Positions 1 to 64,000 of a stretch of 64,000 bases of DNA are shown piece by piece. The position numbers and the translations under genes were made by a program. Location: the NCBI GenBank assembly GCA_965221775.1, contig CBDCSU010000006.1, positions 2,176,001 through 2,240,000 of the forward strand, read 5' to 3'. The notes beneath the pieces are model-generated. The model had not been told where the DNA came from and did no database searches. It was given only the letters and a program-made list of their open reading frames with translations. Origin of the DNA: Candidatus Latescibacterota bacterium (GTDB taxonomy: Bacteria; Latescibacterota; UBA2968; UBA8231). Every line of letters starts with the position of its first letter. Position 1 is the first letter of the stretch.

Positions 1-1266
1 GGAGTAGATGCAGCCGGTGAGGTTGCCCTCGAGGCGGCGCGCCACCTCGGCGGCCTGGCCGACATCGTCGGCCACCACGAAGAGGCTCTCGTTGCCGAAG
101 GCCTCGGTCTGCAGGGCCTCGGGGTCGTCCAGGAACCGCTGCGCCGTGGTCCGCAGCAGGGTGTTGCTGTAGCTGTAGCCGGTGCCGGCGCCGGTCTCGC
201 CCCCGGTGACCAGCTCGGCGCCGGCGGCCTGCAGGGCGCGGACGCTCGCCTCCATGCCGCTCTCCACGCCGGCGGCCAGCAGGGTGCCCACCGGCGCGTT
301 GTCGAAGCGTTCCGCCGACCGGGCGATGAACCCCTCGGACTCGTCGCCGACCAGGAGCACCACGATCCCCGGGTTGGTGCAGAACTGCCCGGTCCCCATG
401 AGGCAGGAGGTCTGGAACTCCTCGGCGATCTCGGCGCCGCGCTCGCGGATCGCCCCGGGCAGCACGTACACGGGGTTGATGGAGCTCAGCTCCAGGTAGA
501 TCGGCTTGCCGGCGGCGTCGGCCGCCGCCTTGAGGGCCAGTCCCGCCGCTCTCGACCCGGTGTAGCCGGTGGCCCCGAGCCTCGGGTGCGAGACCAGCCT
601 TTTGCCGACCTCGTGGTCGGTGCGGTAGATGAGCTGCACCGTCGCCTCCGGCAGGCCCGCCTCCCTCACCGCCCGCAGTGCCTCCTCGGCCAGCAGACGC
701 GTCGTCCCGGGATGGGAGGAGTTGGCCTTGGCGATGACCGGGCAGCCGGCGCCGACGGCGGCGGCGAAGTCCCCGCCGGAGACGCTGTTGAAGGCGAGGG
801 GGAAGTTGTTCGGGCCGAAGACCGCCACCCCTCCCTCGAGGGCGCGGTACATGGAGCGGATGCCGCTGCCGGTGTCGATGGTGGGCAGGCTCCAGGAGCG
901 GCCGAGGGCCGCGGCCGCCGCCTGGCGGAGCTGGCCGGTGGTCCGCGGCAGCTCGATCTCGGCCAGCCGGGGCGCCGCGGGAAGGCCGGTCTCGGTCTCG
1001 GCCATGGCGACGATCTCGTCGGCGCGGGCCTCGATGCGGGAGGCGAAGGCCTCGAGGAAGGCGGCGGCGCCGTCGGGATGGGAGTCCTGCAGGGCCTCGG
1101 AGGCTTCAGCCGCCGCCTCCACCGCCTCCACCACTTCTTCCGGACCGCTGACGGGGTAGGTCTCCCCCGTGGCTTGGCGGGTGCGCGGGTTCGTCGGCTC
1201 GAAGGTGCCCGCGGCCCTGGAGTCGCGCCACTCTCCGGCGATCAGGACGGGCTGTGTCTGCGCCAT
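1..1266 (-). CDS. NADP-dependent aldehyde dehydrogenase, 2,5-dioxovalerate (alpha-ketoglutarate semialdehyde) dehydrogenase-like; runs off the window start
   Basis: Not in the ORF track. Manual translation from ATG 1266: MAQTQPVLIAGEW...VFGPNNFPLAFNSVSGGDFAAA...KANSSHPGT...GYTGSRAAG...YLELSSINP...GTGQFCTNPG, the ALDH motifs typical of the KGSADH subfamily. Confidence 0.85.
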   Translation of the reverse strand, partial: MAQTQPVLIAGEWRDSRAAGTFEPTNPRTRQATGETYPVSGPEEVVEAVEAAAEASEALQDSHPDGAAAFLEAFASRIEARADEIVAMAETETGLPAAPRLAEIELPRTTGQLRQAAAAALGRSWSLPTIDTGSGIRSMYRALEGGVAVFGPNNFPLAFNSVSGGDFAAAVGAGCPVIAKANSSHPGTTRLLAEEALRAVREAGLPEATVQLIYRTDHEVGKRLVSHPRLGATGYTGSRAAGLALKAAADAAGKPIYLELSSINPVYVLPGAIRERGAEIAEEFQTSCLMGTGQFCTNPGIVVLLVGDESEGFIARSAERFDNAPVGTLLAAGVESGMEASVRALQAAGAELVTGGETGAGTGYSYSNTLLRTTAQRFLDDPEALQTEAFGNESLFVVADDVGQAAEVARRLEGNLTGCIYS

Positions 1267-1300
1267 GGCGCGGATTCCTTTCTGTTGGAGCGCGGGGCGC

Positions 1301-2776
1301 TCAGAACGTGCTCTCTCGGTTGGTGATCGGGCACCAGCGCGAGACCGTGAGAAAGTCGTAGAGGGCCTCCCGGGCCTCCGGGGTGCCGATCCTCTGCAGG
1401 GCCTCGATGCCGTGGTTGCGGACGTAGCGGTTGCCGTCGTCCAGGGCCGCCACCAGGGCCTCGGTGGCCGGGGCCGCTTCGGGGCCGCGGCGGGCGAGGC
1501 CGTAGGCGGCGTCGAAGCGCACCTGGTCGTCATCGTCGGCGAGCAACTGCTGCAGGGCGGGGACCGCCGCCTCCGGCCGCCCCTGCATCGTGCCGAGGGC
1601 GTCGGCGGCGTTGCGGCGCACGAACTTGGAGGGATCCCCGGCGAGCGCGGCCACCGCCTCCACGGCCCCGGGACCGGCGGCCATCTCGCCGAGGGCGAAG
1701 GCCGCGTAGCCGCGGCTCGATTCCGAATCCGCGCCGCAGGCCGCGATCAGCGCCGGCACCGCCGCGGAGCCGGCGGCGGCCAGCCCGTAGGAGGCGCTCA
1801 GCCGCGCCGGTTCCACCTCGTCGTCGAGGGCGTCCACCAGGGCGTCGACGGCGTCCTCGCCGACGGCCCCCAGCCCGTAGCCGGCGTTCAGGCGCACCGG
1901 CTCGGCCTCGTCCCGCAGGGCGTCGCGCAGGGCCGACACTCCGGCGGCGGAGGCCCCGGTGCCGCCCAGGGCGGTGGCCGCATCGAGACGCTCCTCCAGA
2001 CCGCCTCCCCGCAGGCGGTCGATGGCCTCGTCACCGCCCACGGCGGCGGGCGCGTCGAAGGGCTCGCCGCGGTGCCAGCTCCAGGCCGACCGCCACATGG
2101 CGTCGTGGCGGTCGCCGAGGCCGTTGCCGCCGGGCCAGTCCGGCCTCTCGGAGCGCCAGGTCGGGGCCGCGGGCTCGGACATGCGGGTGAACTGGAACTT
2201 CATCATGAAGCGGGTGTTGTCCGTGTGGTTGGGGAAGGCCCGGTGCCACAGGTCGAAGTGGACGAGGACGGCGGTGCCCGCGGCGCCGAGACAGGGCACG
2301 GCCTCGCCGTCGGTCTCCCAGGACTCCTTGGCCACGTAGTTCTGGGAGCCCGGCACCACGCCGGTAGGGCCGTTGGCCTCGGAGACGTCCTGGGGGTAGT
2401 AGAACAGCATGGCCCAGCGGTTGCGGTGGTTGCGCGGCACCCGGTTGAAGCCCCAGTAGCTGTCCTTGTGAGTGCCGCCGCCGTCGCTGCCGCCCTGGTT
2501 CACGTGGCAGTGGCGGTGGGAGTGCATGATGTAGTCGGGGCCGAGCACGCTCGTCAGGGCGCCGCGCAGGGCCGGGTCGTCGAAGACCTGCCTGAGCTGC
2601 GGTACCCGGGGCAGGATGTTGTTGCCCGGGTTGCCCTCCTTCTCCAGGACATCGGAGGTGCGCCGGTAGATCTCCTCGTGCAGCGTGGCCGGCAGGCTCG
2701 TGTGGAGCACGAGGTAGCCGTTGGCGATGTAGTCGCGCATCTGTTCGTCGCTGAGCAGGTGCCTGGGATCGATCAA
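1301..2776 (-). CDS. PhyH-family Fe(II)/2-oxoglutarate dioxygenase fused to C-terminal HEAT/PBS-lyase repeats
   Basis: TTG start at 2776 with AGGAGG RBS; HxD (THKDSY) and distal His (DLWHRA); repeated VRxxAAxALG units in the C-terminal half. Confidence 0.85.
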   Translation of the reverse strand: MIDPRHLLSDEQMRDYIANGYLVLHTSLPATLHEEIYRRTSDVLEKEGNPGNNILPRVPQLRQVFDDPALRGALTSVLGPDYIMHSHRHCHVNQGGSDGGGTHKDSYWGFNRVPRNHRNRWAMLFYYPQDVSEANGPTGVVPGSQNYVAKESWETDGEAVPCLGAAGTAVLVHFDLWHRAFPNHTDNTRFMMKFQFTRMSEPAAPTWRSERPDWPGGNGLGDRHDAMWRSAWSWHRGEPFDAPAAVGGDEAIDRLRGGGLEERLDAATALGGTGASAAGVSALRDALRDEAEPVRLNAGYGLGAVGEDAVDALVDALDDEVEPARLSASYGLAAAGSAAVPALIAACGADSESSRGYAAFALGEMAAGPGAVEAVAALAGDPSKFVRRNAADALGTMQGRPEAAVPALQQLLADDDDQVRFDAAYGLARRGPEAAPATEALVAALDDGNRYVRNHGIEALQRIGTPEAREALYDFLTVSRWCPITNRESTF

Positions 2777-2816
2777 GGCTCTTCCTCCTGGGGACGGTTC
2801 GGGGGTCCGGGCCGCT

Positions 2817-2845
2817 ACCATAGCCGGGGGCCGGCCTTCCTGCAA
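2817..2845 (-). promoter_or_regulatory. Putative sigma70 promoter for the PhyH-HEAT/ALDH genes
   Basis: TTGCAG (2845-2840), 17-nt spacer, TATGGT (2822-2817), about 40 nt upstream of the start. Confidence 0.45.
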
Positions 2846-2943
2846 GGTGGGACGGCCGAGGCAGGGGCGGACCACGGCAGCTCGCGGCACCGCCGTACGG
2901 TCACGTCCGGGGATGGGAGGCGCGTGGCCGGGCGGGCCCTCCC

Positions 2944-3240
2944 TCATGGAAGGGGCCGCAGGCGCACCAGGGTTGCCCCCCAGCCGCCGCCTCCGGTGCC
3001 GGCCAGGGAGTAGCTCTCCACGAAGGGGAGGCGGTCCAGGGCGGCGTGGACGGTGCGCCGCAGCGCGCCCGTGCCCTTGCCGTGGATGACGCGGGCGTCC
3101 AGGATGCCCCGCTTGCGGCACTCGGACAGGTAGTCGGCCACCAGGTCCGCCGCCTCCCTGGGCCGGAAGGTGTGCAGATCGAGGGTGCCGTCGATGGGCA
3201 ACTCCACCGGCTGCTCTTCGAAATCCCTCTCGTCGCTCAT
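2944..3240 (-). CDS. Stand-alone Smr domain protein
   Basis: LDLHTF...VIHGKGTGALR...GGWGATLV; ATG at 3240 with GAGGAG RBS. Confidence 0.9.
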   Translation of the reverse strand: MSDERDFEEQPVELPIDGTLDLHTFRPREAADLVADYLSECRKRGILDARVIHGKGTGALRRTVHAALDRLPFVESYSLAGTGGGGWGATLVRLRPLP

Positions 3241-3461
3241 CGCGGCTGCTCCTCGGGGTGTGTGGCGGGTCCCGCGCATCGGATAAGCAAGTGCAACGAG
3301 CCCCGCGGGCAATCGGGCAAGAGGCCGATAGCCATCTGCGGCTTTCCCCGCGGCGGACCTGCGTCCGGGACTTTTCCTTTTATATATGGCACACATGGCC
3401 AAGTGAGGCCGCGGGCCGTCTCGGGCCCACGATCCCGGCAACCCATCGAGGAGTCGATCCC

Positions 3462-4865
3462 ATGCCCCATCCTGTCCGCATCGGCGTCATCGGCGCCGGT
3501 TCCGCCACCTTCTCCCTCGGCCTGGTGAAGGACCTGTGCCTGACCGGCAACCTGGCCGGCAGCGAGGTCCACTTCATGGACATCGATGCCGACCGCCTCG
3601 ACGCGGTGACCCGCATGGCCTCCCGCTACACCGGCGAGATCGGGGGCGACCTGCGCTTCCGGCAGACCACGAACCGGGAAGAGGCGCTGAGAGAGGCCGA
3701 CTTCGTCATCAACACCGCCATGGTGCAGAGTCACTACCACCAGGTCGACATGCGCGCCCTGATGGCCCGGCACGGCTACTACTACCGGGGCGTGTCGGGC
3801 GGGTCCTTCTACCAGTTGCGGCTGATGATGGAGGTGGCGCGGGACATGGAGAGGCTCTGCCCGGAGGCCTGGCTCATCCAGTCGGGCAACCCCGTCTTCG
3901 ACGGCTGCACCCTCATGACCCGGGAGACGGGGATCAAGGTCTGCGGCCTGTGCCACGGCCACTACGGCTACCACCGCATCGCCCAGGAGCTGGGCTTCGA
4001 TCTGGAGCGCGTCGACTTCCAGGCGCCTGGGGTCAACCACTGCATCTGGATGACCCATTTCCTCTACGACGGGGAGGACGCCTACCCCCGCATCGACCGC
4101 TGGATCGACGAGCACGGCGAGGAGTACTGGCGCACCCACGAGGCCGACGGCACCCACGACATCCAGCTCTCCCGCGGCGCCGTGCACCAGTACCGCATGT
4201 ACGGCCTGTTCCCCATCGGCGACTCCCCGCGCGTCGGCGGCTGGTGGTACCACACCGACATCGACACCAAGAAGCACTGGTTCGGGGAGCCCTACGGCGG
4301 TCCGGACACCCACATCGCCCGGCCCGTCCACGTGGACCGCCTGGAGAAGCGGCTGGCCCAGGTGCAGGCCGCCTGCGAGGATCCGTCGGCGCGCATGACC
4401 GAGGTCTTCGGCACCGAGCGCACCCGCGAGCAGCAGGTGCCCATCATCGACGCCCTGACCAACGACGAGCGCGGCACCTTCCAGGTGAACGTGCCGAACC
4501 GGGGCGCCCTGCCCGGAGTGGATGACGACGTCGTCGTGGAAGTGCCGGCGGTGATCGACCGCAAGGGGATCCATCCCCTGCGGGTGGCGCCGCTGCCGAG
4601 GAAGATTATGCTGGAGCAGCTGCTGCCCACGATCCTGGGCATGGAGCGGGAGCTGGAGGCCTACCGCACGGGGGACCGCAGCATGCTCCTGTGGAACGCC
4701 CTTGAGCACCACCAGACGCGGTCCTACAACCAGGCCTTCGCGGCCCTGGAGGAGCTGCTGCGGCAGCCGTCGAACCGCGAGCTGGCCGAGCACTTCCGCT
4801 ATCCGTGGACGGACGGTGAGAGCGGGCGCTACCTGCAGTCCACGGAGGGCGCGGCGGCGGGTTGA
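3462..4865 (+). CDS. Family 4 glycoside hydrolase (NAD+-dependent alpha-glucosidase/galactosidase/glucuronidase-like)
   Basis: IGVIGAGSATF Rossmann start, GNP, GLCHG, GVNHCIW, VNVPNRG; GAGGAG RBS. Confidence 0.9.
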   Translation: MPHPVRIGVIGAGSATFSLGLVKDLCLTGNLAGSEVHFMDIDADRLDAVTRMASRYTGEIGGDLRFRQTTNREEALREADFVINTAMVQSHYHQVDMRALMARHGYYYRGVSGGSFYQLRLMMEVARDMERLCPEAWLIQSGNPVFDGCTLMTRETGIKVCGLCHGHYGYHRIAQELGFDLERVDFQAPGVNHCIWMTHFLYDGEDAYPRIDRWIDEHGEEYWRTHEADGTHDIQLSRGAVHQYRMYGLFPIGDSPRVGGWWYHTDIDTKKHWFGEPYGGPDTHIARPVHVDRLEKRLAQVQAACEDPSARMTEVFGTERTREQQVPIIDALTNDERGTFQVNVPNRGALPGVDDDVVVEVPAVIDRKGIHPLRVAPLPRKIMLEQLLPTILGMERELEAYRTGDRSMLLWNALEHHQTRSYNQAFAALEELLRQPSNRELAEHFRYPWTDGESGRYLQSTEGAAAG

Positions 4866-4881
4866 GGCGGGGCCGGCGGCC

Positions 4882-5706
4882 TCAGGAGAGCACGGCCGGC
4901 CGGTCCCCCCGGACGAACCCCCAGAGCTCGGGGCGGAACTCCACGGCGTTCACCGCCTTCCACCGGCCCTCTTCCTCTTCCACCATCTCGAACTCCACCA
5001 TCGTGCCCCGGGTCTTGTACTGGGCGAACTGGGCGTTGTCCAGCGGCCGGCCCTCGGCCGAGCGCAGGTCGGTGATGTGGAGGAAGATGTCCTCGCGCAG
5101 GCTGTCCATGCCCATGCCGGTCTGCACCGTGAGGAACCCGTAGCCCCGCTCTTCGTTGACGGCGTGCACGATGCCTCTCAGGCGTTCGCCCCCGCCCCGG
5201 TCCTCGGGCAGCAGGCCGGGCACCAGGTAGCCGGAGAAGTGGTTGTCCACCTCCTCGCGCAGCCTCGTACTGGTGTTCATGAAGGAGAGCAGGTCGACGC
5301 GCTTGCCGCGGTTCTGCAGGGCCCGCACGAGGCGGAGGAAGTCGCCGTCGCCGGAGCCGAGCAGCACGTAGTCGAGTCTCTCCGTCTGCAGCAGGGCGTC
5401 CACCGCCAGCTCCAGGTCGGCATTGGCCTTGGTGATGACCTGGCCCTCCGTATCTCGATAGATCTGCACCTCCTTGAGGACCAGGTGATAGCCTTCGCGC
5501 CGCACCCGGCTGCGGTACTCGGCCTTCTTCTGCCCGTACTCCGGGTCCCTGGTCTCGCGATCACGGTCGAGGGCCATGTAGGCGTTGGCCCGCACCACCA
5601 CGGCGCCCTGGGCCTCGGCCAGGGCCTTGACCTGGCGGTACTGGAGGGCGTACCCGCCGCACCGGTTGAGGTTCTCCATGTCGAGAAAGATGCCTGCCTT
5701 CAGCAA
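4882..5706 (-). CDS. NYN (LabA/DUF88, PIN-like) domain protein with C-terminal cold-shock-like OB domain
   Basis: FLDMEN, KANADLELAVD, GSGDGDF acidic motifs; C-terminal GYGFL...DIFLHITDL (RNP1/RNP2-like); TTG start with AGGGAG RBS. Confidence 0.85.
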   Translation of the reverse strand: MLKAGIFLDMENLNRCGGYALQYRQVKALAEAQGAVVVRANAYMALDRDRETRDPEYGQKKAEYRSRVRREGYHLVLKEVQIYRDTEGQVITKANADLELAVDALLQTERLDYVLLGSGDGDFLRLVRALQNRGKRVDLLSFMNTSTRLREEVDNHFSGYLVPGLLPEDRGGGERLRGIVHAVNEERGYGFLTVQTGMGMDSLREDIFLHITDLRSAEGRPLDNAQFAQYKTRGTMVEFEMVEEEEGRWKAVNAVEFRPELWGFVRGDRPAVLS

Positions 5707-5882
5707 CCGGGTGTCTCCCTTCCGTGGAGGCGGGTCTTCGAGCCGGGGGTACGGCAACCCCCCCGAAGGCTTGCGTCCCAAGCGGGACGGTGAGCCCTCG
5801 GGGGGATCGGTAGTGAGGGGCTTGCCCGGGCGGCTGCGAGAGCCCCGTGGAGATACGGCCGCCCGGGGTATTGAAGGTGCCT

Positions 5883-8480
<2,598 letters not shown>

Positions 8481-8528
8481 CGGAGTGGTCCTCCGTTCAG
8501 GGAGTGAGTGTTGCAGGAGAGAGATGAG

Positions 8529-11162
<2,634 letters not shown>

Positions 11163-11435
11163 GCCCGACCCCCAAGGGTTGAGACGCAGCTTGACCAGCC
11201 AAAGGACGGAATTTTGAAAACGTTGGAAAAGCTCTTACTCTAACGCTATGGCTGTCAACCAGCAGGGGAAGACTCGGCCTCCGGCACGGCAGGTTCAGCT
11301 TTCGGAGCCCTCCCTGCTCCTTGTGGCGGGCATCGGGGCTTATGATCTTTCCTGGCGGGAAGGGAGGTTCCTTCGCCGCTGCGTCCTTGGCGAGCCCTCC
11401 GGCCCCGGCGGGGATCCGTCCGCTTGTCCCGAGGG

Positions 11436-11885
11436 ATGACGAGAATGGATGTCAATCTGAGATTCGACCTCAGCCTCGACAGCGAGGAGCCCCGGCGCAT
11501 TGCCGAGCAGTTCGAACGCTTCGGGGCGGAGAACGGGCTTCCGGCCAGGACGATTTTCGGGTTCCAGTTGGCCCTGGACGAGATATTGACAAACGTGATA
11601 TCCTACGGATTCACGGAAGACGCTCAGGACGCGGTCATCACGGTGACTCTCCACCTCACTGACTCAGAGGTGGGAGCTGTTATCGTGGACAACGGCAAGC
11701 CCTTCAACCCCCTCGAGGACGCCGCCGAGCCCGATGTGGCCCTTCCTGCCTCGGACCGTACTATCGGCGGCCTCGGCATCCACCTAACCAAGGCATTCGT
11801 TCAGAAGCTCACCTACGAGCGGGTGGACGGGTGCAATCGCCTGAACCTCGTGCAGCCCTTGGAGGCTCCGGAGGACGATGCATGA
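11436..11885 (+). CDS. rsbW: RsbW/SpoIIAB-like anti-sigma factor Ser/Thr kinase (HATPase_c_2)
   Basis: LALDEILTNVISY (N box), IVDNGKPFNP (G1), IGGLGIHL (G2); start could be 11445. Confidence 0.85.
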   Translation: MTRMDVNLRFDLSLDSEEPRRIAEQFERFGAENGLPARTIFGFQLALDEILTNVISYGFTEDAQDAVITVTLHLTDSEVGAVIVDNGKPFNPLEDAAEPDVALPASDRTIGGLGIHLTKAFVQKLTYERVDGCNRLNLVQPLEAPEDDA

Positions 11886-12217
11886 ACGTTGAGACCAGCC
11901 AGACCGGAAGCACCGCCGTCGCCGCGGTCAGCGGCCGCGTGGATTCCGCGAACGCCAAGGAATTCGAAGAGGAGCTGAGTGCCATCATCGACAAGGGGGC
12001 CACCGGCCTCGTGGTCGATTGCGGCGAGCTCAACTACATAAGCAGCGCCGGGTTGCGGGTTTTCCTGATCGCCATCAGGAAGACGAGCGCAGCCGGGGGC
12101 GGTCTGGCCCTGTGCCGGGTGCCCGACCACATCAACGAAGTCCTGGAGATCAGCGGGTTCTCCCGTCTCGCCAAGGTCTTCGAAACAGTGGAGGAGGCGC
12201 GCGGCAGCTTCGGGTAG
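11882..12217 (+). CDS. rsbV: STAS-domain anti-sigma factor antagonist (RsbV/SpoIIAA-like)
   Basis: SGRVDSANA...LVVDCGELNYISSAGLRVFL...EVLEISGF; ATGA overlap with upstream gene. Confidence 0.9.
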   Translation: MNVETSQTGSTAVAAVSGRVDSANAKEFEEELSAIIDKGATGLVVDCGELNYISSAGLRVFLIAIRKTSAAGGGLALCRVPDHINEVLEISGFSRLAKVFETVEEARGSFG

Positions 12218-12371
12218 GCCCGAGGATCCAAGTGAGGTGGAGCGCATCGGCTTGGGGCCGCCGGCGTGGAATGTCGCCGGCACCGCCCGGCCAGGGCAGT
12301 GCTCGCGTGAACACTTCCCATCGAGAACCAAGAGTGGCATGTGCCGAATTCCAGCCGCAGGAGCATTCCGC

Positions 12372-13778
12372 ATGAGCGTACCTGAAGACCAACCTGCCAC
12401 GGGTTACCGCGCACCGATCGCAGCAGTGGCCGGGGCCGCCGGGATCCTCGCCATCGCCGCGATCCTCCTGGCTCCTTCGCCGGCGTCGGCCTCCGCCGAG
12501 ACCGGCTTCGTCCTCAACACCTTTTCCTTCCTGGTCTGGGGCGTCCTGATCATGTGGATGTGTGCCGGCTTCACCATGCTGGAGTCCGGCTCGGTGCGCT
12601 CGAAGAACGCCTCCATGATCTGCCTGAAGAACATCGGGCTCTACTCGATCGCCGGCCTCGCCTACTACATCATCGGCTACAGCCTCATGTACGTCGATGT
12701 GGGTGCGATGATCGGCTCCTTCGACCTCTTTCACGGTCCCTCCGAAGGTGAACGGGCCCTCCTCGGCGGGGACGAGGGGGCCCTGGCCGGCGTGGTGGCC
12801 AGCAACTACTCCACCATGTCGGACTGGTTCTTCCAGATGGTCTTCGTCGCCACCACCGCCTCGATCGTCTCCGGGACCCTGGCCGAGCGCGTCAAGCTAT
12901 GGGCCTTCTTCGCCTTCACCCTGGTCCTCACGGCAGTCATCTACCCCGTCGTCGGCGCCTGGACCTGGGGCGGGGGCTGGCTCTCGCAGATGGGTTTCCA
13001 GGACTTCGCGGGTTCCACCATCGTCCATTCCACCGGCGGCTGGGCGGCCCTGGCGGGCGCCATCGTCGTGGGACCGCGGTGGGGCAAGTTCCGCAAGGAC
13101 GGCTCGGTGAAGGTCACTCCGCCCTCCAACATCCCCGCCGTCACCCTCGGGGTCTTCATCCTCTGGCTGGGCTGGTTCGGCTTCAACGGCGGCTCCCAGC
13201 TGGCCCTTGCCGGCGTGTCCGACGCGGTGGCCATGAGCAATGTCCTTGTCAACACCAACCTCGCCGCCGCGGCGGGCGTGGTGACGGCGATCGTCGTGTC
13301 GCGGCCCATCCTCGGGCGGACCGATCTCTTCGCCGCCCTCAACGGCGCCATCGCCGGCCTGGTGGCGATCACGGCCGGACCGGACATCCTCGATGCCCGG
13401 TGGGCGATCGTCATCGGCGCCGTGGGAGCGGTCCTGTGCACGGCGGGACTGAAGCTGCTGGAGCGCCTGCGGATCGACGACGTGGTCGGCGCGGTTCCCG
13501 CCCATCTCCTGGCCGGCATCTGGGGCACCCTGGCGGTCTGCATCGCCGCGGGCGGGAGCTTCGTGGTGCAGCTCATCGGCGTGGTGAGCGTGGGGGGCTT
13601 CGTCTTTCTCGTGTCCCTCCTGCTGTGGACCGTGCTGAACAGGACCGTGGGCGCGCGGGTCTCGCGCGACGTGGAGGACATCGGCCAGGACGCGGGTGAG
13701 CTGGGAATCGACGCCTATCCCGAGTTCGCCCTCATGGTCGATCCCGAGGAGGGGGGAGACTTCCGGGACCCGGACTGA
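12372..13778 (+). CDS. amtB: Ammonium transporter (Amt family)
   Basis: AGFTMLESG, FFQMVF, DFAGSTIVHSTGG, LWLGWFGFNGGS, NGAIAGLVAIT, DDVVGAVPAH; both pore histidines present. Confidence 0.95.
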   Translation: MSVPEDQPATGYRAPIAAVAGAAGILAIAAILLAPSPASASAETGFVLNTFSFLVWGVLIMWMCAGFTMLESGSVRSKNASMICLKNIGLYSIAGLAYYIIGYSLMYVDVGAMIGSFDLFHGPSEGERALLGGDEGALAGVVASNYSTMSDWFFQMVFVATTASIVSGTLAERVKLWAFFAFTLVLTAVIYPVVGAWTWGGGWLSQMGFQDFAGSTIVHSTGGWAALAGAIVVGPRWGKFRKDGSVKVTPPSNIPAVTLGVFILWLGWFGFNGGSQLALAGVSDAVAMSNVLVNTNLAAAAGVVTAIVVSRPILGRTDLFAALNGAIAGLVAITAGPDILDARWAIVIGAVGAVLCTAGLKLLERLRIDDVVGAVPAHLLAGIWGTLAVCIAAGGSFVVQLIGVVSVGGFVFLVSLLLWTVLNRTVGARVSRDVEDIGQDAGELGIDAYPEFALMVDPEEGGDFRDPD

Positions 13779-13812
13779 GCCGCTTCGGACTCACCGTCCG
13801 GCGAGCCGTCCC

Positions 13813-15246
13813 ATGGACTTCGACGCCTACGATCTCGATCCCGCGATCTACGACGAGATGTTCCTGCCCGACGGCACGCCGCGCGGGCACTTCCAGCCTC
13901 TGCACGATACCCTGAGGCAGCTCTCTGCGGAGGAAGCGGGGCGGATCCAGGAGCGGGTGACGCGCTCCTTCTCCAACGAGGGTATCACCTTCACCGTCTA
14001 CGGCGACGAAGAGGCGGACGAGCGCATCATCCCCGTGGACTGCGTTCCACGCATCCTCTCCGCCGAGGAGTGGCTGCACCTGGAGGCGGGGCTCACCCAG
14101 CGCCTGGCCGCCCTGAACCGCTTTCTGGAGGACGTGTACGGGGGGGCCCGCATCATCGCCGACGGCGTGGTCCCCGCCGACCTGGTGCGCGGCTGCCCCC
14201 AGTACCGCGTCGAGATGTGCGGGGTCCCGGTTCCCCACGGCACCTGGGTCGCCGTCTGCGGCACCGACCTGGTGCGTACCAACGATGGCTGGCGGGTGCT
14301 CGAGGACAACCTGCGGGTGCCCTCCGGGGTGTCCTACATGATCGCCAACCGCAAGGTGGTCAAGTCGAGCCTGCGCCGCCTCTACCGCGACTGCCGGGTG
14401 CGGGAGGTCGAGCAGTACGGGCAGGTGCTGCTCGAGACCCTTCGCGAGCTGGCCCCCGATGGACGCTCCGACCCCTGCATCGCCCTGCTCACCCCCGGAG
14501 TCGCCAACTCGGCCTTCTACGAGCACATCTTCCTGGCCCAGGAGATCGGAGCTACTCTCGTCGAAGGCCGCGACCTGCTGGTCAACGACGGTTTCGTCTA
14601 CATGCGCACCACCGAAGGGCTGCGACGGGTGGACGTCATCTACCGCCGCGTGGACGACGACTTCATCGATCCCCTCGTCTTCCGCCCCGATTCCCTCCTC
14701 GGAGTGCCGGGGCTGATGCACGCCTGCAAGAGCGGGCACGTGGCCCTGGCCAACGCCCCGGGGACGGGGGTGGCCGACGACAAGAGCGTCTACGCCTTCG
14801 TCCCCGACATGATCCGCTATTACCTCGGCGAGGAGCCGGTCCTCGCCAACGTCGAGACCTACCTGTGCCGAAGGCCTCGCGACCTGGAGTACACCCTCGA
14901 CAACCTGCAGGACCTCGTCGTCAAGCGGGTGGGCGAGTCCGGGGGCTACGGCATGCTCATCGGCCCCCATGCGACCGCGGAGGAGCGCGGCGCCTACGCC
15001 GAGGAGCTTCGCGCCGACCCGGCGGGATTCATCTCGCAACCGGTGCTGGCCCTGTCGCGCGCGCCCTGCTGCATCGAGGGCCGCCCGGAGGCGCGCCACG
15101 TCGACCTGCGCCCCTTCATCCTCCACGGCCGCGAGACCCGCATCGTTCCCGGGGCCTTCTGCCGGGTGGCGCTGCGCCGGGGCAGCCTCGTGGTGAACTC
15201 GAGCCAGGGCGGCGGCGGCAAGGACCTCTGGGTACTGGAGAGCTGA
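13813..15246 (+). CDS. Circularly permuted ATP-grasp (type 2) protein, predicted peptide ligase
   Basis: YDEM, GITFTVY, LEDNLRVPSGVSY, VDVIYRRVDDDFIDP, NAPGTGVADDK, SGGYGM, HVDLRPF, VVNSSQGGGGKD. Confidence 0.92.
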   Translation: MDFDAYDLDPAIYDEMFLPDGTPRGHFQPLHDTLRQLSAEEAGRIQERVTRSFSNEGITFTVYGDEEADERIIPVDCVPRILSAEEWLHLEAGLTQRLAALNRFLEDVYGGARIIADGVVPADLVRGCPQYRVEMCGVPVPHGTWVAVCGTDLVRTNDGWRVLEDNLRVPSGVSYMIANRKVVKSSLRRLYRDCRVREVEQYGQVLLETLRELAPDGRSDPCIALLTPGVANSAFYEHIFLAQEIGATLVEGRDLLVNDGFVYMRTTEGLRRVDVIYRRVDDDFIDPLVFRPDSLLGVPGLMHACKSGHVALANAPGTGVADDKSVYAFVPDMIRYYLGEEPVLANVETYLCRRPRDLEYTLDNLQDLVVKRVGESGGYGMLIGPHATAEERGAYAEELRADPAGFISQPVLALSRAPCCIEGRPEARHVDLRPFILHGRETRIVPGAFCRVALRRGSLVVNSSQGGGGKDLWVLES

Positions 15247-16221
15247 ATGCTCGCGCGCAGCGCCCAGGGACTCTACTGGATGGGCCGCTACCTCGAGCGG
15301 GCGGAACAGCTCTGCCGTCTGTTGCGGCTGCAGGTGGAGGCCCTGGTGGACCGGCCCGTGGAGGAGATCCACTACGGCTGGAGCCGGATCTACGCCGGCC
15401 TCGGCCGGCTGCCTCCGGGCGGGGACCTCGGCACCGGCGGCAGCGACGACTACGTCCTGGCCGACTCGTACACCCTCGCCGGGGATCTCACTTTCGAGCG
15501 CTCCAACCCCGATTCGGTGCGCCGCTGCTTCGCCCTGGGCCGCGAGAACGCCCGCCAGATGCGCAACTGCATCAGCGCCGAGATGTGGACCTGTCTCAAC
15601 CTCTCGTGGCTGCGCATCCGCGACCTCGGCATCGAGGACATCTGGAAGGTCTCGCCGGAGAGCTTCTACGCCGAGACCACCCGCCAGATCGACACCTTCC
15701 ATGGGGTCGCCGACGCGACCATGTACCGCGACGAGGGCTGGTGCTTCATGCGCATCGGGCGGTTCCTGGAGCGAGCCCAGCTCCTGGCGTCCTTCCTCCT
15801 GGCCCAGCTGGCCGAGCGCGACCAGGGCGGGACCTCCGACACCGGCTGGACGAGTCTGCTGCGCGCCTGCCAGGCCTTCGACACCTACAAGTCCAGCTAC
15901 AGCGTCGAGATCCAGGGGGACCGCGTGCTGGATCTGCTGGTCACCGATCCCCGGCTGCCCGGGTCCCTGTGCCGTTCCCTCGACGCCCTGGCCGCCGAGC
16001 TCGCGGCCACGGGTCCGGGCCCGGGCGCGAAAGCCGGGGCGGCGGCGGACCGGCTCTCCGGCCGGCTGTGCGCCCTGATCCGATACGAATGGCCGGACCG
16101 GGTGGAGCCGGAGGAAAGGGAGGAGCTGCTCTCCCAGGTTGGGGAACACTGCCGAGAACTCCACCAGCTCGTCACCGAGGCGTACATCGATTACGCCGTC
16201 GAGGACTCCCCGGTGCACTGA
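15247..16221 (+). CDS. Alpha-E domain protein (DUF403)
   Basis: MLARSAQGLYWMGRYLERAE, RENARQMR, second GRFLERA motif. Confidence 0.9.
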   Translation: MLARSAQGLYWMGRYLERAEQLCRLLRLQVEALVDRPVEEIHYGWSRIYAGLGRLPPGGDLGTGGSDDYVLADSYTLAGDLTFERSNPDSVRRCFALGRENARQMRNCISAEMWTCLNLSWLRIRDLGIEDIWKVSPESFYAETTRQIDTFHGVADATMYRDEGWCFMRIGRFLERAQLLASFLLAQLAERDQGGTSDTGWTSLLRACQAFDTYKSSYSVEIQGDRVLDLLVTDPRLPGSLCRSLDALAAELAATGPGPGAKAGAAADRLSGRLCALIRYEWPDRVEPEEREELLSQVGEHCRELHQLVTEAYIDYAVEDSPVH

Positions 16222-16225
16222 CGCA

Positions 16226-17209
16226 ATGACCGGAGCCGTCCGCTACGAGATCGAGCACGTCTCCCGCTACAGCTACGACAGCAGCGTGCGCCAGTGCGTG
16301 ATGCTGCTCTGTCTGGAGCCGCTGCAGGACCATCGGCAGCGGCTCCTCGACTTCGAGATCGAGACGAGTCCTGCCGCGTCCCTCAACCGCGAGTCGGACT
16401 GTTTCGGCAACGCCCGCCACCTCCTCGCTCTGCACCGGACGCACCGCGCCCTGGAGATCACCACCCGGGCCGCCGTCGACGCGGTCCCCGCTCCCGGGCT
16501 CCCGGAGCGTCTCGGGACCGGCGCCTGGGAGGAGACCCGCTCGGCGGTGGGTTCCTTCGCAGACTGGAGCTTCACGAGCCCGAGTGACCTTGTGCGGCCC
16601 TCGCCGGGTCTGGAGGCATTCGTCCAGCGGCATGGCATCGAGCCCGGCGGGGACCCCCTCGAGAGCCTGTCGAGGCTCTCGGACACCCTCCATCGCTGCC
16701 TGGAGTACATTCCGGGAAGCACCACGGCCGAGTCTTCGGTGGAGCACATCCTGGAGACCGGGCGCGGCGTCTGCCAGGACTACTCCCACCTCATGATCGC
16801 CATAGCGCGCTCCTGGGGGATCCCCTCCCGCTATGTCTCGGGTTACCTTCGCCAGGCTGCGGGCGACGGCGGACAGGCGCCGGTCAACGCTACCCACGCA
16901 TGGGTCGAGTGCCGGCTGCCCGGGCTCGGCTGGGTGGGCTTCGATCCGACCAACCAGAGCCGCGCCGGCGGCGGGGGGGAGGTGCGGATCGCCACCGGAC
17001 GGGACTACCGGGACGTGTCGCCCACCCGGGGGGTCCTGCGAGGCGGCGGCGGGATGAAGCTGGAGGTGGAGGTTCGGGTGGACGAGTCCGGTGGATCCCC
17101 GCCCCGCGGCACCGGCCACGGGGCCGCGGCGAGCCCCAACGGCTCTGACCGCGAGGTCGGGGTTGACATGCACCGTGGCGCTGCCATGGCGGCAGGCCCG
17201 GCATCGTGA
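16226..17209 (+). CDS. Bacterial transglutaminase-like protein
   Basis: YEIEHVSRYSY N-domain; GVCQDYSH (Cys), THAWVE (His), GFDPTN (Asp), GRDYRDVSP. Confidence 0.92.
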   Translation: MTGAVRYEIEHVSRYSYDSSVRQCVMLLCLEPLQDHRQRLLDFEIETSPAASLNRESDCFGNARHLLALHRTHRALEITTRAAVDAVPAPGLPERLGTGAWEETRSAVGSFADWSFTSPSDLVRPSPGLEAFVQRHGIEPGGDPLESLSRLSDTLHRCLEYIPGSTTAESSVEHILETGRGVCQDYSHLMIAIARSWGIPSRYVSGYLRQAAGDGGQAPVNATHAWVECRLPGLGWVGFDPTNQSRAGGGGEVRIATGRDYRDVSPTRGVLRGGGGMKLEVEVRVDESGGSPPRGTGHGAAASPNGSDREVGVDMHRGAAMAAGPAS

Positions 17210-17226
17210 ACCTGGGAAGAGGAGGC

Positions 17227-17697
17227 ATGGACATGCTCAAACGCATCATCGGCGCGTTCCTGGTGGCCATGGCGGTGGCCGTCGGCGTCCACACGGTCCT
17301 GGAGCCGCTCTACCACGTCTCCGAGGAAGGGCAGCCGTACAGCCCACTCTGGAGAATCCTCAATCCCCTGATGGCGATCGCCATCGCCCTCGGACTGGTA
17401 CTGGGCTACCAGCGCAAGCGGGGCATCGACCGCCAGGGAGACGAGGCCGGCGTGACCCGCGGCTACGTCGCCGCCAACCTCCAGTTCTACGGGTTCCTCT
17501 TCGTGGGCATCCTGTTCTACTGGAACTGGTTCAACCTGCTCATGCCGGCCTGGACCGCGCTCGGCGACGATACGGTCACCCTCGTGTGGATCCTCGTCGA
17601 CGCCATCCTGCCGCTGCTGACCGGTGCCGCGGGGGTCTCCCTGCTGCGCGCGGGACGGGAGGCCGGCCGGCCAGGAGAAGCAGAATCCTCTTCATGA
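17227..17697 (+). CDS. Hypothetical integral membrane protein (~4 TM)
   Basis: GGAGG RBS; four hydrophobic segments; in operon orientation. Confidence 0.7.
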   Translation: MDMLKRIIGAFLVAMAVAVGVHTVLEPLYHVSEEGQPYSPLWRILNPLMAIAIALGLVLGYQRKRGIDRQGDEAGVTRGYVAANLQFYGFLFVGILFYWNWFNLLMPAWTALGDDTVTLVWILVDAILPLLTGAAGVSLLRAGREAGRPGEAESSS

Positions 17698-17770
17698 GGC
17701 GTCTCGCTGCCGTCGTCACTCAGCAGACGTGGCGGCCCATCTATCTCAAGTGAGAGAGGGAGATCAAACC

Positions 17771-19024
17771 ATGCGGAGCCCGATCAGGAAACTTCGATTC
17801 GCCCTGGCCGTCGCCGTGCTGGTCTCGTGCGGCGGCGACGATGAACCGGTGGGCGGTGAGGTGGGCGCCGACGCCGTGGAGATCGGCGCCGGCGAGGCGG
17901 TGCAGATCCGCTCCCTCCTATCCATCACCGGGGCGGCGTCCCTCGGCGGGGCCCTGCGCTTCGGGTGCGAGCTGGCCGTGGCGGACTACGGCAGCGTCCA
18001 CGGTCACCCGGTCGATCTCGGCGAAGCGATGGACGCCATGTGCTCGCCGGAGGGGGGCCGCGCAGGCGCCGAGCAGGTCGCTGCCGACGCCCAGGTGCTG
18101 GGCGTCGTCGGCACCTCCTGCTCGGCGGCGGCGGTGGCCGCGTCGCCGGTGATCAGCGAGGCGGGACTGGTGATGGTCTCGCCGAGCAACACCTCCCCCA
18201 ACCTCACCTCCGATCTGGCCGGCAACGCCAGTTCCGATCACCACGCAGGCTACTTCCGCGTCTCCAACAACGACCTCTACCAGGCCCGGGCGGTGGCCGA
18301 CTTCGCCTACAATGAACTGGGCCTGCGGCGCATGGCCGCCGTCGACGACGGCGACCCGTACACCACGGCCCTGGTGAGCGCCTTCGCCTCGGCCTTCCGC
18401 GCGATTGGCGGAGAGGTTCCCGTCACCTCCACGATCGACAAGGGCGAGACCGACATGACCGCCGTCCTCGACGAATTCGCGGAGGCCGGCCCCGACGGCA
18501 TCTTCTTTCCCCTCTTCGAAGTCGAGGGCACGCCCTTCGCCGAGCAGGCGCGGACCTTCGACGGCCTGGAAGGGGCGACGCTGATCACCGGCGCGGCCCT
18601 CTTCGTCTCGGAGTTCCTCGGGACTCCGCAGTCGGAGGGCATGTACTTTGCGGGGCCGGAGACGGACCTCGGATCGAACGTCAACGAGTCGACGGGGAAG
18701 AGCGCGGGGGAGGTCCTCGCCGCCTTCGAGTCCGCGTACGGCGTCCCGTCTTCTCCCTACTGGGCCCACGCCTACGACGCCACGACGGTGCTGCTCAGCG
18801 CCATCGAATCCGCGGCCGAGGTAGACGGCGGCAGCATGCGCGTGGAGCGGGTGGCCCTGCGGGAGCAGCTCCGAGCGACGCGGGACTTCGGGGGCCTCAT
18901 CGGGACCCTCTCCTGCGACGACTTCGGCGACTGCGGCACCGGGCGAGTCAACATCTACCACCACACCGACCCGGGCGTGACGGACACGGCGAAGCTGCCG
19001 GTGGTCTACCGGTTCTCCCCATGA
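17771..19024 (+). CDS. LivJ/LivK-like periplasmic binding lipoprotein (PBP type 1)
   Basis: Lipobox LVSC; VVGTSCSAAA, MVSPSNTSP, YFRVSNND, AHAYDAT; no ABC permease or ATPase adjacent. Confidence 0.85.
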   Translation: MRSPIRKLRFALAVAVLVSCGGDDEPVGGEVGADAVEIGAGEAVQIRSLLSITGAASLGGALRFGCELAVADYGSVHGHPVDLGEAMDAMCSPEGGRAGAEQVAADAQVLGVVGTSCSAAAVAASPVISEAGLVMVSPSNTSPNLTSDLAGNASSDHHAGYFRVSNNDLYQARAVADFAYNELGLRRMAAVDDGDPYTTALVSAFASAFRAIGGEVPVTSTIDKGETDMTAVLDEFAEAGPDGIFFPLFEVEGTPFAEQARTFDGLEGATLITGAALFVSEFLGTPQSEGMYFAGPETDLGSNVNESTGKSAGEVLAAFESAYGVPSSPYWAHAYDATTVLLSAIESAAEVDGGSMRVERVALREQLRATRDFGGLIGTLSCDDFGDCGTGRVNIYHHTDPGVTDTAKLPVVYRFSP

Positions 19025-19219
19025 GCCGGACTCGCCATCGGCGGCGGTTTCCTCGACTCCGCGGCCGCTGGTGAGCCCACAGGTCCCGGCCCGTTGCGGG
19101 CCGTCCTGACAGGCCGCGCCCATCGGCCCGTCCCGATTTCAGCGCGCCGGCGCAGAGGGCATGGAGCACCAGCCTTTGCCGGGACCAATCGGCGGCTGAG
19201 TTCCGGAGAAGAGGATCAC

Positions 19220-20959
19220 TTGCCGCCACCCCAGGCAAACGAGCAGATCCACCACGACCCGGATGCAAGGTGCCCTCCGCTCCTTGCCATGGCCGTCGGG
19301 TTCCAGGGCATCATGATCGTGCTGGCCCCCACGGTGCTGATCGTGGCCATCACCGTTCGCGCCGCCGGCCACGACGAGAGCACCCTGTCGTGGGCGGTCT
19401 TCGCTGCACTGATCATCACCGGGGCGGCGACGGCCCTCCAGGCCGCCAGGGTCGGAAGGCTGGGCGGCGGCCACCTGCTCATCACCGGCGTCACGCCCAA
19501 CTTCATCGCCCTTTCTGTCCTGGCCCTGGAGGAGGGCGGGCCGAGCCTGCTGGCCAGTCTCGTGGTCGTTTCCTCCCTCTTCTACCTGGCCGTTGCGGCC
19601 TGGCTTCCGCTCCTGCGCCGGATCATCACGCCCGCCGTCTCCGGCACCGTGCTCATTCTGATCGCGGCCATGGTCCTGCCCATCGCTTTCGACCGGCTGA
19701 GCGAGGTGCCGGAGGGCGTGCCCGGGGCCGCGGGTCCGGCCGTTGCCGCGGTGACCCTCTTCGGAACGACGATGCTCATGCTGCGCGCCCCCGGACGCTG
19801 GCGGCCGTGGGCGCTGCTGATCGGGATCGCGGCGGGGTGCGCGGCGGCGGCGCCCTTCGGTCTGTACGACCTGGAGCCTCTGGCGGCGGCCCCCTGGGTC
19901 GGAGTTCCCGCCAGCGGGCTCCCGGAACTGAGCCTGACCCCCACCTCGGGGTTCTGGGCCCTGCTGCCGATGTTCCTGATCGTGGTCCTGGTGCAGGCCA
20001 TCAAGAACATCAGCGACGGCATGGTCGCTCAGCAGGTGGCCCGGCCGCGTCCGCGGGCGACCGATTACCGCCTGATCCAGGGCTCGATCTACGCCAACGG
20101 GGCGGGTATGCTGATGTCGGGCGTGGCCGGGACGCCGCCCACCACCTCCTACTCCTCCCTCACGGCCTCTCTCATCAGCCTCACGGGGGTGTCCGCTCGC
20201 CGCGTCGGCTATGCCATGGGAGGTCTCCTCATGGCGCTGGCCTTCCTGCCCAAGGTCTCCGGGGTGCTCCTGGCCATTCCCAGCCCCGTCATGGGGGGTT
20301 TTCTGCTGATGGCCCTCGGCCTGTTCTTCGTCGAGGGCATACAGACCCTGGCGCGGGCCGGCCTCGACAAGCAGAAGGCCCTCGTGGCGGGGGTGGCGTT
20401 CTCCATCGGCCTGGGCATGCAGCATCAGAGCATCTTCCAGGATCTGCTCGTCGGCCCCTGGGGGGATCTGCTGGGCAACGGCATGACTCTCGGCACGGCG
20501 GCGGTCATCGCTCTCACCGCCTTCGTGGAGCTCACCGGCCCCCGCCGCCGTCGCCTGGAAGTCGGGATGGATGCCGCCGAGCTGCCTCGACTCGACAGCT
20601 TCCTTCGCGAGATGGCCGGCAGGATGGGTTGGGGCGATGCCGCGGACGGAAGGCTGCGCTCCGCCGGGGAGGAGGCCTTCGCCAGCCTGCTGCAACACGA
20701 GCGGGAGCAGGAGTCGCGGGGGGAGGCCCATCGCCTGATCATCTCCGCTCGACCCGATGGCGAGTCCGTGGAGATGGAGTTCCTGGCCGTCTTCGACGAG
20801 GAGAACCTGGAAGACCGGCTGGCCTACCTGGACGAGGAGACCGAGAGCCCGGGGGAGGGGGAGCTATCCTTCCGCCTGCTGCGTCACTATGCGTCCTCGG
20901 TGCGGCACCAGAAGTACCACGGCCTGGACATCGTCACCGTGCGGGTCGAAGGCTCCTAG
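19220..20959 (+). CDS. NCS2 (xanthine/uracil permease-like) transporter fused to a degenerate RsbW-like domain (copy 1; position matches the permease reported beside sup clusters)
   Basis: TTG start after GAAGAGGA; LQAARVGRLGGGHL, RRIITPAVSGTVLILI, LAFLPKV..IPSPVMGG; soluble C-terminal ~138 aa from 20543. Confidence 0.8.
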   Translation: MPPPQANEQIHHDPDARCPPLLAMAVGFQGIMIVLAPTVLIVAITVRAAGHDESTLSWAVFAALIITGAATALQAARVGRLGGGHLLITGVTPNFIALSVLALEEGGPSLLASLVVVSSLFYLAVAAWLPLLRRIITPAVSGTVLILIAAMVLPIAFDRLSEVPEGVPGAAGPAVAAVTLFGTTMLMLRAPGRWRPWALLIGIAAGCAAAAPFGLYDLEPLAAAPWVGVPASGLPELSLTPTSGFWALLPMFLIVVLVQAIKNISDGMVAQQVARPRPRATDYRLIQGSIYANGAGMLMSGVAGTPPTTSYSSLTASLISLTGVSARRVGYAMGGLLMALAFLPKVSGVLLAIPSPVMGGFLLMALGLFFVEGIQTLARAGLDKQKALVAGVAFSIGLGMQHQSIFQDLLVGPWGDLLGNGMTLGTAAVIALTAFVELTGPRRRRLEVGMDAAELPRLDSFLREMAGRMGWGDAADGRLRSAGEEAFASLLQHEREQESRGEAHRLIISARPDGESVEMEFLAVFDEENLEDRLAYLDEETESPGEGELSFRLLRHYASSVRHQKYHGLDIVTVRVEGS

Positions 20960-20977
20960 GGGGACGGCGGACTCAAC

Positions 20978-21889
20978 TCAGACCAGCTTCCTCTGCTCTA
21001 GGAACTCACGCACCACCGCGGCGCATTCCTCGGGCTGCTCGAGCTGCAGAAGGTGGGTCGCCTCGGGGAGGAAGTCGTACTCCACGCTCAGGATACCGCT
21101 GAGGTCCATGGTAGGCAGGTAGGAGTACGGCAGGGTGGGATCGGCGCCGAGGACCTTGATCGGGCCATGGAGCGTCTCGAAGTCCACGAGCACCGCAAAG
21201 GCACGGGCGAACTCCACGACCTGCGCCTCGTACTCGCGCGGACACCGAAGCTCATAGCCGTCTCCGGACGCGGATTCGCGCAACGTCGTCTTGGCCACGA
21301 GATCGAATACGCCGGGCACGGCGCGCTGGAAGATCGGGAGGAAGCCGAGGAGATCGACGAGCTGCTCCCTGGTCTGGAAGCGAGCGCTACGGCGCCGGGT
21401 CAGGGCCGTCGTACGCGCCACCGCCGCATCGAATTGCTCGTAGCTGTCGCCGGGCTTGCACAGGGGCGGATCGAACAGAAAGCACGCCGAGAATTCGCTG
21501 ACCCGGGTGGACGACAGCAGCGTCGTCAGCGCCGAAACCGAATGAAAGACACCGATCTTCGGTTTTTTGCCGAAGTGGCGATCGATGGCTTGAAGGATTC
21601 GGTCGTGATCACTGACGAAGGTCGGCACATTGTGGTTGTCCTGGGAGCTGACGGCATTCCAACCGTGGTTTCTGAGGTCGTAGATGATCAGGTCGAAGTC
21701 GTCGGCCAGGAGGGACCAGAAGGGGTAGTAGAGATCGATGGCGAGTCCGTTGCCGTGGCTCAGAACCAGCCGTGTCCCTTCCGGGTTTCCGTGACGGCGC
21801 AAAGTGATGACGGTGTCGGCGTCCACGGGAACATCCAGGGTGGACAGCGGCTCCGGGATCTCCCACAAGGCTTGTGCAGTCGCGGTCAA
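20978..21889 (-). CDS. supD: Alpha/beta-hydrolase of the sup cluster (SupD-like)
   Basis: LSHGNG, YDLRNHG, FHSVS nucleophile elbow, ATHLLQLEQP; TTG start overlaps the PPTase stop. Confidence 0.75.
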   Translation of the reverse strand: MTATAQALWEIPEPLSTLDVPVDADTVITLRRHGNPEGTRLVLSHGNGLAIDLYYPFWSLLADDFDLIIYDLRNHGWNAVSSQDNHNVPTFVSDHDRILQAIDRHFGKKPKIGVFHSVSALTTLLSSTRVSEFSACFLFDPPLCKPGDSYEQFDAAVARTTALTRRRSARFQTREQLVDLLGFLPIFQRAVPGVFDLVAKTTLRESASGDGYELRCPREYEAQVVEFARAFAVLVDFETLHGPIKVLGADPTLPYSYLPTMDLSGILSVEYDFLPEATHLLQLEQPEECAAVVREFLEQRKLV

Positions 21890-22611
21890 TCCGGCGGCCC
21901 CTCGGGTGACTCGAGTTCGTGGGCAAGGGCGGCGGCGAACAACTCGTTGCCCAGGTCTTCCAGTCGCCATCTGACGTTCGGCAACTGCGGAAATCGAAAG
22001 GTGGCGCACGTCCCGCCCTGACGGAGGACCGGGGGAACCTCGAATCCGGCCATGTCCAGGGATAGGCCCGTCCCAAGGGCCTTGAGGAGCGCTTCCTTCA
22101 TCGTCCAGAGATGGTAGAACTGGTGGAGCTTCCGGCCCTCAACTGCCGTTGCGAGCTCCCCCCGTTCCCCCGGACCGAGGACGCTGCCAATCAGTCCATC
22201 GAGGTCGCCGCGGGGGAGGCGCTCCTCCACATCCACGCCCAGCCGGCCGGCCGGAGCCAGGGCGATCAGTCCATGGCCGCCGCCGTGGCTGACGTTGAAC
22301 TCGATGGCCGCCGGGGTCCCGTCGACGAGGGCAAAGGGCTTCCCGTGACCGGTGGCGGCGAAGGACAGCTGCCGGTTCTCACACCCGAGCTGGCCGCAGA
22401 GGACGGCCCGCAGCGCGGCCCGGCACAAGGCGAACCGGCGCCGAGGGCCCGCAAGCCGGTAGCCCTGCCAACGCGACCGCTCCGGCCCGTCGAGGTATGC
22501 CAGTGCGTCGGCCTCGCGGGCAGTGTGAGGCGAAAGATCGACGTAGGTGACCGCGGCCCTTCCGATGGTCCGGAAGGGACGCCACCAGCGCTCGTCAAGC
22601 GAGCGGGCCAT
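21886..22611 (-). CDS. supC: Sfp-type 4'-phosphopantetheinyl transferase (SupC-like)
   Basis: GHGKP, FNVSHGG, LGVDVE, LWTMKEALLKALGTGL. Confidence 0.88.
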   Translation of the reverse strand: MARSLDERWWRPFRTIGRAAVTYVDLSPHTAREADALAYLDGPERSRWQGYRLAGPRRRFALCRAALRAVLCGQLGCENRQLSFAATGHGKPFALVDGTPAAIEFNVSHGGGHGLIALAPAGRLGVDVEERLPRGDLDGLIGSVLGPGERGELATAVEGRKLHQFYHLWTMKEALLKALGTGLSLDMAGFEVPPVLRQGGTCATFRFPQLPNVRWRLEDLGNELFAAALAHELESPEGPPD

Positions 22612-22630
22612 TGGCCTGGGGCCCCCGTTC

Positions 22631-22685
22631 AAATGAAAACGGCGGCTTCCCGACCGGCCGTGTCGGCCCGCGTGGAAAGCCGCCG
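22631..22685 (-). terminator. Intrinsic terminator downstream of the ACP gene
   Basis: Minus strand CGGCGGCTTTCC...GGAAGCCGCCG stem with inner GGCCG-ACA-CGGCC hairpin, followed directly by TTTTCATTT. Confidence 0.65.
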
Positions 22686-22729
22686 GTGATCCTGGCGGTG
22701 GACGCCCCGGATCGAGGCGATCCGCCAGA

Positions 22730-22966
22730 TCAGGCGTCGAGGAAATCGATCAGTTCCCGGACCGAGTTGATCTTCCCACAGTCTTCGGGAGAAAAGCTGA
22801 CATCGAATTCCTTCGCCACCACCCTCGCGAAGGCAACCAGATCGACGGAGGAAATGCCTGCCGCGAGAAGGCTGGAGTTCAGGTCCTCCGGCAGTTCCAC
22901 AGGTTTTCCGTCAACTTCGAGGTTGTCCTGGATGAGCTTGCGGACGCGATCTTCGGTCGAGGCCAT
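22730..22966 (-). CDS. supB: Free-standing acyl carrier protein (SupB-like)
   Basis: 78 aa, acidic; AGISSVDLVAF (Ppant Ser), EFDVSF, SVRELIDFL; GGAAAGGA RBS. Confidence 0.85.
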   Translation of the reverse strand: MASTEDRVRKLIQDNLEVDGKPVELPEDLNSSLLAAGISSVDLVAFARVVAKEFDVSFSPEDCGKINSVRELIDFLDA

Positions 22967-23010
22967 GTGGGTGATCCTTTCCCAATGAGTGGATGTCCGA
23001 AGGTAGAAAA

Positions 23011-23040
23011 AAGATAGAAGGAGGGGCAGGTCGATTTCAA
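23011..23040 (-). promoter_or_regulatory. Putative internal sigma70 promoter for the ACP gene, overlapping the PKS stop codon
   Basis: TTGAAA (23040-23035), 18-nt spacer, TATCTT (23016-23011) in a locally AT-rich stretch. Confidence 0.45.
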
Positions 23041-26000
23041 CCCGGAGACATGTCGCCCGGCGTTTCGATCCAGTGGCTCCGCCGCTGGAAGGGGTACCCC
23101 GGCAACGCGACCCGGCGCCGCGCCTCCCCCGCGAACAGACCTGCAAAGGAAACGGCGAGCCCCGCCTCGTAGGCAGCCGCCACGGCTCTTGCGAAGGCGT
23201 CGTCCCCCGGCCGGTGCCGGGTCAGGCTCGAGAGCACGGCCGGCGCCGGGGTGCCTTCCGCGGACTCCGGCCACGCCGGAGGCACCATCGGCGCCAGCAC
23301 CGCATCGGGGCCGATCTCCACGACCACCTGCACGCCCAGCTCGGCCAGCGTCTCCACGCATCGGTCGAAGGCCGCCTGCTCAAGCGCCTGCCGGTGCCAG
23401 TACGCCCCGTCGGGGGGGGCGCCCGCCTCCATCACTCGGCCGGTGGCGCTGCTCACCAGGGGGAGGGAGGGCGGCGCCACCGCGGCGCTATCAGGGCCGT
23501 CCGGATCCCCGTCGCCCCGTGCCGCCGCAAACCGCAACCCTTCCTCGAGACTGAAGACGCCGGCAGCCTGTGCCGCGGCCAGCTCTCCGAGGCCCGGCCC
23601 GACCACCGCGCCGGGACGAATCCCGACGCTCGACCACAGCGCCGTGAGGGCGCACTGCAGCGAGTACAGGGCCGCCGGGGTCCACGCGGGGTCGTCCAAC
23701 GCTCCGTCCGAACCGGCCCGGCCGAACATCACGTCGAGCAGGGAAGCGCCACCGCCGCGCTCTTCCCGCAGCACGGCGTCGCAGCGGTCGAGCACCCCGC
23801 GGACCACCGGCTCGCTCTCGTACAGCTCCAGGCCCATGCCGGCCCACTGGCTGCCCTCGCCGGTAAAGGCGAAGGCCACCCGGGTCGTGGCCGTCGACTC
23901 CGGACGTCCCTCCCCCTCCTCCAGGCTCCGGAGGCCGCTGCGCAGCGACGCGGCATCGCCGAAGACCACGCCGGTCCGGTGGTCGAAATGGCTCCGCCCC
24001 ACGCCGGCGGTCCACGCCATGTCGGCCAGCAGGGCCTCGCCGGTCGCTTCGGACGAGAGCTCGGCGCTGCGCTCGTCGAGCCAGGCCAGGTACCCCCGGG
24101 CCAGCTCCCGAAGGGCGCCGTCCTCCTTGCCCGACAGCGGCAGCAGCCGCATCCGGCGCCGCCCTGATCCCGGCTCCGGCAGCGGCAGATCCGCCAGCGG
24201 CCCGGGCATGGACACGGTGACGGGTTGCGCCGGGCCGGCCGGCAGGGGATCCTCGGCTGCTTCGCGGCCTTCCACCACGACGTGGGCGTTCGTCCCCGAT
24301 ACCCCGAAGGCGCTGACCGCGGCCCAGCGCGGCCGGTCGGGACGAAGAGGCCAGTCCGTCGCCTCCGAAGTCACCCGCACGGGGAGCCGCTCCCAGTCAA
24401 GGTGCGGGTTCGGGTCATGGAAGTGCAGCTGCCTCGGGATCCGCCCCCGTCTCATGGCCAGCACCGTCTTGATCAGCCCCGCGACACCGGCGGCCGTCTC
24501 CAGGTGGCCGATGTTGGTCTTCACCGAGCCGATCAGCAGGGGTCGGTCCTCCTCGCGTCCCCGGCCGTAGACCGCCGAGGCGGCCTGCACCTCGATCGGG
24601 TCGCCCAGCGCGGACCCGGCGCCGTGGGCCTCCAGGTAGTCCACTTCGGCGGGCGGGACTCCCGCCCGCGACAGCGCCTGCTCGATCACCCGTTCCTGGG
24701 CCGGACCGTTCGGCACCGTCGGGCCCGCGGTGGCCCCGTTCTGGTTGACCGCCGACCCGCGGATCACCCCCCAGATGCGGTCGCCGGCGGCCTCGGCATC
24801 CCCCAGCCGCTTGAGGACGACCATCCCGCAGCCTTCACCGCGGACGAAGCCGTCGGCGGCGGCATCGAAGCTCTTGCACCGGCCCTCGGGCGACAGCATC
24901 CCCAGCTCCGCCATCTCCCGGGTCAGCCCGGGGGACAGGACCGCGTTCACCCCCCCGACCAGGGCGAGGTCCACCTCCCCCTGCCCCAGGCCCGTCACCG
25001 CCTGGTGCACGGCGACCAGCGAGGAAGCGCAGTTCAGCTCCACCGGCATCGTCGGCCCCTCCAGACCCAGGACGAAGGAGATCCGCCCGACGGTCATGCT
25101 CCCCGAGGTGCCCAGGTAGCTGATGTCGCCCTCTCCGGCGGCCATCAGGTCGCGGTACTCGCTGGCGGCGATACCGGCATAGACCCCGGTGAGGCTGCCT
25201 CTCAATCCGTCGGCATCGATACCCGCATCCTCAAGAGCCTGCCAGCTCGTCTCCAGGAGCAGCCGCTGTTGCGGGTCCATGCCCCGCGCCTCGACCGGCA
25301 CGATCCGGAAGAACCTCGCATCGAACTCGTCGATCCCTTCGAGGAACCCGCCCTGCCGGTAGGGGGTGAAATCACCGGAGAGTTCCGGGGCGCTCCGGGA
25401 ACTCGAACTCCAGCGGTTGTCGGTCACCGCGTCCGCCCCGGCTTCGAGCTGACGCCAGAATGCGGCGAGGTCCGGAGCACCGGGGAACCGGCAGGCCATG
25501 CCGACGATGGCGATGCCGTCGCCCTCGCGCTGCACCGCGGGGGGCTGCTCCTGCGGCTCCGGCTGCGCCTGCACGGCCGGGGCGCCGCTGACATCGCCGA
25601 GCTCACCGGCCAGGTGACGGGCGAGGGCGGCGATGTCCGGGTAGTCGAAGACCACGGTGTTCGGTGCCGCGTACTCCCCGGCGAAGGCGCGGTTCAGCCG
25701 GTTGCGCAGCTCCACCGCCATGAGCGAGTCGATCCCCAGATCGAAGAAGCCCACCGCGGGCTCGGGCGACGTGGGCAGCCTCAGCACCGCCTGGACCTCC
25801 TGCTGCAGGAAGGAGACGAGCAGATCTTCGCGCGCCTCCGCGGGCGCGGCCCCCAGTTGGGAGAGCAGGTCTTCGGAGGTGCCTTGTGAGTCCTCCGAGG
25901 CATCCTCGTCTGCCGGCAGCAGGTCATCGAACAGGGACGGGCGGCCCTCGAGGGCCTCTCCGAAGACGGACCAGTCCGCCGCCAGGACGACCGAGGTCGC

Positions 26001-29000
26001 GGGATCCTCGCGCAACAGCCGGTCGAGCACGCCGAGGCCCTGCTCCGGGCTGAACCAGCCGGTTCCGGCGGCCTCCCGCCGCCGGGCGATCCGCTCGCGC
26101 TGCTCCTCGGCCTCGCCGAGGCCGGACCATGCTCCCCAGGCGATGGCCTGTCCGGGAAGCCCCAGGGCGCGCCGGTGGGCGGCGAGCTGATCGAGGAAGG
26201 CATTGGCCGCCGCGTGGTTCGCCTGGCCCGGGTTGCCCAGGATCCCGGCGACGCTCGAGAACAGGACGAAGAGGTCGAGGTCGCTGTCGGCGGTCGCCCG
26301 GTGCAGGTGCCAGGCGCCGAGGACCTTCGGCCAGAGAACCTGCTCGATCCGCTCCCAGGTCTGGTTCGCCAGGGAAGCATCCGCCAGCACGCCGACGCTG
26401 TGGATCACGCCGCCCAGGGGCGGCAGGTCCCCCTTGATCCGCTCGAGCATTGCGTCCACCGCGCCGGCATCCGTCACATCGGCGAGTTCCACCCGCACCG
26501 TGACCCCGCGCTCCTGGAGCGCGGCGATCGTCTCCTCGGCCTCCGCGTCCGGGGCCCGCCGGCCGTTCAACACGATCGCCCCCGCGCCCCGCTCCGCCAG
26601 CCAGCCGGCCAGGGCGCATCCGATCCCGCCCAGGCCGCCGGTCACCAGGTAGGTCCGGTCCGGCCGCAGCCGCCCCTCCGCCAAGGGCGGTGCGGTGAGC
26701 ACGATTTTGCCGATGTGCCGGGCGTCGCGCATGAACTCCATGGCGGCTCCCGCCTCGGCCAGGGGCCACCTGCAGTGGATGAGGGGCTCCAACTCTCCCG
26801 CCCCAAGTTGCTCCATCAGCTTCCGGAGCGCCGCTCCCGGCCGCGCCGGGTCCTGTTCCTTCAGCACATCCATCTCCAGGATGGAGTAGCCCACGTCCGG
26901 CCGGGCGGCCGCCATCTCCTCCTCGCTCAGGATGTCGCGCCGGGCCAGCTCCACGAATCGGCCCCCCTGCCTGAGGCAGGAGAGACTCGCCTCGATGAAG
27001 CCCTCTCCCGTGAGGCTGTTGAGCACCACGTCCACGCCGGCGCCGTCCGTGGCTTCGAGGATCTCCCGGCCGAAGTCCGTCGAGCGGCTGTCGAAGATGT
27101 GCTTCACCCCGAGGGATCGGAGATACGCCTGCTTGGGGGCGCTCGCGGTGGCGAAGACCTCCGCCCCGGCGGCCTGCGCCAGCTGGACGGCGGCGAGCCC
27201 GACGCCGCCGGCGGCGGCGTGGATGAGCACCCCCTCGCCGGCCTTCAGTCCCGCAAGATCGAAGGAGAGGGCGGAAGTCACGAAGACGGTGGGAATCGTG
27301 GCGAGGGCGGCCACCGGGATCCCGGCGGGCGCGGGCGCCACCAGTTCCTCCCTCGTCACCACTTCCGGTCCGAAGGTGCCGAAAGCCAGGCCGACGACAC
27401 GGTCGCCCACGGAGACGGTGGAGGTCTCGGAGCCGACCTCGACGATGCGGCCGCACATCTCCTCGCCCATCAGGCCTTCACCGACCAGGCCCATGGCGCG
27501 GAAGACGTCGAGGAAGTTGAGCCCGCGGGCCTCGACGGCGACGCGGACCTGCCGCGGCTCCAGGGAACGCGCCGGCAGCGGCTTGACCTCAAGCTCTCCG
27601 ACCACGCCGCCGGGTCCCGGCGCCAGCAGCCAGTCCGAACCCTCCGGCAGGGCGAGGGGCGGCGAGGCCCGAACCAGGCGGGCCAGGCGGCGGCGCCCGG
27701 CCCGGTACGCGACCTGGGTCTCGGAGTCGGGGAAGAGCAGTTCCTCCGACAAGTCAGCGGGCAACTCCGGCGCCTCCGGGTCGAGATCGAGCATCTTCGG
27801 ATTGACCTGCCCCGCTTCCCTGGCCACCACTCTGCCGAAGCCCCACAGCGTCGCACCGGCGAGCTGCCCCGCGCGCTCCCGCTCCAGAACCTGTGCCCCC
27901 CGGGTGACGAACCACACGCCCTTCTCGGGGGTCAGATCGGCATCGATCACGCCCTGCGTCAGCGCCAGAGCGGTCGCCGCCGCTCGCCGGGCATCCTCCC
28001 CCATCTCCTCCGTGGACGCCCCCGCCCCGTGACCGTCCAGGGCCGCGAGATGCACGATACCGCCGAGCGGCAGGTCACCCGGAAGCTCCTCCAGAAGGGA
28101 GCGCCAGGACTCGCGCCGGTCGATCTCCACGGCTCTTCTGACGACACCGTTCGCGCCGGGCGCGGATCCTGCGTTCCCCGGCGATTCCCCGCCGGCCAGC
28201 ACGACCGTCTGGTTGCGCGCCGCCAGCTGATGCGCCAAGGCCTCCGCCGCGCCGCCCCGGTCCTGTGCCAGAACCCATGCGGCCGGCGGCAGGACCACCT
28301 CCACCGGTCCCTGGGCCACGATCACGCCCCGGTCGGGCAGCCCGGCCGACTCGGACTCGTCCACCCCCAGGATCTGCACGTCGCCGAAACCCGTGTCGGC
28401 GAGGGCTTGGCGCCACACGTCGGGGCCCGCCAGGGCGTGGTCCGAGCGGTAGCGGTCGGCGAATCGCCACCAGCCGTCGAGCTGGCCGAAGATCAGGTCC
28501 ATCCAGCCTCTGCCGCGCTGGTTCTCCAGGGCCACGAGCTGGCCCGCCGGCGCCAGCAGCTCCCGGCAGTGCATCAGCGTCTCGTCGAGATACTGCGTCG
28601 CGTGCAGCACGTTGGCGGCGATCAGCAGGTCATACGCGTGGGACTCGAAGCCCTGGGCCGCCGGCTCCTTCTCGATATCCAGGACGCGGTACTCGATCGG
28701 CGTGTCCACCTGGCTGAAACGGGCCTCCGCGTCGGCGAAGAACCCCGCGGAGATGTCGGTGTAGGTGTAGTCGAACCGCCCCGCCGGAAGCCCGGGCAGG
28801 ACGCACTCGGTGGCCGACCCGATGCCGGCGCCGACCTCCAGCACCCTGAGCCGCCGTCCCTCCGGCAGCCCGGCGGCGATGGTCTGCACCACCTCTCCAA
28901 GCATCCGGTTGGCGGCTTTCCACACCGGCGCCCTGCGGTAGAGGTCGGCAGCCTGCGGTTCGGCGTCGCCGAAGAGCAGCGACAGGGGGTCCTCACGGCC

Positions 29001-32000
29001 GCGCAGCACCTCCGCCAGCGCCCCGGCGCATCGCCGGATGAGCCCGACCTCGTTCGTGCCGTGGGAGTAGCGTCCGCTCATGCTGGCGGCATGCTCGTCG
29101 GGATCTCCCGGCATTCCTTCCGGCAACGGGTCTTGCGCCCCGACGGCCACCACGGAGCCCTCGCCCGCCGCCTCCACCACGCCCGACCTGGCCAGGATCT
29201 CGAGGATCCGGCGGAACAGCTGCGAGTGGTCCGGCAAGACCTCCAGGTCCTGGCGCAAGCCCTCGGGGTCCACGGCGGCGCCCGTCGTGCGCTGCCAACC
29301 CAGCTTTTCCAGGGTCGAGAGCGCATACGACCACGACAACCGCTCCAGGTCGGCTTGCAGGGCGGCCTCCTCCTCGACGCCGACTCCTTCGGCGGCCAGG
29401 TACCGGGAGAATGGCTCCGAGCGGGGGGCTACGCTCGACGGGCCCGGGAGGAAGTCGGCGGACGGCATTCCCGGCGAGAGGACGCCGTCCCGCCAGACCA
29501 CTTCGTACAGGAGCTCGTCCAGCCCTTCCACGACGGAGAGCAGCGCCTCCCGGGTGGCACGTTTCACCGTGTATCCATCCAGACCGCCCAGCAGGTTTCC
29601 GCCCGGGTCGTAGATCCGCAGGTCCCCGGTCAGGACCTCCGGCGGCTCGGACTCCGCCTCCGGCGACGGGGTCCAGTCTCCGGACATGCGCGCATGACAG
29701 ACGATCCGCTCCGGGAGGGCTCCCTCGATCCACAGCCGTTCCCAGCCGAAGGGCAGATAGGTGACCCCTTCCAGGCTCCCCGCCTGGTCGCGCGCCGCGG
29801 CCATGACCTGGAAGCAGCCGTCGAGCAGGAGCGGATGGGCCTCGATGCCGCCGGGGTCGACACCGGCCGGAAGAGCGACCTCACCAAGGGCCTCGCCCGC
29901 CCCGGACCAGACCGCTTCGAGCGTGCGGAACGACGGACCGTGGACGATCCCGACCCCGGCCTTGGCGCGGTAGATGGCGGCCACGTCGCGCGGCGCCAGA
30001 CCGGTCTTGAGGCCCTCCAGGTCGGGCCGCTCCTCGGTCGGAGGCCCGCCGGCGTCGGGAGACACCCGGCCCTCGGCGTGCAGTGTCCATTCGTCTCCGG
30101 AATCCCCCCTGCTGAGGATCCGGATGCGGCGCTCCTCGCCGGACCCGTCGAGCAGGATCTGCACTCTGCGGCCCGGGTCGCCGGACCCGTCGCCACCCTC
30201 CTCCTCGGGGAAGACCAGCGGGTTGTGGAGCTGCACGTCCTCCACCGCGTCCCGTCCGCTGCCCTCCGCGACGGAAGCCGATACCGCCATGGCCCCGTAG
30301 AGCGCCCCCGGCGCCAGGAGCCGGCCGAAGACCCGGTGGTCCTCCAGCCAGGCCGGGTCCGAGGGAAAGAGCTCCGTATCGAAGGCGACCTCCCCGTCGG
30401 CGGACTCGTGGCGGCTGTCGAGCAGCGGGTGTCCGGCCGCCGGGCGCTGGCGCCGCGGCGCCTCGACCCAGTGGCTCTGAAGCTGGAACGGGTACCCCGG
30501 CAGCGAGATCCGGCGCCGCTCCTCGCCGGCGAAGAGGCCGGCCAGGGAGACCGGGAGACCCGCCTCCCAGGCTTTGGCGACCGCCGCAAGAAACGCCCGG
30601 TCGGCTTCTTCCTGCGACACCCTGGACGAGGGGCGCAGCATGCTCGACAGGGCCGCCGGAGGCCCGCTGCCACCGGTCCCGTCCGGCCACGTCAGGGTCG
30701 CCATCGAGCCGAGCACCGCGTGGGGACCGATCTCGACGATCAGGTCGACGCCGAGGGAGGCCAGCGTCTCGATGCTCGGGGCGAAGGCAACCGGCTCCCG
30801 CGTGTGCCGGCGCCAGTAGGCCCCGTCCAGCCGCTCTCCGGATTCCAGCACCCGGCCCGTCACGTTGCTCACCAGCGGGAGCGACGGCGGAGCCATCTCC
30901 AGGCCGGAGGCGACGGCCCCCAGCTCGTCGAGCATCGGCTCGACCAGCGGACTGTGGAAGGCGTTGCGGGTGTGCAGGCGGTTGACGCGGATCTCCTCGG
31001 CGAGGAAGCGCTCCGAGAGGGCGGCCACGTCCTCCTCGGGGCCGCTGACGACCTGGTGCGCGCCGTTGTAGGCCGCAATGCTCAGGCCCACCCCGGCGGC
31101 CTCGGCGTTGTGCTCATCGATCGCCGCTTTCACCTGCGGCGCGTCCGCGAAGACCGCGGCCATGGCCCCGGCCGGGAGCCGGGAGGTCAGCTCACCCCTC
31201 GCCGCGACGAACCGCAGTCCCTCCTCGAGGCCGAAGACCCCGGCGGCCTGGGCCGCGGCGAACTCCCCGAGGCTGTGTCCCAGAACCACGCCGGGGCGGA
31301 TCCCCAGGCTCGCCCAGAGGGCGGTGAGGGCGCACTCCAGGGCATAGATCGCCGGCTGCGTCCACTCCTGGTCGGAGAGGTCCGCCGGCGGCCCGGCCCG
31401 GTCGAACATCACGTCGAGCAACGAGGTGCCGCGGTCCTGCCGCAGCACGGCGTCGCAGCGGTCCAGCACCGCCCGCGCCACCGGCTCGCCGCGGTACAGC
31501 TTCTCGCCCATGCCGGGCCAGTGGCTGCCCTGGCCGGTGAACACGAAGGCCACCTTGGAGGGCTCCGGGGGGGCCGGGCCCGCCCCCGACGCGGCCAGCG
31601 CGCTCAAGCCGTCGCGCAGGGACTCGACATCATCGAAGACGACACCGGCCCGGTGCGCGAAGTGTCCGCGGCCGATGGCGGCGGTCCAGGCCATGTCGGC
31701 GAGCACCGTGTCCGCGGCACTCCGTGAAGAGAGCTCCCCGGCGCGCTCGTCGAGCCACGACAGGTACTGCCCGGCCAGGTCCCCGAGGGCCTGATCCGAT
31801 CTTCCCGACAGCGGCAGGAAGCGGGTCTCCCGCGCAGCGGGCTCTGCCTCGGCCGCCGGACGGCCGTCGAGCGCCTCGGGAAGGGAGACCGCAACCCGCA
31901 GGCCGGGACCGGCGGGTGAGTGCAACTCACCGCTGGCGGCGGCATCGCCATCCGGGGTCCCGTACCCCTCCAGCACGACGTGGGCGTTCGTCCCCGACCA

Positions 32001-33278
32001 CCCGAACCCGCTGATCCCCGCCGTCGGGGGGCGGCCGGCCTGCAGCGGCCAGGCGGTCTGCTCGGAGGTGACTCGCAAAGGCAGCTGGCCCCAGTCCATC
32101 CGCGGGTTCGGCTCGTGGAAGTGGAGGTGCCGGGGAATCACTCCCCGCTGCATGGCCAGCACCACCTTGATCAGGCCGGCGACCCCGGCCGCCGGCTCGA
32201 GGTGGCCGATGTTGGTCTTCACCGAGCCGATCAGCAGGGGGCGGTCCGTCTCGCGTCCCCTGCCGTAGGCGGCCGCCGCGGCCTCGAGCTCGATCGGGTC
32301 TCCCACCTCCGTCCCGGTGCCGTGCGCCTCCAGGTAGTCCACCTCCGACGGCTGGACCCCCGCGCGGGACAAGGCGTCCCCGATCACGCGCTCCTGGGCG
32401 GCCGCGCTCGGCACCGTCAGCCCCGGGGTGGCCCCGTCCTGGTTGACCGCCGAGCCGCGGATCACCCCCCAGATGCGGTCGCCGTCCGCCTCCGCCTGGC
32501 GCAGGGGCTTGAGGACCACGATGCCACAGCCTTCACCCCGCACGTAGCCGTTGGCCGCGGCGTCGAAGGTCTTGCAGCGCCCGTCCGGCGCCAGCATCCC
32601 CGCCTTGCCGCGCAGCTCGGACAGCCGTCCCGACAGGATCAGGTGAACGCCCCCGGCGAGGGCGAGGTCCGCTTCCCCCCGATGCAGGGCGGAGACCGCC
32701 TGGTGAATGGCCACCAGCGACGAGGAGCAGGCGGTGTCCAGCGCCATCGCCGGTCCGGCCAGATCCAGCGCGAAGGCGACCCGGCCGATGGCGGTGTTGA
32801 AGGAGGTGCCGCTCACCGCGTAGAGGCTGTCCGCCGGCTCGGTGATCTCCCTTCGGGACAGGATCAGACTGCGGTAGTCGTGATTGCTGATCCCGGCGTA
32901 CACCCCGGTGCGGCTGCCCTTCAGGCGGCCGGGATCGATCCCGGCGTCCTCCAGGGCCCGCCAACAGGTCTCCAGCATCAGCCGCTGCTGCGGATCCAGC
33001 AGGTCCGCCTCGACCGGGGAGATCCGGAAGAAGGCGGCGTCGAAGAGGTCGATCCTGTCGAGGAAGCCACCGAACCGGCAGGACTCGCTCTGAACCTCGG
33101 CGTCCGGGAACAGCTCTCCGAAGCGCCCGACCCCGGAGCCCGGAACGACCTCGATGACCCCGTTCTCCCCGGCTTCGAGGAGGCGCCAGAATGCGGACAA
33201 GCCCTCTGCCTTGGGAAACCGGCACGCCATGCCGACGATCGCTACCGGCCGTTGCGCGGAAACGGGTGACTCGGTCAT
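23037..33278 (-). CDS. supA: Sup-type type I PKS/FAS, ~3413 aa: KS-AT-DH-cMT-ER-KR-ACP-KS-AT(degenerate)
   Basis: ATG 33278 with GGATGGAG RBS. KS1 DTACSSS/HGTGT/GHLE; AT1 GHSLG and NAFHS; DH HRVFGRLLAP; MT LEVGAGIGS; ER LIHAAAGGVG; KR TGGLGGIG; ACP LGIDSLM; KS2 ELNCASS/HGAGS/GHLE; AT2 GPGLG. Architecture and downstream ACP-PPTase-hydrolase match the sponge-symbiont sup cluster. Confidence 0.9.
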   Translation of the reverse strand: MTESPVSAQRPVAIVGMACRFPKAEGLSAFWRLLEAGENGVIEVVPGSGVGRFGELFPDAEVQSESCRFGGFLDRIDLFDAAFFRISPVEADLLDPQQRLMLETCWRALEDAGIDPGRLKGSRTGVYAGISNHDYRSLILSRREITEPADSLYAVSGTSFNTAIGRVAFALDLAGPAMALDTACSSSLVAIHQAVSALHRGEADLALAGGVHLILSGRLSELRGKAGMLAPDGRCKTFDAAANGYVRGEGCGIVVLKPLRQAEADGDRIWGVIRGSAVNQDGATPGLTVPSAAAQERVIGDALSRAGVQPSEVDYLEAHGTGTEVGDPIELEAAAAAYGRGRETDRPLLIGSVKTNIGHLEPAAGVAGLIKVVLAMQRGVIPRHLHFHEPNPRMDWGQLPLRVTSEQTAWPLQAGRPPTAGISGFGWSGTNAHVVLEGYGTPDGDAAASGELHSPAGPGLRVAVSLPEALDGRPAAEAEPAARETRFLPLSGRSDQALGDLAGQYLSWLDERAGELSSRSAADTVLADMAWTAAIGRGHFAHRAGVVFDDVESLRDGLSALAASGAGPAPPEPSKVAFVFTGQGSHWPGMGEKLYRGEPVARAVLDRCDAVLRQDRGTSLLDVMFDRAGPPADLSDQEWTQPAIYALECALTALWASLGIRPGVVLGHSLGEFAAAQAAGVFGLEEGLRFVAARGELTSRLPAGAMAAVFADAPQVKAAIDEHNAEAAGVGLSIAAYNGAHQVVSGPEEDVAALSERFLAEEIRVNRLHTRNAFHSPLVEPMLDELGAVASGLEMAPPSLPLVSNVTGRVLESGERLDGAYWRRHTREPVAFAPSIETLASLGVDLIVEIGPHAVLGSMATLTWPDGTGGSGPPAALSSMLRPSSRVSQEEADRAFLAAVAKAWEAGLPVSLAGLFAGEERRRISLPGYPFQLQSHWVEAPRRQRPAAGHPLLDSRHESADGEVAFDTELFPSDPAWLEDHRVFGRLLAPGALYGAMAVSASVAEGSGRDAVEDVQLHNPLVFPEEEGGDGSGDPGRRVQILLDGSGEERRIRILSRGDSGDEWTLHAEGRVSPDAGGPPTEERPDLEGLKTGLAPRDVAAIYRAKAGVGIVHGPSFRTLEAVWSGAGEALGEVALPAGVDPGGIEAHPLLLDGCFQVMAAARDQAGSLEGVTYLPFGWERLWIEGALPERIVCHARMSGDWTPSPEAESEPPEVLTGDLRIYDPGGNLLGGLDGYTVKRATREALLSVVEGLDELLYEVVWRDGVLSPGMPSADFLPGPSSVAPRSEPFSRYLAAEGVGVEEEAALQADLERLSWSYALSTLEKLGWQRTTGAAVDPEGLRQDLEVLPDHSQLFRRILEILARSGVVEAAGEGSVVAVGAQDPLPEGMPGDPDEHAASMSGRYSHGTNEVGLIRRCAGALAEVLRGREDPLSLLFGDAEPQAADLYRRAPVWKAANRMLGEVVQTIAAGLPEGRRLRVLEVGAGIGSATECVLPGLPAGRFDYTYTDISAGFFADAEARFSQVDTPIEYRVLDIEKEPAAQGFESHAYDLLIAANVLHATQYLDETLMHCRELLAPAGQLVALENQRGRGWMDLIFGQLDGWWRFADRYRSDHALAGPDVWRQALADTGFGDVQILGVDESESAGLPDRGVIVAQGPVEVVLPPAAWVLAQDRGGAAEALAHQLAARNQTVVLAGGESPGNAGSAPGANGVVRRAVEIDRRESWRSLLEELPGDLPLGGIVHLAALDGHGAGASTEEMGEDARRAAATALALTQGVIDADLTPEKGVWFVTRGAQVLERERAGQLAGATLWGFGRVVAREAGQVNPKMLDLDPEAPELPADLSEELLFPDSETQVAYRAGRRRLARLVRASPPLALPEGSDWLLAPGPGGVVGELEVKPLPARSLEPRQVRVAVEARGLNFLDVFRAMGLVGEGLMGEEMCGRIVEVGSETSTVSVGDRVVGLAFGTFGPEVVTREELVAPAPAGIPVAALATIPTVFVTSALSFDLAGLKAGEGVLIHAAAGGVGLAAVQLAQAAGAEVFATASAPKQAYLRSLGVKHIFDSRSTDFGREILEATDGAGVDVVLNSLTGEGFIEASLSCLRQGGRFVELARRDILSEEEMAAARPDVGYSILEMDVLKEQDPARPGAALRKLMEQLGAGELEPLIHCRWPLAEAGAAMEFMRDARHIGKIVLTAPPLAEGRLRPDRTYLVTGGLGGIGCALAGWLAERGAGAIVLNGRRAPDAEAEETIAALQERGVTVRVELADVTDAGAVDAMLERIKGDLPPLGGVIHSVGVLADASLANQTWERIEQVLWPKVLGAWHLHRATADSDLDLFVLFSSVAGILGNPGQANHAAANAFLDQLAAHRRALGLPGQAIAWGAWSGLGEAEEQRERIARRREAAGTGWFSPEQGLGVLDRLLREDPATSVVLAADWSVFGEALEGRPSLFDDLLPADEDASEDSQGTSEDLLSQLGAAPAEAREDLLVSFLQQEVQAVLRLPTSPEPAVGFFDLGIDSLMAVELRNRLNRAFAGEYAAPNTVVFDYPDIAALARHLAGELGDVSGAPAVQAQPEPQEQPPAVQREGDGIAIVGMACRFPGAPDLAAFWRQLEAGADAVTDNRWSSSSRSAPELSGDFTPYRQGGFLEGIDEFDARFFRIVPVEARGMDPQQRLLLETSWQALEDAGIDADGLRGSLTGVYAGIAASEYRDLMAAGEGDISYLGTSGSMTVGRISFVLGLEGPTMPVELNCASSLVAVHQAVTGLGQGEVDLALVGGVNAVLSPGLTREMAELGMLSPEGRCKSFDAAADGFVRGEGCGMVVLKRLGDAEAAGDRIWGVIRGSAVNQNGATAGPTVPNGPAQERVIEQALSRAGVPPAEVDYLEAHGAGSALGDPIEVQAASAVYGRGREEDRPLLIGSVKTNIGHLETAAGVAGLIKTVLAMRRGRIPRQLHFHDPNPHLDWERLPVRVTSEATDWPLRPDRPRWAAVSAFGVSGTNAHVVVEGREAAEDPLPAGPAQPVTVSMPGPLADLPLPEPGSGRRRMRLLPLSGKEDGALRELARGYLAWLDERSAELSSEATGEALLADMAWTAGVGRSHFDHRTGVVFGDAASLRSGLRSLEEGEGRPESTATTRVAFAFTGEGSQWAGMGLELYESEPVVRGVLDRCDAVLREERGGGASLLDVMFGRAGSDGALDDPAWTPAALYSLQCALTALWSSVGIRPGAVVGPGLGELAAAQAAGVFSLEEGLRFAAARGDGDPDGPDSAAVAPPSLPLVSSATGRVMEAGAPPDGAYWHRQALEQAAFDRCVETLAELGVQVVVEIGPDAVLAPMVPPAWPESAEGTPAPAVLSSLTRHRPGDDAFARAVAAAYEAGLAVSFAGLFAGEARRRVALPGYPFQRRSHWIETPGDMSPG
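24502..24542. repeat. 41-nt exact repeat shared between KS2 and KS1 (second copy 32200-32240)
   Basis: aggtggccgatgttggtcttcaccgagccgatcagcagggg occurs at both positions. Confidence 0.85.
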
Positions 33279-33330
33279 GATGCTCCATCCATGGGATTCG
33301 GAGGCGTCTCCAGATCGTTGCCTGCCCGGA

Positions 33331-33470
33331 ATGATACCATGTGCCGGGGCTGGAGGCGACCCTGACGAGACGACATTGCACGAGGACCGGGCGGGACCGG
33401 GAATCTTCGATGACGGCCCGGACGGCGGCTGCCGGAGGACTTGCCGGTGCAATGAAACATGCGCTACACT
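33331..33470. promoter_or_regulatory. Divergent promoter region between supA and the REC-PP2C operon
   Basis: Minus strand: extended -10 TGGTATCAT (33339-33331). Plus strand: TTGCCG (33441-33446), 18-nt spacer, TACACT (33465-33470). Confidence 0.45.
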
Positions 33471-33527
33471 CCCCGACTTGCGTACCTTACAGTCCGGCGA
33501 GCAGCGCATTGAAAGGCCAGTGACCGC

Positions 33528-34709
33528 ATGTCCAATCCTGGAACGACCATGGTGCCGAAGATCCTCGTGGTGGACGACGAGCCGGATCTCGAGGTGCTGC
33601 TCCGGCAGAAGTTCAGGCGCAAGACCCGCTCCGGACAGCTCAGCCTGATCTTCGCCCAGAACGGGGTCGAGGCCCTCAAGCAGCTCGAGGACCACGACGA
33701 TGTCGACCTGGTGCTTTCCGACATCAACATGCCCGAGATGGACGGTCTCACCCTCCTGCAGCAACTCGGCAGTCTCGACTACGACCTGCGGGCGGTGATG
33801 GTCACCGCCTACGGGGACATGAAGAACATCCGCACCGCCATGAACCGGGGCGCTTTCGACTTCGTCACCAAGCCGATCGACTTCGAGGATCTCGAGGCGA
33901 CGATCGACAAGACCCTCGAGCACCTGGTGATCATGCGAGAGGCGCTGCGGTCCCGGGACGAGCTGGTGGCCCTGCGCCAGGAACTCGGGGTGGCGGCGCA
34001 GATGCAGGAGTCCATCCTGCCCACCGATTTCCCCAGGGATCCCCGTTTCGAGCTTCACGCCTCCATGATCCCGGCGCGCGAGGTGGGCGGCGACTTCTAC
34101 GACTTCTTCCGGCTCGAGGATGAGCGCCTGGGTATCGTGGTGGCCGACGTATCCGGAAAGGGGGTGCCGGCGGCCCTCTTCATGATGGTGAGCCGCACCC
34201 TGATGAAGGGCACCGCCATCGGGGAGGGCGACCCGGGGGCCTGTCTCACCGAGGTGAACCAGCTCCTCACCGAGTCGAACGAGGAGTCGATGTTCGTCAC
34301 CGTCTTCTATACCAGCTTCAACCCGGAGACGGGGCACGTGGAATACGCCAATGCGGGGCACAATCTGCCGTACGTGGTCAAGCCCTCCGGCCAGGTCCGG
34401 CAGATCGACTGCCCCCCGGGTCTCGTCCTCGGCGTGCTTCCGGAGTTCGACTTTCCCGGCGGCAACCTCGACCTCGAGCCGGGAGACGCGCTGTTCTTCT
34501 ACACCGACGGCGTCAACGAGGCGATGGACGAGAACGGCGAGGAGTTCGGCGACGAGAGGCTGACCCGGGTCCTGGCGGAAGCCGCCGGATCGAGCGCCGC
34601 CGACTTCAGTCAGCGGATGGTGGAGGCCGTGCACGCCCACGCCGGCGAGGCCCCCCAGTCCGACGACATCACCTGCATGACCCTCCGCTACCTGGGAGGT
34701 GGCTCCTGA
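33528..34709 (+). CDS. Response regulator receiver + PP2C/SpoIIE phosphatase (RsbU/RsbY-like)
   Basis: REC: VVDDEPD, LSDINMP, FVTKP; PP2C: VGGDFYD, VADVSGKG, YTDGVNE, SDDIT. Confidence 0.92.
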   Translation: MSNPGTTMVPKILVVDDEPDLEVLLRQKFRRKTRSGQLSLIFAQNGVEALKQLEDHDDVDLVLSDINMPEMDGLTLLQQLGSLDYDLRAVMVTAYGDMKNIRTAMNRGAFDFVTKPIDFEDLEATIDKTLEHLVIMREALRSRDELVALRQELGVAAQMQESILPTDFPRDPRFELHASMIPAREVGGDFYDFFRLEDERLGIVVADVSGKGVPAALFMMVSRTLMKGTAIGEGDPGACLTEVNQLLTESNEESMFVTVFYTSFNPETGHVEYANAGHNLPYVVKPSGQVRQIDCPPGLVLGVLPEFDFPGGNLDLEPGDALFFYTDGVNEAMDENGEEFGDERLTRVLAEAAGSSAADFSQRMVEAVHAHAGEAPQSDDITCMTLRYLGGGS

Positions 34710-34710
34710 G

Positions 34711-35898
34711 ATGACCCGGCTGGCCCTCCTCGCCGCCGCGGCGTTCGGGCTGGCCCCGGCGGCGGCGGTCGGGCAGGGGGCGCAGGGAGGCGGCGACGGG
34801 GTCCATGCCGACTCCATCCTCTTCGGCCAGTCGGCGGCGCTGAGCGGCCCGGCCGCCGAACTGGGCCGCAACATGAACCTCGGCATCCGCGCCGCCTTCG
34901 AGGAGGTCAACCGGTCCGGCGGCATCGGCGGCCGCCAACTGAAGCTCCTGGTGCGGGACGACGGTTACGAGCCCGAAGCCGCCGTCGCCAACACCCGGGA
35001 GCTCATCGCCCGCGGCGTCTTCGGCCTCATCGGCGCCGTCGGCACACCCACTTCCAACGCCGCCGAGCCGATCGCCAGCGGCGCCTCGGTCCCCTACATC
35101 GGACCCTTCACCGGCGCCGAGCTGCTCCGGGGGGACGACCAGCGCTACGTGGTGAACGTGCGCGCCTCCTACTTCCAGGAGACGGAAGAGATGGTGGCGC
35201 GGCTCACCGAGGACCTGGGCTTCCGCCGCATCGCCATCCTCTACCAGGACGACAGCTACGGCATGGCCGGCCTGACGGGGGTCCGCCAGGCCCTCGGCCG
35301 GCGCGGCATGGAGCTGGTGGGCGAGGTCACCTACATGCGCAACACGGTGGCCGTGAAGCGGGCCCTCCTCGGCCTTCAGGACAGCGACCCGGAGGCGGTC
35401 ATCATCATCGGCGCCTACCGCCCGGCGGCCCACTTCATCAAGTGGGCGCGGAAGATCGGCCTGGGCGCCGTCTTCGTGAACATCTCCTTCGTCGGCAGCA
35501 ACGCCCTGCTGCAGGAGCTGGGCCGCCACGGCGACGGCGTCGTGGTGACCCAGGTGGTGCCCTTCCCCCGGGACACCGGGATCCCGGTGGTGGTCCGCTA
35601 TCACGCCGCCCTGAAGGCGGTGGAAGCGGCGGCTCAACCGGGGTTCGTCTCCCTGGAGGGGTATCTCGCCGGGCGCCTGGTGGTCGATGCCCTGCGCGCC
35701 GCCACCGCCTCCGGCGACGGCGGACCGGTCCCGCCCACCCGCGAGGCCTTCCTCCGCGTTCTGGAGGAGGCCGGCCCCATCGACCTGGGGGGCTTCCGGG
35801 TCGAGTACGGACCGGGGGACAACCAGGGGTCCGACAGGGTCTTCCTGACCATGATCCGCGGGGGCCGGTTCGCCCCGGTGACCCACTTGTCGCGGTGA
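34711..35898 (+). CDS. Periplasmic ligand-binding protein (PBP type 1), orphan of any ABC transporter
   Basis: Signal peptide; GQSAALSGPAAELG, DDGYEP, GAVGTPT, NVRASY, SLEGYLAG. Confidence 0.85.
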   Translation: MTRLALLAAAAFGLAPAAAVGQGAQGGGDGVHADSILFGQSAALSGPAAELGRNMNLGIRAAFEEVNRSGGIGGRQLKLLVRDDGYEPEAAVANTRELIARGVFGLIGAVGTPTSNAAEPIASGASVPYIGPFTGAELLRGDDQRYVVNVRASYFQETEEMVARLTEDLGFRRIAILYQDDSYGMAGLTGVRQALGRRGMELVGEVTYMRNTVAVKRALLGLQDSDPEAVIIIGAYRPAAHFIKWARKIGLGAVFVNISFVGSNALLQELGRHGDGVVVTQVVPFPRDTGIPVVVRYHAALKAVEAAAQPGFVSLEGYLAGRLVVDALRAATASGDGGPVPPTREAFLRVLEEAGPIDLGGFRVEYGPGDNQGSDRVFLTMIRGGRFAPVTHLSR

Positions 35899-35903
35899 AG
35901 GCG

Positions 35904-38153
35904 ATGGACGACCGCATTCACGCCGCCTTCGCGTGGTTCCTGAAGCGGCTCCCGAGCCGTCTCGGGGCCCGTCTGCGCAGGGCCACGGGAGGCCGCTTCG
36001 GCATCGGCAGCCAGATCGTCGTGGTCCTGGGGGGCGGGGTGACCCTGACCATCGGCGCGGTGGTCCTGGCGCTGGTGCTGATGAGAGTCGTGAGCTCCCG
36101 CCAGAGCGAGGTCACCGAGGGCCACATGCCGGCCCTGGTGGCCGCCTTCGAGGTCGCCCGCAGCAGCTCCGAGCTGGTGCGGGCATCGCCCCGGCTCCTG
36201 GCCGCCGCCGATCCCGCGGGCCTCAAGCAGGTGGGACGGGACGTGGCCCGGGAGGAAGAAATCCTCCGGAGGTGGCTCGTGGAGGTGAAGCGGGCCGAGT
36301 CCAAGGGCGGCGTCGAGGGCGGGGTGGGGCACCGGGTCGTGCCGCTGGCCGACAGTCTGGTGGAGAGCATCACCCGGATCCAGGAGTCGGTGAGCCGCAG
36401 GATGGCGTACCGGGACCGGCTCCGGGAGCTGGAAGGGCGGGTGGAGAGCCTGGCCCTGGAGCTGCAGCTGTTGCTGGAGGAGCTGGTGGACGACCAGCAC
36501 TTCTTCATGCACACCGGACTCCGCGGCCTCGACGACGCCCCGGTCCCCGCCGCCCGGCGGACGTCGAGGTCCGAGCTCGCCCACTACGCCGGTCTCCTCG
36601 ACTTCCAGGCTTCGCAGAACGTCACCACCACCTTCGTGCAGCAGGCGATGACCGAGGATGACCCCGAGCTGTTGCGGGCGAACCGGGAGCGGGTGGAGAC
36701 GGCCATGAGCGACGTGAGGAGGGCCCTGTCCGGGATCCGGCCCGGGATCCGGTCGCGGCTCCAGCCTCGCGTGGAGGTCCTGAGAGATCTCTACGCCGCG
36801 TCCGACGGCGCTCTCGAGACCCGAACCCGCGAACTGGCGGAGATCCGCCGCTCCGAGGATCTCCTGGCGCGCAATCAGCAGACGACGGCGGACCTGGTGG
36901 CGATGGTGGAGGGCCTGGTGAAGGACGCCGAGGCCTCCACCCGGAACGCGGCCAATCGCTCGCGCAATCTGGTGCGCCTCGGGTTCTGGTTCCTGCTCGG
37001 GGTCACCCTGCTGACCCTGGTGGCTGCCTGCTTCGTCTGGAAGCTCTTCGGCGAGCGTCTGCTGGCGCGGATGGACAGCCTCTTCGACGCCACCCGGCGG
37101 ATGTCGGAGGGAGACCTGGAGGTGCAGGTGCGGATCGAGGGCAACGACGAGGTGACCGACATGGCCGGGGCCCTGGAGATCTTCCGGCAGCACGCCGTCG
37201 AGGTGCAGCGGCTCAATCTCGTGGAGAAGCTGGCGGCGGAGGTGCAGGCCAAGAACTCGGAGCTCGAGGCCACCAACTCCGAGCTGGAAACGACGCTGGA
37301 AGACCTCAAGCGCACCCAGCAGCAGGTCATCAGCCAGGAGAAGCTGGCCTCCCTGGGCGCCCTCACCGCCGGCATCGCCCACGAGATCCGGAACCCCCTG
37401 AACTTCGTGAACAACTTCGCCGGCCTGTCGTCGGAGCTGATCGACGAGTTGCGGGAAGAGCTGAAACGGGAGGGGAACGGCGAGGGCGAGGGGGACGGCG
37501 AGGGCGGCATGGACCGGGAACTGGTGGAGGAGATCCTCGACGATCTCGGCGGGAACGTGGTCAAGGTCAGGGAGCACGGCGAGCGCGCCAACCGCATCGT
37601 CGAGGGCATGCTGGCCCACTCCCGCAACGAGGCGGGACAGGTGGAAGCGGTGGACATCAACCTGATGGTGGACGAGTACGCCAAGCTCGCCTATCACGGT
37701 CTCAGGGGAACCGACTCGACCTTCAACGTCAACCTGGTGCAGGAGTTCGACGACAACGCCGGCGAGGTCGATGCCGTCTCCCGTGACTTGAGCCGGGTCT
37801 TCCTCAACGTGGTCACCAACGCCTGCCATGCCACCATCGCCCGCGGCAAGGAGGCGGAAGGGCCCTACGAGCCCACCGTGAGCCTGAAGACCGAGAGCCG
37901 CGGGGAGACCGTCTGCATCTCCATCCGCGACAATGGCACGGGTATCCCGGACCACATCGTCGACAAGATCTTCGACCCCTTCTTCACCACCAAGTCGGGG
38001 ACCCAGGGCACCGGTCTGGGGCTGTCGATCTCCCACGAGATCATCCGCGAGCACGGCGGGGAGTTCCAGGTGGAGACCGAGGTGGGGGAGTACACCGAGT
38101 TCAGGATCGTGCTGCCGCGAAAGCGCCTCGCTCCAGCGGCTGAGGGTTCCTGA
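35904..38153 (+). CDS. Membrane sensor histidine kinase (large helical periplasmic domain, HAMP, HisKA, HATPase)
   Basis: Two TMs; GNDEVTDMA (HAMP); QEKLASLGALTAGIAHEIRNPLNF (H box); DNGTGI, FDPFFTTK, GTGLGL; start may be GTG 35895. Confidence 0.9.
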   Translation: MDDRIHAAFAWFLKRLPSRLGARLRRATGGRFGIGSQIVVVLGGGVTLTIGAVVLALVLMRVVSSRQSEVTEGHMPALVAAFEVARSSSELVRASPRLLAAADPAGLKQVGRDVAREEEILRRWLVEVKRAESKGGVEGGVGHRVVPLADSLVESITRIQESVSRRMAYRDRLRELEGRVESLALELQLLLEELVDDQHFFMHTGLRGLDDAPVPAARRTSRSELAHYAGLLDFQASQNVTTTFVQQAMTEDDPELLRANRERVETAMSDVRRALSGIRPGIRSRLQPRVEVLRDLYAASDGALETRTRELAEIRRSEDLLARNQQTTADLVAMVEGLVKDAEASTRNAANRSRNLVRLGFWFLLGVTLLTLVAACFVWKLFGERLLARMDSLFDATRRMSEGDLEVQVRIEGNDEVTDMAGALEIFRQHAVEVQRLNLVEKLAAEVQAKNSELEATNSELETTLEDLKRTQQQVISQEKLASLGALTAGIAHEIRNPLNFVNNFAGLSSELIDELREELKREGNGEGEGDGEGGMDRELVEEILDDLGGNVVKVREHGERANRIVEGMLAHSRNEAGQVEAVDINLMVDEYAKLAYHGLRGTDSTFNVNLVQEFDDNAGEVDAVSRDLSRVFLNVVTNACHATIARGKEAEGPYEPTVSLKTESRGETVCISIRDNGTGIPDHIVDKIFDPFFTTKSGTQGTGLGLSISHEIIREHGGEFQVETEVGEYTEFRIVLPRKRLAPAAEGS

Positions 38154-38188
38154 TTCCACCAGCCAGGATTGGATTCCGAGGACAAGCG

Positions 38189-38959
38189 ATGAAGATCGAG
38201 TGCGCCGCCGTGGCGGCCCTGATGCTGGCCACCGGGGCCGCGGCGCCGGCGCAGACCGAGTTCCACCTGCAGTACGGCGAGTTGCTGAACCCGTTCTCCG
38301 CCACCGAAGAGGCGACCCTCGTGGTCACCGTCCAGAGGGCTTCCGGATGGCAGTTCGGGGACAGCTTCTTCTTCGTCGATTACCTCGACGACGGCGGCGA
38401 GGACGGCTTCAACGACAGGGAGTTCTACGCCGAGTGGTATCCGACGCTCAGCCTGGGCAAGCTCTCCGGCCGGGACCTGCGCCTGGGGCCGGTGGCCGAC
38501 CTCTCCCTCGTGGCCGGTATCAACGCCGGAGGCGACGGCAAGGTCGTGAAGTACCTCCCCGGTCTGAGGGCCTCCTGGGAGGTGCCGGGATTCCTGTTCC
38601 TCAACACCGATCTCACCGCCTATATCGACGATAACGCCGGCCTCGCCGCCGGCGGCCCCCCGGAGACCGGAAACAGCTTCACGCTCGACGTCAGCTGGGC
38701 CTTCCCCTTCGAGGCGGCCGGCCAGTCCTTCGCCGTCGGCGGCCACGCCGAGTACGTCGCCGGCAGCACCGACGAGGTCGATGGCGAGGTGAGGGGGTGG
38801 ATTCTCGCTCAGCCCCAGCTCACGTGGGACCTGGGCCGGGCGCTCATCGGGGCTCCCGGCCGGCTGCTGGCCGGCATCGAGTACCAGCACTGGCGCAACA
38901 AGCTCGGAACGGACCAGCAGGAGAGCACCGCCCAGCTGCTGCTGGTCTGGCGTCCCTGA
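38189..38959 (+). CDS. Tsx/OmpK-like outer-membrane channel (nucleoside-channel family)
   Basis: Signal peptide; SGWQFGDSFFFVD, FYAEWYPTLSLGKL, QPQLTWDLG, GIEYQHWRNKLG. Confidence 0.7.
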   Translation: MKIECAAVAALMLATGAAAPAQTEFHLQYGELLNPFSATEEATLVVTVQRASGWQFGDSFFFVDYLDDGGEDGFNDREFYAEWYPTLSLGKLSGRDLRLGPVADLSLVAGINAGGDGKVVKYLPGLRASWEVPGFLFLNTDLTAYIDDNAGLAAGGPPETGNSFTLDVSWAFPFEAAGQSFAVGGHAEYVAGSTDEVDGEVRGWILAQPQLTWDLGRALIGAPGRLLAGIEYQHWRNKLGTDQQESTAQLLLVWRP

Positions 38960-38971
38960 TCGGAGAGGGTC

Positions 38972-40711
38972 TTGGAAACCGCGCACGGCAACGAGAACAT
39001 CCGCTTCGAGCCGGATGAACAACCCCCCCACCCGGTTGCCGCCGGGGTCGGCTTTCAGGCCGCGGTGGTCGTCCTCGCCCCCGTGGTGCTCAGCGCCATC
39101 ATCATCGGGCGCGCCGGTGGTCAGGGTCCGGACTACCTGGCCTGGACCGCCTTCGCGGCGCTGGTGGTGAGCGGCGTTACCACGGTCCTGCAGGCGGTCC
39201 GCCTCGGGCGGATCGGGGCCGGCCACGTGCTCATCATGGGCACCTCCGGCGCCTTCATCGCGGTCTGCATCGCGGCCCTGGCCCAGGGGGGACCGCCCCT
39301 GATGGCGAGCCTGATCGCGGTCTCCGCGCTCTTCCAGTTCGCCCTGTCGGCGCGGCTCTCCCTGGTGCGCCGGGTGATCACCCCGGTCGTCTCCGGAACG
39401 GTGATCATGCTGATCGCGGTGACGGTCATGCCGATCATCTTCGGCCTGCTCACCGATGTGCCCGAGGGCACGCCCCCCGCCGCGGCGCCCTCCGCGGCGG
39501 GGGCGACCTTCCTCGCCCTGGTGGTGCTGGCCCTGCGCGCCCCGCCGGCCTGGCGGCTGTGGGCGCCCCTCATCGGCATCGCCGTGGGCTGCGTCACCGC
39601 CGTCCCCTTCGGGCTGTATGACGCCCAGTCCGTGATCGATGCGCCCTGGATCGGCTTTCCCGACAGCGCATGGCCGGGGCTGGACCTGAGCCTGGGCCCG
39701 GAGTTCTGGGCCCTGCTGCCGGCCTTCGTGGTCGTCACCGTCGTCGGCGCCATCGAGACCATCGGCGACGGGGTCGCCATCCAACGGGTCTCGAGGCGCC
39801 AGCCGCGGGCCACCGATTTCCGCGTGGTCCAGGGCGCTCTCAACGCCGACGGGGTGGGCAACCTGCTGTCCGGACTCGCCGGGACCCCTCCCAACACGAC
39901 CTACTCGACGAGCATATCCCTGGCCGAGCTCACCGGGGTCGCCGCGCGCCGGGTCGGGGTGTATATCGGCGTGATCTTCATGGTCCTGGCCCTCTCGCCC
40001 AAGGTGACGGCCCTGGTGATCGCCATCCCCAACCCCGTGGGGGCGGCGTATGTCACCCTGCTCATTGGCATGCTCTTCGTGCAGGGGATGAAGATCGTCG
40101 TCGCCGACGGTCTCGATCACCGCAAGGCGGCGATGGTGGGGCTGTCGTTCTGGATCGGCGTCGGCTTTCAGAACCAGGTGATCTTCGCCGATCTGCTGGG
40201 GAAGACCTGGGGCACCCTCCTCGGCAACGGCATGACCGCCGGCGGGATGGCGGCCATCGCCCTCACCGCCTTCATGGAGATCACCGCTCCCCGGCGCCGT
40301 CGCCTGGAGGCGAAGCTGGCGGCGGCGTCGCTGCCGGAGATCGACGCCTTCCTCGAGAAGTGGGCGGCCCGGGCGGGCTGGGGCGAGGCGTCGACGGGGC
40401 GGCTGCGCTCGGCGGGAGAGGAGACGCTGGCGATCCTGTTGCAGCAGGCGGAGGAGGACGGGGCGGCCGGCAGGGACCGGCGGCTGATCCTCACGGCGCG
40501 TCTTGCCGAGGGTGCCATGGAACTGGAGTTCTCGGCATCCTCCGGCGCCGGGAACCTGGAGGACCGGCTGGCCTTCCTGACCGACCAGCCCGAGTTCGTG
40601 GACGAGCGCGAGATTTCCTTCCGCCTGTTGCGGCACTATGCCACCTCGGTGCGCCACCAGAAGTACCACGACGTGGACATCGTCGCGGTGCAGGTCGCGC
40701 AATCGCCCTGA
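38972..40711 (+). CDS. NCS2 permease fused to a degenerate RsbW-like domain (copy 2)
   Basis: TTG start; LQAVRLGRIGAGHV, RRVITPVVSGTVIMLI, IETIGD, GTPPNTTYS; C-terminal domain from 40292 homologous to copy 1. Confidence 0.8.
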   Translation: METAHGNENIRFEPDEQPPHPVAAGVGFQAAVVVLAPVVLSAIIIGRAGGQGPDYLAWTAFAALVVSGVTTVLQAVRLGRIGAGHVLIMGTSGAFIAVCIAALAQGGPPLMASLIAVSALFQFALSARLSLVRRVITPVVSGTVIMLIAVTVMPIIFGLLTDVPEGTPPAAAPSAAGATFLALVVLALRAPPAWRLWAPLIGIAVGCVTAVPFGLYDAQSVIDAPWIGFPDSAWPGLDLSLGPEFWALLPAFVVVTVVGAIETIGDGVAIQRVSRRQPRATDFRVVQGALNADGVGNLLSGLAGTPPNTTYSTSISLAELTGVAARRVGVYIGVIFMVLALSPKVTALVIAIPNPVGAAYVTLLIGMLFVQGMKIVVADGLDHRKAAMVGLSFWIGVGFQNQVIFADLLGKTWGTLLGNGMTAGGMAAIALTAFMEITAPRRRRLEAKLAAASLPEIDAFLEKWAARAGWGEASTGRLRSAGEETLAILLQQAEEDGAAGRDRRLILTARLAEGAMELEFSASSGAGNLEDRLAFLTDQPEFVDEREISFRLLRHYATSVRHQKYHDVDIVAVQVAQSP

Positions 40712-40817
40712 GCGGAGTGGCTCCCCACATGGTTGCCCCGAATTCCGTGGCATCCCTATCCTTCGTCCCGCGTCCTTCCATGCCAAGCTGCACACCCCCC
40801 CAGCGTTCCTCCGCGCC

Positions 40818-42002
40818 ATGACCGGGCCGGCACCCCCCAAGAGCTACCTCGAGGGATACGGGAAGGCCCGTCGGCACGACGCCGAGAGGGCCGACAACTA
40901 CATGCGCCACATCCACATCGGCGATCCTCCGCTGGACCAAGTGATGGAGGAACTGGCGTCCCTGCCGCCGCCGGACCTGCATCGCTTCATCCAGGCCGGC
41001 ATAGACCAGGAGAGCGAGGGCCTGCGCACCGCGCCGCGGGTCATGCGCGAGTTCTTCGACAGGGTCGACTCCGAGAATCCACCCTGGTTCGACTACGAGG
41101 CCTTCAGGCCCGGCGTCCGCGCCTTCCACTTGAACGCCACGCGGGTGCTCGTCGCCTTCGTCACGGGGGTGCTGATCGAGGGCTTCTCCACCCTCATCGC
41201 CAAGTCCTTCGCCACCACCGGGCGCGTGCTCAACCGGTCGACGGCGAGAAGGCGCCTCATGCAGAACAACCGGCATCTGCTGGAGGTGTTCTTTCCGGGC
41301 GGCCTGCGGCGCAACGGCGACGGCTGGAAGCTGTCCATGCGCCTGCGCTTCGTTCACGCCCGCGTGAGGCACCTGCTGGCGAACTCCGACGAATGGGATC
41401 AGGAGGCCCATGGCACGCCCCTGCACGCGGCGCACCTGGGCCTTGCCACGACCGTCTTCTCCATGCGCCTGCTGCAACACGCCGCCGCCGTGGGCGCCAT
41501 CTTCAACCAGGAAGAGCAGAAGAGCGTCATGGACATCTGGCGCTATACCGGCCACGTCATGGGTGTCCCCGAAGGCATGCTCTTCACCGACAGGGAAGAC
41601 GCGAAGGAGATCTTCAAGGTCGCTCACATGTGCGAGCCGGCCCCGGACCAGGACTCGGCCACCATGGCCAACGCGCTGATCGGGGCGATTCCACTGACCG
41701 CGGGAATAGCCGACCCGGACGAGCAGGAAGCGGTGATGAAGCTCGCCTACACTCTCTCCCGGGCCCTGATCGGCAACGAGATGGCCAACCAGCTGCAGTT
41801 TCCGAAGACCCGGACCTTCGGGGCCCTCTTCGCCTACCGGATCAAGCAACGCTTCCAAGGTCTGATCAAGAGCAAGGAGCTGCTCCGATCGGAGAACTTC
41901 TGCCAGCTCCTGGAGATCTCGGCGTACGACGAATCCGAGAAGACCGGCCTGAGCTACCGGATGCCCGACCACGTACGCGCATCCAGGTCGAGCCCCTGGT
42001 GA
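40818..42002 (+). CDS. Oxygenase of the MpaB/Lcp (DUF2236) family
   Basis: PPWFDYEAF..G, SFATTGR, RRLMQN, RLRFVHARVRHLL (heme-ligand His motif), WD..AHGTP, WRYTGHVMGVPE. Confidence 0.75.
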   Translation: MTGPAPPKSYLEGYGKARRHDAERADNYMRHIHIGDPPLDQVMEELASLPPPDLHRFIQAGIDQESEGLRTAPRVMREFFDRVDSENPPWFDYEAFRPGVRAFHLNATRVLVAFVTGVLIEGFSTLIAKSFATTGRVLNRSTARRRLMQNNRHLLEVFFPGGLRRNGDGWKLSMRLRFVHARVRHLLANSDEWDQEAHGTPLHAAHLGLATTVFSMRLLQHAAAVGAIFNQEEQKSVMDIWRYTGHVMGVPEGMLFTDREDAKEIFKVAHMCEPAPDQDSATMANALIGAIPLTAGIADPDEQEAVMKLAYTLSRALIGNEMANQLQFPKTRTFGALFAYRIKQRFQGLIKSKELLRSENFCQLLEISAYDESEKTGLSYRMPDHVRASRSSPW

Positions 42003-42005
42003 GGG

Positions 42006-44291
42006 ATGACGCTGGACCGCTACATCGCCGCTGTCCTCTCCTACCGGTGGCCCGTCGTCCTCCTCGCCTCGGTGGGGATGCTGGCCTTGGCGGCGGGTGC
42101 GCGCTTCATCACCGTCACCAACGACTACCGCATCCTCCTCGGTGAGGACAACCCGCAGCTGGCCGCCTTCGACGCCCTGCAGAACACCTACTCCGTCTCC
42201 AACCAGGTGTTGATCGCCGTAACGCCCCGGGACGGCACCGTCTTCAGCCGCCAGACCCTCGGCGTCATCGAGGAGTTGACCGAGGCCGGGTGGCGCACTC
42301 CCTACTCCGGCCGGGTGAACTCACTCACCAACTACACCCACAGCGAGGGCCTCGAGGACGACCTGGTGGTGGGCCCCCTCGTCGAGGACGCCCAGTCCCT
42401 GAGCGACAGGGATCTGCGGCGGGTGGAGGAGATCGCCCTCGGCGCGGCCGATATTGCCGGACGCCTCGTATCCCGGGACGGACGCACGGCCGGTCTGGCG
42501 ATCGACTTCGTCCTGCCCGAAGAGCACGACAAGGCGGTGGTGGAGATCACCGACTTCCTCCGTTCGGAGCTGGAGCAGGTCCGGGCGGACCATCCCGGCA
42601 TCGACTGCTACCTGACGGGCGACGTCGTCATGAGCCGGACCTTCGCCGACGCCACCCGGGACGATCTGGAGACCCTGACTCCGATCGTCTTTGTCATCAT
42701 CGTCGGCCTCACGGTGCTGATCCTGCGCTCCGTTCTGGGAGCCGCCGCGATCGTGGCGGTGCTGGTCTTCGTCGTCAACTCCACCGTGGGCTTCGCCGGA
42801 TGGAGGGGGGTCGTCTTCAGCCCCACCAATGCCGGCGTGCCGATCATCGTCATGGTCATCGCCATCGCCGATTCGATCCACATCGTCACGAGCGTCCTGC
42901 TGGGCCTGCGCCGTGGCCTGGAAAAGCACGCGGCGATCGCCGAATCGATGCGCATCAACGCCTATCCGGTCCTCATCACCTCGGTGACCACGGCCATCGG
43001 GTTCCTCAGTCTGAACGCCTCGGACTCGCCGCCCTTCCGGGTCCTCGGCAACTACGTGGCCTTCGGCGTGCTCTGCGCCTTCCTCTACACCATGACCCTC
43101 CTGCCCGCCCTGCTTTCCCTGCTGCCATTGCGGGCCCGTGCCGCCGGCGCGCAGCCGGGGAGAGCGGCGTTCTTCGACCGGCTGGCGGACTTCGTCATCG
43201 CCCGGCGCAAGCTCCTCCTCGGATCCCTCTCCCTGGGAGTAGTGGTCCTGATCATCGGCATCCCGCGCATCGAGCTGAGCGACAACATGGCCCGGTACTT
43301 CGACGACCGCTACGAGTTCCGGCGCCACACGGACTACATCGTCGACAACCTGACGGGCGTGGAGAAGCTGGAGTACTCCCTTGTTTCCGGGAGCGAAGGC
43401 GGCATCACCCGGCCCGAGTACCTGCGCAAGGTGGAGGCCTTCGCCGATTGGTTCCGCCAGCAGCCCGAGGTCACCCACGTGCAGGCTTTCCCGGATATCA
43501 TGAAACGTCTCAACAGGAACATGCACGGCGACGATCCGGCATACCATCGCGTGCCCGAAGACCCGGACCTGGCGGCGCAGTACCTGTTGCTCTACGAGCT
43601 CTCCCTTCCCTTCGGCAGCGACCTCAACGACCGCATCGACGTGGCCAAGTCGGCCACCCGCATGGTGGTGGTGACACGGAACGCCTGGTCCCGGGACCTG
43701 CGCGCTCTCGACCAGCGGGCCCTCGACTGGCTCGATGCGAATGTGCCCGACTTCTCCCAGGAGGCGTCCGGACTGAGCGTCGTCTTCGCCCACCTGTCCC
43801 TGCGGAACATCCACAGCATGCTGCGCGGGACGATCGTGGCCATGGCCCTCATCTCCTTCGTCCTCATATGGATCTTCCGGAGCGTCCGGGTCGGGCTCCT
43901 GAGTCTGCTTCCGAACTTCATACCGGCCCTCATGAGCTTTGGCCTGTGGGGCTATCTCGTGGGCCACGTGGGCATCGCTTCCTCCGTGGTGATCGCCGTC
44001 GTCTTCGGCATCGTCGTGGATGACACGGTTCACTTCCTGAGCAAGTACCTGAAGGCGCGGCGGGAGGGCCTTGAGGCCGCCGAGGCGGTGAGGTCCGCCT
44101 TTCACACGGTGGGTCATGCCTTGTGGACGACGACGGCGGTCCTCTCGGCCGGCTTCCTGGTCTTTGCCACATCGGGATTCGAGGTGAGCTGGGCCCTCGG
44201 CCTCCTCGTGACGTTCACGATCGTCTTCGCCCTGGTCGCCGATTTCCTGCTCCTTCCACCCCTGCTGATCGCCATCGACCGGAGGAAGTAG
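42006..44291 (+). CDS. MMPL/RND-family lipid transporter
   Basis: Two repeats; IAIADSIHIV and GIVVDDTVHFL acidic TM motifs; TSVTTAIGFLSL; LLPALL. Confidence 0.9.
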   Translation: MTLDRYIAAVLSYRWPVVLLASVGMLALAAGARFITVTNDYRILLGEDNPQLAAFDALQNTYSVSNQVLIAVTPRDGTVFSRQTLGVIEELTEAGWRTPYSGRVNSLTNYTHSEGLEDDLVVGPLVEDAQSLSDRDLRRVEEIALGAADIAGRLVSRDGRTAGLAIDFVLPEEHDKAVVEITDFLRSELEQVRADHPGIDCYLTGDVVMSRTFADATRDDLETLTPIVFVIIVGLTVLILRSVLGAAAIVAVLVFVVNSTVGFAGWRGVVFSPTNAGVPIIVMVIAIADSIHIVTSVLLGLRRGLEKHAAIAESMRINAYPVLITSVTTAIGFLSLNASDSPPFRVLGNYVAFGVLCAFLYTMTLLPALLSLLPLRARAAGAQPGRAAFFDRLADFVIARRKLLLGSLSLGVVVLIIGIPRIELSDNMARYFDDRYEFRRHTDYIVDNLTGVEKLEYSLVSGSEGGITRPEYLRKVEAFADWFRQQPEVTHVQAFPDIMKRLNRNMHGDDPAYHRVPEDPDLAAQYLLLYELSLPFGSDLNDRIDVAKSATRMVVVTRNAWSRDLRALDQRALDWLDANVPDFSQEASGLSVVFAHLSLRNIHSMLRGTIVAMALISFVLIWIFRSVRVGLLSLLPNFIPALMSFGLWGYLVGHVGIASSVVIAVVFGIVVDDTVHFLSKYLKARREGLEAAEAVRSAFHTVGHALWTTTAVLSAGFLVFATSGFEVSWALGLLVTFTIVFALVADFLLLPPLLIAIDRRK

Positions 44292-44294
44292 ATC

Positions 44295-45116
44295 ATGCCC
44301 CTGCCCCGGGTCCGACAAGTGCTCCGCTTCTCCTTCATGCCGGCCATGGCGTGGGCCCTTCTGGAAGTCCCGTCTCCCGCTCCATCCCGGGGATCCCCCG
44401 AGGAGGCGGCGGGGCTCCGGATCGCCAGGGAAGCCCGGTCCCTGGAGGAGGGCTTCGGCAGCTTCAGCGCCCGGCAGGTCATGGTGCTGCGCAACAAGCA
44501 GGGGCAGGAGAGCCGCCGCCAGCTGCGCGTGAGGGTTCTCGAGGTCCCGGGGGAGGGCGACAAGAGCCTCTTCGTCTTCGATGACCCTCCCGACGTGGAA
44601 GGCACGGCCCTGCTCATCCATGCGAACAAGGAAGACTCGGACGATCAGTGGCTGTATCTCCCGGCGCTGAAGCGCGTCAAGCGCATCAGCTCGTCGAACC
44701 GGTCGGGCTCCTTCATGGGCAGCGAGTTCGCCTATGAAGACCTGACCCCCCAGGCGGTGGAGAAGTTCACCTACCGGTACCTGCGGGACGAACCCTGCGG
44801 CCCGTCGACCTGCACGGTCTCCGAGCGGTTCCCCGTGGACAGGAAGTCGGGGTACAGCCGCCAGGTGGTCTGGCGCGACAAGGACGAGCTCCGGGTGTGG
44901 AAGGTCGAGTACTACGACCGCAAGGATGCCCATCTGAAGACGCTCACCCTCGATGACTATCAGCAGTACCTGGGGCGTTACTGGCGGGCGGGCGAGATGA
45001 CGATGGAGAACCACCTCACCGGCAAGAGCACCGTCCTGACCTGGACCGACTACCGGTTCGGTACCGACCTGGACAAGCGCGACTTCACACGGACCGGGCT
45101 GAGACGCGCCCGTTGA
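44295..45116 (+). CDS. LolA-like outer-membrane lipoprotein-sorting protein
   Basis: DVEGTALL, DDQWLYLPALKRVKRISSSNRSGSFMGSEFAYEDL. Confidence 0.88.
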   Translation: MPLPRVRQVLRFSFMPAMAWALLEVPSPAPSRGSPEEAAGLRIAREARSLEEGFGSFSARQVMVLRNKQGQESRRQLRVRVLEVPGEGDKSLFVFDDPPDVEGTALLIHANKEDSDDQWLYLPALKRVKRISSSNRSGSFMGSEFAYEDLTPQAVEKFTYRYLRDEPCGPSTCTVSERFPVDRKSGYSRQVVWRDKDELRVWKVEYYDRKDAHLKTLTLDDYQQYLGRYWRAGEMTMENHLTGKSTVLTWTDYRFGTDLDKRDFTRTGLRRAR

Positions 45117-46384
45117 TGAGGCTTCGGGGCGGTCTGCACCGCGCGCTGCCCCCGGCGGTCTGGATCCTGGCCTCGGCTCTCGCCGGAGGAGCGGGAGCCG
45201 CCCCCTGGCTGGATCACCGGTTCTCCGGGAGCGCCCGTGTCGAGACGCGCTGGTTTCCGGAGGCCCCGGCCCACGCGGTGCAAGGCCGTCACGCGAGCGG
45301 GTTCGTGACGGCCCCGCGCCTCTACCTCTCGGACCCCGGGGGCCGGAGCCTCACCGTCGCGCCAATCTTCCGATATGACTCCGCGGACCCCCGCCGCACC
45401 CATGCCGACCTTCGGGAGGCGGCGCTGCTGCTCTTCGGGGAAGTCGGCGACGGGGAGTGGGAGCTGCGGGCGGGCCTCGACCAGGTCTTCTGGGGCGTCG
45501 CCGAATCCCAGCACCTGGTCGACATCGTGAACCAGGTCGACTTCGTCGAGCATCCCGACGGCGAGGCCAAGCTGGGACAGGCCATGGTTCATCTCACCTG
45601 GTCCGGCGACTGGGGGGCGCTGGAGTTGTTCGGCCTTCCCTTTCACCGGGCCCGGACCTTTCCGGGCTCCTCGGGCCGGCTGCGCCTGCCTCTTGTCGTG
45701 AAGGAGAGTCCAGTCGAGTACGAGAGCGAAGCCGGGGCGCGGCACCTGGATCTGGCCGCCAGGTACAGTCAGGGTATCGGCCCCGCCGACGTCGGCCTGA
45801 GCCTCTTCCGGGGCACCAGCCGGGAGCCCTTCCTGCTCCTGGGCGCGGAGCCGGAACGCGGGCCAGCCCTGATCCAGCACTACGAGCAGATCCGGCAGGC
45901 CGGGCTGGACGTGCAACTGACGACCGGTTCGTGGCTGATCAAGCTGGAGGCCATTCACCGCGCCGGAGCCCGCAACCGCCTCGGCCGGGACGAGGACTAC
46001 GCCGCCTCGGTCATGGGGGCGGAGCAGACGCTCTATTCAGTGCTTGGCACCACGGCCGATCTCGGCCTGCTGGGCGAATGGAGCTACGATGGACGGGGGC
46101 CCAGGGCCACGCCGGGACGCACCCCGAATACCCTGGAGAACGACCTCTTCGTCGGCGGACGCCTCGCCCTGAACGATGTCCAGAGCACCGAGATTCTCGG
46201 CGGCCTGGTGATGGACCTGGAGCGTTCCACGCGCACCTTCGCCATCGAGCTCAACCGGCGGATCTCCGGCCGCTGGTCCCTGCGCCTGGAGGCGGTCGGT
46301 CTTCTCGCCATCGACGCGGCGGATCTCCACTACCCGACGCGCCGCGACAGCTTCGTCGATCTGGGTCTGAGCTGGAATCTGTAG
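45116..46384 (+). CDS. Putative outer-membrane beta-barrel, partner of the MMPL/LolA-like pair
   Basis: Signal peptide; DLREA, QVFWGVAES..LVDIVNQ, amphipathic strands, C-terminal LSWNL; start overlaps upstream stop. Confidence 0.7.
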   Translation: MRLRGGLHRALPPAVWILASALAGGAGAAPWLDHRFSGSARVETRWFPEAPAHAVQGRHASGFVTAPRLYLSDPGGRSLTVAPIFRYDSADPRRTHADLREAALLLFGEVGDGEWELRAGLDQVFWGVAESQHLVDIVNQVDFVEHPDGEAKLGQAMVHLTWSGDWGALELFGLPFHRARTFPGSSGRLRLPLVVKESPVEYESEAGARHLDLAARYSQGIGPADVGLSLFRGTSREPFLLLGAEPERGPALIQHYEQIRQAGLDVQLTTGSWLIKLEAIHRAGARNRLGRDEDYAASVMGAEQTLYSVLGTTADLGLLGEWSYDGRGPRATPGRTPNTLENDLFVGGRLALNDVQSTEILGGLVMDLERSTRTFAIELNRRISGRWSLRLEAVGLLAIDAADLHYPTRRDSFVDLGLSWNL

Positions 46385-46393
46385 CAGATGCGG

Positions 46394-46413
46394 CGGAGCC
46401 GGGTGCGGCTCCG
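46394..46413. terminator. GC-rich hairpin between convergent operons
   Basis: cggagccg-ggtg-cggctccg perfect 8-bp stem; no U-tract. Confidence 0.4.
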
Positions 46414-46421
46414 AGCCCTCG

Positions 46422-47360
46422 TCAGGCGCCGGCGAGGCCGGGATTCAGGATGTCGGGAAGGCTGAAGCGCACGTTCTCGACGATCCCGTCCATCGTCGAG
46501 ATCTCCAGTTGGGCGTGTCCCTTCAACCTGTCGATGAGCTCGTGCACCAGCTCCTCCGGTGTCGAGGCGCCGGCGGTGATGCCGATGCTCTCGACTCCCG
46601 CCAGCCACTCGGGATCCAGCTTTGAAGGATCCTCGATCAGATAGCTGGGCACGCCGATGTCGTTGCCCACCTCGCACAGGCGATTGGAGTTGGAGCTGTT
46701 CTCCGCGCCCACGACCAGCAACAGGTCGACCTCGGCGGCGAGGGCGCGCACCGCGGCCTGGCGGTTCTGGGTGGCGTAGCAGATGTCCTTCACGTCGGGT
46801 CCGAGGATCTTCGGGAAGCGTCGCCGCAGGGCCGTGATCACCTCCCGCGTATCGTCGACGGACAGGGTCGTCTGGGTGATGTAGGCGACCTTTTCGGGAT
46901 CCCGCACCTCGAGGGCCTCCACCCCTTCCGCGTCGCTCACCAGGAGAACCGGCCCCGGGATCTGTCCCACCGTGCCTTCCACCTCCGGATGGTTCTCGTG
47001 GCCGATGAGGATGATGTCGTACCCCTTGGCGGCGTAGCGCCGGCCCTCCTTGTGCACCTTGGAGACCAGGGGGCAGGTGGCATCGAGGGAACGCAGGTCA
47101 CGCGTCGCGGCATCCTCCTCGACCTTCCTCGATACGCCATGGGCGCTGAAGACGGTGATCGCGCCGTTGGGTACCTGGTCGATCTGTTCCACGAACCGGA
47201 CCCCCTTGGCCCGGAGGTTCTCGACGACCCGTGGATTGTGGACGATCTCGTGCCGTACGTAGATCGGGGGGCCGTACTGCTCCAGCGCTGCCTCGACGAT
47301 CTCGATGGCCCGCTCAACGCCGGCGCAGAATCCGCGGGGCTGGGCAAGAATGACTCGCAT
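46422..47360 (-). CDS. ispH: 4-hydroxy-3-methylbut-2-enyl diphosphate reductase
   Basis: [67 protein letters not shown]. Confidence 0.96.
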
Positions 47361-47378
47361 CGTCTCTCCTCCTCTCGG

Positions 47379-48500
47379 CTACCTGTCGGCGACCTTCTTG
47401 AGGCCTGGGCGTCGTTCGGTGTTCAGGTCGGGGGAAGGCGGCGGCTCGAAACGCCCTCCCATGCGAGGTCGGGAGAGCCCTCGAGTCCACGCTTTGAAGA
47501 GGAGCTTCAAAGCCAGGTTGGAGCGCACCAGGGCACTGGTGACGAGGGCAACGGCCCGCACGCTGCGGCGGGAGATCTTCACTTCCTGTCCGTCCTTGAA
47601 GGACGGAGTGGCGTGAATGCGGCGCAAGGTGAGCACCGCCATCCCAAGGGCCCACAGACAGTGGCGGCGGATGCCGGTCTCGCGGGCGGGGATGATCAGG
47701 ATGTAGCCCAAGGCCTTCTCCAGGTGCCAGTGGGCGATGGCCACCAGCTCCAGGAGCCCGTCGATGAAGGCGGGGTCGTCCCGCCCGGCGGGAAGGGAGC
47801 GTATCTCGGAGCCGGCCTCGAGGAAGACGTCGCGCGGCAGCCAGCAGGCGCCGCGGCGGCGGTCGTCCCACATGTCCTTGAGGATGTTGGTCATCTGCAG
47901 GCCCTGCCCGAAGGAGACGGAGAGGGCGAGCAGGTCCTTGCGCCGTTCTGCGATTTCCGGTGAGTAGTCGCAGAACAGCTCGGTGAGCATCTCGCCGACG
48001 ACGCCGGCCACATGGTAGCAGTAGCGGTCGAGGTGTGGCAGATCGTCCAGGCCGTCCACCGTCGCCTGCTGCTGAAACTCGGACATCCCCCGGGACATGA
48101 TCCTCACGCAGCGCTCGAGGGCGGATCGCTGGGCGGGGCGGAAGCCCCGGGTGAGGCGGATGACCCGGGCGGTGTTGGCCACCAGGTCGTGCTCGCTCTC
48201 GGTCGTGGCGGAGGAGAGCAGGGCGCCGAGGTCGCGAGCGAAGGGCTGCGCCCCTTCGCGGCCGCTGACGACCTCGACGAAGCGCTCCGAGAAGGCCCGC
48301 TTCTGCGGGGCCGACAGGGCCGGCTCGTCCTCGATGGTGTCCGTGATCCGGCACAGGAGGTAGGCGTTGCCCACCACCTCGCGCAGCGGATCCGGAAGCT
48401 GCGGGATGGTGAGGGCGAAGGTCCGCGAGACCCCCTGGAGGATCTCCTCCTGGTAGGCGAGGTCGCTGTCTCTCGACCCGTTCGCCGAGGACCGCGTCAT
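47379..48500 (-). CDS. Squalene synthase (single-enzyme farnesyl-diphosphate farnesyltransferase type; squalene/phytoene synthase family)
   Basis: [53 protein letters not shown]; ATG 48500 overlaps the MFS stop. Confidence 0.85.
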
Positions 48501-49804
48501 CCCGGGGCCCTGCCGGCCGCCGGTATCCCGAAACGGTCGAGGGTGTTCTCCAGCGTCGGACGTCCGAGGCGGATCCGCCCGTCGTTCAACAGGAAGGAGA
48601 ACAGGTACCCGGCGGCGAGCATGAGGATGCCGATGAGGAAACAGTACATGACGGCCCTGTCGGGATAGACGTCCTTCAGGTGCCCCACGTAGAGCGGTCC
48701 GGCGATGCCGGCGGCGGCCCACGCCGTGAGGACCGCTCCGTAGATGGTGGACATCTTCTTCGTGCCGAAGACATCGAGGACGAAGGGCGGCATGGTGGCG
48801 AAGCCTCCCCCGAAGCAGAGAAGAACGTAGCAGACGAGGACGGAGAAGATCCAGGGGTTGGTCTCGGTCATGAGGATCCCGAAGACCACCATCTGACTGG
48901 CGAGAATGACTCGGAAGATCGTCACCCGTCCGAAGCGGTCGGAGAGCAATCCCCAGAACAGGCGCCCCAAGCCGTTGCAGATCGAGCTCACGGCGATGAG
49001 GGTGGCGCCGTACTCGGCCAGAGTGGTGGGCTCGATGGTGGTGTCCGCCAGGCCCCAGATCTCCTGGAGGAGCTCCGACTGGAAGCTGATCACGGAAATC
49101 CCGGCGGAGATGTTGAAGAAGAAGACGATCCACATGATGGTGAACTGGGTGGTGCGCAGGTAAGCGCCGGCGGAGTCGGGCTCGTCGAATCCGGGGGCCT
49201 CCTCCTCGGCGGCGGCGGGCAGTGCGGACTTCGGGGGATCGCTGAGGGCCAGGCTGCTGGGAATCAGGATGCAGGCGAAGACTATGCCGAGCCACACGAA
49301 GACCTGGGGCAGGGCTCCGGCGGTGCGGATGATCAGGAAGGGAGCCAGCCCCTTGCTCAGGAGAAAGGCCCCCACGCCGAAACCCATGACGACGATGCCG
49401 GTGGCCAGCCCCTTGCGGTCGGGGAACCACTTGGCAACCGTCGCCACCGGGGTCACGTATCCGAGGCCGATGCCCGCCCCGCCCACCACCCCGTAACCCA
49501 GGTAGAAGAGGGGCACCGAATCCAGGTGGAGGGCGGCCCCCGAGATCAGGTATCCAACCGAGAACAACAGGCTGCCGGCCACGGCGAGCCACCGCGGCCC
49601 GACCTTGGGAAGCATGTTGCCCGCCCAGGCGGCGGAGACGCCCAGGGTGAAGATGGCGATACTGAAGGCCCAGGCCGTCTCGGTATGGGTCCAGCCGACC
49701 TGCCGCACCAGCATGGTCTGGAAGAAGCTCCAGGCGTAGACCGTGCCGAAGCAGACCTGGAGGACCGTGCAGAAGAGGGCGATGACGCTTCGCGGCATGC
49801 GCAT
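48497..49804 (-). CDS. MFS transporter, oxalate/formate antiporter (OFA) family
   Basis: [55 protein letters not shown]. Confidence 0.88.
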
Positions 49805-49819
49805 CGCTGAACCGATCCC

Positions 49820-50563
49820 CTAGGGACGGCTCTCCGGCGGCGCCCCCGGCCCGTCCGGGGCCGGGGATCCACCCGAGACGTGGCGGAAGAGGCGGGCCAG
49901 GTCCCCTACCTCGTCATCGCGGGCCAGGAGCTCCTCCTTGGCGGCCTCCTCCTCAACCTCGCCGCCGGACAGCTCCACGGCATAGGAGAGCAGCGAGCCC
50001 AGCGGCTTGGCGGCGAGGTTGACGAGCCAGATGGAGGCCAGGACTCCGACGACGAGGAAGATGCTGATGAGGATCACCTGCTGGCCGATGGCCCGCTGAA
50101 TCTTGAGACCGATGATGTCGAGGTCCATGCCCACGTGGACGGTGCCGCCCACGCCGGCCAGGATCGGGCTGCCGACTTCCATGAAGTCGCCCATCCCCGG
50201 AATGCTCCGTTGGACGGGCTCGGTGCTGGCCGGATCGCTGGCGAGGACCTGCTCGGGTATGCCGGGCACGAAGGTGTGGGCCAGGTACTCGCCTTCTTCG
50301 CTGGTGATGTAGATGTAGCGGATCCCCTGGATCTCGACGAACTGGTCGATGAGGGATTGCAGCGTCGCCAGGTTTCTGTTGAGAAGGATGTCGACGCTGG
50401 AGTCGGCGATGCTCTTGGCGATGTTCCTGCAGTTGGTCTCGTACTCCTTCGACAGCTGAGTGTCCACCGTGTAAATGCACAGGGCGGAGGTGGACAGGAC
50501 GATCAGCCCGAAGAGGGCGAAGATGCCGAAGCGGGTCTTCTGAAAGAGCTTCTGGATCTTCAT
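49820..50563 (-). CDS. Membrane sensor-like protein (TM-periplasmic domain-TM-HAMP) with no output domain
   Basis: Two TMs; KPLGSL...[12 protein letters not shown] then a Pro/Gly tail and stop; start ATG 50563 or GTG 50575. Confidence 0.75.
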
Positions 50564-51900
50564 CAGGAGAGCCACCCCTGCCAGTCGTCGAGGGTCACGA
50601 AGCGGCCGTCGCGGACGACGGTGTAGTAGACCCGCTGCAGCCCCTGCCGGCGAGTGGGTCCGAAGGAGACCTGCTCGCCGATGCCGAGATCGAAGTCGCG
50701 CACCGAGAACACCGCTTCCTCCAGCCCGGCCCTGTCGGGGGCGCCCTCCAGGCGCCGCAGGATCTCGGCCATCAGCTTGGCGTCGAGGAAGCCCTCCAGG
50801 CTGACGAAGCTCTGGGGGAACGGGCTGTAGGGTTCCTTGACGAGCTCCTCCGGAATCTGGGGGTCGTAGTGCGCCATCCGCTCGCGGTACTCCCGAACCG
50901 CGGGAATGGAGGTGTCCTCGTAGCTGGGTACGACCTGGGAGTTGACCAGGAGCCGCGTGTAGGGCTCGGGGTCGTCGCGGCCCTCGGTGAGCAGCTTGAG
51001 GAGGTTCTCGCTGCCCACGAAGGAGAGATTGGCGATGGGGACCCGAAGGCCCAGGTCGACAGCGTCGCGGGCGAAGCCGGCGCAGGCCGCGTAGGACCCG
51101 ATGCAGATGACGGCGTCGGGCGAGGCCCCCGTCAGGATCTCGACCTGACGCCTCATGCTGCCGGTGAACCTCTGACCCCGGCGGTAGGTCGCCTCGCCGA
51201 CGATCTTGCCGTCATGCTTCCTGAGGGCCGCCCGCACCCCCGCCCAGCCGCTGCGGCCGTAGGCGTCGGCCTGGTAGAACACGGCGATGCGCTTCCGGCC
51301 CGCGCGAACGAAGTTGTCCACGAGGCCGGCGGTCTCCTGGCGGTAGGAAGCGCGGAGGTTGAAGGCGAAGTCGCCGTAGGGCGGCTCCCTCTGGGGCTGG
51401 GCCCCGGTGAAGGGGAAGAACAGGTAGACCCGCTCGTCCTGGAACTTCTTCAGCAGCGGCAGGACGCGGGTGACGGTAGGCGTGCCCACGTAGCCGAAGA
51501 GCAGGAAGACGCGGTCCTCCAGCATGAGCTTCATGGTGTTGCGCACGCACGGGTCCGGCTGGTAGCCGTCGTCGTAGAGCTTGAGGGTGATCCGGCGGCC
51601 GCCGATGCCGCCGTTGTCGTTGACGTGGTTGAAGCAGGCCTTGGCGCCGCGGTAGAGCTCGCTGCCCAGGCCGCGGGAGGGACCGGAGAAGGCGGCGGAC
51701 ATACCGAGGACGATCTCGTCCTCGGAGGCCCGGTAGGGCTCGACGCCGGCGGCCCGGCCCGCCGACAAGAGCACGCCGGCGGCCCCGGAGCCGGCGCCCA
51801 AGCCCAGCCAGGGCGCCGCCAGGAGCCCGGACAGGCCGCGGCGGAGCAGGGCCCTCCGCGTCAGGACCTTCTCTTGGCCGGCAGCCTCGGGCGGGTGCAT
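50563..51900 (-). CDS. Tat-exported periplasmic ligand-binding protein (paralog of 34711-35898)
   Basis: LTRRALL twin-arginine signal; GMSAAFSGPS, DDGYQP, GYVGTPT, NLRASY, SLEGFLDA. Confidence 0.85.
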   Translation of the reverse strand: MHPPEAAGQEKVLTRRALLRRGLSGLLAAPWLGLGAGSGAAGVLLSAGRAAGVEPYRASEDEIVLGMSAAFSGPSRGLGSELYRGAKACFNHVNDNGGIGGRRITLKLYDDGYQPDPCVRNTMKLMLEDRVFLLFGYVGTPTVTRVLPLLKKFQDERVYLFFPFTGAQPQREPPYGDFAFNLRASYRQETAGLVDNFVRAGRKRIAVFYQADAYGRSGWAGVRAALRKHDGKIVGEATYRRGQRFTGSMRRQVEILTGASPDAVICIGSYAACAGFARDAVDLGLRVPIANLSFVGSENLLKLLTEGRDDPEPYTRLLVNSQVVPSYEDTSIPAVREYRERMAHYDPQIPEELVKEPYSPFPQSFVSLEGFLDAKLMAEILRRLEGAPDRAGLEEAVFSVRDFDLGIGEQVSFGPTRRQGLQRVYYTVVRDGRFVTLDDWQGWLS

Positions 51901-53015
51901 CAGAAGTTGTAGGTGAAGTGGAGGTCCACCCGGTTGGCCGTGCCGTCGTCGAGTCCCTTGTACTCGGTCGTCCAGTAGATGTACTCGATGGCGGCCTGGA
52001 AGCTCTTCCACGGCCGGTAGCGGTTCACCACGTAGAAGGCCTGATTCGCGGTACGACCTCCTTCGGGCACGCCATCTTCTTCAGGCGTGTCCATCATCGC
52101 TCCGGCGTACAGCTTCCAGCCGTCGCCCGGCTTGACCAGGAGATGCACCCAGCCTCCGTAGGAGTCGATCTCCTCGCCGGTCTCCTTGTTGACGCCCTGG
52201 CCGATGCCGCCGCGGATGTCGGAGAGGTTGCTGCCCGTCCAGCCTTCTCCCTCGACTGTCAGCCTGTCGGCGGGGGATACCGAGAAGTCCACTCCCACCA
52301 CCATGGAGGTGAAGCTGGTATTGCCACCCACGGGAGTGGCCGTCTTCTCCGACCCCCGGTGGGCCCAGGCTCCGGCCTTGAACTTCGCCTGCTCCATCCC
52401 GACCCGCGCCTGCACGAAGGGCACCGTCGCCTCCGAGCCGTCGAGGGTCCCGTTCTTGTCCAGGTCCTTCTTGTCCACCGCCCCGGTCTGGCCGAGGGCG
52501 ACCGCGGCGGAGACGCCGGTCCCCGGCTTCCAGGTGAGCCGCGCCTGGGGATGCCGGTCTCCGAGGTTGCCGGTGTTCCACATCATGCCGTCGTTGTTGG
52601 CCGCCGGGAACAGGGGAGAGATGAGGTCCCAGGTCTGGCCGGCCAGGAAGTGCCAGTCCCCACTCTTCAGGTTGAAGTATGCCTTGCGCAGGCGCAGGAC
52701 CTGTCGCGATTCGCTGCCGCCGTTCTGGAAATCGGTCTCGATGACCCCGCTGATCTCGCGGTCCCCCCCCAAGTCGACCGGGGCGAGCTTGGCCCCGAGC
52801 CGGGTCAGCCGGGGGTGGATGGTCAGGTTGCCCTTGTTCTCCGCGCCCGGTGCCTCTGGCAGCACCCAGTTGGGATACTGATGGTGGCTCAGCTTGGAGT
52901 CGTCGAGGACGGCGTCGAAGCGGACGAACCCGTAGGGGGTGAGCTCGCCGGCGGGGGCAGGGCCCATCCAGCCTGGAAGACAGCCCAGCACGGCAACTGC
53001 AAGCACCTTCTTCAC
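51900..53015 (-). CDS. Outer-membrane porin, DcaP-like
   Basis: GTG start with AAGGAGA RBS; PYGFVRFD, TRLG, IETDF, LRLRKAY, LAGQTWD, C-terminal YNF. Confidence 0.7.
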   Translation of the reverse strand: MKKVLAVAVLGCLPGWMGPAPAGELTPYGFVRFDAVLDDSKLSHHQYPNWVLPEAPGAENKGNLTIHPRLTRLGAKLAPVDLGGDREISGVIETDFQNGGSESRQVLRLRKAYFNLKSGDWHFLAGQTWDLISPLFPAANNDGMMWNTGNLGDRHPQARLTWKPGTGVSAAVALGQTGAVDKKDLDKNGTLDGSEATVPFVQARVGMEQAKFKAGAWAHRGSEKTATPVGGNTSFTSMVVGVDFSVSPADRLTVEGEGWTGSNLSDIRGGIGQGVNKETGEEIDSYGGWVHLLVKPGDGWKLYAGAMMDTPEEDGVPEGGRTANQAFYVVNRYRPWKSFQAAIEYIYWTTEYKGLDDGTANRVDLHFTYNF

Positions 53016-53058
53016 GGATCTCTCCTTGGCAAGGGGTCCTGTCGTCGGGTGGCCGGTA

Positions 53059-53087
53059 ACTCTAGGCAGGCCATGCCGGGCTGTCGA
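53059..53087 (-). promoter_or_regulatory. Putative sigma70 promoter for the porin-to-ispH operon
   Basis: TCGACA (53087-53082), 17-nt spacer, TAGAGT (53064-53059). Confidence 0.45.
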
Positions 53088-53169
53088 GCGGACCGGGAGC
53101 CGCTGCCGGATTCGGGAAGGGAGGCGCGGGCGGGACGGTGGGAGGCGCCGGGAGAGCATCCTCGGCGGG

Positions 53170-53397
53170 CTAGATCTCGACGGTCTCCTTCTCGCCGTCG
53201 CGGTTGCGGAACCGGTCCACGTAGGTCTGGCCCTTGTCATACGCTTCGGAGACTCCGCGGCGCACCGAGTCGCGGGACTCGCGGCCGCTGCGGGGAGCGA
53301 GCAGGATGCCGGCGGCCAGTCCGAGGGCCAGGCCGCCCATCAGGCCGGCGCCGAAGAGTCCCATGGAGAGCCCTATGGTTTTGGCATGACGATTCAC
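53170..53397 (-). CDS. YtxH-domain small protein
   Basis: GTG start with CAGGAGG RBS; GGLALGLAAGILLAPRSGRESR motif. Confidence 0.8.
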   Translation of the reverse strand: MNRHAKTIGLSMGLFGAGLMGGLALGLAAGILLAPRSGRESRDSVRRGVSEAYDKGQTYVDRFRNRDGEKETVEI

Positions 53398-53492
53398 GCG
53401 ATCCTCCTGTGAGATGGGAAGAGCCTGGTTTCGGGAGATCCGCATACCCATTTGGCTAGGATAACCGCAACTCGCCGATTTCGTCAATCGGA

Positions 53493-54269
53493 TCATTCGC
53501 CGATGACACTGGGCCTGTGCTGGTTGCCGCACAGCAGTTGGGTCGCCAGATCGCCGGGGTCGTCGATCCTGGCGAGCTGGCTGCGCATGTCCTCCTGGGG
53601 GATGAACCACGGCATCAGGTACATGCCGAGCAGGCAGGAACGCGGCCGGTCGCTGCGGTTCGGCCGCGACGTGTGCCACCAGGCGCCGTGGGCCACCACC
53701 ACCGAGCCGCGTCGCCCGGTGAGGATCTCGCCCTCGGGGCGCCACCGGTCGGTGGGGGCGTCGGGCGGGTGTCCCTTCCGGTGCGAGAACGGGATGGTCC
53801 CGGTAGCCCCGTTCTCCTCGGTGAAGTCGTCGAGGAGCCACATGGTCTGACCCGCGAACCGGCCCGCCGGCCAGGGCGGTTTCAGGGACCAGAAGGGATA
53901 GTCGGCGTGCCAGCCGATGGCGTCGTGGCCCGGGTAGATGGTGTTGGCCGTCCACGAGGAGCACATGATGTCGTCGCCGAGGTAGCGCTTCCAGAGCGAC
54001 ACGATCAGCGGATGGCACATCAACTCCAAAAAGACCGGGTCCTTGTGGGCAATGCCGCCGACGCGCTGGTGCCTGCTCTCGCGGGCGCCGTCGTCGATCT
54101 CCGCCTGCAGGAGTCCTTCGAGAATGGTGCGCGCCTGGTCCGCCCGTTCCGGGGAGATCACGCCCTGGAGGACGCAGTAGCCCCGGTCGTCGATCTCGGC
54201 GATCACCGCGTCGAGGTCGATGGAGTTGGTGGCTGCGTTCATGGGCTGGCCGTGCGGCTGCGTTTGCAT
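53493..54269 (-). CDS. PhyH-family Fe(II)/2-oxoglutarate dioxygenase
   Basis: GWHADYP (HxD), LDDFTEENGATG, WWHTSRPNRS..R; start may be 54242. Confidence 0.85.
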   Translation of the reverse strand: MQTQPHGQPMNAATNSIDLDAVIAEIDDRGYCVLQGVISPERADQARTILEGLLQAEIDDGARESRHQRVGGIAHKDPVFLELMCHPLIVSLWKRYLGDDIMCSSWTANTIYPGHDAIGWHADYPFWSLKPPWPAGRFAGQTMWLLDDFTEENGATGTIPFSHRKGHPPDAPTDRWRPEGEILTGRRGSVVVAHGAWWHTSRPNRSDRPRSCLLGMYLMPWFIPQEDMRSQLARIDDPGDLATQLLCGNQHRPSVIGE

Positions 54270-54317
54270 TTCCGTTGACTCCGTCAGCGGTTGACGCGTT
54301 CACCCTTGGAGAAGAGC

Positions 54318-55316
54318 ATGACCTTGGCGCACTGGGTACGACCGCTCGTCCTCGCGGCCGTGCTGGCCGCGGCTCCCGCCGCGGTGGAGGCCGGGACCCC
54401 CGGCGACCACGGCGATGAGGGGACGTCGGGTCTGGAGAACACCCTCAAGGAGATGGTGGGCTCCGAAGAGCTGAGCGCCGGCATCATCCTCGGAGCCCTG
54501 GCGCTGGCCCTCCTGGCCGGCGCCGCCCACGGCCTGGAGCCGGGCCACGGCAAGACGATCGTCGCCGCCTACCTCGTGGGCAGCCGCGGCACCGTGAGCC
54601 ATGCCATGTTCCTCGGGGGCGTGGTCACCTTCACCCACACCTTCAGCATCCTTCTCCTGGGCCTGATGGCCCTCTTCGCCACCCAGTGGATCGATTACAA
54701 GGAGATCATGCCGTGGATGGGAACGGCCTCCGGGCTGCTCATCGTGGCCCTGGGCGGGTGGCTGCTGGTCAACCAGCTCAGGGGCCCAGGTCATGGTCAC
54801 CACCATCACCACCACGGGGACCACGACCATGGGGGAGGCCACGACCATGGGGGAGGCCACGACCATGGGGGAGGCCACGACCATGGAGACCATCACCACG
54901 AGGACCATGACCATGGGGATCACGAGCACGGCCACGGAGAGGGTCATCACCACGGCCATGGCCACAGCCACGAGATTCCCGCCAAGGTGACCCTCGGGAG
55001 CCTGCTGACCCTGGGCATCTCCGGAGGGATCGTGCCCTGTCCGGGGGCCCTGGTGATCCTGCTGCTGGCCGTGGGCCTGGACCGGATCGCCTTCGGCCTG
55101 GTGCTCCTGGTGGTATTCAGTTTCGGCCTGGCGGCGGTGCTCATCGCCGTGGGCGTGCTCTTCGTCAAGGCGCGGCCGCTGGTGGAACGCTTCTCCGGCG
55201 ACGGCAAGTGGATCCGGCGTCTTCCCATGGCGAGCTCGGCCTTCATCATCTGCGTGGGCTTCGCCATCACCTTGAAGACGCTCACGGACATGGGCGTGCT
55301 GGACATCCACCTGTAA
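54318..55316 (+). CDS. RcnA-like nickel/cobalt transporter with His-rich loop
   Basis: HGLEPGHGKT, TFTHT, poly-His loop, GGIVPCPGAL, FSFGLA. Confidence 0.88.
   Translation: MTLAHWVRPLVLAAVLAAAPAAVEAGTPGDHGDEGTSGLENTLKEMVGSEELSAGIILGALALALLAGAAHGLEPGHGKTIVAAYLVGSRGTVSHAMFLGGVVTFTHTFSILLLGLMALFATQWIDYKEIMPWMGTASGLLIVALGGWLLVNQLRGPGHGHHHHHHGDHDHGGGHDHGGGHDHGGGHDHGDHHHEDHDHGDHEHGHGEGHHHGHGHSHEIPAKVTLGSLLTLGISGGIVPCPGALVILLLAVGLDRIAFGLVLLVVFSFGLAAVLIAVGVLFVKARPLVERFSGDGKWIRRLPMASSAFIICVGFAITLKTLTDMGVLDIHL
54821..54886 (+). repeat. 18-nt tandem repeat (~3.7 copies) encoding HDHGGG
   Basis: ccacgaccatgggggagg at 54821, 54839, 54857, plus a partial copy at 54875. Confidence 0.9.
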
Positions 55317-55334
55317 GTCGGCCAGGGACCGCCA

Positions 55335-56753
55335 TCACTTCGGCTTCCGGGCCACGGCGACGAGGGCCAGCCCGGGGAGCGGCACGACGCGGTCGAGGAT
55401 CCGCCAGAGCCACACGAGGGAGTCGAAGGTCTTGAGCTGGATCAGGCCGAGCCTCCTCCTCCTCAGGATCCTGCCGCTCACGAGCCACGGCAGGCAGCTG
55501 ATCCGGTTGAAGTCGAAGAGCTTCTCGACCTCGAGTCCCGCCGCTTCGCAGCTCTCGCGCAGGAGCTTCTTCGAATAGCGCCGCCGGTGTCCCAGGGCCC
55601 GGTCGAGGGCCCCCATGAGCAGGCGGCCCTGGGGCACCAGCACGATGGCGGTCCCTCCCGGCTCGAGGGCGCGGCGGATGTTGGCCAGCCCCCGTTGCGG
55701 CTCCGCCACGTGCTCCAGGACGTTCAGGCAGACCACCGTGTCGAAGCTCTCTTCCAGCGTGTCGAAGTCCCCCTCCTCCTGCACGTCCAGGCGCCGCACC
55801 TCGACGTGGGGATAGCCCCGGAACCGGTTCTCCAGGTACTCCAGGTGCAGCTCGTCCGAGTCGGTCACGGCGTAGCGGTCCGTGGGGATCAGCTGCAGGG
55901 TGATGGTGCCCAGTCCCGCCCCGATCTCGAGGACGCGGTCACCCACGTGGGCGCGGACGGCGTCGGCGATCCAGCGGTTGAACCGGTGCGTCCGGGAGAG
56001 CGAGTGGAGAAGGGTGTGGCCGTAGCGCTCCTCGTAGAGGTCGTCGACGATGCGGTACCAGACCATGGTGGCGAAGGCCTTCACGCCGTCCCACCAGGTG
56101 ATCTTCTTGCCTTCCTGGTAGCTCCGGCCCCGGTAGGAGATGGGGACCTCGTAGATCCGGCAGCCCCGCCTGGCGAGCTTGGCCGTGAGCTCGGGCTCGA
56201 TGCCGAACCGGTTGCTGCGGATGGGGAGGGACTTGAGGAGGCTGGTCTTGACGACCTTGTAGCACGTCTCCATGTCCGTCAGATTGAGATTCGTGAAGGC
56301 ATTCGACACGAGGGTGAGGAACTGGTTGCCCACGGAGTGCCAGAAGAACAGGACCCTGCGGTACTCGCTGCCTGCGAACCGCGAGCCGTAGACGACGTCG
56401 GCGTCGCCGGCCAGGAGCGGCCGCAGGAGCCGGGGGTAGTCGGCGGGGTCGTACTCCAGGTCGGCGTCCTGGATGATGCACAGGTCTCCCGTGGCCAGCC
56501 CGATGGCGGTGCGGATCGCCGCCCCCTTGCCCTGGTTGATCTCGTGGAAGTGAAGGCGGACGTGCTCCGGATGAGCCTGGGCGAGTTCCTGAAGGATGTC
56601 CCGGGTGCCGTCGGTGGAGCCGTCGTCGACGATGACGAGCTCCCTCTCCAGGCCTCCCGGAAGCGCCTGGGCCAGCACCAGGGAGACGATCTCGCGGATG
56701 GTGAAGCGCTCGTTGTACGCGGGGATGAGGATGCTCAGCTTCTGGAAAGTCAT
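55335..56753 (-). CDS. GT2 (DPM-synthase-like) glycosyltransferase fused to class I SAM-dependent methyltransferase
   Basis: IPAYNE, VDDGSTDGT, NQGKGAA, QDADLEYDP, TDMETCYK; C-terminal LEIGAGLG, CLNVLEHV. Confidence 0.9.
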   Translation of the reverse strand: MTFQKLSILIPAYNERFTIREIVSLVLAQALPGGLERELVIVDDGSTDGTRDILQELAQAHPEHVRLHFHEINQGKGAAIRTAIGLATGDLCIIQDADLEYDPADYPRLLRPLLAGDADVVYGSRFAGSEYRRVLFFWHSVGNQFLTLVSNAFTNLNLTDMETCYKVVKTSLLKSLPIRSNRFGIEPELTAKLARRGCRIYEVPISYRGRSYQEGKKITWWDGVKAFATMVWYRIVDDLYEERYGHTLLHSLSRTHRFNRWIADAVRAHVGDRVLEIGAGLGTITLQLIPTDRYAVTDSDELHLEYLENRFRGYPHVEVRRLDVQEEGDFDTLEESFDTVVCLNVLEHVAEPQRGLANIRRALEPGGTAIVLVPQGRLLMGALDRALGHRRRYSKKLLRESCEAAGLEVEKLFDFNRISCLPWLVSGRILRRRRLGLIQLKTFDSLVWLWRILDRVVPLPGLALVAVARKPK

Positions 56754-56962
56754 CGGCGAAGTCAGGGGTGCAGAGGGGGCCGCGGCGGGCCATCGGGCCG
56801 GATCTGTGACCGGCGGCCCCTATAGTAAGGGCGGGCCCGAAACCGGTCGATACGGACTCGCCCGAGGCCGGAGGACCCGGGCGGACCCCGCAACGGGGGC
56901 GGTGTGGTGCGCGCCGGGCGCACCCCTATTTTCCCGGGCACACCGACTCATGGGAGAACGAC

Positions 56963-59068
56963 TTGAACAGCGCGCCTGAGCCGGCGGGCGGGACCATCCT
57001 CTCCGTCGACATCGGCGGGACCTTCACCGACCTCGTCATGTGCCACGGCCCCACGGGCCGCATGGCGGTGGCCAAGGTGCTGACCACCGACCCGGACCCG
57101 TCCGAGGGGGTGCTGGGCGGCGTCCGCCAGCTGCTGGCCGGCGGCGGGCCGACGGCGGAGGTGAGCCGGCTGATCCACGGCACGACGCTGATCACCAACG
57201 CCCTCATCGAGCGCAAGGGGGCCCTCACCGGGCTGATCACCACCGAGGGGTTCCGCGATGTCCTCGAGATCGGCCGCGAGGGCCGCTACGACATCTACGA
57301 CCTGTTCCTGGAGCTGCCCGAGCCCCTGGCCGAGCGCCGGCTGCGGCTGGAGGTGGCCGGGCGCCTGAAGTCCAGCGGCGAGGTGATGGCGCCCCTCGAC
57401 GAGGAGGGCCTGCGCCGCGCCTGCGCCGTCCTCCGGGAGGCCGGTGTCGAGGCGGTGGCCGTGGCCTTCCTGCACTGCTACGCGAACCCCGGACACGAGC
57501 GCCGGGCCGCGGCGGTCGTGCGCGAGGAGCTGCCCGGGGCGGCCCTATCCCTGTCCCACGAGGTGGCCCCGGAGGTGCGCGAGTACGAGCGCACCTCGAC
57601 GGCGGTGGCCAACGCCTACGTGCAGCCCATGGCCTCGGGCTACCTGGCCAACCTGGAGCGGGGCCTGCGGGACGAGTGCGGGATCGAGGCGCCGCTGCAC
57701 ATCATGCTCTCCAACGGCGGCACCTGCGCCGCCGACACGGCGGCGAGGTTTCCCGTGCGCCTCGTGGAGTCCGGCCCCAGCGGCGGCGTCCTGGCGGCGA
57801 TCGACGCCGGCCGCCGGTCGGGTTTCGAGCGGGTGCTGGCCTTCGACATGGGCGGCACCACGGCCAAGGCCTGTCTGAGCCAGGACGGCGAGCTGCCGGT
57901 GACCACCGAGTCGGAGGTGGCCCGCGTCTACCGCTTCAAGAAGGGCAGCGGCCTGCCGCTGCTGGTGCCCGTCCTCGACATGATCGAGATCGGCGCCGGC
58001 GGCGGCAGCCTGGCTCGGATCAACGAGCTGGGCCTGCCCCAGGTGGGGCCCGAGAGCGCCGGCTCCGAGCCCGGTCCGGCCTGCTACGGCCGCGGGGGCC
58101 GCGAGCCCACGGTGACCGACGCCGATCTCGTCCTCGGCCTGCTGAACCCGGGGTTCTTCCTGGGGGGGCGCATGGAGCTGGACGCCGGCGCCGCCGAGAC
58201 GGCGGTCCTGTCCCTGGCGCAGCGCCTGGAGCAGGAGGGCGTGGCCGCGGCCCGGGGCATCCACCAGCTGGTCAACGAGAACATGGCCAACGCCGCGCGC
58301 GTCCACGCCGCCGAGCGCGGCATCGACCTGCGCGGCTTCGCCATGGTGGCCACGGGCGGCGCCGGCCCGGTGCACGCCTGCGGGGTGGCGGAGCGCCTCG
58401 CCATCGACACCGTGGTCGTGCCCGGCGCCGCGGGGGTGGGGTCCGCCGTGGGCCTGATGCTGGCCCCCATCAGCTTCGACTTCGCCCGCAGCTACGTGAC
58501 CCGCCTCGGCGAGGTCGACCTCGGCCGGCTGCGCGGGCTCTTCGAGGAGATGGAAGCCGAGGGCCGCCGCATCGTGGCCGAGGCGGGCGTGCCACCGGCC
58601 CGGATGCAGGTGGAACGGACGGCGGACCTGCGCTACGTCGGCCAGGGCCACGAGATCCGCGTGCCCGTCTCCGGCGGCGGCCTCGACCCGCCGGCCCTGC
58701 AGCGGCTGCAGGCCGACTTCGACCGCGAGTACACCCGGCTCTACGGGCGCACCTGCGAGGGCGTCGACGTGCAGTGCATGCACTGGCGCACCACGGTCTC
58801 GGGTCCGCGCCCGGCCCTGGGACGGCTGCACCAGGACCGGCCGGGCGCCACCCCGTCGGCGGAGAAGCCGTCGCGGCAGGTGTGGTTCGAGAGGCCGGGA
58901 AAGGAGGGGGAGACCCCCGTCTACGACCGCTATGCCCTTGCAGAGGGCTTTGGCGCCGCGGGTCCGGCGATCGTGGAGGAGGCGGAGTCGACCACGGTGG
59001 TCCCTCCCGGATGGGGCCTGGAGGTCGATGCGGCAGGCAACCTCATCGTCAGGAGAGTGAGGGGATGA
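56963..59068 (+). CDS. Hydantoinase A / 5-oxoprolinase subunit
   Basis: DIGGTFTD, HGTTLITNA, EYERTST, ESGPSGG, DMGGTTAK, GAGGGS, GPESAGSEPGP, TVTDAD, RYVGQ. Confidence 0.92.
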   Translation: MNSAPEPAGGTILSVDIGGTFTDLVMCHGPTGRMAVAKVLTTDPDPSEGVLGGVRQLLAGGGPTAEVSRLIHGTTLITNALIERKGALTGLITTEGFRDVLEIGREGRYDIYDLFLELPEPLAERRLRLEVAGRLKSSGEVMAPLDEEGLRRACAVLREAGVEAVAVAFLHCYANPGHERRAAAVVREELPGAALSLSHEVAPEVREYERTSTAVANAYVQPMASGYLANLERGLRDECGIEAPLHIMLSNGGTCAADTAARFPVRLVESGPSGGVLAAIDAGRRSGFERVLAFDMGGTTAKACLSQDGELPVTTESEVARVYRFKKGSGLPLLVPVLDMIEIGAGGGSLARINELGLPQVGPESAGSEPGPACYGRGGREPTVTDADLVLGLLNPGFFLGGRMELDAGAAETAVLSLAQRLEQEGVAAARGIHQLVNENMANAARVHAAERGIDLRGFAMVATGGAGPVHACGVAERLAIDTVVVPGAAGVGSAVGLMLAPISFDFARSYVTRLGEVDLGRLRGLFEEMEAEGRRIVAEAGVPPARMQVERTADLRYVGQGHEIRVPVSGGGLDPPALQRLQADFDREYTRLYGRTCEGVDVQCMHWRTTVSGPRPALGRLHQDRPGATPSAEKPSRQVWFERPGKEGETPVYDRYALAEGFGAAGPAIVEEAESTTVVPPGWGLEVDAAGNLIVRRVRG

Positions 59069-60765
59069 GCGATTCCCGGACCGCCATGGATCCCGTGCTG
59101 CTAGAGGTCCTGTGGAACCGGCTGATCTCGATCGTCAACGAGCAGGCGGCGGCGCTGATGCACGCCTCCTTCACCACCGTGGTCCGCGAGGCGGGGGACC
59201 TGTCGGCGGGGATCTTCGACCGCGGGGGCAACATGCTCGCCCAGGCCGTGACCGGCACGCCGGGCCACATCAACACCATGGCCACCGGCGTCCGGCACTT
59301 CGTGCGCGCCCATCCGATCGATTCCCTGGAGCCCGGGGACAGCCTGCTGACAAACGACCCGTGGATGGTCTCCGGCCACCTCCACGACATCACCGTGGTC
59401 ACCCCCGTCTTCCACGGCGGACGCGGCATCGGCTGGTTCGCCAACACCTGCCACGCCATGGACATCGGCGGCCGCACCCTCGGCGCCGACGCCCGCGAGG
59501 TCTTCGAGGAGGGTCTGGCCATCCCGATCATGAAGCTCTTCGACCGGGGGCGGATCAACGACGACCTGGTGCGCATCGTGCGGGCCAACGTGCGCGAGCC
59601 GGACGCGGTGGTGGGCGACCTCTACGCCCAGCAGGCCGGCAACGACGTGGGCGCCGCCAAGCTGGCGGACATGATGGAGGAGTACGGCCTCGCCGACGTG
59701 GAGGACCTGGGGGAGCAGATCCGGGGCCGCTCGGAGCAGGCCACGGGGGATGCCATCGAGGCGGTCGGCGACGGCACCTGGGAGGACGAGGTGGAGATCG
59801 ACGGCTTCGACGAACCCCTGGTGATCCGCATCGCCCTGACCGTGGAGGGCCGGCGGCTGCTCGTCGACTACGCCGGCACCTCGCCCCAGGTCGACCGCGG
59901 CATCAACGTCGTCTACAACTACACCCACGCCTACACCACCTATCCCCTGGCCTGCGCCATCAGCCCCCACGTGCCCAACAACGAGGGCAGCTTCCGGCCG
60001 GTGACGGTGACCGCCCCCGAGGGCTCGATCCTCAACGCCCGCCGCCCCTGCGCCGTCGGCGCCCGCCACCTGATCGGCCACTTCCTCTCCCAGGCGGTCT
60101 TCGGCGCCCTCTCCCGGGTGGTGCCCGGCCGCGTCCTCGCCGACGGCTCCGCCGGCCTGTGGAACACGCAGCTGGAGGGCCGCGGCCCCGACGGCCGTCT
60201 CTTCGCCTACATCTTCTTCTCCGCCGGCGGCATGGGCGCCCGCCCCACCGCCGACGGGCTGTCGGCCACGGCCTTCCCGAGCGGCATCCGCGGCGTCCCG
60301 GCGGAGGCGATCGAGTCGGTCTCGCCGACGCTGATGCTCAAGCGGGCCCTGCGCCCCGACTCGGGCGGCGCCGGACGCTTCCGTGGCGGCCTCGGGCAGG
60401 AGATGGTCCTCGCCGTGGACAGCGACCACCCCGCCCTGCACTCGCCGATGTACGACCGCACCCGCTGCGCCGCCCGCGGTTTCGCCGGCGGCCGGGACGG
60501 CGCCGTGGGTCAGATGGTGCTCTCCGACGGCACGGCCCTGCACCCGAAGCGGAAGTACCTGCTCCAGCCCGGCCAGCAGGTGACCCTGCGGCTGCCGGGC
60601 GGCGGCGGCTACGGCCCGCCCCTCGAGCGGGACCCCCAGGCCGTCCTGGAGGACGTGCGCCAGGGCCGGGTCTCGGCGGAAGCGGCCCGGCGGGAGTACG
60701 GCGTCGCCGTGGACGTGGAGGGGTGGACCGTGGACGAGGAGGAGACCCGCCGGCTGCGCGGGTAA
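59065..60765 (+). CDS. Hydantoinase B / 5-oxoprolinase subunit
   Basis: ATGA overlap; NDPW..GHLHD, HAMDIGG, EEGL, DSGGAGRFRGGLG, PGGGGYGPP. Confidence 0.92.
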   Translation: MSDSRTAMDPVLLEVLWNRLISIVNEQAAALMHASFTTVVREAGDLSAGIFDRGGNMLAQAVTGTPGHINTMATGVRHFVRAHPIDSLEPGDSLLTNDPWMVSGHLHDITVVTPVFHGGRGIGWFANTCHAMDIGGRTLGADAREVFEEGLAIPIMKLFDRGRINDDLVRIVRANVREPDAVVGDLYAQQAGNDVGAAKLADMMEEYGLADVEDLGEQIRGRSEQATGDAIEAVGDGTWEDEVEIDGFDEPLVIRIALTVEGRRLLVDYAGTSPQVDRGINVVYNYTHAYTTYPLACAISPHVPNNEGSFRPVTVTAPEGSILNARRPCAVGARHLIGHFLSQAVFGALSRVVPGRVLADGSAGLWNTQLEGRGPDGRLFAYIFFSAGGMGARPTADGLSATAFPSGIRGVPAEAIESVSPTLMLKRALRPDSGGAGRFRGGLGQEMVLAVDSDHPALHSPMYDRTRCAARGFAGGRDGAVGQMVLSDGTALHPKRKYLLQPGQQVTLRLPGGGGYGPPLERDPQAVLEDVRQGRVSAEAARREYGVAVDVEGWTVDEEETRRLRG

Positions 60766-60774
60766 GGCCGCGGC

Positions 60775-61722
60775 TCAGCGCCGGAGCCCGGGCCCCGGCA
60801 GCTTCAGCAGATTGACCCGCGCCGGCCCGTCCGCGTTCGCCAGCAGCTCGATCTGTTCCACCGTCTCCACCAGTACCGTGACCCGCCCCCGGGGGACGGG
60901 CAGGACCGGGCGGTCCCGGGTGGTGTCGGGCGGCTGGGCCTGCAGATGGCCTTCCAGTTGTTGAAGCACCTTCCCCCGAACCGCCGCCGCCATGGCCGGC
61001 CCATCGAAGCAGGTGGCCGCGAACCGTTCGATGCCGGCGCGGGCCACCGGCAGGCGCAGGCGGTCCAGGGCCAGGGCCGCCACCAGGTGCCGCAGGAGCA
61101 GGGGGAAGTCGGCCGGGGGGTGCCACTTGCGCACCAGGGGCCGCAGGGCGTCTTCGGGCAGGCTGGCGAGGAACCGGGCCCGCTCCGACACGTGCAGGTA
61201 GCGGGCGAACTCCGGCGCCGGGTCCACGGGCTCGGCCGCGCCGCCTGTTCCGGCGGCGGTCCAGGACTCCGGGACCAGCGTCGTCCAGCGTTCCAGTTCC
61301 CCCCGCCACTCGTCCAGCAGTTCCGGCCACGGCCCGCGCAGATGGGCCGCCGACTCTCGGCGCATCTCGTCGAGGGTGTTCCAGGCCCTTTCCCACCCCT
61401 GCCGGCGGAAGTCCTCCAAGTCGGCGGCGGCGAGCAGGTCGATCGCCTGCTCCACGTCGTCCCCGGCGGCGGCCTGAAGCCCCGCCTCCACGCAGGTGAA
61501 GCCCTGGCGCACCCCGGCCTCGAGGGAATCCCGGTCGATGGCGATGCCGGTGCGGTACCGGCGCGCGTGGTTCGTGGCGTGGAGGCGGAGGAAGGCCATC
61601 AGCCCGTCCTCGAGTCCGCGGGGCAGGCGGTGGTGGTCCCGTCCGAGGACCAGGACCCTGCCGAGGAAGCGGTCCGTGCCGGCCGCGATCCGGTTGAGAT
61701 CGGGGTGCGCGAGACCGGTCAT
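60775..61722 (-). CDS. Hypothetical protein (weak resemblance to the C-terminal part of DUF6178 proteins)
   Basis: ATG 61722 overlaps upstream stop; helical protein with normal codon usage; family guess by eye only. Confidence 0.6.
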   Translation of the reverse strand: MTGLAHPDLNRIAAGTDRFLGRVLVLGRDHHRLPRGLEDGLMAFLRLHATNHARRYRTGIAIDRDSLEAGVRQGFTCVEAGLQAAAGDDVEQAIDLLAAADLEDFRRQGWERAWNTLDEMRRESAAHLRGPWPELLDEWRGELERWTTLVPESWTAAGTGGAAEPVDPAPEFARYLHVSERARFLASLPEDALRPLVRKWHPPADFPLLLRHLVAALALDRLRLPVARAGIERFAATCFDGPAMAAAVRGKVLQQLEGHLQAQPPDTTRDRPVLPVPRGRVTVLVETVEQIELLANADGPARVNLLKLPGPGLRR

Positions 61723-62468
61723 CCGGTGCCGTGGAGCCGGCGGGTGGCGTTGACGACGGCCGGGGCCAGGAGCTCGGGCGCCGCTTCCCACAAGGCGTCG
61801 AGGACCTCCGCCGCGGCCGGATCGGTGACGTACTCCCCGGGCCGGTCTCCGACGAATCCTTCGGTGAGGGCCTGGTAGCGGCTGACGGCGGCGACCTCGG
61901 TGCCGGGGAGGGTCCCCCCCAGGTCGAGGTCGGTGAGCCGGTCCATGACCGCCTCCTCCAGGGCCGCGGGGTCGACGGCGCGCAGCAGCGCCGCCGCCTG
62001 GTTCGGGTCGTTGAGGGCGGCGACGGCCTCGAGCCACTCCCAGGCGACGCTCGTGCGCAGGTCGGGGTTGTCGATGGGATCGAGCACGTCCCGCACGGTG
62101 CGGTCGAAGACCCGCGGCGACATGGCCCGCAGGATCGCGGGGTTGTAGCGGCCGTGGCGGGCGTCGGGGGCGGCGAGCCGGGCGAGCAGCTCGGAGGGAA
62201 GGCGGTCGACCACCTCGCGGCTGTAGGCGGGCAGACCCCGGCCGTCGGTGGCGGTCAGGGCCAGGACCTGCTCGGGGTCGGCGTCGATGGCGACGAGGGC
62301 CGCCTGCTCCTCGGCGGACCGGGACCGCAGCAGGGCGCGGGCCTCGTCGGCTCGCTCCTCGGACAGCAGGCGGTGGATCCGCCGGCTGTCGTCCGCCAGC
62401 TCGGCCAGGGTGCCGGACCAGTCGCCGGAGCGGACGATCGATCCTTCGACGCGGACGTTGTCGGCCAT
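61719..62468 (-). CDS. Hypothetical protein (weak resemblance to the N-terminal part of DUF6178 proteins)
   Basis: AAGGAGGT RBS before ATG 62468; WLEAVAALNDP...VDPAALE. Confidence 0.65.
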   Translation of the reverse strand: MADNVRVEGSIVRSGDWSGTLAELADDSRRIHRLLSEERADEARALLRSRSAEEQAALVAIDADPEQVLALTATDGRGLPAYSREVVDRLPSELLARLAAPDARHGRYNPAILRAMSPRVFDRTVRDVLDPIDNPDLRTSVAWEWLEAVAALNDPNQAAALLRAVDPAALEEAVMDRLTDLDLGGTLPGTEVAAVSRYQALTEGFVGDRPGEYVTDPAAAEVLDALWEAAPELLAPAVVNATRRLHGTG

Positions 62469-62654
62469 CCCACCACCTCCTTCGAAGGGGACTGCAAGGA
62501 AGAAGGTGCCGCGCCTGGACAATGTCAATAAACATTTGTAAATATTGAAGTTACGGAATCCCTGTCATTTGACGGGAAGGGCTTCGGAGTCTATTTTCTA
62601 CATATCGCGGCAAGCTCGGACCGCAAGTTCCCCCGCTCGGTCACACCGCCCGCC

Positions 62655-63479
62655 CTACCCCTCCACACAGCGTTTCAGCTTCTCAAGTCCCTCGCGGGCC
62701 ACGGCCGCCGGACCCCTGGCGCGGTAGCCCTCGTTGAAGAGCTCCAGCGAGAGCATCCCCTCGTAGCCGATCCCCTCGAGCATGGCCACGACCCGCGGCC
62801 ACGGGGCCAGCCCGTCCCCCGGATAGACGCGGTCGGCATCGGTCACCTCCGACCGCCCCGGCGCCGCCGGGTAGTCGTTCACATGAACCAGCCCCAGGCG
62901 GCCGTTGCCGAAGTGCTCGAGTCCGAAGTGGTGGCCGCTGCCCTTGTACATGTGGAAGACATCGGTCAGCATCTGCACCCCCGGCCGTCCGCACTCCGCC
63001 GCCACCAGCAGGATCTCGCCCGTGCTTCCAAGGGTCTGCGCGATTCCCCAGTACTCCAGCAACGGGGTCACTCCAGACTTGGCGGCCAGGTCCACCAGGG
63101 CGGCGTAGCGTTCGGCCACCGGGCCCAGCTCCACGCGGCGGTCGTGGATCCCCGAGGGCGGGGCGGCCACGTGGGGGCAGGCCAGCTCGCGGGCGATCTC
63201 GAAGCAGCGGACCGCCTCCTCCAGGCCGCGGGACCGGCGGTCGTCCTCCGGCACCGCCCACTCCGGGAAGCCGATGAGGTTGACGATCGCCAGGTCCCGC
63301 TCCCGCGCCCGGGCGCGGACTTGCCGCAGGGTCCCGCCGCCGGCCACCCAGTCGTCCAGCTCCTGCGCCCACGGCTCGATGCCGTCCCAGCCGGCGTCGG
63401 CGGCGATGTCGATGGCGTCCACGATGGACAGGCCTTCGGTGCGGATGGTGCTGGTGTTCAGGCAGTAGGAGAATGGCAT
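62655..63479 (-). CDS. Sugar phosphate isomerase/epimerase (AP_endonuc_2 TIM barrel)
   Basis: GWDGIEPW, LLEYWG, TDVFHMY, LVHVND, DRVYPGDG, LSLELFN metal-binding motifs. Confidence 0.88.
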   Translation of the reverse strand: MPFSYCLNTSTIRTEGLSIVDAIDIAADAGWDGIEPWAQELDDWVAGGGTLRQVRARARERDLAIVNLIGFPEWAVPEDDRRSRGLEEAVRCFEIARELACPHVAAPPSGIHDRRVELGPVAERYAALVDLAAKSGVTPLLEYWGIAQTLGSTGEILLVAAECGRPGVQMLTDVFHMYKGSGHHFGLEHFGNGRLGLVHVNDYPAAPGRSEVTDADRVYPGDGLAPWPRVVAMLEGIGYEGMLSLELFNEGYRARGPAAVAREGLEKLKRCVEG

Positions 63480-63579
63480 TTCGCATCCCTTGAGAGTGTG
63501 GTGCCGGCCGCTTGCCGCTGCCCGGCAGGTGCGCCACCTTTGGCGATGAACCTAACCTCAAGAACAGGCGGGGACTTCC

Positions 63580-64000
63580 ATGCTGAGATTCCCGGAAGAG
63601 CTCATGCTTCTCATCCTCGACGACGAGGACGGGAGGTTCGCCAGGGTGCCCGACCGCCAGCTGCGCTACGCCCTCGCCGGCGGCGTGCTGATGGACCTGG
63701 CCCTGGAGAACCGCATCGACACCGACCTCAAGCAACTCATGCTCGTCGACGCAGCCCCCCTGGGCGACAGCCTCCTCGACCCGACACTGGCCGACATCGC
63801 CGCGGCGACGGAGACCCACGACGCGCGCTTCTGGGTGGAGCGCACCGCCCTGCGCAGCGCCGAGGCCATCCGCGAGGCCGCCCTCGATCGCCTGGTGGAA
63901 CGGGGGATCCTGCAGCGCCAGGAGGACCGCTTCCTGTGGGTCTTCCGGTCGCGGCGCTACCCGGCCATCGACGACCGGGTGGAGCGGGAGGTCAAGCTGC
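63580..64000 (+). CDS. GPP34/GOLPH3 (Vps74)-family domain protein; runs off the window end
   Basis: Not in the ORF track. Manual translation: MLRFPEELMLLILDDEDG...ALAGGVLMDLALENRI...GDSLLD...RLVERGIL...FLWVFRSRRYP. Confidence 0.75.
   Translation, partial: MLRFPEELMLLILDDEDGRFARVPDRQLRYALAGGVLMDLALENRIDTDLKQLMLVDAAPLGDSLLDPTLADIAAATETHDARFWVERTALRSAEAIREAALDRLVERGILQRQEDRFLWVFRSRRYPAIDDRVEREVKL

Follow-up and report, generated by a model that had tools for sequence, protein, structure and literature searches.

The 64,000-nucleotide stretch of DNA analyzed here (the window), from a sponge-associated bacterium, encodes, judging by its parts and their motifs, a single complete partner switch under two-component control. 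On balance, we lean towards a reading of the sequences and structural models in which the STAS protein of this switch gates NCS2 permeases carrying a pseudo-RsbW tail, with transport rather than a sigma factor as the output. The sup polyketide cluster, which separates the two blocks of the switch, is tied to it only via a neighboring tailed permease and not via the flanking rsb genes.

A two-component-driven partner switch in two blocks

The genes listed in the initial annotation were all recovered by the ORF list and Pfam searches, on the strands claimed. The first block, on the forward strand, opens with an RsbW-like serine kinase of 149 aa (11436..11885; Pfam HATPase_c_2, E 1.2e-19) and a STAS anti-anti-sigma-type protein (11882..12217 within the ORF 11831-12217; Pfam STAS, E 4.4e-20). 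The likely start of the latter, at 11882, overlaps the RsbW stop and yields a product of 111 aa, the same length as its database homologs. Downstream on the same strand are an AmtB ammonium channel (12237..13778, start uncertain; Pfam Ammonium_transp, E 6.8e-97), three genes with uncertain starts for circularly permuted ATP-grasp, Alpha-E and transglutaminase-like proteins (13696..17209; Pfam), the Peripla_BP_6 lipoprotein PBP1 (17771..19024; Pfam E 2e-32; lipoprotein-type signal ending LVSC) and a non-canonical NCS2 permease with a pseudo-RsbW tail, adjacent to sup (19289..20959, alternative start 19094, tail at about 20501-20956; Xan_ur_permease, E 1.2e-38). PBP1 also neighbors the sup-linked permease in locus L095. 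The second block, likewise on the forward strand, begins with a 393-aa phosphatase combining REC and SpoIIE-type PP2C domains (33528..34709; SpoIIE E 1e-55; Response_reg E 3.3e-26). It continues with PBP2, a periplasmic Peripla_BP_6 binding protein with a signal peptide (34699..35898; Pfam E 3.8e-58), a sensor histidine kinase (HK; 35904..38153, with 35904 the probable start; HAMP, HisKA and HATPase_c by translation and Pfam), a Tsx-like outer-membrane channel (38189..38959; a marginal Channel_Tsx match scoring 28.6 bits, cut-off 27.2) and a second non-canonical NCS2 permease with a pseudo-RsbW tail of 150 aa (38972..40711, tail 40262-40708; Xan_ur_permease, E 5.9e-47).

The three components by which a partner switch is recognized, an RsbW-type kinase, a single-domain STAS protein and a SpoIIE/RsbU-type PP2C, are all present by sequence. 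In the kinase, E49, N53 and D85, which include the N-box Glu/Asn and the Asp, are invariant across 10 orthologs along with the GGLG motif. The STAS protein scores 75.6 bits with the NCBIfam model ant_ant_sig (TIGR00377; cut-off 53.45) and contains the previously annotated YISSAG motif, whose residues S54 and S55 do not vary among 26 sequences; Ser54 is the predicted phosphorylatable serine. The SpoIIE match of the REC-PP2C protein spans profile positions 2-191 of 192, and its translation displays the acceptor Asp as well as Asp-containing motifs that we take to be metal-binding. Phosphorylation of the STAS protein by the kinase and its dephosphorylation by the PP2C would be the corresponding chemistry.

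The initial annotation joined these distant blocks into one HK, REC-PP2C and STAS/RsbW switch, and the genomic evidence bears this out. In the genome searched, which is 96.8% complete, the PP2C of the window is the only SpoIIE-type match, and the STAS and HATPase_c_2 domains each have a single match in a short open frame, the latter being the RsbW kinase. Elsewhere, at five loci (L087, L091, L033, L089 and L088), the STAS, REC-PP2C, RsbW, PBP and HK genes are contiguous and co-directional in one operon; four of these loci are labelled as four other phyla and one belongs to a relative of the same class. The single genomic matches and these five contiguous loci indicate that the two blocks constitute one switch, whose splitting by the sup cluster is a local feature particular to this lineage. 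STAS orthologs are further found in 29/29 relatives with the REC-PP2C. In L088 (labelled Binatia) and L089 (labelled Actinomycetes), the switch operon is directly adjoined by the ATP-grasp/Alpha-E/transglutaminase-like trio or by its first two members.

On the sensory side, the HK is organized as a TM segment, a periplasmic helical domain of about 330 aa, a second TM segment, and HAMP, HisKA and HATPase_c domains. Its ortholog in L019 matches the TorS_sensor_domain (PF21689, E 9.2e-10), whereas the HK of the window has no match to this domain at E <= 0.1, and the binding protein beside it is of the Peripla_BP_6 type rather than TorT-like. The best solved relative of PBP2 is 4kv7 (E 6.2e-62), for which no ligand is named. 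In many related loci the gene for the Tsx-like channel immediately precedes that for the permease. We infer that a small-molecule ligand may enter via this channel and be bound by the PBP, which together with the possibly TorS-like membrane HK would act as the sensor.

Non-canonical NCS2 permeases with RsbW-like tails

The genome encodes three tailed non-canonical NCS2 permeases, of which the two in the window are 52% identical over their full length; the called product of the sup-adjacent gene has 556 aa. These two permeases match Xan_ur_permease with 160.7 and 133.3 bits (cut-off 27), have a 14-TM core and align to the UapA, UraA and SLC23A1 chains. NCS2 transporters are defined by the motifs E-x-x-G-D/H/G in TMS8 and Q/E/P-N-x-G-x-x-x-x-T-G/R/K in TMS10 (PMC5972032). 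The former is retained as ETIGD, whereas in the alignment with UapA the latter reads T-S-I-S-L-A-E-L-T-G and fails at 3/5 specified positions. The permeases also fall under the cut-offs of both TIGR00801 and pbuX, and by sequence we place them in a divergent branch of NCS2.

Sequence comparison alone barely registers the affinity of their C-terminal tails: these score 18.9 and 14.0 bits with Pfam HATPase_c_2, under the gathering cut-off of 27.4, the sup-adjacent one giving a weak match (E 0.0016), and a profile of the tails had no match below E 0.5 among PDB sequences. An AlphaFold model of the permease at 38972-40711 (pLDDT 86.7) was used in Foldseek searches, which returned UsfX, RsbW and SpoIIAB (8ih8, 6m37 and 1l0o; E 5e-7 to 1e-5) as best matches of the tail. 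The top five (8ih8, 6m37, 1l0o, 8jzt and 1tid) all have a probability of 1.00, and the tail accordingly has a Bergerat-type alpha/beta fold closest to anti-sigma kinases. In the leading match UsfX, an anti-sigma factor, is bound to its STAS partner; 8ih8 and 8jzt both come from the mycobacterial system described below. A profile-profile alignment with hhalign joined the tails to the cognate RsbW with a probability of 88.7% over 116 columns, including an N-P-L-E-D-like stretch common to both. The ATP-binding Asn, Asp and GGLG motifs, invariant in the kinases, are missing from the tails: in the aligned columns EETL stands against EE(L)xxN, the G1 Asp is absent, and SLRL replaces GGLG. Together, alignment and model identify the tails as degenerate and presumably kinase-dead RsbW domains.

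A regulatory domain at the end of a carrier has a parallel in the SulP/SLC26 family, whose members have a C-terminal STAS domain (PMC6497670) and share with SLC23/NCS2 a common fold of 7+7 TM inverted repeats (PMC8256260). Both SLC26 and the NCS2 carriers of the window end in a cytoplasmic regulatory domain drawn from the partner-switch toolkit. The two differ in which half is fused: in SLC26 it is STAS, present in cis, whereas in the NCS2-type permeases it is RsbW, and STAS would arrive in trans, subject to phospho-control.

The output of the switch

The modelled complex of the STAS protein with the tail has an ipSAE of 0.76 (0.72, 0.78 and 0.76 in separate runs), the best of 3 controls reaching 0.01; the mark set by the STAS-tail pair was attained by 116/157 solved complexes and by 2/215 mismatched pairs. 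Contacts agree by at least 83% between runs and the partners have a pLDDT of at least 91. Since RsbW-RsbV and SpoIIAB-SpoIIAA complexes have been solved, the score may mirror these known complexes rather than binding by this copy. The interface comprises D21, S54, S55 and residues 90-93 of STAS, and E53, E54, S119, R121 and L122 of the tail, the most conserved tail residues falling within it. These elements suggest a pathway in which the HK, on sensing its ligand, would govern how active the REC-PP2C is, as in the analogous RsfS/RsfR and RsbK/RsbY pairs, and the phosphatase, along with the RsbW-like kinase, would set the phosphorylation of Ser54. The unphosphorylated STAS protein would most likely dock on the kinase-dead tails and switch transport on or off post-translationally; in the model, phosphorylated Ser54 would be placed opposite Glu53/Glu54, which are invariant in the tail, and STAS would be released.

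As in the initial annotation, no sigma factor is in view: Sigma70_r2 has 0 matches within the window, and across the genome the SigB/F/G model (TIGR02980) gives at most 127 bits, short of its cut-off of 234. The top six sigma candidates, RpoS/RpoD-like proteins of about 285 aa, are all under the cut-off of the FliA/WhiG profile as well. A sigma domain is found in 0/35 ORFs flanking four such switch operons. Every genome of the genus that possesses the system encodes 6 RpoS-like sigmas, and those lacking it encode 3-13; no extra sigma travels with the system. These results point to an output that is probably not a sigma factor and speak against a scheme in which RsbW holds a sigma encoded elsewhere, while the tails serve as inputs or, as sinks, titrate STAS depending on the transport state, in the manner of a transceptor, and the output is transcription. 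We regard this scheme as unlikely, though it draws on several observations: RsbW retains all kinase motifs and belongs to a family of classic sigma binders, and it could bind one of the six RpoS/RpoD-like proteins. Moreover, in five genomes (G041, G074, G082, G088 and G097) the REC-PP2C occurs with no detected tail, implying that the switch has, or can have, another target, or that tails were missed.

Known systems have been described with either kind of output. The Bacillus cereus switch ends on SigB, whose gene belongs to the same cluster; the hybrid kinase RsbK provides the input, and no transporter is involved. As in the window, the two-component input of this RsbK-RsbY-RsbV-RsbW-SigB system reaches STAS/RsbW through a REC-PP2C regulator (PMC9912610). 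In M. smegmatis an HK controls a REC-PP2C that dephosphorylates the STAS antagonist, with SigF as the output (PMC10950880), and the RsfS/RsfR-RsfB-RsbW1 (UsfX)-SigF pathway of M. smegmatis and M. tuberculosis thus follows the same logic as the window, a precedent that favors a sigma output. The mycobacterial receptor, however, is a free RsbW-type protein holding SigF, whereas in the window the dead domain forms the end of a 14-TM permease, and the search yielded no SigF-type factor; the sensors also differ, with CHASE3 in mycobacteria and a PBP plus a possibly TorS-like periplasmic domain in the window. Conversely, several switches under REC control have a STAS-type protein that is toggled by a kinase and a PP2C and works on something outside SigB/F: HptB-HsbR-HsbA of Pseudomonas (PMC6482189), SypE-SypA of Vibrio fischeri (PMC10120452) and SiaABC (PMC7647112), with 6kko among the fold matches of the tail. 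Where known, the targets are soluble regulators (for example FlgM or diguanylate cyclases), and none of these systems is known to have a transporter-fused pseudo-kinase receptor.

Phyletic patterns also favor gating of the tailed permeases by STAS. REC-PP2C orthologs are found in 28/28 tailed relatives and 16/16 tailed genomes of a second clade (44/44), but only in 5/58 genomes with no tail, and 5/5 genomes of other labelled phyla with the permease have the REC-PP2C too. These counts overstate independence, because the genomes are related and the genes may move together by transfer. Such exchange among symbionts of the same host habitat could even account for the co-occurrence entirely, with the tail being a structural or dimerization domain unlinked to the switch. 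Permease and REC-PP2C orthologs at 53-67% identity in MAGs labelled as several phyla do point to transfer. Although 12/28 relatives have the REC-PP2C no farther than 10 kb from a tailed permease, in 11/28 over 100 kb separates it from any tail, and in 5/28 it is on another contig. Likewise, among 80 permease loci with 10-kb flanks, locally built profiles detected STAS in 5, RsbW in 4 and a full-length REC-PP2C in 7, so that most have no switch gene nearby. We nevertheless consider an unlinked structural tail quite improbable: every genome with the tail has the PP2C while the reverse does not hold, profile comparison places the tail nearest the cognate RsbW from the same operon, the tail's most conserved residues map to the modelled interface, and STAS and permease genes are repeatedly direct neighbors, as in L094 (STAS directly upstream), L019 (STAS genes on either side) and a table in PMC3908369.

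The sup cluster and its neighboring permease

On the minus strand between the two blocks lies a SupA-type PKS of 3413 aa with the domain order KS-AT-DH-MT-ER-KR-ACP-KS-AT (23037..33278; translation and Pfam), and the accessory genes, assigned by Pfam, for an alpha/beta hydrolase (20978-22009), a PPTase (21886-22632) and a free-standing ACP (22730-23146). With its single large PKS, in which a methyltransferase accompanies a full reducing loop, this locus matches the supA-supE cluster of sponge symbionts (PMC3908369, PMC4245539) in PKS domain order, free ACP, PPTase, hydrolase and adjacent permease. Orthologous clusters are found in relatives, with supA orthologs of 68-94% identity in 13 of them. 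The supA and REC-PP2C genes start at 33278 and 33528, and do diverge from a 249-bp spacer (33279..33527), as annotated; promoter-like boxes had been claimed on both of its strands, and a consensus scan restricted to the sigma-70 type found 0 sites on either strand in 33150-33650.

The initial annotation also attached meaning to the wrapping of the switch around sup, which synteny in relatives does not sustain: of 14 relatives with supA, just 3 have the REC-PP2C close to it, whereas the distance is 0.5-1.7 Mb in 6 and the two are on different contigs in 5. A lack of linkage between rsb genes and sup in related genomes, which the initial annotation had named as a refutation, is thus largely observed as far as physical linkage goes. 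Among the outputs it had proposed, the permease fusions gained from fold, profile, co-occurrence and modelled complex, whereas sup expression found no support. We think it very improbable that the switch controls the PKS through the divergent spacer, or that STAS gates AmtB in the place of GlnK: 14/14 supA-bearing genomes also hold the switch, and the AmtB directly behind STAS lacks the adjacent P-II that accompanies two other genomic AmtB genes, and AmtB resides within the switch operon in L019, L021 and L061, but beyond the large distances noted above, 15/29 switch-bearing genomes have no supA ortholog at the threshold used, G006 has lost sup (scars in L061) and kept the switch intact, the switch has no DNA-binding output domain, and the operon is devoid of AmtB in L091 as well as in L087-L089, the loci from other phyla.

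What does accompany supA is the tailed permease, found 5-9 kb from it in 14/14 genomes. SupE is a permease in the table of PMC3908369, where the swf fosmid has a 557-aa SupE-like permease beside swfA and anti-anti-sigma (STAS) genes on both sides; the relevant passages and table of that paper offer no interpretation of the permease or its STAS neighbors. The sup-adjacent tailed permease is probably the published SupE, matched by this tabulated description rather than by sequence. The tailed permease is thus a fixed neighbor of the widespread sup genes of sponge symbionts, linking sup to the switch.

Gene content and unity of the two blocks

The genome (5.36 Mb in 6 contigs, 96.8% complete) has its nearest public relatives among MAGs labelled Gemmatimonadaceae or Latescibacterota, and the window is GC-rich (0.65-0.75). 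ORF listing together with Pfam scans recovered each of the genes named in the initial annotation. The left block, on the plus strand, begins with an RsbW-like kinase detected by Pfam (11436-11885) and a STAS protein that ends at 12217 and probably starts at 11882, overlapping the stop of the kinase gene, its database homologues being 111 aa long. These are followed by an AmtB gene (12237-13778, +) that has no P-II gene beside it, unlike two further AmtB copies of the genome (at about 113 and 547 kb on contig C6), each of which does; AmtB is also found within the switch operon in three compared loci (L019, L021 and L061). Next come a circularly permuted ATP-grasp/Alpha-E/transglutaminase trio (13696-17209, +), a Peripla_BP_6 lipoprotein (PBP1, +) and an NCS2-type permease adjacent to the sup cluster, with a called product of 556 aa (ending at 20959, +). 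Genes for the ATP-grasp and Alpha-E proteins, in some cases with the transglutaminase, adjoin the switch operon in MAGs of three labelled phyla (the window, L088:4723-7130 and L089:763-4092). The minus-strand middle block comprises a hydrolase, a PPTase, an ACP and a 3413-aa PKS of the architecture KS-AT-DH-MT-ER-KR-ACP-KS-AT (23037-33278). It is separated by a 249-bp spacer from the plus-strand right block; promoter-like boxes previously reported in this spacer were not reproduced, a promoter scan returning 0 sites. The right block encodes a REC-PP2C phosphatase (33528-34709), a second Peripla_BP_6 protein with a signal peptide (PBP2), a histidine kinase starting at 35904 (two TM segments, a ~330-aa periplasmic helical domain, HAMP, HisKA and HATPase_c), a Tsx-like channel with a marginal match (28.6 bits against a cut-off of 27.2) and a second NCS2-type permease (38972-40711), all on the plus strand.

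Full-length identity between the two permeases is 52%, a figure that takes in a ~150-aa C-terminal stretch, hereafter the tail, that extends past the transporter core. A third tailed NCS2-type permease is encoded ~630 kb upstream of the window (G000:C6:1545215-1546900; L092:10228-11922, minus strand) and is 63% identical to the second permease of the window; some 5 kb from it there is a STAS match in a frame of SulP length. Behind the second permease are genes for an MpaB/Lcp-type oxygenase-domain protein and an MMPL/RND-type transporter (40638-44291), which are syntenic in L007, L008, L009 and L061. RNA-library contigs from two studies (X18, X19 and X20) contain near-identical pieces over the REC-PP2C, PBP2, histidine kinase, Tsx and permease genes, some spanning the kinase/Tsx and Tsx/permease junctions, which speaks for presence only and is no proof of expression or of an operon, DNA carry-over being possible. 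At least half of the sampled words were recovered in 17 run rows, mostly labelled sponge metagenome, one of which may be the source sample.

The genome encodes exactly one SpoIIE-type PP2C. Likewise, only one HATPase_c_2 domain and one STAS domain occur in short open frames, the other six and three being in frames of 463-1075 aa and 551-767 aa, respectively. Elsewhere, STAS, REC-PP2C, RsbW, PBP and histidine kinase genes are contiguous and co-directional in five loci. These come from a MAG labelled Dehalococcoidia (L087), a relative of the same class (L091), and MAGs labelled Opitutales (L033), Actinomycetes (L089, where the operon is followed by ATP-grasp, Alpha-E and transglutaminase genes) and Binatia (L088, where ATP-grasp and Alpha-E genes precede it and RsbW stands before STAS). 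In L019, a locus with no PKS, all parts of the switch lie within 12 kb: STAS, REC-PP2C and RsbW on one strand, Tsx and a tailed permease on the opposite strand, and, on the first strand again, STAS, RsbW, PBP, a histidine kinase with a TorS_sensor_domain match, an ORF and AmtB. A GPP34 (GOLPH3-like) gene (L019:14201-14857, minus strand) directly adjoins the STAS/REC-PP2C/RsbW operon of this locus. All ten cognate kinases retain Glu and Asn of the N box, the Asp and the GGLG motif; Ser54 and Ser55 of STAS are present in 26/26 sequences, and the receiver Asp and PP2C Asp motifs are visible in the translated phosphatase. Given the single-copy parts in this genome and their union in one operon elsewhere, the left and right blocks are one system, and the initial proposal that the distant rsb and REC-PP2C/histidine kinase genes form one circuit stands.

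The permease tail and its predicted partner

The permease aligns to UapA, UraA and SLC23A1 and keeps the E-x-x-G-D motif of TMS8; the NAT signature of TMS10, as defined in PMC5972032, is not kept, and the protein falls below the NCBIfam ncs2 and pbuX cut-offs. The upstream Tsx-like channel, the two Peripla_BP_6 proteins and AmtB together suggest a small, nitrogen-rich solute as a candidate substrate.

By sequence, the tails match HATPase_c_2 only at sub-threshold level (Pfam E-values of 0.0016 and 0.05), BLASTP gave no significant match between tail and RsbW, and a tail profile recovered nothing below E 0.5 among PDB sequences. The tail family is large, numbering 2810 proteins at E ≤0.001 (567 representative clusters). 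Among the matches listed, Xan_ur_permease is present in 120/120, and the tail lies at about residues 430-580 of the full-length members, the shorter ones resembling fragments. A structure model of the tail built from 35 sequences (pLDDT 86.7) has its best PDB fold matches in UsfX (8ih8), RsbW (6m37) and SpoIIAB (1l0o, 1tid and 1th8), with E-values of 5e-7 to 1e-5, while ordinary histidine-kinase domains match only at E >1e-3. Profile-profile comparison with the ten cognate kinases covered 116 columns at a probability of 88.7%. At the position of the N-box Glu the tail has retained a Glu-Glu pair, and its N-L-E-D stands opposite the N-P-L-E-D of the kinases; the tail lacks the Asn and the G1 Asp and shows SLRL in place of GGLG. 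Because of these fold matches, the profile comparison and the missing kinase motifs, the "pseudo-RsbW" label given earlier holds as to fold and homology but not as to active membership, the Asn, Asp and GGLG motifs being absent: the modelled fold and the alignments support the tail as a dead RsbW domain, not classable as an active member of the family.

We modelled the complex of STAS and tail from alignments of 26 and 35 sequences, respectively. The pair reached an ipSAE of 0.76 (runs of 0.72, 0.78 and 0.76) against 0.01 for the best of three controls; among solved complexes 116 of 157 came up to this mark, and among mismatched pairs 2 of 215. Contact agreement between runs was at least 83% and partner pLDDT at least 91. 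The predicted interface comprises residues 21-25, 50, 53-54, 56-57, 60 and 115-125 of the tail and residues 21-26, 54-56, 58-59, 62, 87 and 90-93 of STAS; the phosphorylatable STAS Ser54 faces the invariant tail Glu54 and the near-invariant Glu53, Ser119, Arg121 and Leu122 in the model. Since complexes of the RsbW-RsbV type have already been solved, this score indicates likeness rather than proof of binding.

Output of the switch

Partner switches are classically known for controlling sigma factors. Of the 21 Sigma70_r2 matches in this genome, none falls within the window. The search for a SigB/SigF-type sigma factor called for by the initial annotation found none above cut-off: the SigB/F/G model requires 234 bits, and the best score in the genome is 127 bits. 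For the six top-ranking candidates the FliA/WhiG score is likewise below its cut-off, and the models that score highest are those for RpoS/RpoD. The six RpoS/RpoD-like paralogues of this genome (L001-L006) are ~280-290 aa long and share 43-55% mutual identity. It is conceivable that RsbW binds one of these six and thus serves a hidden sigma output, but we regard this as unlikely: none of the 35 ORFs flanking four orthologous operons contains a sigma domain, and a crude count of RpoS-like sigmas in ten genomes of the genus revealed none travelling with the system (six in each of the five genomes with it, 3-13 in the five without).

The distribution of the tail was compared with that of REC-PP2C orthologues. 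Among 61 genomes (G000, to which the window belongs, and 60 relatives), the tail occurs in 28 (the match in G042 being only a fragment) and a full-length orthologue of at least 55% identity in 29; all 28 tail genomes have the orthologue, which occurs without the tail only in G041, and both are held by the same eight of 26 genera. STAS orthologues are present in all 29 REC-PP2C genomes, mostly just upstream of the phosphatase. A second set consisted of 41 genomes around G061, which is labelled Dehalococcoidia; 20 of them hold the orthologue, including all 16 that have the tail, and the four with the orthologue alone are G074, G082, G088 and G097. In other labelled phyla, one orthologue was present in each of five permease-bearing genomes; in the one labelled Alphaproteobacteria the PP2C part alone was matched, at 48% identity. 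Containment is one-way: genomes with the tail also have the switch, but the switch can occur without the tail. The pattern is consistent with a switch working for the permeases that may have other clients as well.

Physical linkage of tail and switch is weaker than their co-occurrence. Of the 28 tail genomes, 12 have the phosphatase no more than 10 kb from a tail; in 11 the distance exceeds 100 kb, and in five the two are on separate contigs. Locally built profiles found STAS in five, RsbW in four and full-length REC-PP2C in seven of the 80 permease loci with 10-kb flanks. Moreover, the genomes are related and the genes seem to have been exchanged horizontally, and the counts are therefore not independent events. 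MAGs labelled Dehalococcoidia, Binatia, Actinomycetes, Alphaproteobacteria and Opitutales (among loci L007-L086) encode tailed permeases of 60-67% identity, a value far above expectation for such distant lineages, which indicates horizontal spread. That tail and switch have no functional link at all nonetheless appears improbable to us beside the unbroken containment in both genome sets.

The sup cluster and a proposed transport switch

supA orthologues are present in 14/61 genomes at 68-94% identity, two matches in G002 being fragments, and each of the 14 genomes encodes a tailed permease 5-9 kb away from the MT-KR part of the gene. The permease stands behind supA and the ACP gene, co-directional with them, in L093 and L096, and is convergent in the window and L095; in L094 a STAS gene of its own stands before the sup-linked permease. 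Among these 14 genomes, proximity of REC-PP2C to supA is confined to G000, G004 and G007; the distance is 0.5-1.7 Mb in G011, G039, G045, G054, G057 and G060, and in five genomes the two are on different contigs. In G006, a close relative of the window genome, a sup-permease fragment (residues 422-484) and the first ~70 supA codons lie between PBP1 and REC-PP2C (L061:4324-4834); these are deletion scars of a lost sup cluster, the switch having been kept. L039 has kept PPTase and ACP, the PKS being absent. A recent foreign origin of sup was weighed and rejected, the PKS (GC content 0.70-0.74) being only slightly richer in GC than its flanks.

The wrapping of rsb genes around sup, initially taken as a meaningful feature, is a lineage-specific rearrangement, REC-PP2C being distant or on other contigs in most supA relatives. 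Of the initial annotation, the observation is confirmed and the interpretation is supported in part: the single circuit and the lack of a matching sigma factor stand, the wrap as the tie to sup does not. Expression of sup, or AmtB, as the main output is very improbable. The actual connection probably leads from the switch to the tailed permeases, among them the one that is part of the sup cluster.

In a table published in PMC3908369, "SupE", from a clone of an Aplysina symbiont, appears as a permease, and a 557-aa homologue, with an anti-anti-sigma gene on each side, is entered just upstream of swfA; the passages and table concerned offer no interpretation of the permease and STAS neighbours. 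From this table, the window's sup-adjacent permease, with its 556-aa called product, is probably SupE, the supA-E naming being second-hand. The name SupE is absent from the listed homologues of this permease.

On balance, we favor the view that STAS gates the tailed permeases. REC-PP2C, driven by PBP and histidine kinase, and the RsbW kinase would toggle STAS, which would plug into the kinase-dead RsbW tails of a divergent NCS2 branch with no need for a sigma factor. The switch set would have spread by transfer among symbionts of at least seven labelled phyla and, via SupE, the sup lipid PKS cluster, and probably swf too, would come under host-signal-dependent control of a cognate transporter. 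The joint reading, a mobile sigma-free transport switch with STAS-tail docking, spread by transfer and controlling sup/swf through SupE, is advanced more tentatively, as a possibility somewhat short of even.

The closest logic is that of RsfS/RsfR-RsfB-RsbW1-SigF (PMC10950880); in architecture the nearest counterpart, by analogy, is SLC26, a carrier that ends in a STAS tail (PMC8256260). In SLC26 the STAS domain is part of the carrier, whereas here STAS would be supplied in trans to NCS2-type carriers, a proposed mirror. In the literature searched, which included few subscription journals, no NCS2-type carrier with an RsbW-like tail is described. What this window contributes is the circuit in full from sensor to STAS, the conservation of its operon form, the containment at genome level and, via the adjacent permease, a tie to sup.

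If true, a dead-kinase receptor built into a transporter would mean direct post-translational control of uptake by a phospho-switch, and would be a structural mirror of the SLC26 STAS tail. In sponge microbiomes no PKS families are more abundant than sup and swf, whose functions are both unsettled. As the permease is a fixed neighbor of supA and a homologue is tabled beside swfA, it offers a concrete handle on sup/swf function: the ligand of the binding protein, the permease substrate and the STAS-tail interaction (four small proteins) are accessible in vitro. The spread over MAGs of many labelled phyla suggests that the switch is part of a shared toolkit of the habitat.
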